Part shown: one piece after another, positions 1 to 64,000 of the stretch
How the letters are laid out: each line of letters begins with the position of its first letter
Numbering within the stretch: position 1 is the stretch's first letter
NCBI GenBank assembly: GCA_963750165.1
Contig: CAVVPN010000003.1
Span: forward strand, 2,688,001-2,752,000
Direction of reading: 5' to 3'
Source of the DNA: an uncultured Gemmataceae bacterium
Lineage (GTDB): Bacteria; Planctomycetota; Planctomycetia; Gemmatales; Gemmataceae
Length of the DNA stretch: 64,000 nucleotides
The notes under the pieces: model-generated
Told to the model about the DNA's origin: nothing
Database searches by the model: none
Seen by the model: the letters and a program-made list of their open reading frames with translations, nothing else
Program-made: the position numbers and the translations under genes

Positions 1-1108
1 CACGGGCAAACCGGGGCCGGTGCAGGCGCTGCTCGCTCAGGGCGCCAAGATGAATGCCAGGGACCGCAAGGGACAAACGGCCCTGATGTGGGCCGCGGCG
101 GAGGGCCACGCGGAGGTGGTGTCCCTGTTACTGGCGGCCGGGGCGGAATTCAAAAGTGCGTTGCCCTCCGGGTTCACACCCTTGTTGTTCGCCGCACGGG
201 AGGGCCGCATCGAGGTCGTCCGCGTGTTGCTGAAGGCGGGAGCCGACGTCAACGACGCAATCCAGGGCAAAAAAGCCGTTTCCCGTGGCCCCAAACCCGG
301 AACCACTGCGCTGCACATGGCGGTCGAAAACGGCCATTTTGAGCTGGCCATCGTGCTCGTGAAAGCTGGCGCCGATCCGAATGACCTGCGCCCGGGCTAT
401 GCGGCGTTGCACATGGTCTCCTGGGTCCGCAAGCCCAACCGCGGCGACGACGAGGAAGGCGATCCGCCGCCCATTGGCTCGGGAAAGTTCACCAGCCTGG
501 AATTCGTCAAGGCAATGGTCGCCCACGGGGCCAAGGTCGATCTGAAGACCACCAGGAGCGTGTCGGGCCGAGGCATCCTCAAAATCCCCGGCGCGACTCC
601 CCTGCTGGCGGCGGCCTCCACGGCGGATGTACCGCTGCTGGAACTGCTCGTCAAACTGAAGGCCGATCCGCTGCTGCCGAATGCACAGGGTTCCACGCCC
701 CTGATGGCCGCGGCTGGGGTCGGCGTTGGCGCCCCTGAGGAGGCGGCTGGCACCGAACCGGAAGTGCTGGAGGCCGTCAAGCTGCTCTTGAAGCACGGCG
801 CGGACATCAATGGGATTGACAAGCACGGCGAAACGGCGATGCACGGCGCCGCCTACCGGAACCATCCAAAGGTGGTATTGCTCCTCGCCGACAAGGGGGC
901 CAAGATCAAGGTCTGGAACCAGAAGAACAAAACCGGCTTGACGCCTTTGGTGATTGCCGAAGGGTATCGGCCGGGCCTCAACTTCCGACCTTCCCCGGAG
1001 ACCGTTGCCGCTCTCCATCAAGTGATGCGCGCGGCCGGCGTGACGCCGCCAAAACGCGCTGCGCCCAGGGGTGCCCCCAAATCCGAATACAAAGACAAAA
1101 CGAAATAA
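1..1108 (+). CDS. Ankyrin-repeat protein (5' partial; frame open from window start)
   Basis: Repeated ankyrin motifs GQTALMWAAAEGH, GFTPLLFAAREG, GTTALHMAVENGH, GETAMHGAAY. Confidence 0.9.
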   Translation, partial: TGKPGPVQALLAQGAKMNARDRKGQTALMWAAAEGHAEVVSLLLAAGAEFKSALPSGFTPLLFAAREGRIEVVRVLLKAGADVNDAIQGKKAVSRGPKPGTTALHMAVENGHFELAIVLVKAGADPNDLRPGYAALHMVSWVRKPNRGDDEEGDPPPIGSGKFTSLEFVKAMVAHGAKVDLKTTRSVSGRGILKIPGATPLLAAASTADVPLLELLVKLKADPLLPNAQGSTPLMAAAGVGVGAPEEAAGTEPEVLEAVKLLLKHGADINGIDKHGETAMHGAAYRNHPKVVLLLADKGAKIKVWNQKNKTGLTPLVIAEGYRPGLNFRPSPETVAALHQVMRAAGVTPPKRAAPRGAPKSEYKDKTK

Positions 1109-1156
1109 CCAGCCGTTGCTTGAGCGCTTACCCTGTTCATTGATGCTACCATCGGA

Positions 1157-3328
1157 CTACTTCGTTTTCTTGATGCTCAGGGTGGTCGGTTCCGCGGTAA
1201 TCTTCAGCCGGGGGATGGTGATGCATCCGCCGGCGTCGGCCCGCACCTCTCCGGCGGACGTGCCAAATTGCCAGCGCACCAGCGCTCCCGGAGCGACCCG
1301 CAACAATTGCAGCCGGCGAACGCTGACATCGGCGGTCGCTTCCGTCGGAATCGTGAACTTGGTCTTGAGTTCCGTTGGCTTGACAAGAAAAAGCGACATT
1401 TCGAGCGCGTCCGGCGTATCACGCACGTTCTTCCACCGGAAGAATGCGTTGATCTGGCCGGCCTTCTTATCGTTGAGTTGCTTCGGCCAGGGCAGCGGGT
1501 CATTGGTCGAGGCATTGGTGAACACCGGATAGGACTCGGTTTTCTTGACGCTCAGCCAGTCAAACGAATTAATCAGGTCATTCACCTTCATGATCTGCGC
1601 GTGGTTATTCGCATGGCCGAACGGCCCCCAGTACAGGAACAGCGCATATTTCCGCCCGTTCATGGCCTTGACGAAGGCGTCGTGACCTCGGGACCATCCG
1701 TCGTTTTGCGCGGAATAGTCCACGACGATTGGCGGGTCGGGCAGAGTGAGGTTCGCCGGCACTTCGCGCGGCGGGAAGTACATCCGGCTGGAAACATGTT
1801 TGACCTCCGCGGGGACATTGGCCTTGATGGCGGCGAAGACATCCCCGTGGCGCATGCCGATCCCCAGGGCACCACTGCCGCCCATGGAATTCCCACACAA
1901 ATAGACGCGGTTCGCGTCGATGCCATAGTGCTGGATCACCCAGCGCACCGTGTCCAGCACCCGTTTTTCCGGAGGGCTGACCTCGGGGCCAGGGTACTTT
2001 TCGATACCCCACCACCAGTCCCCCTTGTTGGCCCGGCAATCGAGGTAGAGCGCGAAGAAGTCTTGCGGAGCGTGATAGATGTCGTGGTTGCCGACCTGCT
2101 TCGTGCAGGCCAGGCACGAATGCACGTCATGCCCGGCGGAATGCAGGACCACATACAGCGGAGCGTTCGCGCGCGCCTGCTTCGGATGGAGTACCAGGAA
2201 AGTGTCGCGTTGCGGCTTCGCATAGCCCCAGGCCTCCCTGCTCCCGTGCTGGAAGACCTCCAGTTTTCGCCCCGTAAATTCCGACTCCTTTTGCCGCGCC
2301 GGCGGCCAACTCGCCTCCTGGGTGAACGTCGCGATGCGACCCTTCGGGCCAACCGCCCAACCTGCACCGTTTGACGTAAAGCCGACGCTGGTGTATTTCT
2401 CCCGGTCCAGCAACTTCCAGGTAGCGCCGTTGTCCAGGGAAACATGGGAGCCCGACGTGCCTACCGCGACCCAACGATCTTTCGCCCACGCCACGGCTGA
2501 ACGATAGGGCAACCGCCTGTCGAGGAGCGTCCAGGTTTTTCCGCCATCGGCGGTGGTTGCCGCGGTGGCGCCGCTGTCGTTGGGTTTGCGATAGTCGCCA
2601 CCGACGATCATGCCGTGCTGTCGGTCGCGGAAGGCGATCGAGAAAATACCAGCGGACGGGACGCCGGCCAGGATCGGCGTGTCGCTCACCTCCCAGTGTT
2701 GGCCGCGATCCCTGGAATGAAAGATGCGTGCTGTTTTGGCCCCGCCGGTTGCGAACCAGACATCCCGTTCGCCGTGGGTGACCAGGCAGGTGCCGCTGGC
2801 CGCGAAGGCTCCCTCCCCGGGCAAGGCCGGCGGGAAACTCTTCGGCGCCAGCGGTTTCCAATGGGCTCCGCCGTCGGTGGTGACCAGCAATTGAAACTGC
2901 CCTTTGATGGGGTCGCCGAGGGCAAGGCCGTTCTGCTCGTCCCAGAAGGCGATGGCGTCCAAAAAGGCCGCCGGGTCGGCGCTTTGAAATTGCAGCGCCC
3001 AGGACTTGCCGCCGTCGATGGTTTTGTAAATGCGGGAAGCATCGCCCGGGCCAGCGCTGAGCAGGTAGGCTGTCGCCGCGCCGAACGCCTCGACATCGCG
3101 GAAGTCGAGTTTCTCCGCGCCGGGCACGGTTCCGACCAACCAGGTGTTGCCGCCGTCGGTGGTGCGCGCGTAAGTGCCCCCGGTGCCGCTCACCCAGGCG
3201 ACCTTCTGAGTCACCGCGCCCAGGCCGCGGAAATCGGCCTGGGTATTGATGGGTTGTGTTTGCCATTGGCCGAACGCACCGGAAGCGCAGAGGCCGAGCA
3301 GGGAAGCCGCGAGGAAGAAGGTTTTCAT
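1157..3328 (-). CDS. Secreted BNR/Asp-box beta-propeller (YCF48-like) fused to an alpha/beta-hydrolase domain
   Basis: ATG 3328, signal peptide MKTFFLAASLLGLCASGAFG; Asp boxes (TTDGGNTW, TIDGGKSW, SRDRGQHW, SLDNGATW); C-terminal IDANRVYLCGNSMGG nucleophile elbow. Confidence 0.8.
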   Translation of the reverse strand: MKTFFLAASLLGLCASGAFGQWQTQPINTQADFRGLGAVTQKVAWVSGTGGTYARTTDGGNTWLVGTVPGAEKLDFRDVEAFGAATAYLLSAGPGDASRIYKTIDGGKSWALQFQSADPAAFLDAIAFWDEQNGLALGDPIKGQFQLLVTTDGGAHWKPLAPKSFPPALPGEGAFAASGTCLVTHGERDVWFATGGAKTARIFHSRDRGQHWEVSDTPILAGVPSAGIFSIAFRDRQHGMIVGGDYRKPNDSGATAATTADGGKTWTLLDRRLPYRSAVAWAKDRWVAVGTSGSHVSLDNGATWKLLDREKYTSVGFTSNGAGWAVGPKGRIATFTQEASWPPARQKESEFTGRKLEVFQHGSREAWGYAKPQRDTFLVLHPKQARANAPLYVVLHSAGHDVHSCLACTKQVGNHDIYHAPQDFFALYLDCRANKGDWWWGIEKYPGPEVSPPEKRVLDTVRWVIQHYGIDANRVYLCGNSMGGSGALGIGMRHGDVFAAIKANVPAEVKHVSSRMYFPPREVPANLTLPDPPIVVDYSAQNDGWSRGHDAFVKAMNGRKYALFLYWGPFGHANNHAQIMKVNDLINSFDWLSVKKTESYPVFTNASTNDPLPWPKQLNDKKAGQINAFFRWKNVRDTPDALEMSLFLVKPTELKTKFTIPTEATADVSVRRLQLLRVAPGALVRWQFGTSAGEVRADAGGCITIPRLKITAEPTTLSIKKTK

Positions 3329-3636
3329 GGCGGGTTTGGCCCAGGGGTTTTCTGGACAATATACAAGCCGACCTGCCCCTGGGCGACAAGGCCCCCATTC
3401 GGGCTTCGCCGCAGCCTGGGCCCAACACCAGCGGGACACCACTGTTCGACGACTCCCTCCACTTGAACCAGCTTGCCCTTGAACTTCTCCGGTTCCTTCG
3501 CCAACGCTTCGAGCGTGACCTTCTGGGCCACCTGGTTCTTGTCCTGCACGGCACCGGTCCCAACGCCGACAACTACGACGACAAGCATCACCGACGCGAG
3601 CACACTCTTGAGTTTGGTCGCTGTCATGGCTTTCAC
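3325..3636 (-). CDS. Small exported hypothetical protein, possibly truncated (OB-fold-like)
   Basis: Signal-peptide-like N-terminus; PEKFKGKLVQVEGVV motif; stop overlaps the next ATG (ATGA). Confidence 0.5.
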   Translation of the reverse strand: MKAMTATKLKSVLASVMLVVVVVGVGTGAVQDKNQVAQKVTLEALAKEPEKFKGKLVQVEGVVEQWCPAGVGPRLRRSPNGGLVAQGQVGLYIVQKTPGPNPP

Positions 3637-3753
3637 CCCTCCTCCTTATTGTGCGGCCGCCATGGCCGAACCAGGTGATTCGAGCGGTTCACGCACGGTT
3701 TGCGCACAAGTGGCGGCGGGCACGGGCTGACCACCAGCGGCCTGCGCTGCCAC

Positions 3754-3803
3754 AGCAAGGGGGCCAAGGGAGCCAAGGGGGCCAACTTTTTCACACGTCG
3801 AGA
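3754..3803. repeat. 50-bp dispersed repeat, copy 1 (internal GCCAAGG tandem units)
   Basis: agcaagggggccaagggagccaagggggccaactttttcacacgtcgaga; 47/50 identical to 32253-32302. Confidence 0.9.
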
Positions 3804-3837
3804 TTCGAGCCTGGGAGCGGCTCGCGCAGCACGTATC

Positions 3838-4035
3838 CACTTGGGGTCGAGCGTGTCGATATGACTGGGGCCGCCCTGCATCCACAGGATGCAGTTGACG
3901 TTGCTGCGCCGCGCCGGCGTGGACGCGGCCGCCTGCTGGCGCAGACGCAACACCGTGGGCAGCGTCAGGCCGAGCGCGGCCAGGCCGCCGACGCGCAAAA
4001 AGCCACGACGCGACACACCGCGGCAGTCCGCGGAT
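3838..4035 (-). pseudogene. N-terminal fragment of a DUF1501 gene
   Basis: Tat-like SRRGFLRVGG then WMQGGPSHIDTLDPK; similarity stops abruptly at ~3838; no in-frame ATG upstream. Confidence 0.75.
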
Positions 4036-4136
4036 CGGCTTTTCGGCGCTTGCGACCGTCGCCGGGCGGTGTATGATAAATCCGATCCTCAACCCTGCCC
4101 CCCGTGTGCCCCGGCCCTCGCCGCGAGAGATGTCCC

Positions 4137-6294
4137 ATGTTCCCTGGCTGCCGGACTGCTTGCCTGACCCTCCTGCTGCTCGCCGGCACCCGGCTGGCGA
4201 CCGCGGGCGATTACGTCATCGCGCCGGAAGCGAAAAAGCACTGGGCGTGGCGGACGCCGGTGCGGCCGGCCGTGCCGAACGTGCAGCGGCCGCAGTGGGT
4301 CAAGAACCCCATCGACGCCTTCGTGCTGGCGAAACTGGAGGCCGCCGGCCTGACGCCCGCCGCGCCGGCCGCGCGCGAAACGCTGCTGCGCCGCGTCACC
4401 CTCGACCTCATCGGCCTGCCGCCCACTCCCGCCGAGATCGACGCCTTCGTCAAGGACACCGCGCCCAACGCCTGGGAAAAAGTGATCGACCGGCTGCTGG
4501 CGTCGCCGCATTACGGTGAGCGCTGGGCCCGGCACTGGCTCGACCTGGTGCGCTTCGCCGAGAGCAATGGCTACGAGTTCGACGAACCGCGGCCGCAGGC
4601 GTGGCGCTACCGCGATTACGTCATCAATGCTTTCAACGCCGACAAGCCCTTCGACCGCTTCGTGCAGGAGCAGCTCGCCGGTGACGAACTGTTCCCGGAC
4701 GACGCCCAGGCGCGGATCGCGACCGGCCTGCACCTGCTGGGGCCGGACATGACCGACGCCGCCAGCATGACCCAGCGGCGGCAGAACGCGCTCGACGACA
4801 TGACCGATACCGTCGGCCTGGCGTTCCTCGGCCTGACGGTCGGTTGCGCCCGCTGCCACGACCACAAGTTCGAGCCGATCCCGCAGCGCGACTACTATCG
4901 GCTGCAGGCGGTGTTCACGCCGGCCCAGTTCCGCCGGGACATCGTGGTAGCCGACGCCGCGGAGCGCAAACGCCATGAAGCCGCGCTCAACAAATACCAG
5001 GCACTGACACGATCATTGCAGGACGCGCTGACGCAGTTGGAGGGGCCGTATCGCAAGAAGCTGACGGACGCCCGCTTCGCCAAGCTGTCGGACGAGACCC
5101 GCGCCGCCCACCAGACGCCGCCGGAGAAGCGCACTGCGACGCAGCGGGAACTGGTCGAAAAGAGTCTGCGGCTGCTGGCGGTGACGCCGGCACAGGTGGC
5201 CGCGGCGCTCGAGCGACGCGGACAGAGCGAAGGCCAGGCAATGGCAGGCGGAGTTGAAGAAATTCGACCCGTTCAAGCCGGCGCCGCTGGCGACCGCGTG
5301 GGGCTTGCAGGAGAGCAGTGCGACGCCGCCGAAAACGTTCCTGCTCAAGCGCGGCGAACTGAAGCGCCCCGGTGCGGAAGTGCAGCCGGGCTGGCTTCGG
5401 GTGCTGTCGCCCGGCCAGAAGGAAACGCCCGCCGCGGTGCAACCGCTGGCGGCGAGCAGCGGCCGGCGCACCGCCCTGGCGAAGTGGCTGACCGACCCGG
5501 CCCATCCACTGACGGCGCGCGTCATCGTCAACCGGCTGTGGCAGCACCATTTCGGCCGCGGCCTGGTGGCGAGCGCCAGTAACTTCGGGCTGCGCGGCGA
5601 GGCGCCGACGCACCCCGAACTGCTCGACTGGCTGGCGACGGAACTGGTCGCGCAGAAGTGGAGCCTCAAGGCGCTGCACAGGTTGATGCTGCAGTCAGCG
5701 ACGTATCAACAAGCGACGCAGGCCGACGCGATAGTTTTGAAGAAGGATCCGGGGAACCGGCTGTTCGGCCGCATGAACCGGCAGCGCCTGGAGGGCGAGG
5801 TGATCCGTGACAGCCTGCTGTCACTCGGCGGGCGGCTGAACCCGAAGGTGGGCGGCCCGAGCGTGTTCCCGCCGCTGCCGCCGGGGGCGGCGGACGTCAA
5901 GGGATGGACCGTCAGCCCGGACCCGAAGGAGCACACGCGCCGCAGCGTCTACATCTTCGCCTGCCGCAACCTGCGCTACCCGTTCCTGGAGGCGTTCGAT
6001 CTGCCGGACAGCAACCTCAGCTGCCCGAAGCGGCAGCAGAGCACGACCGCTCCGCAGGCGCTGGCCATGCTGAACGCCGCCGATGTCGTGGACGCAGCGA
6101 AGGCGCTGGCGGCGCGCGTCGGCAAGGAGGCGCCGACGGTGGACGGGCGCGTGACACGGTGTTACCGGCTGGCGCTGGGCCGCCGACCCAGCGCCACGGA
6201 GTTGCGGCTGGCGCGCGAGTTCCTGGCGGAGTCGCCGCTCAGCGAACTGTGCCGGGCGCTGTTGAATGTGAACGAGTTTATATATGTGGATTAG
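4137..6294 (+). CDS. DUF1549/DUF1553 (PSCyt2/PSD1) Planctomycete protein; one frameshift at ~5209
   Basis: NPIDAFVLAKL, YGERWARHWLD, CARCHDHKFEP in the first frame; ARVIVNRLWQHHFGRG, PTHPELLDWLA, RRSVY in the second. Confidence 0.9.
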
Positions 6295-6412
6295 AGCTAT
6301 AGCGCTTGGCGGTCGGGTGTAGGGGGTTAGCGACGCTTCGCAGAAGCGTTTCGGCGCCATACGCTTCTGCGAAGCGTCGCTAACCCCCTACACCCGACCG
6401 CGAACTGCTCTA
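6292..6412. mobile_element. MITE/REPIN-like element with a perfect 41-bp internal inverted repeat
   Basis: Arms 6309-6349 and 6361-6401 are exact reverse complements and contain GTAG; bounded by TAGAGC (6292) and GCTCTA (6407-6412). Confidence 0.7.
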
Positions 6413-6428
6413 GCGGAAAAAACTCATG

Positions 6429-6507
6429 CACTTGGCGAGCGGCGCGACGTAAGCCCGCCGGTGAGTGTGGGTTACCGGCGGGCTTACGCCGCGCCGCTCG
6501 CCAAGTG
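6429..6507. repeat. REP-like palindrome (GCGAGCGGCGCG..TAAGCCCGCCG type)
   Basis: 34-bp arms 6429-6462 and 6474-6507 with one mismatch. Confidence 0.85.
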
Positions 6508-6526
6508 TGATCCCGAGGGCTTTACC

Positions 6527-7958
6527 ATGACCCGCTGCCCCGGCCCCACCGCCCCGACGCTGCCGCCGCCCGACCGCCGCGATTTCCTGCGCCGCGCCGG
6601 CGGCGGTTTCGGCCTGATCGCACTGACGCCCTGCTCGCCGAGCAACGGCTGCTCGCGGGAGACAACCCGCAATCGCCAAGGCGGCCGCACCACCGCGCCC
6701 GCGCCGAGCGCGTGATCTTCCTGTTCATGTCCGGCGGCCCGAGCCATCTCGAACTGTTCGACCCCAAGCCGGACCTGCAGCGCCTGCACGGCCAACCGCT
6801 GCCGGAGTCGTTCGGCCCGGTGGCGACGCGCCGCAACGTCGCCCGCAACCGCCTGCTGGCGACGCGGCACACCTTCCGCCGCTGCGGCCAGTCCGGCGTC
6901 GAGGTCAGCGACCTGCTGCCGCACCTGGCCCGGCACGCGGACGACCTGTGTGTGATCCGCAGCTGTCACGGCGACAGCGTGACGCACCCGGAGTCGGTGT
7001 ACCTGCTGAACACCGGCTCGATCCTGATGGGCCGGCCGAGCCTGGGTTCGTGGGTGAGCTACGGCCTGGGCACGGAGAACCAGAACATGCCGGCCTATGT
7101 CGTGCTGCCGGACCCGGCCGGGCTGGTCAAGGGCGGCGCGCCGCGTGGGGCCACGGCTATCTGCCGGCCGCGTATCAGGGCACCATGCTGCGCGGCGGTC
7201 GTTCACCGCTGCCGCACCTGCACAACCCGCCCGGCGTCAGCGGCGCCCAGCAGCAGCGCACGCTCGACCTCATTAACCGGCTGAACCGCGAGCACCTCGC
7301 CGTTCGGCCGCCGGACATGGAACTGTCGGCCCGCATCGCCGCATACGAGCTGGCGTTCCGCATGCAGGCGCACGCGCCGGAGGTGGTGGACGTGACGCAG
7401 GAGACGCCAGCGACACGGCGGCTGTACGGCCTGGAGCGGCGCGAGACGGCGGAGTTCGGTCTGCGCTGCCTGCTGGCGCGGCGGATGGTGGAGCGTGGCG
7501 TCCGCTTCGTGCAGGTCTACTGCGGCGACACCAACGGCTGGGACGCCCACTCGGACATTGAAGGCAATCACGGTCGGCTGTGTGCGCAAAGCGATCAGCC
7601 AATCGCGGCGCTGCTGACGGACCTGAAACAGCGCGGCCTGCTGGATTCGACGCTGGTGGTCTGGGGCGGCGAGTTCGGGCGGACGCCGATGACCGAAGGC
7701 ACGACCGGCCGCGATCACAACCCGCACGGCTTTACGATGTGGCTGGCCGGCGGCGGCGTCAAGGGCGGCCAGACGATCGGCGCCACCGATGCGGTCGGCC
7801 TGCGGGCGGCGGAGGATAAAGTGCATGTGCATGACCTGCACGCGACGATTTTACACCTGCTGGGGCTGAATCATCTGCGGCTGACGTATCGGCACAACGG
7901 CCGCAACGAACGGCTGACGGACGTGTACGGCGAGGTGGTCGAGCAGGTGCTGGCGTGA
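6527..7958 (+). CDS. DUF1501 family protein (Tat signal); frameshifts at ~6627 and ~7140
   Basis: DRRDFLRRAGGGFG; IFLFMSGGPSHLELFDPKP; LARRMVERGVRFVQV; WGGEFGRTP; GRDHNP, spread across three frames. Confidence 0.9.
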
Positions 7959-8016
7959 CGCCCGCCTTTGCCTACTTCGGGAGGCGCCCCCTCAAAGCGG
8001 CTGCCGGCTGGTTTGC

Positions 8017-8044
8017 TTGACAGCATCCCCCCCCCTGTTAGAAT
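8017..8044 (+). promoter_or_regulatory. sigma70-type promoter for mcsA-mcsA-mcsB with a C9 tract in the spacer
   Basis: TTGACA (8017-8022), 16-nt spacer, TAGAAT (8039-8044) with TGn extension; 45 nt upstream of ATG 8089. Confidence 0.7.
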
Positions 8045-8088
8045 GGCGCAGGAAGACCATTCGCGTGCCGTTTCTGGGGATCCCAGCG

Positions 8089-8574
8089 ATGAAGTGCCAG
8101 AAGTGTCACAACCCCGCAACCTTGCACATCACCGAGGTCCTCGGCGACGAGCAGTTTGAAGAATTGCATCTGTGCGAGCAGTGCGCCAACAAGTATCTCT
8201 ACGAGCCCCAGCAGAAGGCGTCGGGCGGTTCCAAGAGCCAGGTCCCCGAACTCAGCGCCGAGGCGGACGAGGGCCCGTTCAACCAGCACGAATGCCCGCT
8301 CTGTGGGATCAAGTTTGTGGAATTTCGCAACACTGGCCGGCTCGGCTGCCCCAACGACTACCACGAGTTCCGCGAGGAGTTGACGCCGCTGCTGGAGAAC
8401 ATCCACGGCGAAACGCGCCACTGCGGCAAGACGCCGCGCCGCCAGCCGCAGACCCGGCAAACGCAGTCGGAATTGATCCAGCTCCGCAACCGCCTCAAGC
8501 TGGCCATCGACAAGGAAAATTACGAGGAAGCCGCCCGGCTGCGCGACCGCATTCGCACACTGGAAGGAAGCTAA
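8089..8574 (+). CDS. mcsA: McsA-like protein (CxxC zinc fingers + UvrB/UvrC motif), copy 1
   Basis: MKCQKC, LCEQCA, CPLCG, GRLGCPNDY, ENYEEAARLRDRI. Confidence 0.85.
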   Translation: MKCQKCHNPATLHITEVLGDEQFEELHLCEQCANKYLYEPQQKASGGSKSQVPELSAEADEGPFNQHECPLCGIKFVEFRNTGRLGCPNDYHEFREELTPLLENIHGETRHCGKTPRRQPQTRQTQSELIQLRNRLKLAIDKENYEEAARLRDRIRTLEGS

Positions 8575-8587
8575 CGACAACTGCTCT

Positions 8588-8610
8588 CCTCTCCCCCTTC
8601 AGGGGAGAGG
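8588..8610. repeat. Short CCTCTCCCC/GGGGAGAGG hairpin (REP-like)
   Basis: 9-bp stem in the intergenic gap between the two mcsA genes. Confidence 0.5.
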
Positions 8611-8679
8611 GGAGGAAGTAGCCGGTTCCCACCGGAGGGGGGCCGGGACGCCAGGCAGGACCGGACGGAGGACCGAGGC

Positions 8680-9186
8680 GTGAAGTGCCAGTTGTGTTCC
8701 AACCCCGCCACCGTTCACCTGACCGACATCCTCGTTGACGGGAAGAAGCGTGAGACGCACCTGTGCGAGAGTTGCGCCGAGAAGCAGCAGCTCCTCAAGG
8801 GCCCGGACAAGGATCTGAACCTGTCGGCCATCGTGCAGACGGTCATGACGCCGCACCCCGGCCAACCCACCGATGAACTGGGTCGGTTGACCTGCCCGGT
8901 GTGCGGAATAAAGTACATGGAGTTCAAGGCGGGCGGGCGGCTCGGCTGCCCCCACGACTACCAGGTGTTCCGGGCGGGCCTGGAGCCGCTGCTGTTGCGC
9001 ATCCACCGGGCGCTCCGCCACACCGGCAAGGCGGCGGTCCACGCCCTGGCCAACGCCGCCCGTCAGGCGGACATCGTTCGGCTCCGACAACAACTGCGGA
9101 CCGCGGTCGAGGCGGAAGCCTATGAAGAGGCCGCCCGTCTGCGCGACCTTTTGCGACAGAAGGAAACGACGGATGAACCTGGATAG
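8680..9186 (+). CDS. mcsA: McsA-like protein, copy 2
   Basis: GTG start; KCQLC, LCESCA, CPVCG, GRLGCPHDY, EAYEEAARLRD. Confidence 0.85.
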   Translation: MKCQLCSNPATVHLTDILVDGKKRETHLCESCAEKQQLLKGPDKDLNLSAIVQTVMTPHPGQPTDELGRLTCPVCGIKYMEFKAGGRLGCPHDYQVFRAGLEPLLLRIHRALRHTGKAAVHALANAARQADIVRLRQQLRTAVEAEAYEEAARLRDLLRQKETTDEPG

Positions 9187-10240
9187 CCTGACTCAACATA
9201 ATGGCGAGTGGTTGCGCGGCGCTGGTCCGGAGTCGGACATCGTCGTCTCCAGCCGCATCCGTTTGGCCCGCAACCTGGCCGCCTTCCCCTTCACCAACCG
9301 CGCCAGCGCCCACCAGAAGGCGGAGATCGAGGCGCTGCTGCGCGACCGCGTTGGCAAGCTCGACCTCGACCCCGGCCTGACCTACTTCCACCTGCCCAGC
9401 CTGAACGCGCTCGACCGCCAGTTCCTGGTCGAACGGCAGCTCATCAGCCGCGAACTGGCCAACAGCGAGGGACCGCGCGGCGTCGCCCTGTCGGCGACCG
9501 AGAACGTCAGCCTGATGGTCAACGAGGAAGACCACCTGCGGCTGCAGGTCATGCGCAGCGGCTTCGCCCTCGATGAGGCCTGGCAGGAGATCGACCGCAT
9601 TGACGACCTGCTGGAGCAGAAGGTCAGTTACGCTTTCAGCGAGGAGTTCGGCTACCTGACGGCGTGTCCGACCAACGTCGGCACCGGCATGCGCGCCAGC
9701 GTCATGCTGCACCTGCCGGTGCTGGTGATGACCAAGCACATCGAAAAAGTCTTCCGGGCGCTGCAGAAGATCAATCTGGCGGTGCGCGGCCTGTACGGCG
9801 AGGGGAGCAGGGCGTCCGGCGATTTCTACCAGATCTCGAACCAGGTGACGCTCGGCAAGAGCGAGGCGACCATTCTGTCGGAGATTCGCGAGGTGATTCC
9901 GCAGATCATCACCTACGAGCGGCAGGCGCGGACAACCATGGTGCGCGAAACCCGGCAGGCGCTGCAGGACCGTGTGTCGCGCGCCTATGGAACGCTGTGC
10001 TCGGCGACGATGATGACCTCCGAGGAGACGATGGATCTGCTGTCGAGCGTGCGGCTCGGCATCAACCTCGGCCTGTTGGAGGACGTGTCGATCGCGACGG
10101 TCAACGAGCTGTTCCTGCACACGCAGCCGGCGCACCTGCAGAAGTTGATGGGCGCGTCGCTGGACGGCGAGGAGCGCAACAGTGTCCGCGCTCGCTATCT
10201 GCGGACGCGGTTGCGCGAGGCGGGGCCGCAGTTGAACTAA
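9173..10240 (+). CDS. mcsB: Protein-arginine kinase
   Basis: SSRIRLARNL, MVNEEDHLR, GYLTACPTNVGTGMRASVMLHLP, YQISNQVTLG. Confidence 0.95.
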   Translation: MNLDSLTQHNGEWLRGAGPESDIVVSSRIRLARNLAAFPFTNRASAHQKAEIEALLRDRVGKLDLDPGLTYFHLPSLNALDRQFLVERQLISRELANSEGPRGVALSATENVSLMVNEEDHLRLQVMRSGFALDEAWQEIDRIDDLLEQKVSYAFSEEFGYLTACPTNVGTGMRASVMLHLPVLVMTKHIEKVFRALQKINLAVRGLYGEGSRASGDFYQISNQVTLGKSEATILSEIREVIPQIITYERQARTTMVRETRQALQDRVSRAYGTLCSATMMTSEETMDLLSSVRLGINLGLLEDVSIATVNELFLHTQPAHLQKLMGASLDGEERNSVRARYLRTRLREAGPQLN

Positions 10241-10251
10241 CGCGAATGATT

Positions 10252-10503
10252 CACCACAGAGAACGCAGAGAGCGCAGAGAAAAGACAAAAAGAGGATCCA
10301 CAGATAAACACCGCTAAAGACCAATTCAAAATGTCTTTATTGCAGATTGCGAAGGGGGGGAGCGGAAGTCGCCAGACTTCCGAGCAGCACCGGACGGAAG
10401 TCTGGCGACTTCCGCTACACCCAACTGCGAACCGCTCGAGCGGTGTTTATCTGTGGATCAATTCTGCGGTCTTCTCTCCGCGCGCTCCGCGTTCTCTGTG
10501 GTG
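10252..10503. repeat. Three nested inverted repeats
   Basis: Outer 10252-10286/10469-10503 (31/35); middle 10295-10315/10439-10459 (21/21); inner 10361-10382/10395-10416 (22/22). Confidence 0.9.
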
Positions 10504-10529
10504 CATCCTCCGGGCTAACGGGGTCGGCC

Positions 10530-10754
10530 ATGAATCCGCAGAACTCCGTCGAGGTGCTGCTGCGGCAACTGCGCCTCCTGGAACACCAGAACAGCCATCT
10601 GCAATATCAGCTGACGCTGTTGCAGGAGGCCGTCGAGACGATTTGCTACACCTTTCTCGCCAACCCGCAGGACATCGAATCGGCCATCCGGACCGCGATC
10701 ATGCTCAAGGAACGGGCCTTCAAACCGGCGGACTCGCCGATCAAACCCCTGTGA
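10530..10754 (+). CDS. Small coiled-coil hypothetical protein (74 aa)
   Basis: ATG 10530; protein-like composition MNPQNSVEVLLRQLRLLEHQNSHLQYQL. Confidence 0.6.
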   Translation: MNPQNSVEVLLRQLRLLEHQNSHLQYQLTLLQEAVETICYTFLANPQDIESAIRTAIMLKERAFKPADSPIKPL

Positions 10755-10814
10755 CGTGGGGCAGACCTTCCTGTCTGCCATTCTGATTGGCAGACAGGAA
10801 GGTCTGCCCCACGT
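10754..10814. repeat. GTGG-type REP palindrome between convergent genes (possible bidirectional terminator)
   Basis: Perfect 27-bp arms acgtggggcagaccttcctgtctgcca / tggcagacaggaaggtctgccccacgt. Confidence 0.85.
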
Positions 10815-10822
10815 TCCGGACG

Positions 10823-13681
10823 TTACTTCCGCGGCACCTCCTTCGGCACCCGCAGCACCGCCCCATTCTGGCCCAGCAGGTACTTGGCCACCTGCGTCCG
10901 CGACATGCCCGCGCTCATCAGACACGCCGCCTGCCCCGTTGCGAACGCAGTCGCCAGATCGCTGCCGTACACCTTCGACCTCTCCGGCAGCGCCACGTCC
11001 AGCGCGTCGTAGGCCAGCACGTTCGGCTTGCGATAACCGGTCAGGCCCATCGGTGGCCCCAGCGACGCGTACGGCCCCGGCTGGTCCGACAGCTGAGCCG
11101 CGCCCACCGTCACCACCGTCCGCGCGTCCGCCAGCATGCCGATGCTGCCCTGGTCCGTGTGGTAGGTCTCGAAGACCGGCCGGCCAGCTGTGCTCGCCAG
11201 CGGATCAACGCACTCCACGAACAACCGCGGCCACAATTCCCACTTCTTCTCGAACGCCTCCAGCGACGGCGCCCCCAACGGCCGGATGCCCGTCGGCGCC
11301 AGGCCGCGCTCCAGCACGAACGAGTAACGCCCCGTCACCCGGTCCTGGATCAGATCCCAGCGCTCCGGCTGCTGCCGCACCACAAACGCCGCGTAGCGGC
11401 TGCTGCGCTCGATGGTGAACTCGATGCCCTGCTCATAGGTGGCCATGTTCGGGCGGTTATCCAGCCGCTGCGGTGCGCCGTAGGTGACCGCCACCGGCTC
11501 GAAGTCATCGGTGGGCAGCACCTTGCCCGACGGGTCGCGCTGCCGCAGCACCGTCACGCGCAGTTCCGCCAGCGGCGTCCGGTAGCGGTCCTCCTCGCCC
11601 GGGCGGAAGTAGTAATCCGGGTCGTGCGGCTCGCGCCACTGCAACGAGATACGCAGCCGGGCCGGCCCCTTGTTGCCGGCCGGCACGAACGGCTCCCACT
11701 TCAGGAAATTCAACTCCGTCGTCCACTGCCCCTTGTCGAGTTTGGTGCCCGGCGGCGCGAACTCCATGACACCGTTGCCGTCCGCGTCGCGGTACAGGCC
11801 GTACCATGTCTGGCGACGCTGGCTGCCCGCCGACTGCAACCACAACGCCTTCTGTGGCGTCTGGTCGAACCAGCGGCTCAAATAACTACTGCCGCTCAGG
11901 GGATAGCGATCCGGCCAGCTGAACGTGCAGCACACCAGGTCGATGCCGCGCAGCGTGGCCAGGTCCTCCATGAGCTTGAGGAGGCGCAGCTCACGGCGGC
12001 GATGGTCGAGGTCGTCGCGCTCCACCTCCGCCAGGCGACGCAGGCTCCACTGCCGGGGGCTGAACAGCCAGGCCGTCACCGCGTCGCCGAGCAGCCCGTA
12101 CTGTTCGGCAAAATCCGCCTCATCCTGGAAGTCGTCGAGAATCAGCCGGCGCTCCTTCAGGACAATGGCTCGCCGGGTCGCGATCACCGCGGCTTCGGCG
12201 GCCAACTCGTCGCGGCGCCGCTCTAAATCTGGTGACACCAGCGGCTCGCCGTTGATGTAGCGGGCCACGTCCTGAACCTGGTACGGCGTCCGCGGATCGA
12301 CCCGCACCAGCGTCAACTGGGCGTCCGGCGCCGCCAGATGGGCCGCGAGGGCGCACTGCGTCCCGTGGCCGTGCTGCTGCGGTTCAAACCACCGCGGCGC
12401 GGGGTAAAGGTCGGAATCGCGCTGGATTGTCAGGTCCACCAGCCGCGTGTCGGCCGGCAGCTTTTTCTCCTCGATCAACTCCGCGACACCACTAAAGTCG
12501 TCATCAAGGATCGCCAGGCGGAGCTTGCGATCCTTCGCCTTCGGATAGTGGAGGGTGCCCGGGATGTGGAGCTTGCCGCGTTTGCCGAGTTGGTGCAGCC
12601 GGGCCAGGCCGCTCTTTTCCAGCACCTGCTTGTTGTCCGTCGCGAACTTGGCCTCGGCGGCGGCCAGGCGGTAGGACAGCCGCGGCAGCCGAATCGTGCT
12701 GACCTGCGGCAGCGCCGCCAGCTTCCGGACGTAGCCGACGCGCGTGACGCAGGTCACCACCGACCCCAGCCGGCCTTCCAGCAGAATTTCCGGCACGTGC
12801 GCTTTCAGGCCCGACCACCAGAGCCGGTCGTCGTCGCCAGGCGTGTACGTCAGGATGATTTCCAGGCGCGTCGCTTCCAACACCCGGTCCTTGTCGCTGA
12901 CGAGCGGCGCCAACTCGGGGCTGACCTTGTCCATGTACGCGGGGGTGAGCGGTTCCGGCAGCACCAGTTCCCGGGCGGGGGCCGGCTCGCGCAGCACCTC
13001 GGTGACCAGGATGGGGTTCTCCCGGCGCAACGGCAGCGGCAAATCCTCCCGCGCGATGGCCGGCGCGAACCAACCGCCCGGCCGGTTGCGCAGGTCCTTG
13101 AGCAGCGTCTCCAGCTGATGGACCGGCACGGTGCCGACCAGGCGCGTGTGCGGCCGGCCAGTGTAGCCGCGGTGGTCGTAGCCATCCGCCTCCGTAAACC
13201 CTAGCTGGCCCAGCAAAACGAGCACCTGGTTGGCCAGCGTCAGCTGCCGGTCGGGGCTGTAGCCGGACGGCAGTTCCAGCCGCACCTTGACGGGCTGGTT
13301 CGGGTCGTTGGGCAGCTTCAGGTCCGCGGGCACCAGCAGGACCGACGCGACGCTGGGGTCGCCCAGCAGCCGCAGCGGATTGCCGGGGCCGATCTGGCCT
13401 TCCAACTCGTTCTTGCCACGATCCTCGCGGTCGGTTTCGGGACGGTCCTCGAGCGGCGGGTCGAACTTGAATTTGAGACTCTTCAGGTACTCGATCATCG
13501 CGTCGTACTGCTTGACGTGCTGGTCGCGCGGCGCGGGGATGTGGTAGCGGAGTTTCACCCTGTACTTCGCCACCGGCGGCGGTTGCAGCGGTTGCTGGGC
13601 CAGGGACGGGAGCACAAGCAAGCAGGCCAGGGCCGCAATCAGGACCGCGGCTCGCGAACGGGGGCCGACGCCGGACGTCAT
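10823..13681 (-). CDS. Large secreted protein with a divergent subtilase (S8)-like domain
   Basis: Signal peptide after ATG 13681; LRLAILDDDFSG, HGHGTQCA, VVTVGA, KPNVLA, YGSDLATAFATG in subtilase order. Confidence 0.65.
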   Translation of the reverse strand: MTSGVGPRSRAAVLIAALACLLVLPSLAQQPLQPPPVAKYRVKLRYHIPAPRDQHVKQYDAMIEYLKSLKFKFDPPLEDRPETDREDRGKNELEGQIGPGNPLRLLGDPSVASVLLVPADLKLPNDPNQPVKVRLELPSGYSPDRQLTLANQVLVLLGQLGFTEADGYDHRGYTGRPHTRLVGTVPVHQLETLLKDLRNRPGGWFAPAIAREDLPLPLRRENPILVTEVLREPAPARELVLPEPLTPAYMDKVSPELAPLVSDKDRVLEATRLEIILTYTPGDDDRLWWSGLKAHVPEILLEGRLGSVVTCVTRVGYVRKLAALPQVSTIRLPRLSYRLAAAEAKFATDNKQVLEKSGLARLHQLGKRGKLHIPGTLHYPKAKDRKLRLAILDDDFSGVAELIEEKKLPADTRLVDLTIQRDSDLYPAPRWFEPQQHGHGTQCALAAHLAAPDAQLTLVRVDPRTPYQVQDVARYINGEPLVSPDLERRRDELAAEAAVIATRRAIVLKERRLILDDFQDEADFAEQYGLLGDAVTAWLFSPRQWSLRRLAEVERDDLDHRRRELRLLKLMEDLATLRGIDLVCCTFSWPDRYPLSGSSYLSRWFDQTPQKALWLQSAGSQRRQTWYGLYRDADGNGVMEFAPPGTKLDKGQWTTELNFLKWEPFVPAGNKGPARLRISLQWREPHDPDYYFRPGEEDRYRTPLAELRVTVLRQRDPSGKVLPTDDFEPVAVTYGAPQRLDNRPNMATYEQGIEFTIERSSRYAAFVVRQQPERWDLIQDRVTGRYSFVLERGLAPTGIRPLGAPSLEAFEKKWELWPRLFVECVDPLASTAGRPVFETYHTDQGSIGMLADARTVVTVGAAQLSDQPGPYASLGPPMGLTGYRKPNVLAYDALDVALPERSKVYGSDLATAFATGQAACLMSAGMSRTQVAKYLLGQNGAVLRVPKEVPRK

Positions 13682-13901
13682 GATGAAACACCTCGCAGGG
13701 GCGCGCGTGGATGGGAGCGCAGCCGTCATTAGAAGAATTGTTGCGCCCGCCCGGCCGTTTGCCAAGGGCAGTCCGCGCAAGTATGCCATGCTCCCGACGA
13801 CGACACGGCCTTGCCGGCGAGCGCCCGAGCCCGGAAAACAACCCAGGCAACCGGCGCCGCCGGCACAGGCGCGCCAGACGGAACCCCGACAGGAGTCGCG
13901 C

Positions 13902-14714
13902 ATGTCCTTCGCCAACCAGGTCGCAATCATCACGGGAGCGTCCAGCGGCATCGGCTGGTCGCTGGCGAAGGCGCTGGCGAAGGAGGGGGCGCGCGTCGGC
14001 CTCGTGGCCCGGCGACTCGACAAACTGGAGGCGCTCGCCGCGGACATCCGTGGGCAGGGCGGCACCGTCGCCGTCGCCGCCGCGGACGTTGGCGACCGTC
14101 ACTCGACCGTCGCGGCCATCCACCAGCTGGCGGCGGAGCTGGGGCCGATCGATCTGCTGATTGCCAACGCCGGCGTCGGGGCGCCGACGCTGCTGGAGCC
14201 GCTCAACGTCGAGATGGTCGAGAAGATGGTGCGCGTCAACCTGCTCGGCGTCGTCTACGCCATTGAGGCGGTGTTGCCGGCGATGCTGGAGCGCAAGCGC
14301 GGCCATCTGGCGGCGGTGTCGAGCCTGGCGGCGTACAAGGGTTTGCCCGGCGAATCGGGCTACTGCGCGAGCAAGGCCGCCGTCAACAGCTACATGGAGG
14401 GTTTGCGCATTCAGTTGCAGAGCCGCGGCATCGCCGTGACGACCATCTGTCCGGGCTTCGTCAAGACGCCGATGACGGACATGAACAACTTCAAAATGCC
14501 GTGGCTGGTCACCGCAGACGAGGCGGCACGGCGGATCGTGCGGGCGCTGCGGCGGCGGCGCAAGGTGTTCAACTTCCCGTGGCAGACGACGCTGATGATG
14601 AAGCTGACGCGCTGGCTGCCGGACCGGGTTGTGGCCTACTTCATGCAGGACTACAACGACAAGCCGCCGATGCCCACGGACGAGATGGCCCACGGCGCGG
14701 CGGGGCCGGGTTAG
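13902..14714 (+). CDS. Short-chain dehydrogenase/reductase
   Basis: TGASSGIG, ANAG, YCASK; AGGAG RBS. Confidence 0.92.
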   Translation: MSFANQVAIITGASSGIGWSLAKALAKEGARVGLVARRLDKLEALAADIRGQGGTVAVAAADVGDRHSTVAAIHQLAAELGPIDLLIANAGVGAPTLLEPLNVEMVEKMVRVNLLGVVYAIEAVLPAMLERKRGHLAAVSSLAAYKGLPGESGYCASKAAVNSYMEGLRIQLQSRGIAVTTICPGFVKTPMTDMNNFKMPWLVTADEAARRIVRALRRRRKVFNFPWQTTLMMKLTRWLPDRVVAYFMQDYNDKPPMPTDEMAHGAAGPG

Positions 14715-15142
14715 GCGTCGATCATGTGTTCGCCGCCGTGCTCGGGGTTGCCGATCAGCCGCTGGTTCTTCGGGTCCACCACCCAGTCCATCAATTCCAG
14801 CGGCACCTGCCCAATAATTACGTTGAAGGTGTCGGGAATCTCCCCCACGTCGCACACGCAGTCGCGCCCCTGCACTGTCAGCCGCACGGCCCGATAAATC
14901 TGCATCGCCGCCTCGCCGTTGATGGTTCGCGAGCGACGCGTGCGCAGCGGCTGCAAGCCCAACCGGGCGATCAGCCCCTTTGGCATCAGCAGCGTGCTCG
15001 CCCCCGTGTCCACCAATGCGTCCATCACTTCGACGCAGCGGACCTGATCCGCGGGCAGCACGTTTTGATTGGCCTTGAACACGTCTTCCAGGTTCTCGAT
15101 CCGGGCCGCGACCAGCACCTTGCCCATCGTCATCGACTCCAT
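14711..15142 (-). CDS. Clan AA (retropepsin-like) aspartyl protease
   Basis: ALVDTGA, IIGQVPLE. Confidence 0.85.
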   Translation of the reverse strand: MESMTMGKVLVAARIENLEDVFKANQNVLPADQVRCVEVMDALVDTGASTLLMPKGLIARLGLQPLRTRRSRTINGEAAMQIYRAVRLTVQGRDCVCDVGEIPDTFNVIIGQVPLELMDWVVDPKNQRLIGNPEHGGEHMIDA

Positions 15143-15175
15143 GACCCTTCTCCGCAGAGGTTGAATTTGACTGCT

Positions 15176-16555
15176 TCAGTTTATCGCATTCCCCTCGTGC
15201 CGGTGGCTCTCCTCCGGCACCGTCAGGAAGCCCCAGCGCAGCGCCTGGTCCTGCATGTAATTCTTGCCCAGCGTCAGCGCCGTCACCGCCTTGGCCAGTT
15301 CGTAGCCCAGGTAGAACGCATGCGCCGGGTCAATCGCTTCCTGCTCCAGCATCTGCCGGAACAGCGCGAACGGATCGGTTTCCCACAGAAATAACTGGTG
15401 ATTCAGCGCGTACAGCAGGCCGCGCTCCGCGAACAGGCGGAAATTGCGGTCCTTGATGTTCGCCGCCAGTTCGCGCAGCGCCGCCTCGCCGTGCTCCTTT
15501 AGCTTTGGATCGCGCAACAGCACCAAATTCGGCTCCAGCTTCTTCGGCAGCACGCGCTGGCGCACGGCGTAATGCACCAACCGCCGCGCCAGGTCCAGTT
15601 CGCGCACGCAGCTGCGGCACCAGTTGATGACCTCCGTCGTCAACACGCTGCGGATGCCCACCTCCTGACAGAAGCCGAGCAGCATCACATTGACGCCGGC
15701 CGAATCCGCGTCCGTCAGTTCCGTTAAATTGCCGACGCCCATCAGCATCGCCGCGTCCGGGTAGCGGCGGCGCACCTCCAGGTAGCGGCCCAGCGACGCC
15801 GCGAAGCCGAAGCCGATCGGCTCCAGCACCGGGTCGATGCGGAACGGCACCCCCGCCATGGTTAGTCCTTCGACAGTCGCGTCCAGGCCGGCCAGCGTCG
15901 CGGGCACGTCCGGCACCGCCACGACCTCGCAGCCCCAGTCCGCCGCTGCAGCGATGTTCGTGCCGTTGACGCTCAGCACCAGTTCCGCCCCGGCCGCGGC
16001 CGCCAGCGCCACCTCGCGGCCGTCGAAGCTGTCCACCGACACGCGCAGCCCCGCGTCGCGCAGCCGCCGTACCGCGTCGCCGACCGCCTCCCAGGTGCCG
16101 TCCGGGTCGCAGCCCAGATCGATCACGTCCGCCCCCGATGCCCGCGCCGCCAACGCCTGCCGCAGTAACTCCTCCGGCGCCAGCCGCGGCGCGTGGTTGA
16201 TCTCCGCGAGAATCTCGATGTCGAAGGCGCCGTAATCGCTTTTCGCCTGGTCCGCCTTGAAGAACTCGGGCAGGTCGCGCAGGTCCGCGGGGCCGCGCTC
16301 TACCGGTATCCCGACCGCCGTCGCAACCACGTCCAGGTCGCCGCCGCACAGGCCCGGCAGGACGACGCGCGCGACGCCAGCGGGCACAGTCAGGTGGCGC
16401 ACGACCCACGGCGTCGTCGTCAGCGCCGCCACGGTGATCGGCAGCACCGCCACGCTGTAGTCGAAGCCGGCGCGCGCCGCCAGCTCGGCCAGCGTCCGCC
16501 GCAGCGCCGCCTCGGCCAGCTTGCCGGTCACGAACAGCAGGTGGGGTTGTGCCAT
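15176..16555 (-). CDS. Dihydropteroate-synthase-like protein (Orf20-type, tetrahydromethanopterin biosynthesis)
   Basis: LFVTGKLAE, AEINHAP, GADVIDLG, GNLTELTDADS, HAFYLGYELAKA...YMQD. Confidence 0.82.
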   Translation of the reverse strand: MAQPHLLFVTGKLAEAALRRTLAELAARAGFDYSVAVLPITVAALTTTPWVVRHLTVPAGVARVVLPGLCGGDLDVVATAVGIPVERGPADLRDLPEFFKADQAKSDYGAFDIEILAEINHAPRLAPEELLRQALAARASGADVIDLGCDPDGTWEAVGDAVRRLRDAGLRVSVDSFDGREVALAAAAGAELVLSVNGTNIAAAADWGCEVVAVPDVPATLAGLDATVEGLTMAGVPFRIDPVLEPIGFGFAASLGRYLEVRRRYPDAAMLMGVGNLTELTDADSAGVNVMLLGFCQEVGIRSVLTTEVINWCRSCVRELDLARRLVHYAVRQRVLPKKLEPNLVLLRDPKLKEHGEAALRELAANIKDRNFRLFAERGLLYALNHQLFLWETDPFALFRQMLEQEAIDPAHAFYLGYELAKAVTALTLGKNYMQDQALRWGFLTVPEESHRHEGNAIN

Positions 16556-16605
16556 GAGAGTCAGCCGTTCGGGGCGGCCGCTGTCCGGTTCCCTCCCCCA
16601 ACAGG

Positions 16606-16945
16606 CATTGGTATTTACACAAATACCACTGGGGGGACAGGGCGGTATAATCAGTGTATGTATCTTCTTTGCCTGATCTGGAGCGGTGCTTGCAACGACG
16701 GTACGACCAACTGATCCAGGAGCAGGTGGCTCCCCTCCAAACTGTGGCCGCTGGACGCCGCGCTGTCCCCGCCCTGGCGCGCTCCCTTCACCAGCACCCA
16801 GGCCGCCTGGCGCTTCTGGGCCAAGCGCGCACGACGCTGACCACCCTCGCGCAACCCCTGGTGCAGGCCGCGCGCGCCGCCGTCCCCCAGGAGTGCCTCG
16901 TATCACCCTCGTCGTCCACGACTGGTCGCTGCTCCATGGGACTAT
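16606..16945 (+). mobile_element. Truncated, frameshifted IS4-like transposase remnant with one terminal sequence
   Basis: End-like CATTGGTATTTACACAAAT at 16606; TATAAT at 16646; broken frames give LQRRYDQLIQE, FTSTQAAWRFW, LVVHDWSLLH. Confidence 0.6.
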
Positions 16946-17184
16946 CTGAGAGAGCAACGCCCGAACTCTGTTCGCGCGAAACGTAAACGGACGCCAGGCT
17001 GCCACCCGTCCGGGGGTGGCTTGACTCGCGAAGGCAATGCCAGGCAACGGCCGGAGCGGCCATGCCCGGTCTGGCGCTCTTTGGCAAATAGGGGTGTGAG
17101 AGAAACGTGAGATGAAACGCGAACCCCTGTGCCACTAAAGGGTTATTTCATCTCACCCCCGAGAGATGAAATCGCCTCGTTTCT

Positions 17185-17210
17185 GGTCGGAGCCCGAGCG
17201 CCAGCGAGGG
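17185..17210. repeat. Half REP unit (GGTCGGAGCCCGAGCGCCAGCG)
   Basis: 22-nt match to the arm of the palindrome at 24791. Confidence 0.7.
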
Positions 17211-17216
17211 TTAGGA

Positions 17217-18176
17217 CTAGCGCGCGGCCAGCAACTCCTCCGGCGTGACCGTGGCGGTGCCGACCTTGCCCACGACAATGCTGGCCGCCCGGTTGGCCAG
17301 GTGCATGGCCTCTTCCAGGTTGCCCCCGGCTGCCAGGCTCAGCGCCAGGGTGCTGGCCACGGTGTCGCCGGCGCCGGTCACGTCGTACACGTGCCGCGCC
17401 AGCGTCGGCAGGTGGACCGTGTCGGCGTCCGCGCGGAACAGCGACATGCCCTGCGGCCCGCGCGTGATCAGCAGCGCGGAGCCGTCCAGGATTTCCAGCA
17501 GTCGCCGGCCGACCTCGCGCAAACTGGCCTCGTCGGTGATGGGCTGCTTGGCGACGGCCTCGGCCTCGTGGACGTTGGGCTTGACCACGGTGGCGCCGCG
17601 GTACTTGCCGTAATCGGTCCCCTTGGGGTCCACCACGACGGGCCGGCCAGCCAGCCGCGCCAGCCGGATGAACTGCCGGGCGACGCGCTCGGACACCAGC
17701 CCCTTGCCGTAGTCGGAGATGACGCACACCTCCACGCCGGGCAGCCGCGCTTCGGCCGCGGCCAGCAGTTCGTCCTCCAGGCCCGCGGCCAGTGGCGCCC
17801 GCTGCTCACAGTCCAGGCGCACGACCTGCTGGCTGTGGGCGACGATGCGCGTCTTGGTCGTCGTCAGCCGGGTGGGGTCAACGCACAGCCCTTCGGGGTC
17901 GATACCGTGCCGGGTCAGGGCCTCGCGCAGGACGGTGGCGTGATAGTCGCCGCCCACGATGCCGAGCAGCATCGGCACACCGCCCAGCGCCGCCACGTTG
18001 GCGGCCGTGTTGGATGCGCCGCCCGGCACATAAGTCCGGCGGCTCATCTCCACCACCGGCACGGGCGCTTCCGGCGAAATCCGCCGGACCTCGCCCCAGA
18101 TGTACTCGTCCAGCATCACGTCGCCCAGGACGAGCACCCGTTTGCCGCGAAACGCCTCGGCCAGCCTGCGGTTCAT
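17217..18176 (-). CDS. rfaE1: D-glycero-D-manno-heptose-7-phosphate kinase (HldA/RfaE domain I)
   Basis: LGDVMLDEY, RISPEAPVPVV, SDYGKG, VYDVTGAGDTV. Confidence 0.92.
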   Translation of the reverse strand: MNRRLAEAFRGKRVLVLGDVMLDEYIWGEVRRISPEAPVPVVEMSRRTYVPGGASNTAANVAALGGVPMLLGIVGGDYHATVLREALTRHGIDPEGLCVDPTRLTTTKTRIVAHSQQVVRLDCEQRAPLAAGLEDELLAAAEARLPGVEVCVISDYGKGLVSERVARQFIRLARLAGRPVVVDPKGTDYGKYRGATVVKPNVHEAEAVAKQPITDEASLREVGRRLLEILDGSALLITRGPQGMSLFRADADTVHLPTLARHVYDVTGAGDTVASTLALSLAAGGNLEEAMHLANRAASIVVGKVGTATVTPEELLAAR

Positions 18177-19176
18177 GACTGCCCTCCTACCGACTCCCGT
18201 TCCCGACCCATGAGGAAATGCACAATGGCCGCCCAGTCCGGCGCCACGAAATCCGCGGCGGCCGCGCCGTCGTCGGCAGCCGCGACCAGGACGGTGCGGC
18301 AGCCGGCGGCCCGGCCGGCCGACACATCGCTCGGCTTGTCGCCGACCATGAACGAGCGCGCCAGGTCCAGGTTCAGATCGTCCGCCGCGCCCGCAGCAGG
18401 TGCGGCGACGGCTTCCGACAGGCACACCCCTCGTCCGGGGCGTGGTAGCAGTAGTACGCGCCGTCGAGGGCGACGCCCTGTTCCGCGAGGATTTCGACCA
18501 GGCGCTGGTGAACGCGGCCAGCCTGCTCCCGCGTGAGAATGCCGCGGCCGACCCCGGACTGGTTGCTGACCACGACCAGGGCGAAGCCGTGCCGGCGCAG
18601 CTCCGCCAGTGCCCGCACGGCCCCCGGCAAAGGCCGAAGCTGTTGCGGATCGCGCGGGTAGCCGACGTCTTCCACCAGCGTGCCGTCGCGGTCGAGGAAG
18701 ACCGCGGGCCGCAGCGCTGCCCGCCGGGCCAGTTCGGTCGTCGAGACGCCCGGCGAGAACGACAGGAAGGCGAAGCGGCCGCCATACGACGCGATCAGGG
18801 CAGCCTCGGGGATCGGCTTGCCGTGCGGCGGCGCGTAGTCGCCGCCCTTGCAGCAGATGTCCGGTCGCAGCCGGGCCAGCACGGGCTCCGGCGTCGCTTC
18901 ACCAAAGACCACCACCGCATCGACGCACTCCAGGGCCGCGAGCACCTCGGCCCGTTCATCTTCCGGGACCAGCGGCCGGGTCGGGCCCTTGAGCCGCCGC
19001 ACCGAACGGTCGCTGTTCACGCCGACGATCAGCACGTCCCCCAGATCGCGCGCCTCCTGCAGGCTGCGCACGTGGCCGACGTGGAGCAGGTCAAAGCAGC
19101 CGTTCGTCCAGACGACCGTTTTGCGCTCGGCCCGCCAGCGTTCGCGGAACGGCAGCAGTTGCTCCAGGGTGAGCAC
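18173..19176 (-). CDS. Fused heptose-1-P nucleotidyltransferase (HldC/RfaE2) + GmhB-type HAD phosphatase; frameshift at ~18390
   Basis: TNGCFDLLHVGH, KGGDY, then FLDRDGTL, SNQSG, CRKP, MVGDKPSD. Confidence 0.85.
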
Positions 19177-19200
19177 CTTGCGCGGGGTATGGTCGAGCGC

Positions 19201-20151
19201 TCACGCGGGGCCCTCCGCCAGTTCGTCCACCACCGCCTGGGCCAGCAGCGGCAGCAGCAGTTCGTGCCGGCCGATGAGGCTGTAGCCCTTGCCGCCGACG
19301 GTTGGCGGGCGTCGCACCACGTTCTCGCCGGGGCGGTAGTGGGCGATCATGTCCACGTTCACGGTCACGAAGTCGTGCAGCTCGGCCCCGAGGTTCTGAG
19401 CCACGGTGAACGCCTTCAGGAAAACCTCCGGCAGCAGCACTGCGGAGCCGGCGTTGAGGTAGACGCCGCCGCTGAGGTGCGTCACGCAGCCGGCCAGGAG
19501 GCGGAAGTCGTTGAAGCTCGCCTGGCCGAGCGCGGCGCCGTTGGCCGACGGGTGCATGTGCGTGATGTCGGTGCCGACGGCCACGTGGACCGTCAGCGGC
19601 ACACCCAGTTCGCGCGCGGTTGCCAGCAGGCTGTGCCCACAATGCGGGGCGTGCGTGCGGATGAGGAAGTCGCCCAGCAACTCGCCCATGCCGCGCTCGG
19701 GCTGGCGAAGCACCTCGTTGACCGCCTCGTTCATCAGTTCGCCGGTTTCGCGCACCATGCCGAAGGTGCCGTGACGCAGGCCAGCCGCCACGTCCTCGGA
19801 GGTTTCGCCGATCAGGGCCAGTTCAAAGTCGTGGATGGCGCCGGCGCCGTTCACCGCCAGCGCGGTGACGATCCGGCGCTTCAGCAGGTCGATCAGCACC
19901 GGGTTGAGCCCGCACTTGATGACGTGGGCGCCCAGGCCGACGATCACCGGCCGGCCGCGCCGCCGCGCTCCGACGATGGCCTCGATGACGGCACGGAAGT
20001 CGTTGCCGGCCAGGATGGCGGGCAGGCCGGCCAGAAAGTCCTTGACGGACTGGCCCGGCACCGGCGGCCGGGCGAACCAGTCAAGGTTCACCTTGTTCGA
20101 CCGCGCCCCCAGCGGGACAGTGCGCACCCGGTTCAGATCGACGGGATTCAT
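19201..20151 (-). CDS. Conserved hypothetical protein, deoxyhypusine-synthase-like fold
   Basis: GAHVIKCG, NGAGAIHDFE, GSAVLLPEVFLKA, GRHELLLP. Confidence 0.7.
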   Translation of the reverse strand: MNPVDLNRVRTVPLGARSNKVNLDWFARPPVPGQSVKDFLAGLPAILAGNDFRAVIEAIVGARRRGRPVIVGLGAHVIKCGLNPVLIDLLKRRIVTALAVNGAGAIHDFELALIGETSEDVAAGLRHGTFGMVRETGELMNEAVNEVLRQPERGMGELLGDFLIRTHAPHCGHSLLATARELGVPLTVHVAVGTDITHMHPSANGAALGQASFNDFRLLAGCVTHLSGGVYLNAGSAVLLPEVFLKAFTVAQNLGAELHDFVTVNVDMIAHYRPGENVVRRPPTVGGKGYSLIGRHELLLPLLAQAVVDELAEGPA

Positions 20152-21382
20152 GAGCACCCGCTCCTGTTCGCCGTCTCACACAGGCTGCCGGCCGCCACCG
20201 GCACGCCGCGGACGGTGGCGATGACCTGATCCAGTCGGCTCAACTGCGTCTCCCAGCGGTAGTTCGCCTCCATGCAGGCGCGGGCGGCCTGGCCCAGTTT
20301 GTTGCGCTCGGCCGCGTCGCCCAGCAGCCGCACCACCTTCGCGGCGAAATCGGCCGGCTCGTCGGCGACCAGCAGGTGAGCGCCCTTCTCGGCCTCCACG
20401 CCCTCGAAGGACGCAGTTGACGCGACCGTGGGCAGCCCCATCGCCATCGCCTCCAGCAGCTTGTTCTGGATGCCGCGGGCGATGCGCAGCGGCACGACGC
20501 ACACCGCCGCACGGGCCAGGTACGGCCGCACGTCCGGCACCCGTCCGGTCACTTCCACGCCCTCCAGGCGGCCAAGCGCCTGCACCGCGGCGTTGGGCCG
20601 TGCGCCGCAGATGGTGAAGGTGACGCCCGGCACCTGCCGCGGATGAGCGGCAGCACGTCCCGGCAGAACCAGACCACGCCCTCCACGTTCGGAAAGTAAT
20701 CCATGACGCCGGTGAAGACCAGGTTGTTTTCCTGGCGCGGCACCGTCACCGGCTGATAATAGTCGAGATCCACGCCGTTGCTCACGCAGCTGACCGGCGC
20801 CCCCGGGATGAGCTGATGGAAGTCGCGCACCTCGCGCGGCGTACACACGAGGGAGTGGCTGAACTCCGTCGCCAGGCGGCGCTCGTAGCTCAGCAGCCGC
20901 CGCGACTCCAGGCCGAAGACCCAGCGCTTCGGCGGGAACACCGTGGCGGCGTACTGCCGCCACTTGAGCGAGTCGAGGTCGGCGAACTGCATGACACGCG
21001 GCACATCGGCGTAGCGCTCAACGAACTGCGCCACGCCGGAGCTGTACACCACGATCAAATCGGCTGGCCACGCCCGCAAACGGTCGGCGACGCGGCGGTG
21101 CAATTCGCCCTCGTTGAAGTAGGCGACAGTCAGCGGCTTGCCCGTGGCTAGGGCCGCCAGGGCCCGAACGCGGGCACGCCGCCGGTTCAACGGCACGGCA
21201 TCCACGGAAACGGCCAGGGGCTCCAGGGCGGCGACGTTCGCCAGATCCTCCGGACCGTCCGCCAGGCAGGCCACCGCCACCTCATGGTGTCGCGCCAGGT
21301 GGCGGATTTCGTGGTAGGTGGTAATCTTGTCCCCCCGGTCCGGCGGATAGGGGACGCGCTGAGCCAGGAAAAGAATGCGCAT
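20148..21382 (-). CDS. GT4 glycosyltransferase, PEP-CTERM/exosortase-associated (TIGR03087-like); frameshift at ~20640
   Basis: RVPYPPDRGDKI, DLDSLKWRQYA, GVMDYFPNVEG, ARGIQNKLLEAMA. Confidence 0.88.
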
Positions 21383-21394
21383 CGAGTGTCCTTC

Positions 21395-22569
21395 TCAGAA
21401 GCCCGGGGAAACCGCCAGCGTGGGAGAGGCCACCAGGGGAAGGGATCGAGATCCGCGCAACTGGCGCCGCACGGCCTCGGCCACGTGATCGACGCCAATC
21501 AGGTCCATGCAGTTCGGGATGAAGTCGCAGCGCTCCTTGTAACATCCCAGGCAGTCCATCTCGGGCACGACCTTTTCCCCAAGCCCGTAGAGTTCGATTT
21601 CGTGGGCGCTGGTAGGCCCGAACAGGACCACCGTGCGCCGGCCCGTCGCCAGGGCGATGTGCATCGCCAGGGTGTCCCCCGAGACGACGACATCGCAGCA
21701 CGCGGTCAGGGCCGCGAAGTGGCGCACGTCGTTGTCGTTGCCGGCGTCGAAGACGGGCACTGCCGACCGGGCCGTCAGAAAAGCGTGCCGGTCGCGCTCG
21801 GCCTTGCCGCCCAGCAGCAGCACCTGACCGCCCATGTCCCGGTGAACCCGCTCCGCCAGTTCGAGGAAGCCCTCCAGCCGCCACTGCTTGAGCTCCCAGC
21901 GGCCGCCCGCCCCGGTGTTGAACCCGATCAGCGGCACGCCCGGCTCGACCCCCAGGCGTTCCAGGTGGTCGCGCGCCGCGCCCGCTCCTCGTCGGTCAGG
22001 TGCAGGACATAGTGGCACTTCTCGTGTGGCAGACCGAGGATCTCGGCCATGATGCTCTGGTAGCCGCGCGTGTTCTGACGCTTGAGGTCGTCGAAGACGC
22101 CCATCTCCAGCCAAGCCCGGGCGGCGGCGTTGGTGGGCAGGACATGGCCCGACTCGTGCAGGATGTAGCCGTCCTTGCGGGTGGACCGCGCCGCCGTGGC
22201 CAGGCCGGCGCTGACCTTGCCCGCGTCCAGGTTGATGACCCGGTCGAATTTGCGGGTCAACAGGTGGATCAGCGAATCCGGCCCGTACGCCACCACTTCC
22301 GCCAGATAGGGGTTCTTCTCCAGCAGCGGTTTGGCCTCCGGCCGCGTCACCCAGGTGATGGCCGCTCCGGCGTGGGCCTCCGCCAGTGCCGGCAGCAGGG
22401 CCGTCGTCCGCAGCACGTCCCCCATGGCGTCGAGCTTGACGATCAACACCTGCTCGCGAACCGGTTCGTAATAATCGCACTTGCAGATGACCCGCTCGTC
22501 CTGCTTGTGGAAGCGGCAGGGGCGGTCACCCTGGAAGTGTCGGCAGTCGAAGGCCAACTCACGCGACAT
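21395..22569 (-). CDS. GT9 heptosyltransferase-like protein; frameshift at ~21980
   Basis: KLDAMGDVLRTT, NTGAGGRWELKQW, GDTLAMHIA, LFGPTS. Confidence 0.88.
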
Positions 22570-22680
22570 GGTGGGAAACTCACTCAGGTAGTGGGCAGTG
22601 TCTGTTCGAGGGCACCGGGGCAGGGGGAGAGTGACCCCAGAGGCAGTCCGTTTCGCTTGCAACGGAGAGTTTTTCATGGA

Positions 22681-22696
22681 CGCATAAAACATGCCA
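22681..22696 (-). promoter_or_regulatory. sigma54-type promoter for the GT9-heptose operon
   Basis: Minus strand TGGCATGTTTTATGCG (GG-N10-GC). Confidence 0.6.
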
Positions 22697-22802
22697 GAGA
22701 GCGTTCATACCCGGAAACCCGCTATTGCGGCCGTTCCCACCGGTTTTCGACCGCCTTCGGGCTCGGAACGGTCAATACGGCCCGTTTCCAGCCGCGCCGC
22801 AC

Positions 22803-22851
22803 TGTCCGGGCGAGTTGACACACTGGCAACCACTGTAACCCTCGGTTAACA
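22803..22851. promoter_or_regulatory. Two TGT-N12-ACA enhancer-like boxes
   Basis: TGTCCGGGCGAGTTGACA (22803-22820) and TGTAACCCTCGGTTAACA (22834-22851). Confidence 0.6.
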
Positions 22852-24755
22852 GGCCGCCACGGTAGGGGCGGCCAGGTACCGTTCCGCCCAGCGTGCCAGC
22901 ACGAGCAGGCTCCACAGCACGTCGCCGTGCCGGCCGAGGCCCGACCGGTGGGCGCGGTACAACTTCCCGGCCAGTTCCTGGTTGACCAGCGCGGCCACGC
23001 GCGCGCCCGGAGACAGCACGGCATCCTCGAACATTTCGCGCAGCGGCCCGGCCAGCCAGGTGTTGATGGGGATCTCGAAGCCGTGCTTGGGCCGGTTCGT
23101 CACCGCCGGCGGCAAGCGATCCTTGAACGCCTGCTTGAACACCCACTTGGTTTCGCCGCGATGCACCTTCCAGCGCGACGGGATACGGGCGGCCAGTTCC
23201 AGCAGCTCGTGGTCCAGGAACGGCGGCCGCACCTCCAGCCCATTGGCCATGCTGGCGCGATCGACCTTCACCAAAAAGTCATCCGGCAACAGCATGCCCA
23301 CATCCGCGGCGATCATGCCGGCCAGGGGGTCGCGCGGCGGCGCAGTGGCGAACGCCTCCCGGACGATGGCGCCAGGATCACGGCCGTTCAGGGTCGCGGC
23401 CAGGTCCGGGGCCAGCAACCGACGGCGGAGCGGCGGCCGGCACAGGGAGATGGTGTTGGCGTAGGCGGGGCCGGGCTCCAGTGCCAGGTTGGTCAGCAGC
23501 GTCCGCGCCCGCAGACGCCGCGGCAGCCAGTCGGCCTTGGGCCAGACCTGGGCCAGCGGCCCAACCGCCAGTCGTCGGAACCAACCCGGCAGCCAGTCGC
23601 GCAGCGCCGCCTCCTTGAGGTCGTGGGCGTAGCGCGCGTAGCCGCCGAACGCCTCGTCGCCGCCGTCGCCGGACAGCACCACCTTGACATTCCGGCTCGC
23701 CAGCCGCGACACCAGGAAGGTCGGGATGGCCGAGGAGTCCGCGAACGGCTCGTCGTAATACCGGCTCAGGTCGTCGAGCAACTCGGCCGCGTCGGGCGTC
23801 ACCACTTCCTCATGGTGACTGGTGCCGAAGCGCTTGGCCACTTCCCGGGCGTAGGGCAGTTCGCTGAACGCCTCGTCCGCGAAGCCCATCGAGAACGTTT
23901 GCAGCGGCCCCCGGGTCAGGCCGGCGCTGGACGCCACCACGACGCTGGAGTCCAGGCCGCCGCTGAGGAACGCCCCCACCGGCACGTCGGCGATCAGGTG
24001 CAATCGCACCGTCTCCGCTACCTTGCGCGCAGGGCCTCCTGCCACTCCTCCGGCGTGGTCCGCTCGTCCGGCTCGATCCGCAGCTGCCAGTAGCGGCGCG
24101 GCGGGCAGTCGAAGCGCCCCGCCTGGAGCGACAGCACGTGGGCCGGAGGCAATTTCTCGATGTGCTGGAAGATCGACCGGGCGCCTGGGACGACGCCGAA
24201 GGTGAAGTAATCCTCCAGGCCAGCCGGGTCGAGGCCGGTCTGCACGCCGGGGTGGGCCAGGATCGCCTTCAATTCCGAGCCGAACAGCACCTTCTCGGCG
24301 TCGCGGTAGAGGTAGAGCGGCTTGATGCCGAGACGGTCGCGGGCCAGGAGCAGTTGCCGGCGGCGGCGGTCCCACAGCGCGAAGGCGAACATGCCCCGCA
24401 GCCGTTCGACGAGCCGGTCACCTTCTTCCTCGTACAGGTGGACGAGCACCTCGGTGTCGCTGTGCGTGCGGAAGCGGTGGCCCTTGCCTTCGAGCCAGGC
24501 ACGCAACTCCTGAAAGTTGTAAATCTCGCCGTTGAAGATGACCTGGAGCGAGTCGTCCTCGTTGGCGATGGGCTGGTCGCCGCCGGCGAGGTCGATGATC
24601 GACAGCCGCCGATGGACCAGGCCGATCCCCGGCTCGCTCCAGAAACCCGCAGCGTCGGGGCCGCGGTGGGCGATGCTGGCGCTCATCCGCCGCAGCGCGG
24701 CGCGGTCCACGGGGTGTGCAGGGTCAGCGTACAGGACGCCTGCGATTCCACACAT
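22846..24755 (-). CDS. asnB: Asparagine synthase (glutamine-hydrolysing)-like amidotransferase; frameshift at ~24025
   Basis: MCGIAG, HRRLSIIDL, FNGEIYN, LSGGLDSS, SGDGGDEAFGGY, EVRPPFLD. Confidence 0.9.
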
Positions 24756-24790
24756 GCTCGGCTTCCCTTCGGGGAGAAGATAACCTTGTG

Positions 24791-24853
24791 GGTCGGAGCC
24801 CGAGCGCCAGCGCGGGGCAGACTTGGCCCCGCGCTGGCGCTCGGGCTCCGACC
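24791..24853. repeat. REP-like palindrome
   Basis: Perfect 28-bp arms 24791-24818 / 24826-24853. Confidence 0.88.
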
Positions 24854-24858
24854 ATAGT

Positions 24859-25464
24859 TCAACCGGCCGGGGCGGCCTGGGGTTGGTTGCGGTAGCGGAC
24901 CACCCGCGCAGGGGAGCCGACGGCGATGGCGTAGTCGGGGATCGGCCGCGTGACCACCGAACCGGCGCCGATCACGCAATGTTTGCCCACGTCGGCCATG
25001 ATGATGGCGCGGTCGCCGACCCAGGTGTCGCGACCGATGGTGACGTGCGGGAACACGCCGGGCTGCTCCCGCACCGGGATGTCCAGCCGTTCGATGCCGT
25101 GCTGGGCGTTGCCGTTGGTGATCGAAATATGCGAGCCCAGGAGCACGTCATCCTCCAGGGTCACCTCTCCCAGACAGCAGAACAACCCGATGTAGACGTT
25201 CCGCCCCACGACATTGCCGGGATGCGAGAAGACGACGCCGAAACAGATGCAGGAGCCGCGGCCGCAGGGGAACACAAATTGGTAGAAGGCCCGACGCAGG
25301 TAGACGCCCCAGGTGCCGGGCAACAGACTGAACGCCTGCGTCCAGGCCGGGAACGCTCGCCTGGCGCCGCAGAGCAGCCGGGCGGTGTGGTACGCCAGCG
25401 CCGCGGGCAGGACCAGCAGGGTGGCCGACAGTTCCGCGAGCCGTTTCAACAATGCTTTCATCAC
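24859..25464 (-). CDS. Hexapeptide-repeat (LbH) acyltransferase
   Basis: VTIGRDTWVG, VIGAGSVVTRPIP, VGSPAR. Confidence 0.9.
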   Translation of the reverse strand: MMKALLKRLAELSATLLVLPAALAYHTARLLCGARRAFPAWTQAFSLLPGTWGVYLRRAFYQFVFPCGRGSCICFGVVFSHPGNVVGRNVYIGLFCCLGEVTLEDDVLLGSHISITNGNAQHGIERLDIPVREQPGVFPHVTIGRDTWVGDRAIIMADVGKHCVIGAGSVVTRPIPDYAIAVGSPARVVRYRNQPQAAPAG

Positions 25465-25521
25465 GAGGACAATTTATTGGTGTCGCAGGGAGCCGGTCCA
25501 GAGAGTACCGCGTCGGCCTGG

Positions 25522-25537
25522 TGCAAAAATGAGGCCG
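25522..25537 (-). promoter_or_regulatory. sigma54-type promoter (leftward arm)
   Basis: Minus strand CGGCCTCATTTTTGCA (GG-N10-GC). Confidence 0.6.
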
Positions 25538-25717
25538 GCCGCTGTCTTTTCCGGGAAAACACGCCTATTCCCCAGCTTCTCATCATATTCTAGCCTTTTT
25601 CGAGGTCGAAAACCGGCTTGAGGCAGGCCGCCCCTCAGGAACGCCCCGCAACAGCACCAGACCGCCACGCCGCGACGAGCACCAGGTTGTCACTCCCTGT
25701 AACCGTCCACTTTTTCC

Positions 25718-25735
25718 TGTCAACAGCGGTTTACA
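25718..25735. promoter_or_regulatory. TGT-N12-ACA enhancer-like box in the divergent intergenic region
   Basis: TGTCAACAGCGGTTTACA. Confidence 0.65.
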
Positions 25736-25849
25736 GAAGTGGGGACCATGAGGATGTCGTGCGGAAGGTCGCGTGGACATTCCAGCCTAACACCTTTCAA
25801 GACATCGAGCTGCGGCGAGCCAGAAAAACCACGAGGCCCCGCACCGGAC

Positions 25850-25865
25850 TGGCCTGAAGTTTGCA
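25850..25865 (+). promoter_or_regulatory. sigma54-type promoter for the exosortase operon
   Basis: TGGCCTGAAGTTTGCA (GG-N10-GC). Confidence 0.7.
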
Positions 25866-26075
25866 ATAGAAGGGGATCGTGGATAAAAATGTTTACTGTC
25901 CGAAATGACCTCCACCCCAACCCAGACGAGTACACGTAAAACTCCGTGGTGAACTCGCCAACACAGCCTGCGCCCGAACGCGAAGTATATTTTACCGCCG
26001 GTTCCTCCGCAGGATAGCGCGACCGATCTCTCCACGAAGCCCAGGGGGCGAAGCCAAGAACCTTCGCCGTGCATC

Positions 26076-26981
26076 ATGTTCCGCTGGACGCGACCATCGA
26101 TCCTGATCGGCCTGATCTTGTTCGGGGCGCTCTCCCTGTGGGCGTACTGGCCGACGCTGGAAGAGGTCGCGGAGAAGTGGGCGACCCACGCGATGTACTC
26201 GCACGGCTACCTGGTGCCCGCGTTCTCCCTGTTCCTGCTGTACTTCCGCCGGCAAAAACTCGAAGGTGTCACGCCCCAGCCGAACCCGTGGGGCCTGCCG
26301 GTACTGGTGGTTGGCGTCGCGCTGCACCTGGCCGGCACCTACTACTACTTCGACTATATCAGCGCGCTCTCGCTGCTGCCGGTGCTCGCCGGCCTGGCCC
26401 TGTGCCTCGGCGGCCTGCGGGTGCTCGCCTGGACCTGGCCGTCCGTCGCTTTCCTGGCTTTCATGCTGCCCCTGCCCCACCAGCTGGAAGTGGCCCTGGG
26501 CTCCTCGCTCCAGCGGCTGGCCACGGTCTGCAGCACGTTCCTGTTGCAAACCATCGGCTTCGCGGCCGTCTCGGAGGGCAATACCATCATCATGGAGGAG
26601 GCCCGGGTCGGCGTCGTCGAGGCCTGCAACGGCCTGGGCATGCTGCTGTTGTTCTTTGCCATGACGACCGGCACGGCCATCGTCGTGCGGCGGCCCCTGC
26701 TGGACCGGCTGGTGATCGTCCTCAGTGCCGTGCCGATTTCTCTGCTGGCCAACATCATCCGCATCACCATCACAGCGATGCTGGCGGAATGGCTTGGGGG
26801 CTCGACCGCCGACCTGCTCGCCCACTACTGGGGCGGTTGGCTCATGATGCCCCTGGCCCTGGTCATGCTCTGGGTGGAAGTGAAGATCCTCGACCGGCTG
26901 CTGGTCGAGCGGCTCCCCGAAAAGCAGCTGGAGTTTACCTTGACCGTCCCCGGCCCCACGGAACACGCCGGGGTTTCCTGA
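26076..26981 (+). CDS. Exosortase/archaeosortase family protein
   Basis: YSHGYLVP, multi-TM, catalytic C (VEACNG), R (NIIRI), H (AHYWGG). Confidence 0.92.
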   Translation: MFRWTRPSILIGLILFGALSLWAYWPTLEEVAEKWATHAMYSHGYLVPAFSLFLLYFRRQKLEGVTPQPNPWGLPVLVVGVALHLAGTYYYFDYISALSLLPVLAGLALCLGGLRVLAWTWPSVAFLAFMLPLPHQLEVALGSSLQRLATVCSTFLLQTIGFAAVSEGNTIIMEEARVGVVEACNGLGMLLLFFAMTTGTAIVVRRPLLDRLVIVLSAVPISLLANIIRITITAMLAEWLGGSTADLLAHYWGGWLMMPLALVMLWVEVKILDRLLVERLPEKQLEFTLTVPGPTEHAGVS

Positions 26982-27088
26982 CGCGAATGTGGAGATCAAC
27001 CCTCCTGCCCCGGCGGCCCAGGTCACCCGGCAGGATCTCTGGATAGATGCGTCGGTGCGGCACCCCCAAACCGACAACGGAGCGCTTC

Positions 27089-29422
27089 ATGTTTGACCCA
27101 AACGCTCAGCCCGTCGTCCCCCAGCCCCAGGTGGGGGCGCCCATCGAGTCGCCTGGCGGCGCGGTCGTCGTGCGCAAACTCAAGCCGCACGGCCCGCTCG
27201 CCGCCCCCCAGGCCGCCACCGGGACGGGGTTTAACGTCTTCGCTCTGCTGCGCGCCCTGCAGCGCCGTTGGCTGCTGGCCGTCTCCCTGGGCGTGCTCTT
27301 CGCCGGCAGCGTGGCCGGGGCGGTCTGGCACTTCTCACCGCCCCGCTTCACCGCGCGGACGATGATCCACGTCGCCGCCAACCGCCCGCACGTCCTGATG
27401 CAGATGGACCGCGTCAATGACTTCGCAAGTTACCAGCGCACCCAGATCGCGCTGGTGAAAAGCCGCCTGGTGCTCAACCGCGCCCTCAACAACCCCAACG
27501 TGGCGGCGCTGTCGGTCGTCAAGGAACATGTGGACCCCATTCTCTGGCTCGAAAAAGAGATCCAGGCCGACTTCCTCACCGCCCCAGAGGTTCTCAAGAT
27601 CTCCATGAACGGGGAAAAGGGCGAGGAGCTGAAGGTCGTGGTCGATGCGGTTCGCGAATCCTACGTGAAGGAGATCGTCAACAAGGAGTTCAACCAGCAA
27701 GAGATGCGCCTGACCAAGCTGCGCGAACTCTTTGCCGAGGCCGACAAGCAGTTGCAGGAAAAGCGCCGCGTCCTCAAGTCCATGTCCGAAGACCTTGGCT
27801 CCTCCAAGGATCCCAAGGTGATGGAGAAGACCCAGCTCATGGCCTTCCGCCAACTCGACGGCATTCAGGCGCAACTGCTCACCGTCCAGGCCAAACTGCG
27901 CCAGGCGCAGATGGAAGCGGTCGCGGCCCCGGCCCAGAAGAAGGACGGCAAGGACGGTAAGGGCGGCGAAGCGGCTCAGAAGGATTGGGCCGCCCTGCTG
28001 TTCCCGGCCCCCAAGGAAGAAGTGGACGACTTCCTCCCGCTGCCAGAGCACAAGATTCAGGAATGGATTGACAAGAACCCGAAGATCCAGGATCTCGAGA
28101 AGGAAATCGCCCGGCTGGACAGGATCGCCAAGCAGATCCACAAAAACGCCCACAACGCGGAAAAGGAACCCGTCTACAAGGCGGCGCTGGCCGCACAGGT
28201 GGTGGCCAAGAAGCACCTGGCCGACACGCGGGCCCAACTGCGTCAGGAGCTGGCCCAGAAGGTCCGCGGGGATGCCCACCCGGAGATCAAGGGCAGCAAT
28301 CAGTCCTACACCCAGAAACAGATCGCGGTGCTGGAAATGCAGGACAAGTGGCTGACGCAGGAGGTCAATAACTACCTGAAAAAGTTCCAGGGGCTGAGCA
28401 AGCGCCGCGTCGATGTGGAGTGGCTGCGCGACGAGATCACCCTGGCGGACGAGATCACCCGCAAGATGGCCAGTCAGCTGCAGATTCTGCAGGTGGAGCA
28501 GAAGGCTCCGGAACGGATCACCGTCATGGAGGAAGCGATCGTCCTGCCCGACCAGGACAGTCCGCTGAAGAAGGCCGGCATCGCCGGCGGCGCCATCTTC
28601 TTCCTGGTCCTGCTGGGCGTCGCTTTCCTGGAATACCGCACGCACAAGATCAACGGCGCCGACGATGTGGTCAACGGCCTGAAACTGCGACTGGTCGGCG
28701 CCATCCCCGCCCGGGTCAAGCGCGGCTGGGGCGGGCTCAACTCGCGGAAGAGCCAGGCCCGCTGGCAGCAGCGCCTCACCGAGTCCATCGACGCGACGCG
28801 CACCATGCTGCTGCACACCGCCAGCGTCGAACCGCTCCGCATCGTCATGGTGACCAGCGCCGTCGGCGGCGAAGGCAAAACCACCCTCTCGGCCCACTTG
28901 GCGGTCAGCCTGGCCCGCTCCGGCCGGCGGACGCTGCTCATCGACGGCGACCTGCGGCGGCCGTCGCTCCAGAAGCTGTTCAACCTGCCGCTGACGCCCG
29001 GCCTGAGCGAAATCCTCCGTGGCGAGACCGCCCTGGCGGCCGTCGTCCGCCCCGGCCCGGTCGAGGGGTTGTCGATCCTGACCGCCGGGCGCAGTGACCC
29101 CCTGGCCATCCAGGCCCTGTCGCGCAAGCCGCTGGAAGACCTCTTCCAGCTGGTCCGCGAGCAGTACGACTTCGTGATTGTGGACTCGGCGCCGGTGCTG
29201 CCGGTGGCCGACTCCCAGTTGCTCGCCCAGCACACGGACGCCGTGATTTTCTCGGTGCTCCGCGAGGTGAGCCGCCTGCCGCTGGTCTATGCCGCCTACG
29301 AGCGCCTCAAGATGCTGCGCACGCGCATCCTGGGGGCGGTGGTCAACGGCACCCAGGACAGCATCCACGGCGGCCATTACAGCTACGAGAGTAACACGCC
29401 CCCGGCCTCGGCCGCCTCCTGA
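27089..29422 (+). CDS. wzc: Polysaccharide co-polymerase / BY-kinase (Wzc-like)
   Basis: Two TM helices around a coiled coil; SAVGGEGKT, LLIDGDLRRP, VIVDSAP; short Tyr tail. Confidence 0.88.
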   Translation: MFDPNAQPVVPQPQVGAPIESPGGAVVVRKLKPHGPLAAPQAATGTGFNVFALLRALQRRWLLAVSLGVLFAGSVAGAVWHFSPPRFTARTMIHVAANRPHVLMQMDRVNDFASYQRTQIALVKSRLVLNRALNNPNVAALSVVKEHVDPILWLEKEIQADFLTAPEVLKISMNGEKGEELKVVVDAVRESYVKEIVNKEFNQQEMRLTKLRELFAEADKQLQEKRRVLKSMSEDLGSSKDPKVMEKTQLMAFRQLDGIQAQLLTVQAKLRQAQMEAVAAPAQKKDGKDGKGGEAAQKDWAALLFPAPKEEVDDFLPLPEHKIQEWIDKNPKIQDLEKEIARLDRIAKQIHKNAHNAEKEPVYKAALAAQVVAKKHLADTRAQLRQELAQKVRGDAHPEIKGSNQSYTQKQIAVLEMQDKWLTQEVNNYLKKFQGLSKRRVDVEWLRDEITLADEITRKMASQLQILQVEQKAPERITVMEEAIVLPDQDSPLKKAGIAGGAIFFLVLLGVAFLEYRTHKINGADDVVNGLKLRLVGAIPARVKRGWGGLNSRKSQARWQQRLTESIDATRTMLLHTASVEPLRIVMVTSAVGGEGKTTLSAHLAVSLARSGRRTLLIDGDLRRPSLQKLFNLPLTPGLSEILRGETALAAVVRPGPVEGLSILTAGRSDPLAIQALSRKPLEDLFQLVREQYDFVIVDSAPVLPVADSQLLAQHTDAVIFSVLREVSRLPLVYAAYERLKMLRTRILGAVVNGTQDSIHGGHYSYESNTPPASAAS

Positions 29423-29436
29423 GCGACGGAGACGTT

Positions 29437-30087
29437 ATGTTGCGAGTGTTTCTCCTGCTGGCGGCCGGCCTCTTGCTGGCGGCCGATGGTCTGGTCGGCG
29501 GCCTGTGGACGAACCGCTGGCAGACCTCCCCGGAACTGGCCGCCGCGGTGGCCCGGATGGACAAGGTGCCCATGAACTTCGGCGCCTGGCGCGGCAAGGA
29601 GGGCCCCGACGTGGAGGACTGGGCAGTCAGAGGGTCGCGGATTTCCGGCTTCGCCGCACGCCGCTACGAGCGCCGTGACGGCAGCGTGGTGAACGTCCTG
29701 CTGGTCTGCGGCCGTCCGGGCCCCATGTCGGTTCACACGCCCGAAGTCTGCTACCGCGGCGTGGGTTACCAGATTCTCAGCGGCCCCGACCACTGGCCCC
29801 TGAAGGCCGCCCCGGGCGGGATGGACGCGGAGTTGTGGAAGATCAAGGTCGGGAAACCCGACGCCGCCACGCCCATGCAGATGTCCGTGCTGTGGTCCTG
29901 GACCACCGACGGCACCTGGCAGACGCCGAATTCGCCACGCTTCACGTTCGCCGGCAAGCCCGTGCTGTACAAACTGTACGTGACGCACGAGATCGTCAAC
30001 GGCGACAAGAAAGCCGACGAAGTGTGTCGCGAATTCCTCCGAGACTTCTTGCCGGAACTCAACCCGGTGCTGTTCCGCAAGCGCTGA
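29437..30087 (+). CDS. Exosortase-associated EpsI family protein
   Basis: N-terminal TM, VHTPEVCY; in operon with the exosortase. Confidence 0.8.
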   Translation: MLRVFLLLAAGLLLAADGLVGGLWTNRWQTSPELAAAVARMDKVPMNFGAWRGKEGPDVEDWAVRGSRISGFAARRYERRDGSVVNVLLVCGRPGPMSVHTPEVCYRGVGYQILSGPDHWPLKAAPGGMDAELWKIKVGKPDAATPMQMSVLWSWTTDGTWQTPNSPRFTFAGKPVLYKLYVTHEIVNGDKKADEVCREFLRDFLPELNPVLFRKR

Positions 30088-30155
30088 ACTCTCCAAGGTC
30101 TGACTCGTTCATTGACATGCGCGGTGCCTAACTTTTTCCGCATAAGGTGTTCTGG

Positions 30156-30941
30156 ATGCTTACCAACAGTGACTCGCACCCTACCCCCCCCCTGGTGATC
30201 CGGTTGGAGCACCCGCGGCGCCATCCAGCGGTCCCGCAGCGCCCGGAGGGGTGGTATCACTCCGTGAAGGCCGTGCTGGATTTCGGCTGCGCCCTGGCCC
30301 TGCTCGTGCTGGCGGCGCCGCTCATCCTGCTGGCGGCGCTGGCGGTCAAGTTGACCTCACGGGGGCCGGTGTTTTACTCGCAGGTGCGTTTGGGGCGCGG
30401 CGGTCGGCCGTATACCATTCACAAGATTCGCACCATGCGGCACGACTGCGAGAAGCACACCGGCGCGCGCTGGAGCACTCCGGGCGACAACCGCATCACC
30501 CCCGTCGGCCGCTTTCTGCGCAAGACGCACATTGATGAGCTGCCGCAGTTGTGGAACGTCCTGCGGGGCGAGATGAGCCTGGTGGGGCCGCGGCCCGAGC
30601 GCCCGGAGTTTGTGCCGCGCCTCGAAGAAGCCATCCCGCGCTACCGCGAACGACTCCTGGTCCGCCCCGGCCTGTCCGGCCTGGCCCAGGTGCAGCTGCC
30701 GCCCGACAGCGACCTCGACAGCGTGCGCCGCAAGCTGGCCTACGACCTATACTATGTGGAACGGGTGGGCTTCTGGCTCGACCTGCGCATCCTGCTCGGC
30801 ACGGCCCTGTACGCCCTGAGCCTGCCCGCCACGGTGGCGCGCGTGTTGTTCGGCCTGCCGGGCGGCCGGGTCGTCGAGGAGGCGTACGAAAGTACGGCGG
30901 CACCGGTCCCCGAGCCGACCCCCGAACTCCAACCAGCTTGA
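30156..30941 (+). CDS. Priming phosphoglycosyl (sugar) transferase
   Basis: [37 protein letters not shown]. Confidence 0.92.
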
Positions 30942-30963
30942 ACTCGCTGGGGCCTTCCGACGC

Positions 30964-32193
30964 ATGGATTCCTCGATTACCTCCGGCGACGGCCCGGAAC
31001 TGCTGTACCTGGTCCACCGCTTCCCCTATCCACCCGACAAGGGGGACCGCATCCGGGCCTTCCAGTTGCTCCGCTACCTCTGCCGCCGTGCCCGCGTCCA
31101 CCTGGCCTGCCTGGCGGACGAGCCGGTGGACCCCGAGGCCCGCGCTACCCTGGAGCGCTTCTGCGTGCGCCTGGCGGTCCAGCCCACCGGCGGTGTGCTG
31201 CGCTGGGCGAATAGCCTTCACTCCCTGGCGACCGGCCGAACCGCCACCGAGGGCGCGTTCCGGTCGCGCGGCCTGGAGGCCACCTTGCTGGATTGGGCCC
31301 GGCAGACTCGCTTTCACACCGTGCTGACCTCCGCCTCCAGCATGGTGCCGTATCTCCGCCTGCCGGGGTTGCGCGACGTGCCCGCGGTCGTGGACCTGGT
31401 GGACGTGGACAGCCAGAAATGGCTCGACTACGCCGCCGCCGACCGGCCGCCGCGGTCCTGGCTCTACCGCCTGGAAGGCCAGCGCCTGCGCCACCTGGAA
31501 CAGGACTTGCCGGCCCAGGTCCGGGCGGTGGCACTGGTCACCCAGGCCGAGGCCGCCCTGTACGAGCAGTTCTGCGCTCCGGGCCGGGTGCAGGTCGTCG
31601 GTAACGGCGTGGACCTGGACTACTTCCAGCCCCAGGATGTGGCCGAGGAACGGCGCTGCGTCTTTGTGGGCGCGATGGACTATCGGCCCAACGTGGAAGG
31701 CGCGTGCTGGTTCGCCCACGAAGTCTGGCCGGCGCTCCACCACCGCCACCCGGACGCTCGCTTCGCCCTGGTGGGCCGCAGCCCCACGCCTGCCGTGCGG
31801 CGCCTGGCGGAGTTGCCCGGCGTCGAGGTGGTGGGCCCGGTCCCGGACGTGCGCCCCCACCTGGCCCGGGCGGCCGTTGCGGTCGTACCGTTGCACATCG
31901 CCCGCGGTTTGCAGAACAAGGTGCTGGAGGCACTGTCGATGGGCAAGGCGGTCGTGGTCTCGCCGCAGGCGATTCAGGGCCTCCAGACCCAGCCCGGCCG
32001 GCACCTGCTGACCGCCGCCTCCCCGCAGGAATGGCAGACGACCGTCGCGGACCTGTTCGACCAGCCTGAACGGCGGCGGCAACTCGGCGACGCGGGGCGG
32101 CGCTTTGTCCTGAACCACCATCACTGGGATCGCTGCCTGGAGCCGATGGCCGCGCTGCTCGGCCTGCCCACGACCGCGGCCGCGGCGGTGTAG
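30964..32193 (+). CDS. GT4 glycosyltransferase (TIGR03087-like), paralog 2
   Basis: HRFPYPPDKGDRIR, DVDSQKWLDYA, GAMDYRPNVEG, ARGLQNKVLEA. Confidence 0.9.
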   Translation: MDSSITSGDGPELLYLVHRFPYPPDKGDRIRAFQLLRYLCRRARVHLACLADEPVDPEARATLERFCVRLAVQPTGGVLRWANSLHSLATGRTATEGAFRSRGLEATLLDWARQTRFHTVLTSASSMVPYLRLPGLRDVPAVVDLVDVDSQKWLDYAAADRPPRSWLYRLEGQRLRHLEQDLPAQVRAVALVTQAEAALYEQFCAPGRVQVVGNGVDLDYFQPQDVAEERRCVFVGAMDYRPNVEGACWFAHEVWPALHHRHPDARFALVGRSPTPAVRRLAELPGVEVVGPVPDVRPHLARAAVAVVPLHIARGLQNKVLEALSMGKAVVVSPQAIQGLQTQPGRHLLTAASPQEWQTTVADLFDQPERRRQLGDAGRRFVLNHHHWDRCLEPMAALLGLPTTAAAAV

Positions 32194-32252
32194 CGCCGGC
32201 GTGCCCCTCCTGAGACTGGCACGGCCAGTCCTCGGCTGTCGCCGCCTGACCG

Positions 32253-32302
32253 AGCAAGGGGGCCAAGGAGGCCAAGGGGGCCAACTTTTTCATACGTCGA
32301 GA
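32253..32302. repeat. 50-bp dispersed repeat, copy 2
   Basis: 47/50 identical to 3754-3803, same orientation. Confidence 0.9.
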
Positions 32303-32419
32303 AGCGGCGCCCTTGCTGCACCGGCTCCGCGACGCTCCGCCGCAACTTGCCTGAACGCCCTGCCGACATTTGGTTTCGCTCCGCCTGTTGAACTGCGATT
32401 ACTGTCCCAACGGGTGACC

Positions 32420-33927
32420 ATGCGACTTCCCTTTCCATCACCAACGGCGGACCCACGGACGGACCCGCCTGTTGTCAGGGCAGCTTACTACTGGTGGGCG
32501 GCGCTGTGTCTGCTGACGCTGGCCATCTACGGCAATCTGCTCCCCCTGAACTTTCAACCGCGGCCGCTCGGCCAGGCTGTGGCCGCCGTGTGCCAGTTGA
32601 CGTTGATCGATCTCTGGGACGTGAACGCCCGCGGCGACTGGGTGCTCAGCACCGCCCTGTTCGCCGCCCTGGGCTTCACCCTGATGGCGGCGCGGTGCGT
32701 CAACCGCGACCGCCGCGCCGACCTCCGGGCCGCCCTGATCGTGCTGCCGTTCGGCCTGTTGCTGAGCGTGTTCATTGAATTCCTCCAGGTGTTCTTCCCG
32801 CCGCGCACCGTCTCGCTGAACGACGTGGTCGTGGAGGGAACCGGCATGCTCCTCGGTATCCTGGCGTGGGTCGGCGGCGGCCGGCGCTTCACGGAATGGG
32901 TGCGCCGGCTCGGCTCGGCCACGACGCTCGCCGACCTGGCCAGCCATCTGCTGCCCGCTTACCTGGCGCTGACGGTCCTCATCCAGCTGGTCCCGTTCGA
33001 CCTGGTGCTCAGCCCGCGCGAACTGGGCCTCAAGGCCGCCGAGGGCCGGTTGTACCTGGTGCCGCTGGTTTCGCTGACCAAGGAACGCGGGCTGGCGGGC
33101 ATGCTCATCAAGGTGCTGGCCACTCTGGCTGTCTATTTCCCGGTGGGCTTTCTGCGCAGCTGGCCTCGAAGAAGCGCGACTGGCGCGAGGCGCTGCTGCT
33201 GGCGCTGGTGTTCCCGGCCCTGGTCGAAGCTTGCCAGCTGTTCATCTTCTCGCGCTACTTCGACACCACGGACATCGTGATGGGCGCGTTGGCCGTGCTG
33301 CTGGGCTGGTGGTGCGGGCGGGCCTTCCGCACCTCGCTGGCGCAGGAGCCGGACCTGGGGGCCGCGGAGCCGCTGACCCGGCCGCGCTCCTGGCGCTCGT
33401 GGGCGCTGCTGTTCGGCCTCGGCCTGGCGTGGCTGGCGGGAGTGCTGTATTTCAACTGGGAGCCCTTCGACTTCACCACCACCCTGCCGCCGCACGCACC
33501 CCGCGGGCCCCAGCGCTTGTCCTGGCTGCCACTGGTGGAATACTACTGGGAGAGCAAGTACAACGCCCTGGATCAGTTCTTGAAAAAGATACTGTCGTTC
33601 TTGCCGCTGGGCGTCCTGGCGGCCTTCGCCTCGCGGCGGCTGTACTCCCGGCGGCCGGTGCGGCCCCTGCTCGTGGCGGCCTTCGGGGTGGCCGCGGTGA
33701 TCGAGGCAGGCCAGTATTTCCTGCCGCTGCGCTTCCTGAGCACGACGGACCTCCTGGTGGAGTGCGGCGGCGCCTGGCTCGGCTTCCTGTTGGCCCAGCA
33801 CATCCGGGCCGTCCTGTGGGCCGAGATGACGCTCTACGGTTTCTTGAACCAATTTAAAAAGCTCGGCACTCCGCCGGCCTCCCCGCCGGGTGACCGGCCC
33901 ATGTTGCGGTGCTATCCTCCCCTTTGA
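32420..33927 (+). CDS. Multi-VanZ-domain membrane protein; frameshift at ~33165
   Basis: IEFLQVFFPPRTVSLND, VEACQLFIFSRYFDTTD, IEAGQYFLPLRFLSTTD. Confidence 0.8.
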
Positions 33928-34028
33928 TGGTAATATGTTGGGGCTGTCATTTCGTAACCGTTCTTCCAGAAAGCGTTCCTCCGGGAACGATCGGTTTCTG
34001 GTTGCTACCTGGTCCGAAGGGTGAACTC

Positions 34029-35498
34029 ATGGAATTGACCGAGGGGACTCCCACCCCGGGTGTGGCGGGTAAACTGGCGAAGCCGGCAGCAGTCTTGTTT
34101 ACCTTATTCGGCGTGCTCTTCTGCGTGCAGTGGCTGCTGGGGACGCTGATCTTCCCGATGTACAAGGGTCGGCTCATCGGCTACGCACCGGTGCTCCTGG
34201 GAGCGCTGCTGGGGATGCTCCTGTGTAATGAGCGCGTGCGGGGTTCGCTCAACCGCAGGATCAACTCCCTGTCGCGTGGGCAGTTTCTGTTCTGGGTGAT
34301 TGCGCTGACACTGGGACTGCGGGCCCTGGCGATCCTGTTCTTCCCCGTCGAGCCGACGAACGATCACAGCTTTTTCCACCGCTACGCCATCCACATCCTG
34401 GAAGGGAAAGGGTATGGGGGCATCCGCTGGGGGAACTTGCAACAACACCTCGGACCGAAGAGTGACCTGCGGGCTTTCTTTCCCCCCGGGATGACGTTTC
34501 TCCTGGTGGGGGGGTACGCGGTGGCCGGCCCCAGCCCGCTGGCGGGGAAGGCGCTGGTGACCCTGTTGTCGGTCGCGCTGGCGGTGCTGGTCTACGATGT
34601 CGGTCGCCGCGGAGCCTCCGAGGCGGTGGGGCGCTGGGCCGCGTTGTTGACGGCCTGCTGCCCCACGCTGGTGTTCTACTCCGCCACTCTGGGCTACGAG
34701 ACGGCCCTGGCGGTGGTGCTGGCGGCGGTCACCGACCTGGCCTTGCTGGCGCCGGCGCGACCGCGTGCCTGGCACGTGGCGGCGGCGGGGCTGCTGCTCG
34801 GGGCGGGCGCGCTGCTCAAGCCGGTCTGCCTGTTCGTCCCTGGGCTGCTGCTGGTGTGGTGGCTGCTGGCTGGGGCCGGCTGGCGGGCGCCGCTGTATGC
34901 CGCGGCCTGCGCCGTCTGCATCGCGCTGGTCGTCGCCCCGTGGACCTGGCGCAACTACCTCGTCCTTGATGCGTTCGTCCCCATCTCCACCAACGGCGGC
35001 TACGTGCTCTGGTCCGCCAACAATCCTCTTTCCACAGGCATTCACATGGATGCGGAGCCCCTTGAGGGAGAGACGGACGAGGTGACGATGGACCGGATTC
35101 GGAGTCGGGCGGCGCGGGAGTGGATCGTTGCCAACCCCCTGGCCTTCGCACGCCTCGCCGCCATCAAATCCATGATTACCTGGGGCACTTCCAGTACGAT
35201 CATGTCCTACATCTCCAACGACCGGATGGTGGCGTGGCAGGAGGCGGCGAGCATGGCGGTCCTGAACGTGGCGTGGACGGCGCTGTTGGTGATTTGCCTG
35301 TTTGCTACCTGGCGCGGCGCCTGGGGCCACCCCGCATTCTTGATCCCCTGGCTCCTGCTTGCTTACTTCTTCGCCCTCCACCTGGTGTTTGAAGCCCACA
35401 GCCGTCACCAAATCCCCGTGGTGTGGATACTGCTGCTGCTGGCGGCCTGGGGGCTGGCCGGTCAGCGCCCGGCTGCGCGAACGTCAGTTCTGAACTGA
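34029..35498 (+). CDS. GT-C (ArnT/PMT, GT39-like) membrane glycosyltransferase
   Basis: FFPPG, APWTWRNY...ISTNGG, ~12 TM segments. Confidence 0.8.
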   Translation: MELTEGTPTPGVAGKLAKPAAVLFTLFGVLFCVQWLLGTLIFPMYKGRLIGYAPVLLGALLGMLLCNERVRGSLNRRINSLSRGQFLFWVIALTLGLRALAILFFPVEPTNDHSFFHRYAIHILEGKGYGGIRWGNLQQHLGPKSDLRAFFPPGMTFLLVGGYAVAGPSPLAGKALVTLLSVALAVLVYDVGRRGASEAVGRWAALLTACCPTLVFYSATLGYETALAVVLAAVTDLALLAPARPRAWHVAAAGLLLGAGALLKPVCLFVPGLLLVWWLLAGAGWRAPLYAAACAVCIALVVAPWTWRNYLVLDAFVPISTNGGYVLWSANNPLSTGIHMDAEPLEGETDEVTMDRIRSRAAREWIVANPLAFARLAAIKSMITWGTSSTIMSYISNDRMVAWQEAASMAVLNVAWTALLVICLFATWRGAWGHPAFLIPWLLLAYFFALHLVFEAHSRHQIPVVWILLLLAAWGLAGQRPAARTSVLN

Positions 35499-35592
35499 TC
35501 TTCACGCCCGGAGAGAATGGAAGGCGAAAACCCTGTCGCACGGCTCGTGCTGTCCCACTGTCTCTCCATGCCCTCGTCTGTAATCATGGCAC

Positions 35593-35622
35593 AGTGTAAA
35601 CCTGTCTCACGAGGTTTACACT
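35593..35622. promoter_or_regulatory. Palindromic operator containing a TGT-N12-ACA box
   Basis: AGTGTAAACCT-N8-AGGTTTACACT; box TGTCTCACGAGGTTTACA 35603-35620. Confidence 0.65.
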
Positions 35623-35735
35623 CCACCGCACTGAACCCGGAGCAAAACCAACTTGCCCAATTGTCTAGTTTGCAAGTCAATGTCATTATATAGTTTACTG
35701 CGAACGTTCGTGTGCGGTGCCGATTGCAATTCACG

Positions 35736-35751
35736 TGGCATCGGCTTTGCT
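35736..35751 (+). promoter_or_regulatory. sigma54-type promoter for the wzm operon
   Basis: TGGCATCGGCTTTGCT (GG-N10-GC, near consensus). Confidence 0.78.
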
Positions 35752-35887
35752 TCAGTAAAATTCGTCCCAGGCACCAGCAAAAGCTTGGCGGTTTCCCGGA
35801 TCGTGTTGACTCTGGCTCGAACCTCCTGTGATCGTCAAGGGTACCGCAACCCCGAGCGCTTCCATACCACCCGACCAGACTTGTTTC

Positions 35888-36865
35888 ATGAGTATGAACT
35901 TGACAACGCACCAGAACAGAACGCCCGCCGGCGTTGCTTGCAACCCTTCGCCAACCAGGGTCGTGGAGCAGAAGTCTGAGGGCGAGCCTGGCTGCGCCGA
36001 GCCGGAGAACGCGCACACAATGCGAGGAGCGGCCGCCGTGCCGCTGCCCGTGACGGTCATCGAGCGCGTGCCCGGCTGGCGCTTTGTGAACTTCGTCGAT
36101 CTGTGGCGTTACCGCGAACTGATGGTCTTCCTGACCTGGCGCGACATCAAGGTCCGCTACAAGCAGACCGTGCTCGGCGCCGCCTGGGCGTTGTTGCAGC
36201 CGCTGGCCACGATGGTGGTGTTCAGTGTCTCGTTCGGTCAGTTGGCTGGAGGCGGGACCGCGGAGGTGCCATACCCGCTGTTCGTCTTCGCCGGCCTGCT
36301 GCCCTGGTTCCTGTTCGCCAACTCGGTCAGTTCCGCCAGTCAGAGCGTGGTGGGCAACCAGAATTTGGTCACCAAGGTGTTTTTCCCGCGCCTGATCATT
36401 CCGGTCAGCGCCGCCGGGGCGGCGCTGGTGGACTTCGCCATCGGCTGCGGCCTGCTGGCGGCGCTCATGGCCTGGTACGGTGCTGTGCCCGGGTGGGCGC
36501 TCCTGCTGACGCCGCTGCTGGCGCTGGCACTGCTGCTGGCGGCGCTGGGAGTTGGCATCCTGCTGTCGGCCCTGACGGTGGCCTACCGCGACTTCCGCTA
36601 CGTCCTCGGCTTCCTGGTGCAGTTGTGGCTGTTCGCCACCCCGACGGTGTTTCTGGACGCGGACCAGGTGGTGGGGCCGCGCGGGCAGTGGTTGCTGCCG
36701 CTCAACCCGGCGCACGGCCTGATTAGCAACTTCCGCCGGGCGCTGCTGGGCCAGGAACTGGACCTGTATGCGCTGGCCGTCTCCGGGGCCGTCGGCCTGG
36801 CGCTGCTGCTGGTCGGGTGCCTGTATTTCCGGCGGGTGGAGAAGTCGTTCGCGGACATCATTTGA
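35888..36865 (+). CDS. wzm: Polysaccharide ABC transporter permease (start uncertain)
   Basis: RDIKVRYKQTVLGAAW, LVTKVFFPR, YRDFRY. Confidence 0.9.
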   Translation: MSMNLTTHQNRTPAGVACNPSPTRVVEQKSEGEPGCAEPENAHTMRGAAAVPLPVTVIERVPGWRFVNFVDLWRYRELMVFLTWRDIKVRYKQTVLGAAWALLQPLATMVVFSVSFGQLAGGGTAEVPYPLFVFAGLLPWFLFANSVSSASQSVVGNQNLVTKVFFPRLIIPVSAAGAALVDFAIGCGLLAALMAWYGAVPGWALLLTPLLALALLLAALGVGILLSALTVAYRDFRYVLGFLVQLWLFATPTVFLDADQVVGPRGQWLLPLNPAHGLISNFRRALLGQELDLYALAVSGAVGLALLLVGCLYFRRVEKSFADII

Positions 36866-36887
36866 CCCACGGAGCCGGCGCGGACCG

Positions 36888-38240
36888 ATGAAAGGCCTCC
36901 TGTTCACTTACCTGATGACCTACGGCGGCGGCCTGATGTCGCTGTTCAACCCCTACTGGGGGTTTTTGATCTATGTTTGCTTCGCGATCATCAAGCCGGA
37001 GTCGCTGTGGCACTGGTCGGTGCCGCAGGGCAATTACAGCCGCATCATCGCCATCGCCCTCCTGCTGGGTTGGTCGATGAAGGGGTTCGGCAGCTGGCGC
37101 CTCGGCAAGGCGGGGCCGATGGTGGCGTGCCTGATCGGCTTCTTGCTGTGGATGGCGCTGTCCACGGCCCGCACGCCGATCGGCGTGCCCGCCTGGCCCA
37201 TGGTCGAGAGCCTCGCCAAGGTCATCCTGCCGGTGATCGTGGGCCTGACGCTCATCGACTCGGTGGTGAAGGTGCAGCAACTCGCCTGGGTCATTCTGCT
37301 GAGCCAGGCGTACGTCGCCCTGGAGTTTAACCTGGCGTATTTCGGCGGCTTCAACGCCCTACAGGCCATTGGCTTCGGCGGCATGGACAATAACTGCGTG
37401 GCCATCGCCCTGGTCACGGCCACCGGCTTCGCGTTCTTCCTGGGCCTGTACGCCAAGAAGCACTGGCACAGGGCTTTGGCCTTCGGCTCCGCGCTCGTTA
37501 TGACCCACGCGGTCATGTTCTCGTTCTCCCGCGGTGGCGTGCTCGGGCTGATCGTCACGGGAGGCGTCTCCTTCCTGCTGATCCCCAAGAAGCCCGTGTA
37601 CTACCTGTTCCTGGTCGTGGCGATCCTGATCGGCATCCGCATGGCCGGCCCCGAGGTGCAGAAGCGCTTCTCGACGACCTTCGCCAGCCGAGAGAAACGC
37701 GACGGGTCCGCCCAGCACCGGATCGAATTCTGGGGCTACTGTGTGAAATTCATGCAGAAGGAGCCGCTCCTGGGCATCGGCACGGCCCAGTTCCCCGATG
37801 CGATCGTCCGGGACGGGTGGCATAACAAGTCCGAAGCCCACAACCTGTGGCTGCAACTGGGGGCGGAGAACGGCCTGCCCTGCCTGCTGATGCTGGCGCT
37901 GTTCTACCTGATCTGCATGTTCCATTGCTGGAGGTTGCTCCGCAGCCGCGACCCGACATTGTCCCCCGAACTCAAGCAGCTGGCGACCATGGTCTTCGCT
38001 TCCCTGGTGGGGTTCCTGGTCACGACGCAGTTCGTCAGCCTGGTCGGTCTGGAACTCGGCTACTTCGTGACGCTGGTCGGGGCCGGGGTCATCCGGCTGA
38101 GTGGTGACCCGCAACAGCGGCTGGCGCAGGAGGCCGAGTTCGAGGACGATGAGGACGCTTACGACTGGGAAGCCGAGGAACACGAGGCCCCTGCCGATCT
38201 CGCTCCGGAGGGACAGGCCGCGCGGGCGCCTGTCGGATGA
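36888..38240 (+). CDS. O-antigen ligase/Wzy-like membrane protein
   Basis: DNNCVA, SFSRGGVLG, PLLGIG, EAHNLWLQLGAENG; acidic C-terminal tail. Confidence 0.85.
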   Translation: MKGLLFTYLMTYGGGLMSLFNPYWGFLIYVCFAIIKPESLWHWSVPQGNYSRIIAIALLLGWSMKGFGSWRLGKAGPMVACLIGFLLWMALSTARTPIGVPAWPMVESLAKVILPVIVGLTLIDSVVKVQQLAWVILLSQAYVALEFNLAYFGGFNALQAIGFGGMDNNCVAIALVTATGFAFFLGLYAKKHWHRALAFGSALVMTHAVMFSFSRGGVLGLIVTGGVSFLLIPKKPVYYLFLVVAILIGIRMAGPEVQKRFSTTFASREKRDGSAQHRIEFWGYCVKFMQKEPLLGIGTAQFPDAIVRDGWHNKSEAHNLWLQLGAENGLPCLLMLALFYLICMFHCWRLLRSRDPTLSPELKQLATMVFASLVGFLVTTQFVSLVGLELGYFVTLVGAGVIRLSGDPQQRLAQEAEFEDDEDAYDWEAEEHEAPADLAPEGQAARAPVG

Positions 38241-38281
38241 CGTATTTCCTTCCGTCACTGTAACCGAGACGACCCACGAAC

Positions 38282-39613
38282 ATGACCGCCGCCATTAGCA
38301 TCGACCGGTTGTCCAAGCTCTACCGTTTGGGCCAACGCCAGGGCGAGTACCGCACGCTCCGAGAATCCCTGATGCAGGCCGGGGCCGGGGTCTATCGCCG
38401 GTTGCGCCGGCTCGCCCGCGCGGTCGCCGCCCCCGGCTGGGCCGACGAGGCAGCGGCGCCGGCCGGGTCGTACTGGGCACTGAAAGACATCTCCTGTGAA
38501 ATCGCCGCCGGCCAGGTCGTTGGCGTCATCGGCCGCAATGGCGCGGGCAAGTCCACTCTGCTGAAGATCCTGAGCCGCATCACCGAGCCGACCTCCGGCC
38601 GCTGCCAGCTGCACGGTCGCGTCGGTAGTCTGCTGGAAGTGGGCACCGGCTTCCACCCGGAGCTGACGGGACGGGAGAACATCTACCTGAACGGGGCCAT
38701 TCTTGGCATGACGCGCCGGGAAATTACCCGGAAGTTTGATGAGATTGTGGCTTTCGCCGAGGTGGACCGCTTCCTCGACACCCCGGTCAAACGCTACTCC
38801 AGTGGCATGTACGTGCGCCTGGCCTTCGCGGTCGCCGCCCACATGGAATCGGAGATCCTGCTGGTGGATGAAGTGCTGGCCGTGGGCGACGCCGCCTTCC
38901 AGAGCAAGTGCCTGGGGAAAATGGGCGAGGTCAGCAAATCCGGCCGCACCGTACTGTTCGTCAGCCACAACATGGGGACGGTCCTCAGCCTTTGTGAGCG
39001 GGCCCTGGTGCTGGACCGCGGCCAGTTGAGTTACATCGGGCCGGTGGCGCAGGCGGTGGAATATTACATGAGTAGTTCCAATACGCTCATGACCGGCGAA
39101 GGGGATCTGAGCAATCATCCGAACCGGACGCCGGGGTCGCAACGCATCTTTCGAGGGTTCCGCCTCCTCAACGGCTCCCGGAAGGCGACCGATCAGTTTA
39201 TCTGCGGGTCGCCGCTCACCGTGGAGTTGACGATCGAAGTGGAGGAGCCCAGGACGGACCTCCATGTTGGAATTGTGGTGGAAGACGCCGTCGGGTGCCG
39301 GCTGTTCACCGTGGGGACCTACCTGACCGACTCCGTCCCGGTCCTGAACGGGAAGCGTCATCGGGTTCTGTGTCATCTGGACGACCTGCCGCTGGCTCCG
39401 GGCCGATATTTTCTGTCGTTGAACGCAGGACCGTTCCACCACCAGGCGGCCACGGACGTGCTGGAGCAAGTCATTGCGTTTGAAGTCATCGCCGCCGATT
39501 ACTACGGCGGGGGCAAACTGCCCCACCCGAATCGGGGCCGTTTCCTGATGCGTTCCCGCTGGGAGGCGGCGGAACTTTCTGTCGAAGATGCAGTCGAATC
39601 CATGAGCCGGTGA
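38282..39613 (+). CDS. wzt: Polysaccharide ABC transporter ATPase with Wzt C-terminal domain
   Basis: GRNGAGKST, YSSGM, LLVDEVLAVGD; C-terminal Ig-like extension. Confidence 0.93.
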   Translation: MTAAISIDRLSKLYRLGQRQGEYRTLRESLMQAGAGVYRRLRRLARAVAAPGWADEAAAPAGSYWALKDISCEIAAGQVVGVIGRNGAGKSTLLKILSRITEPTSGRCQLHGRVGSLLEVGTGFHPELTGRENIYLNGAILGMTRREITRKFDEIVAFAEVDRFLDTPVKRYSSGMYVRLAFAVAAHMESEILLVDEVLAVGDAAFQSKCLGKMGEVSKSGRTVLFVSHNMGTVLSLCERALVLDRGQLSYIGPVAQAVEYYMSSSNTLMTGEGDLSNHPNRTPGSQRIFRGFRLLNGSRKATDQFICGSPLTVELTIEVEEPRTDLHVGIVVEDAVGCRLFTVGTYLTDSVPVLNGKRHRVLCHLDDLPLAPGRYFLSLNAGPFHHQAATDVLEQVIAFEVIAADYYGGGKLPHPNRGRFLMRSRWEAAELSVEDAVESMSR

Positions 39614-39653
39614 GCCCGGGGCCATTACTCAAGGGAAAGGTGACAGCGAAACC

Positions 39654-40433
39654 ATGTTCGCGATGCGTGATCCGTTGACCTCGGAGACCCCGGCGACCGG
39701 CCCCAGTTTGCCCGAGTGGGAGCGGCTTCAGGGGATGTGCAATCTGGTGGCGCGCGATTTCACCCTGGAAATCGCCGTGCGGCTGTCCCTGTTTGTCCCC
39801 GGACACATTGTCGAGTTCGGGGTTTACCAGGGGCAATCCACCATGGCCATCCGCCGCGCCCTCGACAAATGGTCGCGGGCGTACCCGCGCGGCCTGGCGC
39901 CGCGCAAACGCATTTTCGCCTGCGACTCCTTCCAGGGGTTGCCGGAGAAATACGAAAAACTCCAGGAAGGGGCCTTCGCCTGTGCGGTGCCGGACCTCCC
40001 CGGCGTGGACATCGTCAAGGGGTACTTTCAGGACAGCCTGACGCCCGAACTGGCGCGCGAAGTCGGCGCTGTCTCGTTCGCCCACCTCGACGCGGACCTC
40101 TACTCCTCCACGACCTGCGCCTTGACCTGGCTCACCCCGCTGCTGCACACGGGCAGCCTGCTATTGTTCGATGAGTTTCTCGGCGAACAGGAGTCGGAAA
40201 AGCGGGCCCTGGAAGACTGGTCGCGCAAGACCGGGTTGCAGTGCCTGCCGGTGGCGGAATTCCTGCGCCCTCCCAGCGGTCACGGCGACCGGCTCGACAA
40301 GCGGGCGCTCTATCAGGTGCTCGGGCCGGAACCAGGGTTGCCGGGCGGGGCCGAGTGGCGTCCCGAACCGCTTTCCTTCAGGGAACGCTGCGGCAACGCC
40401 TGCCGTCGAATTGCGTCCTGGTTCAAACGGTAA
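39654..40433 (+). CDS. TylF/MycF-type sugar O-methyltransferase
   Basis: VEFGVYQG, DSFQGLP, HLDADLYSS, FDE. Confidence 0.85.
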   Translation: MFAMRDPLTSETPATGPSLPEWERLQGMCNLVARDFTLEIAVRLSLFVPGHIVEFGVYQGQSTMAIRRALDKWSRAYPRGLAPRKRIFACDSFQGLPEKYEKLQEGAFACAVPDLPGVDIVKGYFQDSLTPELAREVGAVSFAHLDADLYSSTTCALTWLTPLLHTGSLLLFDEFLGEQESEKRALEDWSRKTGLQCLPVAEFLRPPSGHGDRLDKRALYQVLGPEPGLPGGAEWRPEPLSFRERCGNACRRIASWFKR

Positions 40434-40505
40434 CGCTGATTTCAGCCTGGCTCGCGCAGCCCAGGGGCGCGCGGATTCTTAACTCAGCGAGTGAGAGGAC
40501 AACAG

Positions 40506-41492
40506 ATGAGCACGCCAATGCTTCAGAACCCGGTGGCCCCGACCGCAGGGGAACTACCCCCGGAGGCCGCCGCCCGGTTGCGGGGGATCATTGACGGGAA
40601 CTATCACCGCGGCGGCCTGAAGTGCCAGCGGTTGTTCCGCGTGGACGACCAGTTTTTCGCGACTCTGGTGGCGGAAGTGAAAACATTGGTCGAGAAATAC
40701 ACGCCGTCCGCCGTCAAGGACAAAGACCATGTCACCAACTGGACGAACCCGTACGGGACCGCCGTCCAGTTCTCGCTGTTCAACGAGTCCGGCAAATTCG
40801 ACGATTTCTCGACGGACCACAACCGCACCCGGCAGGGCAAGCGGTTCCATTACGCCGAAGAATTCCCGACCCTGGCCCGGTTCATCGACGCATTCCCCCA
40901 CGCCTACAACATGCGCCTGAACGGCATGGGCAAAAAATCCGGCCTGTCGCCCCATGAGGAACACGTGGTGTCGCAGTCCTCGGACGGCAACCACGTCCAG
41001 GTCCGCGCTCGCTTCCATCTGCCCGTGGCCACGAACCCTGGGGCCGAGATGTTTCTCGATGGGGAAGTATTCCATTTTGAAGCGGGCTCGGTCTACTTCT
41101 TCAACAACGGTTGCATTCATTCGGCGTCGAACTCTGGCGAGACGTTCCGGTATCACTTTGTCTGGGACACGCTGCTGAACCAGGAAGCGCATGACTGGAT
41201 GTTCGTGGGCTCCCAACCTGCCCGCGAGGTGGAGTTCTTGCGGCGGCTCCACGGGGACGACACAGTGTGCCAGCCGTTGCGTCAGCTCCGCATCGGCGCC
41301 TACGCGCCCAGCGGCGAGGGGATGCGGCTGTACGACAAGTTCAAACTCAAGTACCTGCTGATCAAGCCGCACTGGTGGCAGAACTTTTACAACGGGCGCG
41401 AATACCGTCAGGTCTCGAAGATGCCGGTGCGCTGGTGGGAGTCCGCCACGGCGGACGCCGGGCAGATGTACGGTCACGACATCCGTGATTAA
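40506..41492 (+). CDS. Aspartyl/asparaginyl beta-hydroxylase-like 2OG-Fe(II) oxygenase
   Basis: LSPHEEH, RFHLPV, GSVYFFNN..IHSASN..RYH. Confidence 0.75.
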   Translation: MSTPMLQNPVAPTAGELPPEAAARLRGIIDGNYHRGGLKCQRLFRVDDQFFATLVAEVKTLVEKYTPSAVKDKDHVTNWTNPYGTAVQFSLFNESGKFDDFSTDHNRTRQGKRFHYAEEFPTLARFIDAFPHAYNMRLNGMGKKSGLSPHEEHVVSQSSDGNHVQVRARFHLPVATNPGAEMFLDGEVFHFEAGSVYFFNNGCIHSASNSGETFRYHFVWDTLLNQEAHDWMFVGSQPAREVEFLRRLHGDDTVCQPLRQLRIGAYAPSGEGMRLYDKFKLKYLLIKPHWWQNFYNGREYRQVSKMPVRWWESATADAGQMYGHDIRD

Positions 41493-41507
41493 AACGGGTT
41501 GCAGTCG

Positions 41508-41547
41508 TGTCCGGTAGCCGAAGTCTCACGACTTCGGCTACCGGACA
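41508..41547. repeat. GTAG-type REP hairpin
   Basis: Perfect 18-bp arms tgtccggtagccgaagtc / gacttcggctaccggaca; resembles the inner hairpin at 10361. Confidence 0.8.
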
Positions 41548-41584
41548 TCGCTACCGCCACGAGCGGAGATTACGGGAAGGGGAG

Positions 41585-42649
41585 ATGAGCATTCTCGACG
41601 GACTGCGCTGGCGCTATCAGAGCTACATTGCGCCGTATCGGGCTCTCTACCGAGGGCCGGGGACCATGGTGCGCCGCTACCTGGCGAACCGCAAGGCGCT
41701 GGCAGCCGAGCGCCCCGTGGCCTTCATCTACGCCGAGCCTTCCAACAGCGGCGACTACGCTTCGTATCTGGGAGTCCGGCATCTGGTAGGACAAGCTGGT
41801 GTGGAATTGTTTGCCGCGTCCCTGGCCCTGAAGGAGACGGTGCGGACACTATCCCGGCCGCCAGGGCCGGGTCGTCGGTGGCAGGCGGTGTTCGTCGGTG
41901 GCGGCGGCCTGTTCCAGAACTGTTTCGACGGCTTCTGGGAGCGGCTGCTGGAACTGGAAGTGCCGCTTGTGGTGTTCGGCGTTGGCGCCAACCAGGCGGG
42001 GAACTTCCGGCAGGTGTTGGCCCCGGAGATGCGCCGGCGACTGGTGGCGAAGGCCGTCGCGGTTCATGTGCGGGACCGCTTCACCCAGCAACTGTTTGCC
42101 GACTACCCAGGAGCATCCGTCACCGTCGGGGTCTGCCCGTCTGTGAATTACCTCCATGAAGCGGGGCGCGACTTGCCGAGAGCGGCCAGCCACCTGCTGC
42201 ACGTGTGCCACCCGGCAGACCTGAGCTTGACGGGGGTCAGTCTGCCGGAGTTGCGCGCGACGCTGCGGTCGCTGAGTGCGCGCCTGGGGTTGGCCTACGA
42301 TGAGACGGACCACCTGGCGGGTCTTGATGGCGGACTGTTGCGGCGGTACGCCCGTGCCGCTCTCGTGGTGTCCAGTCGGTTGCACGGCTGCATTTTTAGT
42401 TACGCCCTGGGCAAACCGTTTCTGGCGATCGAGTGTGACCGGAAAGTCGGCGCCTTCCTGGAGTGCCATGCACAGGACGCCCCTTGCCTGCAGGCCCGCA
42501 CGGCCCTGACCCGGCTCTCGCCGGACCTGCTCGCCGAGGCCGCCCGCCGGCCACCACAGTCGGATCGGCTGGCCCGGATGGCTGACAACGTAACCGTCAT
42601 GCGCGGCATTTGCGAAATGCTCTCTGACACTCCCGTCACCGCGGGATGA
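41585..42649 (+). CDS. Polysaccharide pyruvyl transferase family protein
   Basis: NSGD, GGGGLF, VRD, SRLHG. Confidence 0.85.
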   Translation: MSILDGLRWRYQSYIAPYRALYRGPGTMVRRYLANRKALAAERPVAFIYAEPSNSGDYASYLGVRHLVGQAGVELFAASLALKETVRTLSRPPGPGRRWQAVFVGGGGLFQNCFDGFWERLLELEVPLVVFGVGANQAGNFRQVLAPEMRRRLVAKAVAVHVRDRFTQQLFADYPGASVTVGVCPSVNYLHEAGRDLPRAASHLLHVCHPADLSLTGVSLPELRATLRSLSARLGLAYDETDHLAGLDGGLLRRYARAALVVSSRLHGCIFSYALGKPFLAIECDRKVGAFLECHAQDAPCLQARTALTRLSPDLLAEAARRPPQSDRLARMADNVTVMRGICEMLSDTPVTAG

Positions 42650-42667
42650 CCTCTTTGGGGCACTGGA

Positions 42668-43597
42668 ATGAAGACGATTTCTCTCAACAATGCGACGGAA
42701 GCACGGCAGCCACTGCCGCCACCGAAGCGAATCGACCCGCCCACCGAGGCGCCGGACCCGCGCAAACTGGCAGGCTTGTTCCCCCCGTTTTCCAAGGGGC
42801 GGCGTGCGTTGACCGAGCACCGCGCCATCCTGAACCGCTTCAGCCCCGCCGCGCCGCCGTACGTCTCCTGGAACCTGGCCCGGTACACGAAGACCCTCGG
42901 CCTGCTGTCGAACTTCCTCTCCGCGGGCAACCGTTGGCTGGACATCAGTAGCGACCCCTGGTTCTGTCTGCTCGCCAACCAGCGCTTCCCTGGCGTGGAC
43001 CTCACTTCCACCGCGCTGACGACGGAGGAGGTGGACTTCCGTGAAGCTTCGGGCGGCGGTTGCTACCGACACACCCCCGTCGCTCTGGAACTGTCCGAGA
43101 AGACCACCGAGTTCCGGGTCGGCACCGGCTATGACGAGGTGACGGCGTTCGAGGTCATCGAGCACCTGCAGTTTCACCCGACCCCGTTTTTGATGGGGGT
43201 CAGCGATGCCCTGCGGGACGGCGGCAAGCTCATACTGACGACACCGAACGTCGCCTCCTGGAGCGTTATCTATCGGCTTTTCCGCGGCCAGCCGCCGCAC
43301 CAGACCCGGGCGTACGGCGGCCCCATGGATCATCGCAAAGAGTATACTGTCCATGAGATGAAGCTGTTGCTGAACTCTGCGGGCTTTCGCGTCGATTACA
43401 TCAGAACCTTTAACTGCTACACGAACGACCGCCTGGGGGTGTTGGCGAACGCCCTCTACCTGGGGGTACTCGGCTGGCACGCCGCCACCCTGCGGGCCGT
43501 CCCGGTGCGCAATTTGCTATTCCGAAGCGGATCGACGATGCTGATCGCCGCCACCAAGGTGGGCCCCTGTCAGCCGTCCGAAGTCATTGAGGTGTAG
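42668..43597 (+). CDS. Class I SAM-dependent methyltransferase-like protein
   Basis: FEVIEHL, LILTTPN, HRKEYT; atypical motif I WLDISSDP. Confidence 0.72.
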   Translation: MKTISLNNATEARQPLPPPKRIDPPTEAPDPRKLAGLFPPFSKGRRALTEHRAILNRFSPAAPPYVSWNLARYTKTLGLLSNFLSAGNRWLDISSDPWFCLLANQRFPGVDLTSTALTTEEVDFREASGGGCYRHTPVALELSEKTTEFRVGTGYDEVTAFEVIEHLQFHPTPFLMGVSDALRDGGKLILTTPNVASWSVIYRLFRGQPPHQTRAYGGPMDHRKEYTVHEMKLLLNSAGFRVDYIRTFNCYTNDRLGVLANALYLGVLGWHAATLRAVPVRNLLFRSGSTMLIAATKVGPCQPSEVIEV

Positions 43598-43640
43598 TCG
43601 CAAACCGTTCCGGCCCGTGAGCACTGTGGGTAAGGCGTTC

Positions 43641-44540
43641 ATGAAAATCTCCACCATCATCCCGGCTTACAACGCCGCCAAATTCATCCGGCAGAGCGTC
43701 ACGTCTGCCCTCGCGCAGCAGGGCGTCGATCACGAAGTCATCGTGGTCGATGACGGCTCCTTGGACGGGACCTGGGAGGCGTTGGCACCGTTCGGCAGCG
43801 CCATCCGCAAAGTGCGCCAGGCCAACGCCGGCCCGAGCCCGTCGCGCAACCACGGCGCCCGCCTGGCCACGGGCGAGTGGCTGGCCTTCCTGGACGCGGA
43901 CGACGAGTGGCTGCCGAACAAACTCGCCCGGCAGCTGGCGCTGGCGGACGCCCAGACCGGCATGGTGTACACCGACATCCTCAACTTCGGCCATTGCCCG
44001 CACGTGACCGAGCGGTTCTCGGACATCGTCCCGTTGTGGGAGGGGGACATCTTTGAACGCCTGCTGGTCGGGAATTTCGTGCCGACTTCCAGTGTGATGA
44101 TACGCAAGGACTGGTTCGACCGTTTGGGCGGCTTCGATGAGTCCCTGCGGGTCTGTGAGGACTGGGACCTGTGGCTGCGCTACGCGGGCCAGGGGGGTGT
44201 CGTCCGTCTGGTCCGCGAACCGCTGTCGCGGTATCGCTGGCACCAGACCTCGGCGAGCCGCAATCACGAACGCATGTTGAACGGGCGTCTCCAGGTCATC
44301 AAGCGTGCGCTGGCCATGCCGCGGACCCGGAATGTGCCGCGGGGCGTCCTCACCCAGGCGGTGGCCAACGCCTGGATGGCCTCTGCCTGGATGGCCGCCG
44401 AACACGACCAGCGCAAGGCCATTCACTGGTATCTGCGCTCGGTGTCGCTGTGGCCCTGGAACTTCCAAGTGTACAAGGAGATCGTCAAGTGCTGCCTCGA
44501 GCTGATGTGGTCCGGGTCGGTGTCGATGCGCGCTGCCTGA
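43641..44540 (+). CDS. GT2 glycosyltransferase
   Basis: IPAYN, VVDDGS, FLDADD, EDWDLW. Confidence 0.92.
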   Translation: MKISTIIPAYNAAKFIRQSVTSALAQQGVDHEVIVVDDGSLDGTWEALAPFGSAIRKVRQANAGPSPSRNHGARLATGEWLAFLDADDEWLPNKLARQLALADAQTGMVYTDILNFGHCPHVTERFSDIVPLWEGDIFERLLVGNFVPTSSVMIRKDWFDRLGGFDESLRVCEDWDLWLRYAGQGGVVRLVREPLSRYRWHQTSASRNHERMLNGRLQVIKRALAMPRTRNVPRGVLTQAVANAWMASAWMAAEHDQRKAIHWYLRSVSLWPWNFQVYKEIVKCCLELMWSGSVSMRAA

Positions 44541-45658
44541 ACACGCTTCACCTGCGCGGCATGGGCAAGTACATGTGGCAGGTAATCAACCACCTCTCGG
44601 CAACGGGCGAGGTGGACTGGCACCTGTTTTCGGATCGGCCCGACTGGCCTCTGCACGTGCCCGAGGAGGCCCGGGTGCGGCTGGACGTGTTCGAGCAGCG
44701 CGGCGAACGGTTTCGGCTCTGGGAACAGCTGGCGTTGCCCCGGGCGGCGCGGCGGGCGGCCGTGGACGTGCTCCACTGCACCGCCACCACCCTCCCCTGG
44801 TGGCAGCCGGTCCCCACCGTGGTGACCCTGCACGATGTCATCCCCTGGCTGACGGACGACACCGTCTGGTGCTCACGGTTCTTCCGCCGCGTGCTGGCCC
44901 GGGCCTTTTGGAAGTGCGCCGCCATCGTCACCGTCAGCGAGTATTCGCGGCAGGACATCATTCGCCTCTGGCCGGGCCTGGCGGACAAGGTCCACGCGAT
45001 CCTGCACGGCATCGACCGCGGCTACCTGGCGGCCACGCCGGCGCCGTTGCCGGACGCCCTGCAGGTGGCGGGCGTCCGCTCGCCCTACCTGCTCTACCTG
45101 GGCGGCGAGATGGAGCGCAAGCGCCTGCAGTGGGCCACGCAGATCCTGGAGCGGCTGGGAGATCCTGAGCTGCAACTGGTCGTGTGCGGTGTGGACGAGG
45201 CGGCCCAGGAGCGCGTCCGCGGACGGCTGAAGCCGGAGTTACACCGACGGCTGTGCTTCCTCCGCTTCATTTCCGAGGAGGACATGCCACGGCTGTACCA
45301 GAACGCAGCCGCGGTGCTCTATCCGACGCTGTACGAGGGGTTCGGCTTCCCGGTCGTTGAGGCCCAGGCCGTCGGCACGCCCGTGCTACACAGCGCGGTC
45401 AGCAGCCTGACGGAACTGCAAGGGCCGGGCTCGGTGGTGCTGCCCGTGGAGGACCTCGGCGCCTGGGTTGATGCCTGTCGCGCCCTGGTGGCGGAGCGGG
45501 GGCGCACTCCGCAACCGAACGAAACGTCCCGGCAGTGGGCGCGGCGGTTCTCGTGGGAAGCGTCCGCGGAGCGCCACCTGGAAGTGTACCGCCGGGCCGC
45601 CGGCCGCGACGGCCGAAGTTCATGCGGCACAGGGGCTAGAAATTTGGCACCGCATTGA
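44507..45658 (+). CDS. GT4 glycosyltransferase (start approximate)
   Basis: VTLHD, TVSEYS, YEGFGFPVVEA. Confidence 0.88.
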   Translation: MVRVGVDARCLNTLHLRGMGKYMWQVINHLSATGEVDWHLFSDRPDWPLHVPEEARVRLDVFEQRGERFRLWEQLALPRAARRAAVDVLHCTATTLPWWQPVPTVVTLHDVIPWLTDDTVWCSRFFRRVLARAFWKCAAIVTVSEYSRQDIIRLWPGLADKVHAILHGIDRGYLAATPAPLPDALQVAGVRSPYLLYLGGEMERKRLQWATQILERLGDPELQLVVCGVDEAAQERVRGRLKPELHRRLCFLRFISEEDMPRLYQNAAAVLYPTLYEGFGFPVVEAQAVGTPVLHSAVSSLTELQGPGSVVLPVEDLGAWVDACRALVAERGRTPQPNETSRQWARRFSWEASAERHLEVYRRAAGRDGRSSCGTGARNLAPH

Positions 45659-45754
45659 TCACAGAGTAAACTAGAGGGGAACCCTCGGGCACACTGCCCG
45701 ACGCCCTCACTGCCTGCCCTCCCTGCTCGACAGGCTCAATCTTCGAGGAACGTT

Positions 45755-48290
45755 ATGATCCGGTTCAACTGCCCTCACTGCCGCGCCAGCTTTCAGGTTC
45801 GCGAGGATCTGTCGGGGCGCGCGGGAACCTGTGCCAGGTGCGACCGCAAACTGCGCATCCCCCTCGCGCCCGTCCGCCGCTCGCTGCTGTTGCCGGCCCT
45901 GGCTGTGCTGACGCTGGTCGCGGTCGGCGGCCTCACCGCCTGGGTGGTCGCCACCAATCCCTTCGCCGGCTCCCAGGTCGAGGAGGGCGGGCAGCGTGCC
46001 GAATCCCCCGCCAGGCCCGCGGGCGACACCAGTCGGGGCCGGCCCGAGGGGCAGAAGAAGGGCGCCCTGGTGACTGCCGAGGGTGAAAAGAACCGGAAGA
46101 ACATTCCTGCCGAAAAGGAGCTAGCCCCGGCCGTCAACTCGACCCCCAATAAGTCCCCCGAGCGGGTGGTCGAGAAGAAGGAACTGGGAGAGAACACCAG
46201 CCCGGTCGAGGACAAGCCCCCCGTGCAGGTGGCCGAGAAAAAGGATCCGGGCAAGACCATCATCAAGAGCCTGGGAGGCGAGGCACTGTCCGCGGTGAAC
46301 CCGCCCAACGACGCGGGACAGGAAGCCAAAAAACCCGAGGAGCCGAAGAAGGCCCCGGAGCAACCGGGCGCGAAGCAGGCGCCCGCGAAGCAGGCCGCCC
46401 CCACGGTCAAACTGGCGGGCTGGAACGCGGTGGTTCGCTTCAAGATCGGCAACGAGGTGTACGTGGCGGCGCTGCCCAAGGAACTGGTCGCGGCGGCCTG
46501 GCTCGTTGGGCCGCTCGTCTCGGAAGGCCGGGTGGTGGTAGTGCCCGTGGAATCCCAGGACAAGGCCCACCCGTATTTGCGCGTGTTGTTCGACCTCCGC
46601 GCGTACAAGGGCGGCGGCAAGCGGCTGGACGTGACGGTGGAGAACACGCTGAACGTGGATGGGGCCACGGCCGTTACCTACGACGTGGACATCAAGGCGG
46701 GGGGCAAGACGCTCTTTCAGCGCGCCAACGTCAAGCACTACTACCTGGCGCGGTGGCGGAAGGTGTTCGCTCTCGGCTTGACCGAGTCCCTGGTGACGCC
46801 CGACTTTGAGCCCTTTATCCGAGCCAGGGCCATGCCGCGCTACCTGACCCGGGTGGCTGACCAGAACTACTCGACCGCGGGGGCGACCTTTGACCTGCTG
46901 AAACGCGGCGGTCTGGCGTACGACGCGATGGGGGCGCCGGGCGGCCGGCCCGAGTTAGGGCCCTACCCCGACTGGGTGGCCACCTACCAGGTCCACCGCA
47001 AGCCCCACCAACGCGCCTACCTGCTGGTCAACGGCGACCTGGCCGGCTCGCAACCGGTGCATATCCGCGAGGCGGACGGTACGCTCGTGTCGATTGACCG
47101 GCATCCCAAGTTCTGGCTGGACTTTCGCGGCAAGGACAACGGCCCGTTGGCCGACCGACCCAAAGGGGACTTGTCGGGTGCCGCCAGGGGTCCGCTCGGG
47201 CCAGACATGCAGCACCAGCCGTCGCTGGCGTACGTGCCCTATCTGGTGACCGGGGACCGCTTCTACGCCGACGAGATGAAGTTCTGGGCCAACTTCAACC
47301 TGTTGGCCGTCTCACCGTTCTACACGCGCAACGACAGTCAGGGCAGCCTCTTTGGGGATTTCGCCAACGGACCCAACGACTTTAGCCTCACCAACCAATA
47401 TGCCGGCGCCGCGCGGCACCGCCTGGCCGCTGCGCAACATGGTCGATGCGGTCGCTTACCTGCCGGACGACGACCCGGAGCGGACTTACCTGGCCCGGAA
47501 GCTGGAAAACAACCTGACCTGGGCCGACCAGTACGCCGCCAAACATGTCACGCCGCTGGGCACGTGTTTCGAGATGCACTCGGGGGCTCCACACACTAAT
47601 ATCAAGACAGGGGACCCGGTGATCTCCGTGTGGCAGAATAACTACCTGGCGTGGGCGCTCGACCATGCCCAGCAGCAGGGGTTCAAGGGCGGCCAGGCGC
47701 TGCGCGACCGGCTGGCGGACTTCCAGTTGAAGTTGTTCACTGGCGGCAAGGACTACCCGCGGGATTACGCCGCCCCTTACTACCCCCTCGTCGGCACGAT
47801 CGACAAGGCGAACAAGATCACCTTTTTCACCACCATGAAGGAACTGTTCGAGGCCACCAACCGCAAACCGGACGGTACGTTGTGGCCGCCGGTCCCCTTC
47901 AATGATTACGGCCGGGATGCCCGGCTGGCGCTGATGATTAGCATCCAGCAAGGCAAGAAGGAAGCCAAGGTGCCCTACGACTGGTTGATGACCCAGCTGG
48001 CCAGGGGCCGGCTCCAGGACGGCTTCGCCATCGCCCTGGAAACGGCCCCGAAGGCACCCAAGGCGGGCACTCCGCTCGGCAAGTACCTGTTGACCAGGGG
48101 CTGGGCGACCTTCGGGATTGCCCTGCCCCAGGGGGTAGCCAGGGGCGGCCTCAAGGTTGGCAAACTGCCGACCCAGACGGATGTGAAAACCACCTGGCCG
48201 GACGGCTCCATTCGGTTTGCCGTGGTGACCGCGTCAGTCGTCACGGCGGGAGCTTACTCGATTACCCCGGCCAAGCAGCCCGCTCAGTAA
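45755..48290 (+). CDS. Membrane-anchored large protein: Zn-ribbon, TM, Lys/Glu/Pro linker, putative carbohydrate-active region; frameshift at ~47400
   Basis: CPHC..CARC, TM helix, GGRPELGPYPDW, HQPSLAYVPYLVTGD; C-terminal TFG...PTQTDVKTTWPDGSIRFA. Confidence 0.7.
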
Positions 48291-48333
48291 GGCGGCTGTA
48301 CGCCGCCCACCGCGTCTGTGTGAAGGAGAGGCC

Positions 48334-49287
48334 ATGGCAGTGGGTCAGCAAACCGAGGGGGAAGCGGTGAGCCGGGGGGCGCTCGTCCGCGTCCCGTGTC
48401 CGCTCTGTGAGGGGTCGGCCACGGGACGCGAGCGCAGCGTCAACGGCTTCACCCTGGAGCGCTGCCTGCACTGCGGGTTCGTCTTCGTCAACCCGCAGTT
48501 GCCCCCCAGCGCGCTGCTGGAGCAGTACGGTCACACCGATGTCGCGGCCCAACTCGCCGTCTGGGCACGCATCAACACCCCCACCATGCTCGCGGATTAC
48601 GACCGCGTGCTGGGGGAACTGGAGGCCGTGCTGCCGGGGCGCGGACGGCTGCTGGACTTCGGCTGCGGGCCGTGCTACTTCCTGGAGCGTGCCGCGGCGC
48701 GCGGCTGGGACGCGCACGGCGTGGAACTCGCCGGCTGGTCGCGCGAGGCGGCTCGGGTCCGCAATGTGACGGAGCGCCTGCACGTGGGCCTGCTCGCCGA
48801 CCAGCAATTCCCCGACGGCCACTTCGATGTGGTGTATTCGAGCCAGGTTCTGGAGCACCTGGCCCGTCCGAAGGCCGACCTGCGAGAGCTGTGGCGCGTG
48901 CTGCGGCCGGGCGGCGTCCTGTACCTCAACGTGCCGAACTACCACCGCCTGCCGGTGATGTTCCACATGGACGATTTTGTGCTCGACATGCCCATGGCGC
49001 ACGTCAATTACTTCACCCCGCGGAGCCTCGGCCGCCTGGCGGAGGAGTGTGGCTTCCGCGTGCTGCGCGTGACCACCTATGGCGGTCTGAAGTGGGAGAA
49101 CCTGCTCGGGCGATCCATCACCAGCGAGGTGGTGGACGCCGTGAACGCCCCCACCCAGGCCCCGCCCCCAACGAGCGTGCGCCGGCGCTCGCTGCCGGCA
49201 CGCCTGCTCGCGCCCCTGGTCAAGACGGTGGCCTACCGCTGGGCCAAACTCGGCCTGACCCTGGAACTGTTCGCCCGACGGCCGTAA
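48334..49287 (+). CDS. Class I SAM methyltransferase with N-terminal Zn ribbon
   Basis: CPLC..CLHC, LLDFGCG, VLEHL. Confidence 0.88.
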   Translation: MAVGQQTEGEAVSRGALVRVPCPLCEGSATGRERSVNGFTLERCLHCGFVFVNPQLPPSALLEQYGHTDVAAQLAVWARINTPTMLADYDRVLGELEAVLPGRGRLLDFGCGPCYFLERAAARGWDAHGVELAGWSREAARVRNVTERLHVGLLADQQFPDGHFDVVYSSQVLEHLARPKADLRELWRVLRPGGVLYLNVPNYHRLPVMFHMDDFVLDMPMAHVNYFTPRSLGRLAEECGFRVLRVTTYGGLKWENLLGRSITSEVVDAVNAPTQAPPPTSVRRRSLPARLLAPLVKTVAYRWAKLGLTLELFARRP

Positions 49288-49351
49288 GGCCGCGCCCGGT
49301 TCGTGCCCGCACGGTGGGAAACTTCAACCCTTGAAACGTCGAGGTAGGTTC

Positions 49352-50281
49352 ATGGCCTGGTTGGCAGAGCGAGTGCTGTATCGGCTCGTCAAGCTGTTTT
49401 ACCACACCGAGATTGCCCACAGCCGCCAGATGAAGGCGGCGGAGTCGGACATGGCCCTGTGCAGCGCGTACCGGCGCGGCGACGTGGTGCGCGTGCTCCG
49501 GGCCGCGCAGGCCTACGGCGTGCCGCTGGAGGGCCGCACCGTCCTCGACCTGGGTTGTAGCGACGGCAGTCTCACCTCTCAGTACGTTCAGTACGGCCCC
49601 GCCGAGGTGATCGGCGTGGACGTGCGCGCCGAGGAGGTCGCCCGCGCCCGGCAGCTGGCCGCGGGGCCGGGACTGCGCTACCTGGTCAGCACGCCGGACA
49701 CCATCCCGCTGCCCGACGAGAGCGTGGACGTGGTCGTCAGCTACGACGTGTTCGAGCACGTAACGCAACCGGCCGTCATCCTCCGCGAGTGCAGCCGGGT
49801 GCTGCGGCCGGGCGGCCGGATGCTGATCGGCACCTGGGGTTGGTATCATCCCTTCGCCCACCACATGTGGGCGACCATGCCGGTGCCCTGGGCCCATGTC
49901 CTGTTCTCGGAGCGGACGGTGATGCGGACCTCCCGCCGTGTCTACCTTTCGCCCTGGTACGAGCCGCGCATGTACGACCTCGACGTGCACGGACACAAGA
50001 TCCCCGACAAGTACACGGCGGACGTGATCCCGGTGGATTACGTGAACAAGTTTTTGATCCGCGACTTTGAAGACGCCTTTAAGTCCACCGGACTGCCGTA
50101 CAAAATCAACCTGGAACCGTTCGGCTCCCGGTATGCGCGGTGGACCCGGCTGTTTCTGCGCTTCCCGTATCTGCGGGAATATTTCGCGTCCTACTTCTGG
50201 GCCACGCTGACGAAGCCGGAGCGGGGACAGGCCGCCGCCCAGGCCCGTCGCCAGCCCGCGGTTGTGTTGCAGGCGAATTGA
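49352..50281 (+). CDS. Class I SAM methyltransferase
   Basis: VLDLGCSDG, DVFEHV, RVLRPGG. Confidence 0.88.
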   Translation: MAWLAERVLYRLVKLFYHTEIAHSRQMKAAESDMALCSAYRRGDVVRVLRAAQAYGVPLEGRTVLDLGCSDGSLTSQYVQYGPAEVIGVDVRAEEVARARQLAAGPGLRYLVSTPDTIPLPDESVDVVVSYDVFEHVTQPAVILRECSRVLRPGGRMLIGTWGWYHPFAHHMWATMPVPWAHVLFSERTVMRTSRRVYLSPWYEPRMYDLDVHGHKIPDKYTADVIPVDYVNKFLIRDFEDAFKSTGLPYKINLEPFGSRYARWTRLFLRFPYLREYFASYFWATLTKPERGQAAAQARRQPAVVLQAN

Positions 50282-50334
50282 GTAGTTGGGCCGTTGTTTC
50301 CCGATCCGTATCTCGAGCCAGCGTGAGGTGCCTA

Positions 50335-51165
50335 GTGACTTCGAGTGCGCAACCCCAGACGGACTCACGACCCCTTGAGGCCAGCCTGAACCCGGGCGCC
50401 GCGGCGCACCTGCCGCGGTCAACCGATCAAGCCGAAGCCCGAGTGCGCGGGCTGCTGGAGCAGGTCTACGGTGTCGCCCGCGACGCAGGCGATGACGCCT
50501 TCGTGCGCGCGGGCATGAGCGTCTCCGAGCTGGTGCGGCTGTACGAACTGGTCAGCGCCAATGGCTGCCGCTCCGCTCTGGAAGTAGGCATGGCCACCGG
50601 CACCAGTTCCCTGGCGATCTGCGCGGCGCTTGGGGACAACGGCGGCGGGCGCCTGGCGTCGATTGACCCGTTCCAGTCGTCGGCCTCCGGCTACGCTTCG
50701 GCAGGGGTCGAGAACCTGCGGAAAGCTGGGTTCGAGGGCGCGCACCGCCTCATCGAGCGGCCCGACTATCTCGCCCTCCCCGAATTGCTCGCTCAGGGGG
50801 AGCGGTTCGATTTCATCCTGATCGATGGCTGGCATTCGTTCGACTTCACCCTCGTGGACCTGTTCTACGCGGATCTGCTGCTGCGGACGGGTGGGGTGCT
50901 GGCGTTTCACGACACCACGGCCCCCCAGGTTTACAAGGCGGTTCGCTTCCTGGAACTGCACAAGCCGTACGAACGCCTGTCCCCGCCGTTGGCGAGGCAT
51001 ACCCCGTCTCTGGTCGGCAAGGTGGCGCGGCGCGTGCGGACCTGGCTGCGAGGCCCGGCTGCCCTGGCCGGGGCGAAGGAACGGCGTGAGAAATGGCGGA
51101 TGTTGGCCGCTTACCGCAAACAGGCCGATTCGCAAGTCGCCGAGGACCACGGGACACGGTTTTAG
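50335..51165 (+). CDS. Class I SAM methyltransferase (Methyltransf_24-like; start approximate)
   Basis: LEVGMATGTS, IDPF, LIDGWH, FHD. Confidence 0.85.
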   Translation: MTSSAQPQTDSRPLEASLNPGAAAHLPRSTDQAEARVRGLLEQVYGVARDAGDDAFVRAGMSVSELVRLYELVSANGCRSALEVGMATGTSSLAICAALGDNGGGRLASIDPFQSSASGYASAGVENLRKAGFEGAHRLIERPDYLALPELLAQGERFDFILIDGWHSFDFTLVDLFYADLLLRTGGVLAFHDTTAPQVYKAVRFLELHKPYERLSPPLARHTPSLVGKVARRVRTWLRGPAALAGAKERREKWRMLAAYRKQADSQVAEDHGTRF

Positions 51166-51214
51166 GCCCCGCGTTCGCGAACACCGCCGGCGGATTGGTG
51201 AAGGAACCGTCGTC

Positions 51215-52177
51215 ATGCTCCACCGACTCAGGAAACACCTGGCGTACAGCTACTTCAAGTATCGCACCGGGGGGATTTGCTCCACCCCGCCGCTGCCCTG
51301 CGACCCCGCCGCCGGCTGCGAAGTCCACACCATGCTCGGGGCGCGCGACCTGCCGATGTACCTGCTGGCGGTCAAGTCGCTGCTGCGCTTCGGGCCGCCG
51401 GTCGGTGTCGTCATCCACTCCGACGGCACCCTGACGAGCCGTGAGGTCAACCTGCTCCGCAATCAACTCCCGGGCGCCCGACTCGTGGACGCCGCCGAGG
51501 CCGACGCCCGCGCCCGCACCGCCCTGGGGGCCGACTCCTTCCTGTGGCGCTGCCGCGGCTTCGATGTCAACTACCGGCGGCTGATCGACACGGAGTTGTG
51601 GTGCAACACCCCCAAGCGGATCATCATGGACTCCGACGTCCTGGTACTGCGGCCGCCGCAAGAGGTCATCGACTGGGTCGAGCGCGGCGACGGCCCTTTC
51701 CTCATCGGCGTTCCGCCGAAGAACGCCGGCCCCACCGAGAAGGACACCGACCTGTCCAAGGTCCACGTCCAGGGCGTCTTCCGCGTCAAGTTGCAGGAGA
51801 TCGCCGCGGGCGTGGGGCTGCCGGCCGAGTTCCTGGACGGCACCACCGCCGGCTTCTACGGCTGCACCAACGAACTGTCGCTCGACCGCGTGGAGCGGCT
51901 CGTCAAAACGTGCCTGGACCTGAAGCTGCCACTGCATCACTGGGGCAGCGATCAGTGCATGGTCATCTACCTGCTCTCGGTCACCCGGGCGGTCCGGCTC
52001 AACCCGGAGTTGTATCTCAACTTCTGGCCGGAGGATCTGCCGCGCGTCGCCGGCGCCCACGTCGTCCACTTCCTGGGCACCAACCGGTTTTACAAGCATG
52101 TGTATACCAGCGAGGCGGTGAAAGTCGTCCGGGCGCTCCAGGCCGGGCAGGCGGTCCCGGCCCGGAATCCAGCGTGA
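51215..52177 (+). CDS. Nucleotide-diphospho-sugar transferase-like (GT-A, GT8-like) protein
   Basis: HSDG, IMDSDVL (DxD), SDQ, VVHFLG. Confidence 0.65.
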   Translation: MLHRLRKHLAYSYFKYRTGGICSTPPLPCDPAAGCEVHTMLGARDLPMYLLAVKSLLRFGPPVGVVIHSDGTLTSREVNLLRNQLPGARLVDAAEADARARTALGADSFLWRCRGFDVNYRRLIDTELWCNTPKRIIMDSDVLVLRPPQEVIDWVERGDGPFLIGVPPKNAGPTEKDTDLSKVHVQGVFRVKLQEIAAGVGLPAEFLDGTTAGFYGCTNELSLDRVERLVKTCLDLKLPLHHWGSDQCMVIYLLSVTRAVRLNPELYLNFWPEDLPRVAGAHVVHFLGTNRFYKHVYTSEAVKVVRALQAGQAVPARNPA

Positions 52178-52192
52178 CCGAGCGAGAGGCGC

Positions 52193-54223
52193 ATGGCTAA
52201 CACTCTGCTGATCGAACCCCCGGCGAACACCGTGGCCGCGAAGGTCCCCGGGTTCCGCTGTGACGACCACGGCAAGCCGGTCCTCCCGGCGTCGCCGGAG
52301 GCGCTGTACGCCTTCGGCGACCTGATCCGCCGCACCGAACAGCTGATTCTGGCGCAGTTCGGCCGCGGTCTGGTGTCCGGCACCACGCACACCTGTCTGG
52401 GCCAGGAATTGTGCCAGATGGCGGTGGTGCGCGCCCTCGACCACCCCGCCGATGCGGTGCTGTCCAACCACCGCAACCACGGCCACTTCCTCACCTACTC
52501 CGGCGAGTTCGTCGGCCTGGTGGCGGAGGTCATGGGCCGGCAGCGCGGCGTGTGTGGCGGCCGCGGCGGCAGTCAGCACCTGGCCTATCGCCACTTCCAC
52601 AGCAACGGCGTGCAGGGCGGTATGGCCGGCATCGGCGTCGGTCTGGCCCTGGCCCGCCAGCGCCGCCGGGAGCGGGCGGTTGTCGCCGTCCTGGTCGGCG
52701 ACGGCACCCTGGGCGAAGGGCTACTGTACGAGAGCCTGAACCTGGCCGGCGTCTGGCAGGTGCCGGCCCTGTTCGTGGTGGAGCACAACGGCATCGCCCA
52801 GACCACCTGCACCGCGGACACCGTCGCCGGCACCATTGAGGACCGCGGTCGTGCCTTCGGGCTGCCGGTCTGGCGGCTCGACGACGCCGACCCGGACCTG
52901 TTCCACCGAGCCGAGGCCGTCGTCGCCCAGGTGCGCGACAGCGGCCGGCCCGGCTTCCTGGTCATCGACACCCGCCGCCTGGGGCCGCACAGCAAGGGCG
53001 ATGACCTGCGCCCCGCCGCGGAGATGGAGGCCATCCGGACGCGCGACCCGCTCGCCGCCCTGGGGCGGCGCCTCCCCGAGTCGCTGCGCCGCGGCATCGA
53101 GGAGCGCAACGCCGCCTTCCTGCAACAGGTCGAAGCCGAGGCCGCCGCCTCCCCCGAGGCCCGCGACCAGGAGCCACCGCGGCACCTCTTTACCGCCGCC
53201 GCCGAGCCCGCCCCGGCACCGCCGCCGAGCCCGCCCCGGGCCAACGTCCGCGCCGCGCTCAACGCCGGCCTGCGCCACCTGCTCGACAGCGCGGATGACA
53301 CCCTGCTGCTCGGCGAGGACCTGCACGACCCCTACGGCGGCGCCTTCAAGGTGACCGCCGGCCTGTCCACCGACTTCCCAGGACGCGTCCTGTCCACGCC
53401 GATCAGCGAGGCCGGCATCGCCGGTGTGGGCATCGGCCTGGCCCTGGCCGGCCTGCGGCCCGTCGTGGAAGTCATGTTCGCGGACTTCCTGACGCTGTGC
53501 CTGGATCAGCTGTACAACCACGCGGTCAAGTTCCCCGGCGTCTTCCCCGACCTGCGCGTGCCGCTGGTGGTGCGCGCCCCCAGCGGCGGACGGCGCGGCT
53601 ACGGCCCGACGCACAGCCAGAGTCCGGAGAACCTGTTCACCGCCGTCCCGGGCTTGACGGTGGTCTTCGGCAGCCACCGCCACGACAACGGCCGCCTGCT
53701 GGTCAACGCCAGTCAGGGTTGGCCCTACCCGGTGCTATTCTTCGAGCACAAATTGCTCTACAGCGAGACGCAGGCCGCGGGCGATTACCGGCTGCTGGCC
53801 GCCGTCGCCACGGACGCCGCGGCGGAGCTGTTCCCCACTCTGGTGCGCGGCGGCGGCCAGCCCGACGTGACCGTGCTGACCTATGGCGGTATGCTGCCGG
53901 TCGTGGAGGAAGCGGTCCGCCGCCTGGAGGAGCGCGAGGAACTCGCTGTTGAGGTGGTGGTGCCGGCGCTGCTGGCGCCGTTCCCGCGCACGACGCTGGT
54001 CGGCCATCTGCGCGACCGGCCGCGCGTGGTGGTGGTGGAGGAAGCTCATCATCAGTTCGGCTACGGCGCGGAAGTGCTGGCCAACCTGCTGGAGGCCGGC
54101 TTCCGTGGTCGAGCGCTGCGGGTCGGCACACCACCGGTGCCCCTGGCTTCGGCCCGCAGCCTGGAGAAACAGCTCATCCCGGACGCGGAGGCGGTCGCCC
54201 GCGCGGTGCTGCGACTGTTCTGA
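52193..54223 (+). CDS. Fused E1 alpha+beta, ThDP-dependent 2-oxoacid dehydrogenase/transketolase-like
   Basis: GTTHTCLGQE, GDGTLGEG...HN, TPISEAG, EVMFADF, YGPTHSQ. Confidence 0.92.
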   Translation: MANTLLIEPPANTVAAKVPGFRCDDHGKPVLPASPEALYAFGDLIRRTEQLILAQFGRGLVSGTTHTCLGQELCQMAVVRALDHPADAVLSNHRNHGHFLTYSGEFVGLVAEVMGRQRGVCGGRGGSQHLAYRHFHSNGVQGGMAGIGVGLALARQRRRERAVVAVLVGDGTLGEGLLYESLNLAGVWQVPALFVVEHNGIAQTTCTADTVAGTIEDRGRAFGLPVWRLDDADPDLFHRAEAVVAQVRDSGRPGFLVIDTRRLGPHSKGDDLRPAAEMEAIRTRDPLAALGRRLPESLRRGIEERNAAFLQQVEAEAAASPEARDQEPPRHLFTAAAEPAPAPPPSPPRANVRAALNAGLRHLLDSADDTLLLGEDLHDPYGGAFKVTAGLSTDFPGRVLSTPISEAGIAGVGIGLALAGLRPVVEVMFADFLTLCLDQLYNHAVKFPGVFPDLRVPLVVRAPSGGRRGYGPTHSQSPENLFTAVPGLTVVFGSHRHDNGRLLVNASQGWPYPVLFFEHKLLYSETQAAGDYRLLAAVATDAAAELFPTLVRGGGQPDVTVLTYGGMLPVVEEAVRRLEEREELAVEVVVPALLAPFPRTTLVGHLRDRPRVVVVEEAHHQFGYGAEVLANLLEAGFRGRALRVGTPPVPLASARSLEKQLIPDAEAVARAVLRLF

Positions 54224-54300
54224 CGCTGGCCCAGCCCGTAGGATACACGGACAGGGCCTCCCACCCCGTCGCCGAACCAGACACTCCGGAACAGACCGTC

Positions 54301-55395
54301 ATGCCTTACCCGCTGCGTGTACCGCGTGTCAACAACAATGACGACTCCGCCCGGCTGCTGCGCGTGCTCGCCCAGAAGGGCGAGGCCGTGCGGCGCGGCG
54401 CCGTGGTCGCGGAGATCGAAACGGACAAGTCGGTGGCCGACGTGGAGGCCGAGCAGGACGGCTACGTCCTCCAGATCGTCGGCGTCCCCGGTCAGGAAGT
54501 GGCCGTCGGTGGCGTTCTGCTCTGGCTGGGCGACCGGCCCGATGAGCCCGTGCCGGCGGCGGACGAGTCGGGGCCGACGCCGGTTGCCGCCGCCAGCGCG
54601 GAGCCCACGGCCAAGGCCCGGGCCTTGCTCGCCGAGCACGGCCTGCGGACCGAGGAGGTGCCGGCCACGGGAGAGCGGCTGACCGTCGCAGACGTGGAGG
54701 CGTTCCTGGCGCGGCGTGCCGCCGGGGCAGGGCCGGCGCCGGCGCCGAAGTCCAAAGGGCCGGGGCCGCTCGCCGCCGGGGAGACGCGGCCGCTGACGGT
54801 GGAGGAGCGCGGCATGCTTCACACCGTCACCTGGCACCGCGACGAGGCCGTGGCTACTTACCTGGAGATGGAGTACGACCCGAAGCCCTGGGATGCGCAC
54901 GCCGCCACATTCGCGACGGAACGCAAGTTGCTGCTCAGTCCGCTGCTGCCCTTGCTGGCCCACCGCCTGGCCGAGGTGGCGCGGGCCACGCCCCGGGTCA
55001 ACGCGACCCTGGTGGACGGGCAGTTTTACCAGTATCGGCAGGTGAACCTTGGCTTCACGGTGCAGGCCGGTGAGCTACTTTACCTGGTAGTGGTGCAGGA
55101 CGCCGGCGCCCTGGACGCGGCCGGCTTCGTCAACCGCCTGGGGGAGCTGCAACGCCGGGCGGTGGCACGGAAGCTGCGGGCCGAGGAGACGCAGGGCGCG
55201 ACGGTCGGCTTCACCAGCATGGCCCGCTGGGGCGTGCGGCAACACGTGCCGGTGCTGCCGCCCTACTGTTCGCTGATGGTGGCCCATGCCGCGCCGCGCC
55301 AGGGCGGGCCGGCGGTGCTGGGCGCCAGCTACGACCACCGCGTGCTGAGCGGTTTCGACGTGGTGCGCGTGCTCCAGCAACTGACCCAACCGTGA
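54301..55395 (+). CDS. E2-like dihydrolipoyl acyltransferase (lipoyl, binding and divergent catalytic domains)
   Basis: EIETDKS lipoyl motif; SYDHRVLSG. Confidence 0.85.
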   Translation: MPYPLRVPRVNNNDDSARLLRVLAQKGEAVRRGAVVAEIETDKSVADVEAEQDGYVLQIVGVPGQEVAVGGVLLWLGDRPDEPVPAADESGPTPVAAASAEPTAKARALLAEHGLRTEEVPATGERLTVADVEAFLARRAAGAGPAPAPKSKGPGPLAAGETRPLTVEERGMLHTVTWHRDEAVATYLEMEYDPKPWDAHAATFATERKLLLSPLLPLLAHRLAEVARATPRVNATLVDGQFYQYRQVNLGFTVQAGELLYLVVVQDAGALDAAGFVNRLGELQRRAVARKLRAEETQGATVGFTSMARWGVRQHVPVLPPYCSLMVAHAAPRQGGPAVLGASYDHRVLSGFDVVRVLQQLTQP

Positions 55396-55410
55396 GGCCG
55401 GGGGGAACCC

Positions 55411-55677
55411 ATGAACTTGCAACGCGATGCCGTCAAGGCTGCCATCCACGGCCGCGTGGTGGAGCTGGCGCGCCGGCTCGGCGGCGACCCCAGCGGGTTC
55501 ACCGACGATGACCTGTTGCCAGCCACGGGCCTGCTCGACTCCGCGGCACTGCTGGAACTGGTGGCGTGGTACGAGGCCGAGTACCGCCTGACGCTGCGGC
55601 AGGAGGACATCAACATCGACAACCTGGGGTCGGTCAACGCCATGACGGACTTCGCACTTGCCCGTCGGGCGGACTGA
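55411..55677 (+). CDS. Acyl carrier protein
   Basis: 88 aa acidic protein, GLLDSAALLELV phosphopantetheine site. Confidence 0.85.
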   Translation: MNLQRDAVKAAIHGRVVELARRLGGDPSGFTDDDLLPATGLLDSAALLELVAWYEAEYRLTLRQEDINIDNLGSVNAMTDFALARRAD

Positions 55678-55686
55678 GGCGCCACC

Positions 55687-56705
55687 ATGCAACGCGAACT
55701 CATCCAGATCCCGGAAAGCACCGGCCCACGTTGTCGGTGGTGATCCACACAGAAGAAGAATTCGAGTGGGGCCGGCTCGACCGCACGGCTACTGCCGTCA
55801 CCCACATGGACCACATCCGCCGCGTCCAGGACCTGTTCGACGAGCAGGGGATTGTGCCGACCTACGTGGTGGACTACCCGATTGTGGACCAGGACGCCGG
55901 CTGTCGTCCGCTGCTGGACTTCGCCGCCGATGGCCGCGCCGTGATCGGCGCCCACCTGCACCCGTGGGTGTCGCCGCCGCACGTCGAGGCGCTGAACTTC
56001 TTCAACTCGTATCCTGGCAACCTGCCCTGCGATCTGGAGCGCGAGAAGCTGACGCAGCTGACGGAGCGCATCGCCGCGCGCTTCGGTGTTCGGCCGACGG
56101 TGTACCTGGCCGGCCGCTACGGCTTCGGCCCCAACACCGCGGCGCTGCTGGAGGACCTGGGCTACGAGGTGGACGTCAGCGCCATCGTGCCGCTGGACTT
56201 CAGCGGCGACGGCGGGCCGGATTATTCGGGCTACACCAACCATCCGTACTGGTTCGGCCGGCGCCGCCGGCTGCTGGGACTGCCCTGCACCGGCGACTTC
56301 GTGGGCTGGTTGCCCGGCGGCAAACGGCGGCTCCACTGGCTGGCCTCGCGGCCCCTGGGGGAGCGGTTGCGGCTGCGCGGCGTGCTGGCGCGGCTCCGGG
56401 CGGTGGAGCGCATGAGCCTGACCCCCGAGGGGCACACCAACGCGGAACTGCGCCGCCTGACGCGCTCCCTGCTGCGCCGCGGCTTCCGCACCTTCGTGTT
56501 CAGCTTTCACTCGCCGTCCATCCAGCCCGGCTGCACCCCCTATGTCCGCGACGCCCACGAACTGCGGACCTTCCTTGACAACTGCCGCGATTACTTCACC
56601 TTCTTCCTGAAGGAGCTGAACGGCGTCGCCCGGACGCCGTTGCAGATTCGTGCTGACCTGGAGCAGCCCTGTGCGGTCGCGGCACCGCTGGCCGTCCAGT
56701 CGTGA
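55687..56705 (+). CDS. Polysaccharide deacetylase (WalW-like); frameshift at ~55713
   Basis: ATG 55687 (MQRELIQIPE) joins VIHTEEEFEW, GAHLHPW, AGRYG, FSFHSPS after a one-base shift in an A run. Confidence 0.82.
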
Positions 56706-56714
56706 GGCGGTCAG

Positions 56715-57500
56715 TCACTGCTTCTGAATGTACCACTTCTGATAATTGTCGCGCTCGATCTCGACCGGCCGCTCCGGCCTGTCCGCCAGGAACTCGTCGA
56801 TGGCCTGGTTGCAGCCCGGCCACGGTGGGTCATTGTACTCGTCGAAAAGGATGATGCCCCCAGACGACAGGCGCGGATAAAAGAACTCCAGGCACTCCTT
56901 GTAAGACTGGTAGATGTCGCAATCCAGGTGGACGAAGCAGAACCGACGGTCGGCGAAGGCAGGCAGGGTGGCCGCGAAATAACCCCTGGTGACGCGAACC
57001 ACGTCCCCCAGCTGGAGCCGTGCGATCTTTTCCAGGACCGTCTCGTAGGAGGTTTCGTTGAAGCCGCCGACGCGCTTGTCGCTGCTGGCGGCGCCGCCGA
57101 GGCGGATGTCAATGTTGACGGCCTCGTCGAAACCCTCGAAGGAGTCGAAGCCGAGGACGGCCTTGGCGAGTTGATGCTGCTTGACGTACAGGCCCAGCGC
57201 CAGCAGACTCGACGCCCGGAAGACGCCGCACTCGGCCACGTCGCCGGGCACCGCGGCGGTGCGCCCCAGCAGTTCAAACAGGATGTTGATGTTCGACTCG
57301 CCCTCGGGCGACTTGACCGGTTTGGGGCGGACGGCGCGCGGCACCTTCACCTCGAGCAGTCGCGCCCACCGGGCCGGGCAGCGCTCCACGGGGGTGTTGC
57401 GCAGGACGGCGTACGCGACCGCCTGGGCCGTGTGCCGCGCGCCTGTGCGGTGCCAGAGCCAGCTTCGCAGCCGTTTCCACAGAGGTTTGGGTTCACTCAT
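56715..57500 (-). CDS. TylF/MycF-type sugar O-methyltransferase
   Basis: AECGVFR, FDSFEG, HLDCDIY, FDEY, WPG. Confidence 0.88.
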   Translation of the reverse strand: MSEPKPLWKRLRSWLWHRTGARHTAQAVAYAVLRNTPVERCPARWARLLEVKVPRAVRPKPVKSPEGESNINILFELLGRTAAVPGDVAECGVFRASSLLALGLYVKQHQLAKAVLGFDSFEGFDEAVNIDIRLGGAASSDKRVGGFNETSYETVLEKIARLQLGDVVRVTRGYFAATLPAFADRRFCFVHLDCDIYQSYKECLEFFYPRLSSGGIILFDEYNDPPWPGCNQAIDEFLADRPERPVEIERDNYQKWYIQKQ

Positions 57501-57527
57501 GGTCGCCGCCTCCCGCCCGGCCTGGCG

Positions 57528-58382
57528 TTACACGTTCAGGGCCACAATCTCCGAATACAGGTTCGCCATGTCCGCTTCGCCAAGGGTGTCGCTGCGGTAC
57601 ATCTTGTCAGGGAAGCCACCCACCTGGGCCGACAACCGCGGTCGGCGCGGCAGGAACCGCGATTCGATGCGCGTGCTCAGCATACCGTGCCGCAGCAGGA
57701 AAAAGCGCCCCAGGGTGAAGCGGTAGCGCAGGAACAGTTCCGGATCACTGACGGCCAGCACCGTCGCGCAGGGCAGTCGTTTCAGCAGTCCCTTGCGGTA
57801 GACGACGTGACAGAAGGCGCCCGGCCGACCCACGGCCACGTGCCGTAGCCAGTGCAGGTGGCGGTGGTCGCGGAAGACCTGGACGTCCGCGGGCGCCAGC
57901 ACGCGCTCCAGCGCCGCCGGGTCGGTCACCACGCGCACGCCCGGAATCCAGCCCGGCAAGTTGGGCAGCACTGTCATGCGCACGTCCATCGGCTTGAACT
58001 TGAGGAAGCGCAGCGCCCCCGCCACCACCGCAGTCGGTGTCAGGTCGGTGAAGTGAAATCCTGGTTGGGCGACGAGCGTCATCGCCAGGCGCAGGCTGTG
58101 GGCGCGGTACGGCTCCAGGACGCACCAGCTGGTGATGTTGCAGAACCGCTCCGGTTGACCGCGAATGACCCGCTCCGCGTAGATGGCGCCGATGCCGCCG
58201 CCGATCTTGCCTTTGGCGTCGCGGAGCAGAAAGCCGTGATTGGGCATCGCCAGCCGCCAGTCCTGACGGAACGCGGTCACCCAGTCCGCCACGGCAATCC
58301 GCGGGTTCAGGTGCTCGTGCAGGAACGCGCAGAACTCCGGCAAGTCCTCGTCGCGGATGGGGTGGATCGTCGGCAGCGACAT
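57528..58382 (-). CDS. GNAT-like hypothetical acyltransferase
   Basis: IRDEDL, FCNITSWCVLEPYRAHS resembles GNAT motif A. Confidence 0.55.
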   Translation of the reverse strand: MSLPTIHPIRDEDLPEFCAFLHEHLNPRIAVADWVTAFRQDWRLAMPNHGFLLRDAKGKIGGGIGAIYAERVIRGQPERFCNITSWCVLEPYRAHSLRLAMTLVAQPGFHFTDLTPTAVVAGALRFLKFKPMDVRMTVLPNLPGWIPGVRVVTDPAALERVLAPADVQVFRDHRHLHWLRHVAVGRPGAFCHVVYRKGLLKRLPCATVLAVSDPELFLRYRFTLGRFFLLRHGMLSTRIESRFLPRRPRLSAQVGGFPDKMYRSDTLGEADMANLYSEIVALNV

Positions 58383-58504
58383 GCGTGCAGCAGTCCGAAG
58401 GGTGATGGCATACGTCGGGGCCGGGGGCAGTGTATGAATCCTGCTGTCCCAAACAAGAGGGAAACACCCCCATCAGGCAGGTTTACAAAGTGTCTGGCGT
58501 GCAG

Positions 58505-58522
58505 TGTCAATCTCGGTTTACA
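58505..58522. promoter_or_regulatory. TGT-N12-ACA enhancer-like box
   Basis: TGTCAATCTCGGTTTACA, with extra GGTTTACA (58480) and GGGTTACA (58526) half-sites. Confidence 0.65.
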
Positions 58523-58650
58523 ACAGGGTTACACCTGTCGGGAGGGGCACCGGTTCGCCACCCAGGCCCCTCCACATTGTATTTTCTAAGACCTGTTCCT
58601 GGAAGAAGTTATAGAAAAATCGCCGCTTCTGATCTGGTGAGAGCGTGGCA

Positions 58651-58666
58651 CGGCACCAACTTTGCC
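58651..58666 (+). promoter_or_regulatory. sigma54-type promoter
   Basis: CGGCACCAACTTTGCC (GG-N10-GC). Confidence 0.68.
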
Positions 58667-58787
58667 AGAAGAAGAGGTGAATTCCCCATTGCTGTTGGAC
58701 CGCGACGGGTCGAGGCGGTGACCGGATGACCCAACCATCACCTTACGACCAAACATCCCCGCACGAGCTACCAGGCGTGAGCCGACT

Positions 58788-59867
58788 TTGAGCGACCGCA
58801 TCCAACCCACTTTCGATCCCCCCACCGCTGAACCGGGTCCCGCGGTGTCTCTGACTCCCCCGTCGGCTCGCCGCCGGCCGCACGCCTGGCGGCACCGGCT
58901 GCTCGTCGTGGCCAAACTGGGGTTCGCGGCCGCTCTGCTGACCTGGCTGTTCGTCAGCGGCCGGCTGGAGCTGGGCGGCCTGGCGGCGCTGGCGCCGTCC
59001 GCTGCCACACCGCTGGTCGTGGCCCTGGTCGCAGCCTGGCTGCTGTTGCCGGCGGTGCGCTGGTGGTGGCTGCTGCGGCTCCAGCACCTGCAAACGTCGC
59101 TGCCGCGCGTGCTGGCGCTGAGCTGGGTGGGCTACTTCACCACCTGCTTCCTGCCGGGAGCGACCGGCGGCGACCTGGCCCGGGCTTACCTGATTTGTCG
59201 CCGCCACCCCGGACTGCGGTTGCGGGCGCTGGCGAGTGTGGTGGTGGATCGCGCCGTGGGCATGTACAGCCTGCTCCTGCTGACGACCCTGTCCGGCGTG
59301 TGGTTGGTCTGCCGTCAGGGCCTGTCCCCGGCGATCGCCAACCTGGCCTGGCTGACCCTGACGCCCCTGGCGGCCATGACCCTGGGCGGAGCGATCCTGC
59401 TGTTCCAGGCTCCGCGCGAGGCGGGTCTGCGGCTGCTGCCGCGACGCTGGCGGCCGGCGTGGCGCAACTATTTGGGAGCGTATCGGGCCGGGCTGACCGG
59501 CGTGCTGACCTGCCTGGGACTGTCCCTGGCCAGCAGCGCCGTGGGCGTCCTGGCTCTGGCCGCGGTGGCGGACCTGCTGGGCCACCCCCTGCCGTTGGGG
59601 GTCGCCTTCCTGGCCGGGCCCCTGGTGTTCCTCAGCAACTGCCTGCCCGTGAGTCCCGGCGGAATCGGCTTCGCGGAAGCCACCTCGGACGTACTGTTGA
59701 ACTCCCTGGGCATCCTGGGCGGGGCCGAGATGATGCTGCTGTTGCGCATCTTCACCGTGGCTCTCTCCCTGCCCGGCGCCCTGGGGCTGCTGCATCCGGG
59801 GACCACGGAAACACCTGGCCCAGTCCAGCCGGGGGCGGAACCAGTCGCCGCGGCGGCGACCGCCTGA
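58788..59867 (+). CDS. Lysylphosphatidylglycerol-synthase TM domain / flippase-like protein
   Basis: RWWWLL, LPGATGGDLARAY, DRAVG, PVSPGGIGFAE. Confidence 0.85.
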   Translation: MSDRIQPTFDPPTAEPGPAVSLTPPSARRRPHAWRHRLLVVAKLGFAAALLTWLFVSGRLELGGLAALAPSAATPLVVALVAAWLLLPAVRWWWLLRLQHLQTSLPRVLALSWVGYFTTCFLPGATGGDLARAYLICRRHPGLRLRALASVVVDRAVGMYSLLLLTTLSGVWLVCRQGLSPAIANLAWLTLTPLAAMTLGGAILLFQAPREAGLRLLPRRWRPAWRNYLGAYRAGLTGVLTCLGLSLASSAVGVLALAAVADLLGHPLPLGVAFLAGPLVFLSNCLPVSPGGIGFAEATSDVLLNSLGILGGAEMMLLLRIFTVALSLPGALGLLHPGTTETPGPVQPGAEPVAAAATA

Positions 59868-59902
59868 ATGGACCGACTTCTCACGCAACACGAGGCTTTT
59901 TC

Positions 59903-60963
59903 ATGACGCCGACCAGCCAATCGGACGGGATCCTGACCCTCGCCGCACCGCCCACGCACCCGGAGGTTGGGTCGCCGACGCCGGCGGTCGCCGACCGGCA
60001 GGGCGGGCTGCTGGCACGGGTGCTGCCGTACGTCTCCATCGCGCGCCCCGACCACTGGTTCAAGAACGTCTTCATGGTCGCCGGCGTGATGCTGGCCCTG
60101 TTCTGCCATCCCGAGACGCTCGGCTGGGATCGCCTCGTGCCCTTCCTGTGCGCCGTGGCGGCCACCTGCCTGCTCGCCTCCAGCAACTACGTCATCAACG
60201 AAATCCTGGACGCGCCCAGCGACCGCAGCCATCCCAAAAAGCGTTTGCGTCCCATCCCGTCCGGCGCGTGTGGCTGCCGCTCGCCTACGCCGAGTGGGTC
60301 CTGCTCGGCGCCGCCGGTCTGCTGCTGGCCCAGACGGTGAACTGGCCGTTCTTCTGCGCCGGCCTGTTCCTGCTGGTCATGGGCATCATCTACAATGTGC
60401 CGCCGCTGCGCTCCAAGGAAGTGGCCTACGTGGACGTGCTGTCGGAGGCCATCAACAACCCCATCCGGCTGCTGCTGGGCTGGTTCGTGATGACGGCGAC
60501 GTTCTTCCCGCCGGTGTCGCTGCTCATCGCTTACTGGATGATCGGCGCCTTCTTCATGGCGACCAAGCGGATGGCCGAGTACCGCTCCCTGGGCGACCGG
60601 AGCGTGGCCGGGGCCTACCGCAAGTCGTTCCGCCATTACACGGAGGAGAGCCTGCTCGTCAGCATGTTCTTCTACGCCACCAGTTTCGCCCTGTTCCTTG
60701 GCGTCTTCATCATCCGCTACCACCTGGAGCTGATCCTGACCTTCCCGCTGCTGGCCGGTTTCGTCTGCTACTATTTGCACATCGCCTTCAAGAAGGACAG
60801 CGCCGCCCAGGCTCCGGAGAAGTTGTATCGCGAGAAGGGCCTGACGCTTTACCTGGTCGTCTGCGTGCTCGCCTTCTTCCTGCTGATGTTCACCAACATC
60901 CCCGTGCTGTACAAGTTCTTCAACGTCACCGCCTCGCCGGTGGCGCCGCTGTGGGAGTTTTAA
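59903..60963 (+). CDS. UbiA family, polyprenyl-phosphate phosphoribosyltransferase-like; frameshift at ~60265
   Basis: RPDHWFKN, NYVINEILDAPSDRSHPKKRLRPIPSG, KRMAE. Confidence 0.82.
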
Positions 60964-61006
60964 CCGTCGGCCCGGCGCTGTCTTTGACCAAAGGATACGG
61001 CTCGCA

Positions 61007-62464
61007 ATGAGTTCAACGCTTGTCCTCGGCCTGGCTGCCACCGGGGCCGCCCCGGCGGCGCCGGCCGCGGCCACCGAGCTGTCGCCCGTCGCCGCTCGCC
61101 GGGCCCTGTTCTGGATCCTCCTGCTCGGCGCCGTCGTTCGGCTGGCGCTGTTGCTGTGGTCCTGGAACCAGCCGCTGTCCATCGAGGACGAGCAGCACTA
61201 CCACCTGCTGGCGGTCAACCTGGTCCGTTACGGCGAGTTTGCCGACGCTCCCGGCGAGCTGACCTCCATCCGGCCGCCGCTGTTCCCGTTCCTGGTGGCC
61301 GGCGTGTACGCGGTCTGCGGCACCGAGGCGCTGGCGGCGGTCCGGCTGCTGCAGGCCGTGCTGAGCCTGGCGACGGTGCTGATCGCTTACCGGCTGGGCG
61401 TGGCGGTCGCTTCGCGGCGCGTCGCCCTGTGGTTGGCGAGCGCGCTGTGTTTCTACCCGTCGCTGCTGGGCTTCAACACCCTGCTGTTGACCGAGGTGCT
61501 GTTCACCTTCCTGCTCAGCGCCTTCTGCCTGCTGGTGGTGCTGTCGGTGCGCCGCGGCTCGCTGGCGGGCATGGCGGCGGCGGGCGGCGTGCTCGGACTG
61601 GCCGCTCTGACGCGCAGCGTCATGTGGTTGTTCCCGCCGGTGCTGGCCGTCTTCCTGCTGTTCGCCTGGCCCGGGCCGCTGTGGCGACGCCTGGCCGCGG
61701 GCGCCCTGGTGGGCCTGGCGTTCGCGGCCGTCATCGCTCCGTGGTCGATCCGCAACACGCAGTTGCAGAAGGTGTTCACGACCATCGACGTGATGGGCGG
61801 CCGCAATTTCATGATGGGCAACTACCGCTATACCCCCCTGTACCGGTCCTGGGACGCCATCGGCCTCAAGGGGGAGGAGAGCTGGGCGTACGAGGTCAGG
61901 ATGACCTATCCCGCCGCGGAACGGGACACGCAGGGAAAAATTGATAAGCTGGCGCTGCGCCAGGGGCTACAATTTGTGCGGGAGCACCCGGGACTGACCC
62001 TGCTGCGCGATCTGGTGAAGTTCTTCGACTTCTGGGGCCTGGAGCGGGAGTTGGTTGCCGGCGCCGTGCGCGGCTACCTCGGCCCGCTGTCGAAACCGGC
62101 GCTGGCCCTGGTGGCGCTGGCGATCTTCGGCAGTTATGCCCTGGCCGTGTTGCTGGCCCTGTTCGGCCTGGTGATGGCGCCGCCCGCTGATCGACGGTCC
62201 TGGTGGTTCCTGCTGCTGGTGGTGGTGTTCGTCTGCGGCATGCACACGCTGGTGTTCGGCCACTCGCGCTATCACCTGCCGCTCATGCCGATCGTCCTGC
62301 TCGGCGCCGCCTGTGCCTGGGTGCAGCGCCGGCAGCTCTGGCAACAGCGGCGCAGCCGGGCCTTCCTGGCGGCGTGCGGATTGTGTGGCGTCCTGCTGGT
62401 GGGCTGGCTCTGGCTGTTCGTGGCCGTTGACCTGAAACTGTTCCTGAGCGCGATGGGCGGTTGA
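61007..62464 (+). CDS. GT-C (ArnT/GT39-like) glycosyltransferase
   Basis: EDEQHY, RPPLFP, LLTE, PWSIRN, SRYHLP. Confidence 0.85.
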   Translation: MSSTLVLGLAATGAAPAAPAAATELSPVAARRALFWILLLGAVVRLALLLWSWNQPLSIEDEQHYHLLAVNLVRYGEFADAPGELTSIRPPLFPFLVAGVYAVCGTEALAAVRLLQAVLSLATVLIAYRLGVAVASRRVALWLASALCFYPSLLGFNTLLLTEVLFTFLLSAFCLLVVLSVRRGSLAGMAAAGGVLGLAALTRSVMWLFPPVLAVFLLFAWPGPLWRRLAAGALVGLAFAAVIAPWSIRNTQLQKVFTTIDVMGGRNFMMGNYRYTPLYRSWDAIGLKGEESWAYEVRMTYPAAERDTQGKIDKLALRQGLQFVREHPGLTLLRDLVKFFDFWGLERELVAGAVRGYLGPLSKPALALVALAIFGSYALAVLLALFGLVMAPPADRRSWWFLLLVVVFVCGMHTLVFGHSRYHLPLMPIVLLGAACAWVQRRQLWQQRRSRAFLAACGLCGVLLVGWLWLFVAVDLKLFLSAMGG

Positions 62465-62547
62465 CCGGACGATTCTTCCAGGGAATTTTCACTCGCATCC
62501 CTGGGGTCGGCGCTCGTCGTGACCGTTTTGTGTACTGGGAAGCAATT

Positions 62548-64000
62548 ATGCCCGGAATTTGTGGCGCCCTGAGTGTGACTCCTCGTTCGGACCCGGACGG
62601 CCTGGTGGCCGAGATGGTCCGGCGGATGAAACATCATCCCTGGTACGTCGAGCAGCAGCACGCCACTGCCGCCGGCGATCTGACGCTGGGACAGGTCACG
62701 CTCGGCCACGGGAACGCCGTCCCTCAATCCGGGTCCAACGAGGACGGCTCGCTGTTGGCGGTGATGGAAGGCGAGTTGCACAACTATGACGAGGAGCGGC
62801 GCCGTCTGGAAGCGGCCGGCCACGTCTTCCACTCCGACAGCCCGGCCGAACTGCTGGCGCACGGCTTCGAGCAGGAGGGCAAGGCGTTCTTCCGCCGCCT
62901 GAACGGCCTGTTCGCGGTCGCGCTGTGGGACGCGGGCCGACGGCGGCTGTACCTGGCCAATGACCGCTTCGGCATCAAGGCGCTGTATTACAGTCAGGCC
63001 GCCGGCAAACTGCTGTTCGCCTCGGAGGTCAAGGCGCTGCTGGCCGACCGGCACTTGCCGCGGGCGGTGGACCCGCGTGGGGCGGCCCAGTTCTTTACCT
63101 ACGGCCACCTGTTCGGGGAAGACACGCTGCACCAGGGCGTGCGGCTGTTGCCGGCCGCGGGCTGGCTGACTTACGACGCGGCCGAGGATCGCCTGACGGT
63201 GGAGCGCTACTGGCGTTTCGAGCCCGGAGCGGTCGCAGCGCCGGCCAGCGAGCCGGAGCAACTGGACCGCCTCGCCGACGCCTTTCGGCGCGCGGTGGCA
63301 CGGCGGACGGGCGGCGACGAGCGATTGGGGCTGTCGCTTTCCGGCGGCCTGGACGCCCGGACGATCCTGGGCGTGGTGGCCGCCGACCGCGAACTCACCT
63401 CCGTCACCCTGGGCATCCCGGGCAGCATCGACCACTGCGTTGCCGCGGAACTGGCGCGCGTGGCCGGGCGGCCGCACCGCAACTTCGTGCTGGACGAGCA
63501 ATTCCTGTCGCGGTTCGAGGACCACCTGCGCTGGATGGTCCACCTGACCGATGGCCACTACCTGTCGCAGTGCATCGTCATGCCGACGCTGCCCGTCTAC
63601 CGCGACCTGGGCATTCAGGTGTTGCTGCGCGGCCACGCCGGCGAGTTGATGCACCTGGACAAGGCGTACAACTTCTCGCTCGACAGCGAAGGGCTGGCGC
63701 TGCGCGACAGCACCGCCCTGGAGAGCTGGCTGTGGCGGCGGTTGCAGACGTACATGCTGGACGAACTGCGCGAGCCGCTGTTCGCCCCCGGCTTCCACTG
63801 CGACGCTGCGGAGCTGGCGCGGGCCTCGCTGCGCGACTGCCTGGCGGAGACGGACGAGGTGACGCCGCCGGCCCAGCGCGTCAGCCATCTGTTCCTGGCC
63901 CAGCGGGTGCGCCGCGAGACCGCTCTGTCGATGCTCGAGTTCGGCTCGCTCGTGTCCATCCGGCTGCCGTACCTGGACAACGACCTGGTGGACGCGCTGC
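62548..64000 (+). CDS. Asparagine-synthase-like amide ligase (3' partial), lacking the N-terminal Cys
   Basis: Not in the ORF track (runs off the window end); my translation gives MPGICG, EGELHN, LNGLFAVALWD, DRFGIKALYY, LSGGLDAR, RLPYLDND. Confidence 0.85.
   Translation, partial: MPGICGALSVTPRSDPDGLVAEMVRRMKHHPWYVEQQHATAAGDLTLGQVTLGHGNAVPQSGSNEDGSLLAVMEGELHNYDEERRRLEAAGHVFHSDSPAELLAHGFEQEGKAFFRRLNGLFAVALWDAGRRRLYLANDRFGIKALYYSQAAGKLLFASEVKALLADRHLPRAVDPRGAAQFFTYGHLFGEDTLHQGVRLLPAAGWLTYDAAEDRLTVERYWRFEPGAVAAPASEPEQLDRLADAFRRAVARRTGGDERLGLSLSGGLDARTILGVVAADRELTSVTLGIPGSIDHCVAAELARVAGRPHRNFVLDEQFLSRFEDHLRWMVHLTDGHYLSQCIVMPTLPVYRDLGIQVLLRGHAGELMHLDKAYNFSLDSEGLALRDSTALESWLWRRLQTYMLDELREPLFAPGFHCDAAELARASLRDCLAETDEVTPPAQRVSHLFLAQRVRRETALSMLEFGSLVSIRLPYLDNDLVDAL

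Follow-up and report, generated by a model that had tools for sequence, protein, structure and literature searches.

A predicted 18-bp enhancer for sigma-54 control of surface polysaccharide and exosortase genes in Gemmatales, with a pseudo-receiver clade as candidate activator

The PrsR/PrsK/PrsT regulators are linked to the PEP-CTERM box, a 17-nt motif lying 62.8 ± 10.6 nt before the sigma-54 site, which the sections of Haft et al. (2006, PMC1569441) drawn on here report only from Proteobacteria, adding that other regulators remain to be found. A box of 18 bp has been described for TyrR (TGTAAA-N6-TTTACA) and for GcsR (TGTAACG-N4-CGTTCCG), the latter occurring as tandem sites at a sigma-54 promoter (available sections of PMC4894688). 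In Desulfovibrio, DVU0110 and DVUA0057 are sigma-54 activators of exopolysaccharide (EPS) and biofilm operons and are listed as two-component response regulators, and the motifs of Desulfovibrio activators include TGT-N9-ACA, TGT-N11-ACA and TGT-N12-ACA groups (PMC4641369, in part). FleQ is an enhancer-binding protein controlling biofilm exopolysaccharide, with a c-di-GMP pocket that the sections of PMC10723142 used here assign to R138/R144, R185, Glu330 and R334, of which R185 also serves ATP binding.

Our analysis of a 64-kb window (the whole stretch of DNA examined), an exosortase/exopolysaccharide locus of a Gemmataceae-like planctomycete, confirmed five -24/-12 (GG-N10-GC) sites and five related boxes where the original prediction had placed them, with distances agreeing within 1 bp (Table 1). 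The boxes are 18-mers, each occurring once only, that share the palindromic consensus TGT(C/A/T)AAC-N4-GTT(G/T/A)ACA and lie 106–180 bp from the promoters. All five promoters were intergenic and scored 10.7–17.4 against a sigma-54 matrix set up from general knowledge, by which 29 sites in the window reached at least 10, but the expectation that all would stand at operon starts did not hold, as 22696 (-) and 35736 (+) are internal to same-strand gene runs. The 25537 (-) site shares the 25718 box with the exosortase promoter, at a gap of 180 bp, and two-sided boxes of this kind also occurred in L143 and L144. Tandem sites or half-sites 31–35 bp apart were present at five of eight EPS promoters in the window and a second locus taken together. 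A wider TGT-N20-ACA reading of the inverted repeat at 35595–35620 was rejected as a general motif, lengths of 19–22 bp being without clear enrichment. Rfam gave no matches in the window or in loci L009 and L010.

Table 1. Predicted regulatory elements and target gene runs in the 64-kb window
Feature	Position	Strand	Score	Context
sigma-54 -24/-12 site	22681..22696	-	12.1	precedes heptosyltransferase-like/TIGR03087/heptose-synthesis run, first ATG 22569
proximal enhancer box, weak	22803..22820		9.0	106 bp from promoter, 31 bp from strong box
distal enhancer box, strong	22834..22851		21.1	promoter 137 bp away
sigma-54 site, weakest of five	25522..25537	-	10.7	precedes hexapeptide acetyltransferase/amidotransferase run
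enhancer box, divergent region	25718..25735		23.8	exosortase promoter 114 bp downstream
sigma-54 site	25850..25865	+	16.0	precedes exosortase-wzc-epsI-sugar transferase
enhancer box plus half-site	35595..35620		16.7 (box)	box 35603-35620, perfect half-site 35595-35601
sigma-54 site	35736..35751	+	17.4	precedes wzm/O-ligase/wzt and modification genes
enhancer box plus half-site	58481..58522		24.6 (box)	box 58505-58522, half-site 58481-58487 (35 bp register)
sigma-54 site	58651..58666	+	11.5	precedes flippase-like/UbiA/PMT/amidotransferase run
target run 1	15176..22569	-		GT9 heptosyltransferase-like (two frames), TIGR03087 glycosyltransferase (two frames), GSU2086 family, RfaE/GmhB heptose enzymes
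target run 2	22846..25464	-		hexapeptide acetyltransferase, TIGR03108-like amidotransferase (two frames)
exosortase	26076..26981	+		TIGR02602 above cut-off; C184, R229, H250 motifs intact
gene run	27047..35498	+		Wzc-like tyrosine kinase, EpsI-like, sugar transferase, TIGR03087 glycosyltransferase, VanZ (two frames), PMT-like
gene run	35828..56705	+		Wzm/Wzt ABC export, O-ligase, pyruvyl-, methyl-, glycosyltransferases, dehydrogenase E1/E2-like, acyl carrier
gene run	58788..64000	+		flippase-like, UbiA (two frames), PMT-like, amidotransferase continuing past window edge

A PEP-CTERM/exosortase sorting system is present in this genome, with a Cys-Arg-His exosortase, 18 PEP-CTERM hits and five exosortase genes in all, and the exosortase-A-type families TIGR03087, 03006 and 03019 exceeded their cut-offs. 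The genome also carries rpoN, on which the prediction depended, as a single match over cut-off (C4:507571).

The bare TGT-N12-ACA pattern matched 13 times in the window, eight of these outside the five boxes, so that the predicted enrichment over background failed for the motif alone but held for the pairing of box and promoter. These 13 matches, together with an AT-rich genus (g8) that matches both 17- and 18-bp patterns, are what would be expected if short motifs had paired by chance in AT-rich intergenic sequence, but that reading is largely refuted, and we regard it as extremely improbable, given the clustering of boxes, their recovery out of sample, the specificity of the spacer and the orthologous positions in other genomes. 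A matrix trained on the window placed C3:2803591 and C3:2824851 among its top eight genome matches and also found C3:2798651; all three out-of-sample boxes had strong sigma-54 sites 159–164 bp downstream and belong to a second exosortase locus 47–73 kb away. Seven of the 19 genome boxes scoring at least 16 fell within the two EPS loci where 0.18 were expected (binomial p = 3e-10), four of them being boxes of the original prediction, and as the second matrix was trained on picks of the first, this clustering and the intergenic-site, spacer, module-context and branch A and B box results given below are partly circular. The box-plus-promoter pattern occurred eight times in the genome and once in a reversed control, and among 767 intergenic sigma-54-like sites a box of at least 16 lay upstream of 10 and downstream of one. 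In a spacing test of 2300 sites the 18-bp box was found upstream of 11 and downstream of one, compared with none and two for a 17-bp box, so the enrichment was limited to the 18-bp spacing. Box and promoter were 127 ± 20 bp apart.

The same boxes could be read as sites for a repressor or other non-activator, or as back-to-back sigma-70 -35 hexamers, with the sigma-54 sites incidental. TTGACA occurs inside most boxes, nine of the 19 best boxes had no sigma-54 site in range and the C11:2234267 box adjoins a PEP-CTERM gene's sigma-70-like promoter. Against this, in many genomes the -24/-12 sites had boxes on their upstream rather than their downstream side, which leaves the reading as a whole quite unlikely, and the back-to-back promoters were rejected, since a TAxxxT -10 element 15–19 bp downstream was found in none of the 18 box orientations tested. 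The Flp, upxY and three other exosortase genes of this genome showed no box module.

Across 150 other genomes of the order, searches found 29 strict 18-bp modules (rows counted), distributed over 18 genomes, compared with nine strict 17-bp modules in nine genomes; none of 115 genomes from other orders contained the strict pattern. Some members of the order have the module ahead of exosortase, wzm, upxY, PEP-CTERM-like and Flp-pilin genes. Of 37 modules in other genomes, approximately 25 were followed by EPS, exosortase, PEP-CTERM-like, upxY, TPR or Flp genes, mostly named by eye. Before the exosortase of relatives the arrangement is that seen at 25850, while three loci (L079, L088 and L147) have the module followed by wzm-like genes. 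Only four of 29 exosortase loci of relatives had a module within 1.5 kb.

Comparison with the PrsR system, as far as PMC1569441 is drawn on here, showed several likenesses, including a palindromic enhancer ending in TTTACA upstream of a sigma-54 promoter, sites that are sometimes repeated, and an exosortase and EPS context with TIGR03087, 03006 and 03019 in common with PrsR-type loci. These likenesses, sigma-54 logic included, would be expected if the planctomycete system were the PrsR/PEP-CTERM-box system itself, transferred to Planctomycetes and diverged. However, the planctomycete box is 18 bp and approximately 127 bp from its promoter, whereas the PEP-CTERM box measures 17 bp and lies approximately 63 nt away, the 17-bp shape resting on the text of Haft et al. 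and on metagenome PEP-CTERM loci, where it was found in 10 of 11. The former stands mainly before EPS and exosortase operons and the latter before PEP-CTERM genes; the host is a planctomycete rather than a proteobacterium. The consensus box lay upstream of only one of 18 PEP-CTERM genes in this genome. The PrsR model (TIGR02915) gave a genome best of 433.6 bits against a cut-off of 502.6, with 261–288 for the candidate activators A and B described below, and the cut-off was passed in none of 201 genomes of the phylum (seven candidates scored per genome). The PrsK model (TIGR02916) reached 115 of 300 bits, over the kinase core only. With the PrsT model (TIGR02917), a TPR protein from the second locus reached 59.6 of 312. 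Membership of the PrsR/PrsK system was rejected on the PrsR and PrsK scores, a transferred system is very unlikely, and the PrsR link that had been cited is reduced to an analogy.

Of the 24 sigma-54 activators in the genome none is encoded in the window, and this, together with the out-of-sample sites, spacer specificity and conservation in relatives, supports the original prediction of a shared enhancer read by an activator encoded elsewhere. A quick tree, built without four of the 24 that had no Walker A match, joined branches A and B as a single clade (SH-aLRT 100); the tree has no PrsR sequence because the plasmid records listed (25 of 62) gave no authentic PrsR. Members in this genome are B (C11:2042702-2044153, +), A1 (C3:682957-684648, -) and A2 (C3:681600-682841, +, with a short N-terminus), all with GAFTGA and HTH_8, and A and B have an ISR(M/V)xLYKK helix in common. 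Their N-termini are receiver-like, with a His at the phospho-Asp position of the receiver fold in A, and this degenerate domain is predicted not to be phosphorylated; the family is probably kinase-independent. The ligand-binding N-terminus of the TyrR family is ACT-PAS; A and B scored 193–216 bits with the TyrR model (cut-off 576) and are receiver-like there instead. BerB is an activator of biofilm polysaccharide, and like BerB and FleQ the candidates are sigma-54 enhancer-binding proteins tied to exopolysaccharide. Among relatives of known structure, FleQ ranked second in sequence match to A1, but a FleQ-type c-di-GMP pocket in A1 was rejected, R185 being kept and Glu330 and Arg334 not (the alignment does not extend to R138 and R144). 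Studholme and Dixon are said to have treated Pirellula activators in 2004, a study that could affect how novel branch B is.

Of 29 branch B loci, 12 had a box in the 400 bp upstream and three had one downstream, compared with none upstream in 13 loci of unrelated activators. The threshold was reached by only three of 21 loci in a further B set and by none of six distant B-like loci, and branch A loci had an upstream box in only two of 17. Branch A lay within approximately 10 kb of EPS-gene homologues in nine of 16 genomes. Sixteen of 18 strict-module genomes carry A or B, and the strict module occurred in 16 of 97 carriers versus two of 53 non-carriers (p = 0.03, although kin are not independent). 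As sole activator, A was weakened because 10 of 10 fully checked genomes had B without A, most of them with modules, and B because G109 and G145 have A and modules without B. We suggest that B is probably the ancestral master regulator, controlling its own gene, and A a paralogue travelling with EPS loci.

The enhancer and its promoters could also be real and be read by one of the 21 activators outside A/B, such as C3:840080 or C3:357434, which come closest to the PrsR model. No box adjoins the A and B genes of this genome, cross-genome profiling covered A and B only, and half-sites 9, 11 or 12 bp apart are common to several unrelated activators, similar motifs not necessarily implying similar DNA-binding domains (PMC4641369, in part). 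This is nevertheless unlikely, if the least so of the alternatives, as box-bearing loci yielded no activators but A or B, none of 13 loci of other activators had an upstream box, and the neighbourhoods of C3:840080 and C3:357434 showed no EPS genes by eye.

Overall, the comparative sequence evidence makes it fairly likely that the 18-bp palindrome serves a sigma-54 regulon of surface polysaccharide and exosortase genes as its upstream activator site, with the Gemmatales pseudo-receiver clade A/B as the likely reader. Dimers of the activator would bind the tandem sites and assemble an AAA+ ring, its GAFTGA intact, and DNA looping across the approximately 105–165 bp between box and promoter would allow sigma-54 promoters to be opened at eight places in two loci, so that polysaccharide synthesis, export and decoration, the exosortase and giant secreted proteins would be switched on together. 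IHF matches in the box-promoter spacers of this genome mostly had two to three mismatches at best, with no clear site, and none of its three HU/IHF-family genes was above an IHF cut-off. The box shares the 18-bp geometry of TyrR and GcsR and a nearly identical half-site, whereas their targets are in amino-acid metabolism and those of the planctomycete box are EPS and surface genes (PMC4894688, in part). Sigma-54 control of EPS and TGT/ACA half-sites 12 bp apart are shared with Desulfovibrio, although the Desulfovibrio regulators belong to another phylum and are of two-component type, compared with the pseudo-receiver A/B family of Planctomycetes (PMC4641369, in part).

A search of the literature found no description of such an enhancer in Gemmatales, and since the logic of sigma-54 control of exopolysaccharide is already well known, specialists may find the result useful more than surprising. 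By analogy, the A/B family would likely fill in Gemmatales the role ascribed to PrsR in Proteobacteria. More tentatively, and with somewhat less than even confidence, the attached lifestyle of Gemmatales may be under a kinase-free switch, in which a pseudo-receiver sigma-54 clade acting at a TyrR-shaped site would co-activate polysaccharide, exosortase, giant adhesins, UpxY antiterminators and Flp pili. For Gemmatales the analysis offers a predicted site with its regulon and names candidate activators, which makes polysaccharide and adhesion control in planctomycetes testable.

All five boxes (18-bp TGT-N12-ACA palindromes) and all five sigma-54 -24/-12 sites (GG-N10-GC) lie in the window where the original prediction had located them. 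The window contained 13 TGT-N12-ACA matches and 29 sites scoring ≥10 on a sigma-54 matrix written from the consensus; neither motif therefore means much alone, and the test is their pairing. A first box matrix, built from the five window boxes and run over the whole genome (9.6 Mb, 67% GC), gave eight matches scoring ≥20, four of them training sites, and a sigma-54 site scoring ≥11 was in range at seven of the eight in comparison to 3.2% of random positions. The non-training boxes were C3:2803591, C3:2824851, C11:2234267 and C1:116105 (contig:position), the last with no promoter in range. In the same coordinates the window is C3:2688001-2752000. The two on C3, together with a lower scoring box at C3:2798651, belong to another exosortase locus, 47-73 kb past the window. 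There the boxes precede a glycosyltransferase run, two ORFs of giant size (3889 and 2950 codons) and a run of deacetylase, TPR, epimerase and exosortase genes.

The genome-wide check was repeated with a second box matrix, trained on 23 sites taken from other genomes. These had been chosen using the first matrix, so independence is incomplete. The result favoured the predicted arrangement: boxes scoring ≥16 occurred upstream of 10/767 intergenic sigma-54-like sites versus downstream of 1/767. Eight of these ten sites belong to the two EPS loci (window and second exosortase locus), as do 7 of the 19 best boxes of the genome (0.18 expected). Nine of the 19 had no sigma-54 site, and several of these may be chance matches or -35 hexamers. 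The genome also encodes one rpoN, the absence of which would have contradicted the proposed regulon. Overall, we consider it very probable that the box and sigma-54 regulon is real.

The box consensus was TGT(C/A/T)AAC-N4-GTT(G/T/A)ACA, positioned 88-161 bp from the promoter (mean 127, SD 20; search range 70-200). Among 2300 sites, the 18-bp spacing was found 11 times upstream versus once downstream, and the 17-bp spacing 0 times upstream versus twice downstream. At five of eight EPS promoters, a second site or half-site was separated from the first by 31-35 bp, roughly three turns of the helix; such an arrangement is expected for activators loading as several dimers. No usable sigma-70 -10 element followed the box in any of 18 orientations.

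An exosortase-A-type polysaccharide locus occupies the window from ~15 kb to its end and encodes an exosortase, Wzc, EpsI, a sugar transferase, TIGR03087 glycosyltransferases, Wzm/Wzt, an O-ligase, amidotransferases, heptose enzymes and many methyltransferases. The closest named relatives of the EpsI-like protein were from Gemmataceae and other Planctomycetia, and the named homologues of one activator carry the label Gemmataceae. At least five window genes were split over two reading frames, for which assembly indels are likelier than pseudogenes, as several sigma-54 activators elsewhere in the genome are also split. The polysaccharide operon at window 52193-55677 contains a gene in which dehydrogenase E1 alpha and beta are fused, together with genes for an E2-like protein and an acyl carrier protein; these may be a source of acyl decoration. 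McsA-like and McsB protein-arginine kinase genes at window 8017-10240 have no relation to the regulon. A third polysaccharide locus (C3:2955000-2971000), headed by the upxY gene of the genome, had no box or sigma-54 module upstream.

Coordinates of proposed regulon sites, candidate activators and split window genes
Feature	Location	Remark
Boxes	window 22803, 22834, 25718, 35603, 58505	
Sigma-54 sites	window 22696(-), 25537(-), 25850(+), 35736(+), 58651(+)	
A1	C3:682957-684648	clade A/B member
A2	C3:681600-682841	clade A/B member
B	C11:2042702-2044153	clade A/B member
TIGR03087	window 20148-21382	two reading frames
GT9	window 21395-22692	two reading frames
Amidotransferase	window 22846-24755	two reading frames
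VanZ	window 32201-33927	two reading frames
UbiA	window 59063-60963	two reading frames

In the order, 150 further genomes were surveyed: the strict 18-bp module (box plus sigma-54 site), counted as tallied rows whose left half fits TGTHAA, occurred 29 times in 18 of them. A strict 17-bp module occurred nine times in nine of the 150, four of them in one genus that had no exosortase match. The strict module was found in 0/115 genomes of a class-wide sample outside the order, and at 0/239 promoter-like sites in the more distant EpsI loci, 51 in number. Its distribution inside the order is patchy: 4/29 exosortase loci had it within 1.5 kb. For 37 modules collected from other genomes, the downstream gene, named mostly by eye with some checked, was an exosortase in eight, wzm-like in three, upxY in three, and a deacetylase, a PEP-CTERM-like gene and a Flp pilin in two each; single modules preceded genes for a FemAB-like protein, an epimerase, a glycosyltransferase, a TPR protein, a giant protein and a branch-A activator, and 11 preceded other or unidentified genes. 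As many of these loci were retrieved by pattern match, this tally shows the kinds of target and not module frequency. A variant box starting TGTTGC, 88 bp from a sigma-54 site, was also observed before a small conserved ORF (L267:7879-7999, equal to C4:413879-413999 (-)); comparable modules of 118-120 bp were seen again in genus g28 and genome G147, and the variant is possibly a conserved target of activator branch B.

The PEP-CTERM box of Proteobacteria, to which it is described as restricted, is 17 nt long, ends in TTTACA and lies 62.8 nt before the sigma-54 site, upstream of PEP-CTERM genes (Haft et al., PMC1569441). RpoN dependence of a proteobacterial PEP-CTERM gene has been shown by experiment (PMC9850573). 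The planctomycete regulon works alike, yet stands apart from that system. The PrsR system itself was ruled out by PrsR and PrsK both scoring below cut-off in the genome, by the PEP-CTERM motif being 17 nt long, and by the box preceding only one of 18 PEP-CTERM genes; the PrsR cut-off was passed by 0/201 genomes of the phylum (seven candidates scored per genome). The genome has five exosortase genes and at least 18 PEP-CTERM matches among the 150 of 199 candidates scored.

A metagenome scan with spacers of 4-7 returned 123 stretches, of which 80 were examined. The 17-bp form was present at 10 of 11 with a PEP-CTERM-like gene downstream, and the 18-bp form at 13/80, so the 18-bp geometry is not confined to planctomycetes. 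In 45/55 matches (L271-L350), the 17-bp box and sigma-54 site preceded genes of other kinds than PEP-CTERM, efflux and transport genes among them, indicating use of this site well beyond PrsR. TyrR and GcsR boxes share the 18-bp geometry (PMC4894688), whereas the candidate activators described below are not TyrR-like. Our literature search found no published description of this enhancer site or activator clade, and the available text of a sigma-54 promoter survey of Planctomycetia makes no mention of PEP-CTERM or exopolysaccharide (PMC12316311).

A short motif, CGGTGCCC, was found within 1.2 kb before 10/18 PEP-CTERM matches (~1.4 expected; e.g. L009, L010), one of which is probably chance. 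It often follows a pyrimidine run just downstream of sigma-70-like promoters and had no Rfam match; the 22696 promoter's leader also contains it (window 22617-22610 (-)). It might serve a NusG paralogue for pausing or loading, or be the site of a second regulator.

None of the 24 sigma-54 activators of the genome is encoded in the window, in agreement with the original prediction. Two activators found inside box-bearing loci of relatives were matched by three genes of this genome, A1, A2 and B. In a quick tree with a midpoint root, A and B formed one branch separate from 17 other activators of the genome (SH-aLRT 100); the helix ISR(M/V)xLYKK is common to both. With 10 candidates scored per genome, branch A was present in 16/150 other genomes and branch B in 94/150. 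A was within ~10 kb of homologues of the EPS genes in 9/16 genomes, a tally that leaves out a tenth match, an ABC ATPase; no EPS-gene neighbours occurred within 1.5 kb of B in 29 loci. A box was located ≤400 bp upstream of B's own gene in 12/29 loci versus downstream in 3/29, and upstream of other activators in 0/13 loci (two additional rows held fragments of the B clade). In another set of B loci, threshold was reached in only 3/21, with about half retaining a TGTAAAC half-site. No box was near any A/B clade member in this genome, and most B carriers lack the strict module, which was present in only 16/97 A/B carriers. Module-bearing genomes G109 and G145 have A but no B and others B only or both, and for this reason the clade and not a single gene is named as activator, an assignment we regard as likely.

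A1 and A2 are close paralogues in convergent orientation (L199:5600-8648, equal to C3:681600-684648); most of the receiver-like domain seems to be missing from A2, which might be constitutive. B often lies directly downstream of a small gene with a receiver-like start (L222, L235, L236, L238, L244, L245), a candidate partner of B. Neither A nor B matched Pfam Response_reg, and the first 140 residues of A1 have a predicted receiver fold (model pLDDT 90). On alignment against the canonical receiver pattern, His56 of A, kept in 13/15 A rows shown, presumably sits at the phospho-Asp position and the conserved receiver Lys is, as we read it, lost; phosphorylation of this domain would therefore be unlikely. 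The c-di-GMP residues of FleQ include Glu330 and Arg334 (PMC10723142), and their equivalents were not kept in the alignment. Our guess is that the signal is a partner protein or a ligand on the pseudo-receiver. Taken jointly, a real box and sigma-54 regulon with the A/B clade as its activator appears reasonably likely.

Follow-up and report, generated by a model that had tools for sequence, protein, structure and literature searches.

A candidate cassette for glycolyl loading of an acyl carrier protein and N-acyl exchange in a surface-glycan locus of a Gemmataceae bacterium

Introduction

The locus described here raises the question of what genes resembling the E1 and E2 components of pyruvate dehydrogenase (PDH), together with a dedicated acyl carrier protein (ACP), are doing in a glycan locus of an uncultured Gemmataceae bacterium. 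They lie in a stretch of 64,000 nucleotides, which was analysed as a whole and is referred to as the window. A preliminary description had proposed that an acyl unit from a 2-oxoacid or a ketose passes via E2 to the ACP, and that a GNAT-like protein places it on a sugar amine unmasked by a WalW-like deacetylase. The genetic basis of N-glyceroyl groups on bacterial glycans is called a major challenge in one account, which also gives N-glycolyl nonulosonic acid as undescribed in bacteria as of 2017 (PMC5378307).

Results

Pfam and NCBIfam scans identified a glycan locus at 25953-64000 (+ strand), with an exosortase, a Wzc-type kinase, a priming transferase, GT2/GT4 proteins, a Wzy-like protein, a Wzm/Wzt ABC pair, a pyruvyl transferase, several methyltransferases and an Asn-synthase-like amidotransferase. 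The five genes named previously (fused E1, E2 with a lipoyl lysine and the motif DHRVLSG, ACP, WalW-like and GNAT-like) were all found in place. Their clustering is not due to chance, because the gaps are 9-77 nt and the same gene set was found again in other phyla. The earlier gene list had missed a frameshift in the WalW gene and a TylF O-methyltransferase gene (56715-57500, - strand; PF05711, 5e-24), which lies between the WalW and GNAT genes, 27 nt downstream of the latter and on the same strand. No TylF counterpart was matched by tblastn in any of 11 related genome loci, and the gene is a local insertion outside the conserved cassette. The ORF ending 15 nt upstream of E1 (51215-52177, + strand) looks GT-A-like by eye only; it had no match in Pfam, NCBIfam or PDB, and was absent from all 11 loci.

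As the preliminary description had stated, there was no E3 among the window ORFs scanned or read, the E3 matches of the genome being located elsewhere. The host genome encodes a separate aceE, two E3 genes, lipA and two PPTases.

The E1 gene (52193-54223, + strand; 676 aa) carries E1_dh, Transket_pyr and Transketolase_C domains (PF00676, PF02779 and PF02780) in a single ORF. It scored far under the NCBIfam PDH cut-off (164.8 vs 393.85 bits), and its best plasmid match was RenH of the renieramycin cluster, a Qnc-type enzyme (35.8%, 3e-90), to which the cassette E1s are 33-38% identical. Six motifs are common to E1 and RenH (GTxHTCxGQE, SNHRxHGH, GGSQH, HSKGDD, PYGGAFK and RGYGPTHSQ) and differ in PDH and acetoin dehydrogenase; the substrate-site motifs fit RenH, not PDH or the branched-chain enzyme BCKDH. 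In a tree of 36 rows and 613 columns, the cassette E1s grouped with RenH (UFBoot 100, branch 0.67), within which they formed a long branch of their own (0.52) apart from RenH. E1 sides with RenH; it does not join acetoin dehydrogenase, BCKDH or housekeeping PDH. Approximately unbiased (AU) tests on 19 rows rejected a grouping of cassette E1s with PDH (p 9e-39) and with acetoin dehydrogenase (p 1e-10). The acetoin dehydrogenase (AcoABC) identity was rejected on E1 clade and motifs, and a hydrolase-type AcoC was not found.

RenH and RenI have been given the Qcn7/Qcn9 ketose-to-glycolate reaction by homology, according to PMC13249901. The choice between 2-oxoacid and ketose is narrowed towards a ketose-derived glycolyl unit, RenH itself being assigned by homology, and it is fairly likely from the sequence comparisons that the fused ThDP enzyme takes such a unit from a ketose phosphate. 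RenH was the sole Qnc-type reference in these comparisons. Given an identity of only 33-38% and the separate long branch, the donor may differ from that of RenH.

The E2 gene (54301-55395, + strand; 364 aa) encodes a lipoyl domain (PF00364), in which Lys43 of the ETDK motif is intact, and a weakly matched catalytic domain (PF00198). The catalytic motif is DHRVLSG (Asp345-His346-Arg347), with Ser replacing the usual second Asp. Among 120 E2 homologs this motif ended in SG in 101, TG in 14, NG in five and DG in none; RenI, with DHRVLTG, likewise has no second Asp. The acsA-pdhAB clusters also have an E2 adjoining an ACP, but with the canonical motif. Scores against the NCBIfam PDH families did not exceed 67 bits, under the cut-offs.

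The ACP (55411-55677, + strand; 88 aa) follows E2 in 11 of 11 genome loci. Its family matches are weak (PP-binding, E 0.045), and the Asp43-Ser44 pair, of which Ser44 is the predicted phosphopantetheine site, is Asp-Ser in each of the 12 family members that were aligned. E2 is predicted to be a lipoyl-to-ACP acyltransferase, and loading of the ACP by it is very probable.

The WalW-like gene (55687-56705, + strand) had no Pfam or NCBIfam match. UniRef lists one homolog as 'WalW protein', the family contains at least 2876 clusters at 90%, and a literature search found no characterised WalW protein. The AF2 model (pLDDT 89) is a CE4 barrel similar to HP0310 (Z 23.3, rmsd 2.7, 235 aligned) and to the M. 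smegmatis deacetylase (Z 23.0). The position mapped to the CE4 motif-1 Asp, by sequence position and general CE4 chemistry and not by structure superposition, is His19; it is His in 22 of 98 rows (the subclade of the window) and Asp in 76. CE4 enzymes are described as having an Asp-His-His metal triad with motifs TFDD and H(S/T)xxH (PMC6115787), whereas motif 2 here has HxH spacing. The canonical motifs 1 and 2 were not matched letter for letter; E21-E22, H88-x-H90, R142-Y143 and H273 occupy corresponding places, and E21-E22, H88-x-H90, G141-R142-Y143, D161 and H273 are conserved in 97-98 of 98 rows. ATG 55687 gives the family N-terminus MQRELIQIP (homolog P0152 begins MQRELIHVP), but a one-base frameshift shortly after it cuts it off from the reading frame of the gene body, the in-frame start of which is GTG 55737. 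The frameshift probably reflects an indel in the assembly, given that the host genome has aceE and shc split as well. From its modelled fold, this putative de-N-acetylase would remove N-acetyl and so unmask a sugar amine, a role that we consider somewhat favoured.

The convergent GNAT gene (57528-58382, - strand; 284 aa) belongs to an unnamed family of 1220 clusters at 50%, and profile scans gave no family match. The AF2 model (pLDDT 97.6) has a tandem GNAT fold (Z 14.3, rmsd 4.0, 260 aligned), its structural neighbours at Z 13-14 being Eis-like proteins, NMT and glucosamine N-acetyltransferases. GNAT enzymes bind the CoA pyrophosphate through an R/QxxGxG/A loop; this was kept in only 4 of 115 rows, a loss that fits ACP as the donor. 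A modelled GNAT-ACP complex scored 0.61, compared with 0.02 for the best of three controls, the pass mark being one reached by 116 of 157 solved pairs and 2 of 215 mismatched pairs. The runs shared at least 98% of contacts, with a partner pLDDT of at least 87, and ACP residues 37-48, including Ser44, lay against GNAT 93-101 and 119-128. With the two folds, this modelled interface supports the relay via the ACP that had been proposed, and the GNAT protein is predicted with good confidence to take its acyl group from the ACP.

Elsewhere, members of the GNAT family neighbour other loaders (FkbH, AMP-ligase or aminoacyl-ACP ligase) and WalW, PIG-L or NodB-type deacetylases, often amid glycosyltransferases. 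Neither WalW nor PIG-L was among the matches in 26 of 40 GNAT-family regions (108 of 145 flanking ORFs scanned).

The expected co-occurrence of the genes was confirmed. Neither refuting outcome named in the preliminary description, a housekeeping grouping of E1 or a lack of co-occurrence, was obtained. E1, E2 and ACP occur together in 10 of 11 genome loci, the eleventh lacking upstream DNA, and WalW and GNAT stand directly behind them in eight. In-frame WalW-GNAT fusions were found in four genome loci (L004, L006, L008 and L009) and in P0050. Two loci (L005, L010) have a GNAT of another family, and L007 has neither WalW nor a window-type GNAT. In a WalW-centred survey of 80 metagenome loci, GNAT was adjacent in 16, including all 15 above 500 bits; E1 or E2 is visible as well in ten of these 16, and the remaining six break off within GNAT. 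In a sister cassette (L130, L136, L137) the E2 and ACP genes are separated by that of a SAM methyltransferase, as would suit an acyl group carrying a free hydroxyl. The glycan setting holds for the window and is not general: with 118 of 164 ORFs scanned, glycosyltransferases lay near only two of the 11 genome loci, and of the ten metagenome loci with scanned flanks five had them nearby. Neither NRPS nor PKS domains turned up in the scanned ORFs that flank the cassette in the window or at the 11 genome loci.

Discussion

Gene content, co-occurrence, fusions, folds, phylogeny and motif states form the observed basis of the reading that we propose, in which the five-gene cassette makes glycolyl-ACP from a ketose phosphate and then exchanges the N-acyl group of a surface-glycan amino sugar. 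From its clade, E1 would act on a ketose phosphate, for instance xylulose-5-P or fructose-6-P, and cut off a C2 dihydroxyethyl unit that would pass oxidatively onto the lipoyl arm of E2. In the best supported step, His346 of E2 would shift the glycolyl group to the ACP, onto its phosphopantetheine, and not to CoA, and a housekeeping E3 would reoxidise the lipoyl arm. The substrate of WalW would be a nucleotide- or lipid-linked amino-sugar precursor in the cytoplasm, from which it would strip N-acetyl, and this is the weakest step; the GNAT protein, with ACP bound at its N-terminal donor site, is predicted to acylate the freed amine. The whole scheme has about an even chance of being correct, and a sugar amine as the acceptor is likely.

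Among the alternatives, all of them unlikely, the one that survives best is a relay to the glycan with no swap, in which an aminotransferase supplies the amine or the acyl group goes onto a hydroxyl; WalW would then be a transacylase or an editing enzyme for a carrier or product that had been mis-acylated. The change from Asp to His at motif 1 in the WalW subclade of the window would fit this, as would the 64 of 80 WalW metagenome loci that lack a window-type GNAT and lie among carbamoyltransferases, Acetyltransf_6 proteins and Asn synthases, and locus L211, an 8.6 kb contig without a deacetylase in which a Qnc-clade E1 is coupled to a DegT aminotransferase. Nevertheless, the WalW-GNAT fusions retain the Asp, PIG-L de-N-acetylases stand in for WalW in 4 of 40 GNAT-family regions, and the cassette loci scanned held no aminotransferase apart from a weak class-III fragment in L009.

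Slightly less probable is an acceptor that is a lipid or small molecule and not a polysaccharide; a secreted metabolite or an amino- or glucosaminyl-hopanoid would be examples. In five loci (L002, L003, L008, L009 and L010) the cassette is isolated, with housekeeping genes on either side, and the top NCBIfam match of the ACP is an ornithine-lipid ACP, at 31 bits far below the cut-off of 130. Deacetylation of a GlcNAc-hopanoid, by HpnK, is a known step (PMC12583986), and squalene-hopene cyclase (shc) was matched in 8 of 10 cassette genomes, seven above cut-off, which is not an independent test because these soil and freshwater groups are related to one another. Against this acceptor, shc was unmatched in two of the ten genomes, which may be incomplete, no recurring hopanoid, NRPS, PKS or exporter gene lay beside the cassette in the scanned flanks, and WalW relatives and plasmid GNAT relatives are located in glycan loci.

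It is more doubtful again that the loader yields another short acyl-ACP, such as acetyl from pyruvate or another 2-oxoacid unit, with the remainder of the scheme unchanged. The branching of the cassette E1s apart from RenH, the only Qnc-type enzyme compared, and the existence of PDH-E2-ACP clusters would allow it. However, an acetyl-for-acetyl swap would need no dedicated system, aceE is already in the genome, the E1 substrate site resembles that of RenH, and the methyltransferase of the sister cassette suggests a hydroxyl.

PDH-E1-like proteins in glycan loci make C-branched sugars of the yersiniose/aldgarose type, and the window is a glycan locus; yet transfer of a C2 unit onto an NDP-keto sugar is very improbable here, as the lipoyl E2 and the ACP, superfluous for it, follow E1 in all 10 loci with upstream DNA, and the lipoyl motif is retained in 114 of 120 E2 homologs. 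A spare housekeeping pyruvate or acetoin dehydrogenase placed in the locus by chance would agree with the database name of the E2 homologs, PDH E2, but is largely refuted by the AU tests, the missed NCBIfam cut-offs, the aceE elsewhere and the failure of E2 to match any of 400 further genomes of the phylum at 1e-40.

If N-acyl exchange from glycolyl-ACP is correct, Qnc-type loaders would extend from NRPS clusters to cell-surface chemistry. We tentatively suggest, as a possibility that falls somewhat short of even, that a portable ThDP/lipoyl loader with WalW and GNAT gives N-glycolyl (or O-methylglycolyl) amino sugars without oxygenase chemistry, and that the large GNAT family consists of acyl-ACP:amino-sugar transferases whose loaders are interchangeable. 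A GNAT served by glycolyl, glyceryl/lactyl (FkbH) and aminoacyl (ligase) loaders would explain odd N-acyl groups. The cassette offers a concrete, testable route to glycolyl groups on bacterial glycans and would give first functions to two unannotated families, the WalW-type and tandem GNAT proteins; the annotation of over 1100 E2 clusters, in many cases as PDH E2, is probably wrong. The idea is testable at present, with a cultured carrier, Methylomonas aurea SURF-1 (L003), and a GNAT member on a large S. meliloti plasmid.

With PDH, acetoin dehydrogenase and BCKDH the cassette shares E1 and E2 domain content, the lipoyl lysine and the catalytic His; it differs in active-site motifs, the missing DHRxxDG, an operon without E3, the attached ACP and the AU rejection. 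In tunicamycin synthesis TunE, TunC and TunK act by acyl swap, and the TunE deacetylase is of the PIG-L family. The gene table of the cluster gives them as N-deacetylase, acyltransferase and ACP (PMC6965331), a grouping like that of the cassette, from which the deacetylase family, fatty acyl donor and secreted nucleoside product set it apart. In Nod factor synthesis NodB deacetylates GlcNAc and NodA re-acylates it from acyl-ACP (PMC5080398). The cassette similarly pairs a CE4-fold protein with an N-acyltransferase predicted to use an ACP-bound acyl group. This is an analogy only: NodA and NodB had no Pfam or NCBIfam match in the cassette, NodC is absent, and a ThDP/lipoyl loader would supply a C2 acyl unit in place of a fatty acid.

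GNAT-family members also adjoin the exosortase-A-associated acyl-ACP genes (TIGR03098 ligase, TIGR03099 decarboxylase and ACP) and FkbH glyceryl-ACP systems, themselves only predicted, in which the loader, and hence the acyl group, differs. Such neighbourhoods, which also contain glycosyltransferases and a deacetylase, occur in S. meliloti, Aureimonas, Paludibaculum, L123 and L135.

The Qnc/Nap/Ren/Scl loaders (QncN-QncL-QncM, RenH-RenI and SclQ1-4) are of the two-component 'transketolase' glycolyl-ACP type, and like them the cassette has E1-like ThDP domains, a lipoyl-acyltransferase E2, a dedicated ACP and no E3 of its own. With RenH/RenI it shares the fused E1αβ and separate E2, the E2 motif DHRxL[ST]G and the E1 clade, at 21% identity for E2 to RenI and 33-38% for E1 to RenH, whereas QncL joins E1β to E2 and QncN/QncL are split at a different point. 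Unlike these systems, the cassette has no NRPS/PKS; the enzyme predicted to accept the acyl unit is a free-standing tandem GNAT paired with a CE4-fold protein and encoded within or close to glycan loci. Although not classed as an NRPS/PKS-feeding cluster, the cassette appears, from genes and models, to work like the Qnc/Ren-type loaders.

Organization of the locus

The host genome (9.6 Mb in 12 contigs, ~66% GC, 93% complete) carries the window within contig C3. The cassette begins with a fused E1αβ of 676 aa (52193-54223, + strand), followed after 77 nt by an E2 of 364 aa (54301-55395, +), after a further 15 nt by an ACP of 88 aa (55411-55677, +) and 9 nt later by a WalW-type gene (55687-56705, +). 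Convergent to this run lies a 284-aa ORF without family match (57528-58382, − strand), which was modeled as a GNAT fold. A TylF O-methyltransferase gene (56715-57500, −), absent from the preliminary description, and an ORF located 15 nt upstream of E1 (51215..52177, +) were ruled out as cassette members, since both are missing from all 11 related genome loci. The upstream ORF had no significant match in a sequence search of the PDB. No sigma-70 promoter-like site was found, and terminator-like sites were close to the shuffle mean.

Besides Wzc, Wzm/Wzt and a Wzy-like protein, the surrounding exosortase/EPS locus encodes a priming transferase and enzymes of the GT2 and GT4 families, and it also has an Asn-synthase-like gene, a pyruvyl transferase and several methyltransferase genes. 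Between 39654 and 51165, methyltransferase genes (a second TylF, Methyltransf_11/23/24) are packed together with a pyruvyl transferase and a gene of the 2OG-type Asp/Arg hydroxylase family, suggesting a heavily decorated glycan.

Between the ATG of the WalW-type gene and the gene body the reading frame shifts by one base. This is likely an assembly indel, because aceE and shc are likewise split in the same assembly. Three further genes of the window seem to be split between two reading frames, which assembly indels would explain: one for a zinc-ribbon-led protein of unknown function (45755-48290), a UbiA-family gene (59900-60963) and an Asn-synthase-like gene (22849-24971).

E1 and E2 resemble glycolyl loaders

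Among plasmids, E1 matched best to RenH, a renieramycin-cluster protein (35.8%, 3e-90), which is also a fused E1αβ and is followed by the E2 RenI. RenH/RenI were assigned by homology to the Qcn7/Qcn9 reaction, which converts ketoses to ACP-bound glycolyl (PMC13249901), and the same role is ascribed to QncN/L/M and SclQ1-4 (PMC6335953). The active-site motifs of the window's E1 are common to RenH and differ, each of them, from those of PDH, acetoin dehydrogenase and BCKDH.

A maximum likelihood tree (36 rows, 613 columns, LG+G4) set the cassette E1s, together with those of a sister cassette, RenH and two E1s linked to PKS, apart from all housekeeping types (UFBoot 100, branch 0.67); three loci were omitted from the trees because only half of E1 was present or the stretch was too short. 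The cassette E1s formed their own branch (0.52), RenH being the sole Qnc-type reference and itself assigned by homology. AU tests on 19 rows rejected a grouping of E1 with PDH (p 9e-39) or acetoin dehydrogenase (p 1e-10); four of these rows, RenH and the window's among them, did not pass the composition test. Identity as a housekeeping PDH was rejected by NCBIfam cut-offs, motifs and AU tests, and identity as an acetoin dehydrogenase by motifs and AU tests. Judged from sequence, E1 and E2 are of the Qnc/Ren type.

The odd E2 motif, previously noted in place of DHRxxDG, proved to be a family trait: in 120 homologs it ended in SG (101), TG (14) or NG (5), and never in DG. RenI has DHRVLTG. The host genome encodes an aceE-type PDH, two E3 genes above cut-off, lipA and two PPTases, so no further PDH would be needed, and lipoylation, reoxidation and ACP priming could be supplied.

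Clusters of the type acsA-pdhA-pdhB-E2-ACP on Streptomyces and Sulfitobacter plasmids (L176, L177) have the canonical DHRxxDG, and an E2 beside an ACP is therefore by itself no proof of a ketose donor. Qnc-clade E1/E2 genes were also seen inside PKS clusters on plasmids of S. cattleya (L171, with a FabH-like gene) and Paenibacillus (L172, with a methyltransferase and two ACP genes).

The WalW-type protein

At least 2876 relatives were found at 90% clustering, one of which bears the name 'WalW protein'. A sequence search of the PDB gave no significant match; the AlphaFold2 model (pLDDT 89) matched CE4 deacetylases, the closest being HP0310 (Z 23.3, rmsd 2.7, 235 aligned). In the numbering used here (open frame, starting at base 55692), E21-E22, H88-x-H90, G141-R142-Y143, D161 and H273 were conserved in 97-98 of 98 rows, and position 19 was Asp in 76 and His, as in the window's copy, in 22. 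Canonical CE4 motifs are TFDD and H(S/T)xxH (PMC6115787), which the split at position 19 and the HxH pattern do not match letter for letter. The deacetylase proposed earlier is supported by the fold, though not by an exact match of the motifs. Deacetylase activity is predicted and likely, although an editing role may also be considered, because His replaces Asp.

A carbamoyltransferase gene directly follows a distant WalW gene in five loci (L028, L036, L050, L058, L066), hinting at a deacetylate-then-carbamoylate modification in EPS loci.

The GNAT protein, a likely partner of the ACP

For the 284-aa protein, clustering at 50% gave 1220 relatives, and a sequence search of the PDB gave no significant match. 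Its AlphaFold2 model (pLDDT 97.6) matched tandem GNATs, supporting the earlier designation as GNAT-like. The top match was an Eis-like protein (Z 14.3, rmsd 4.0, 260 aligned); glucosamine N-acetyltransferases and NMT scored equally or nearly as high. The fold likeness gives no substrate. The CoA-binding R/QxxGxG/A loop of GNATs is retained in only 4 of 115 aligned family members.

The modeled GNAT-ACP complex scored 0.61, against 0.02 for the best control; resemblance to solved GNAT-fold/ACP complexes could add to the score of the GNAT-ACP pair. Among 157 solved complexes 116 attained that mark, as did 2 of 215 mismatched pairs. Model runs agreed in ≥98% of contacts with partner pLDDT ≥87, and placed ACP residues 37-48, including Ser44, against GNAT residues 93-101 and 119-128. 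The model supports GNAT-ACP binding and, together with the gene neighborhoods, makes the GNAT the likely partner of the ACP.

Co-occurrence and distribution

The E2 search of species genomes yielded 11 loci, spread over Acidobacteria, Gemmatimonadetes and the Alpha-, Beta- and Gammaproteobacteria. E1-E2-ACP was complete in 10, the remaining locus beginning inside E2, and WalW and GNAT followed directly in 8 of 11. WalW and GNAT form a single ORF in four loci (L004, L006, L008, L009) and in protein P0050, so that the co-occurrence expected earlier was found. Apparent fusions in L022 and L133 were shadow-frame artefacts. Two different genes, one a GNAT of another family, take the WalW/GNAT place in L005 and L010; the 309-aa ORF there was not counted as a deacetylase, being CE4-like by eye only (hhalign, Pfam and PDB compared). 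L007 has E1-E2-ACP with neither WalW nor the cassette GNAT. In L003, from Methylomonas aurea SURF-1, all five genes have uninterrupted reading frames.

In metagenomes, GNAT adjoined WalW in 16 of 80 WalW loci, including all 15 above 500 bits; E1 or E2 was visible in 10 of these, and the other 6 stop inside GNAT. The remaining 64 loci, many on short contigs, were without GNAT, E1 and E2, and the 28 whose flanking ORFs were scanned had mostly EPS/exosortase surroundings.

The cassette is rare and patchy. None of 400 further genomes from the phylum contained it, and one of 150 in a family-level sample had an E1 above 36% identity. Three other samples gave 0/300, 1/350 (an E2-profile match in G1545, a plain sucB within an ordinary sucA-sucB-lpd) and 0/299 (genome G1818 not in the score). 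The E2 family comprises 1124 clusters at E ≤ 1e-40.

Three related genomes contain the sister cassette in the order E1-E2-methyltransferase-ACP-GNAT-WalW, a candidate methoxyacetyl-ACP system; its methyltransferase fits an acyl group with a hydroxyl. An N-acetylmuramoyl-L-alanine amidase gene adjoins it in all three (L130 3461-9853, L136, L137). A same-family genome carries, on the − strand (L211, G864:C543, 1174-8619), Acyl_transf_3, a DegT aminotransferase, a fused E1 (47% to that of the window) which the tree places on the Qnc-like side, a methyltransferase and a fusion of lipoyl domain and hexapeptide acyltransferase. At E ≤ 1e-20, 186 clusters share this fusion, and its neighborhood, seen at this one locus, suggests a parallel ACP-free route from lipoyl arm directly to sugar amine.

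The GNAT family in other settings

GNAT family matches occurred in 50 of 401 Pseudomonadota genomes. Neighbors in 40 regions included WalW (10), PIG-L deacetylase (4), E1 (4), AMP-ligase (5), FkbH (2) and aminoacyl-ACP ligase (1); the scan, which covered 108 of 145 flanking ORFs, showed no loader or deacetylase partner in many regions. Plasmid p_2 of S. meliloti RCAM1115 (L173, 9154-14637) combines the GNAT with an exosortase-A-type ligase, a PLP decarboxylase, an ACP, a GT2 and a polysaccharide deacetylase, and offers a tractable model for the family; 27 Sinorhizobium plasmid records match the GNAT. An Aureimonas plasmid has a member among similar genes, and on a Paludibaculum plasmid a member is accompanied by glycosyltransferases, a deacetylase and an FkbH-like HAD-IIIC protein. 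Because the family adjoins such varied partners, loader and deacetylase seem exchangeable while the GNAT transferase stays the same.

In four loci (L150-L153) a PIG-L deacetylase lies beside the GNAT-family gene. In three of them the deacetylase is a protein of ~510 aa, extended at its N-terminus by a part that in L151 weakly resembles a methyltransferase; L151 also has a Qnc-type E1α. L150 and L152 contain MBOATs and an ACP, and L150 an aminoacyl-ACP ligase. A single operon of ACP, FkbH, MaoC-SDR fusion and GNAT (L135, 8088-12603) is a candidate lactyl- or glyceryl-ACP route.

Proposed pathway and comparison with known systems

In the proposed pathway, a ketose phosphate would supply a ThDP-bound C2 unit, passed on as glycolyl-lipoyl-E2 to glycolyl-ACP. 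WalW would free the amine of a cytoplasmic amino-sugar precursor, GNAT would re-acylate it from glycolyl-ACP, and host glycosyltransferases would incorporate the product. The cytoplasmic location is suggested by the lack of a membrane acyltransferase among the five conserved genes. We give the whole chain, from ketose phosphate to glycolyl-acylated amino sugar, an even chance.

The glycan setting described earlier holds for the window without being universal. Glycosyltransferases were found close to the cassette at 2 of 11 loci in genomes and, among the metagenome loci scanned, at 5 of 10; in methanotrophs the cassette lies between housekeeping genes. Such placement fits a common precursor such as UDP-GlcNAc, but the acceptor may also be a lipid or small molecule. 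A hopanoid would agree with the squalene-hopene cyclase matches obtained in 8 of 10 cassette genomes, but no hopanoid gene was seen beside the cassette. The 'methylcarbamate' hopanoids of methanotrophs (N-glycolyl isomers), a tentative assignment after acetylation, were dropped as cassette product, being present in all methanotroph strains tested (PMC5100885), whereas the cassette is rare.

According to one account, no N-glycolyl nonulosonic acid had been described from bacteria as of 2017, and how N-glyceroyl groups arise was not known (PMC5378307). The union of a Qnc-type loader with a deacetylase/re-acylation pair and two unannotated families appears new, no description having been found in listings of open-access literature. 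Each half has precedent, the loaders in NRPS clusters and the deacetylate/re-acylate pairs in Nod factor and tunicamycin synthesis. The swap logic resembles that of NodB/NodA (PMC5080398) and, by gene content, that of TunE/TunC/TunK, but the cassette is a member of neither system.
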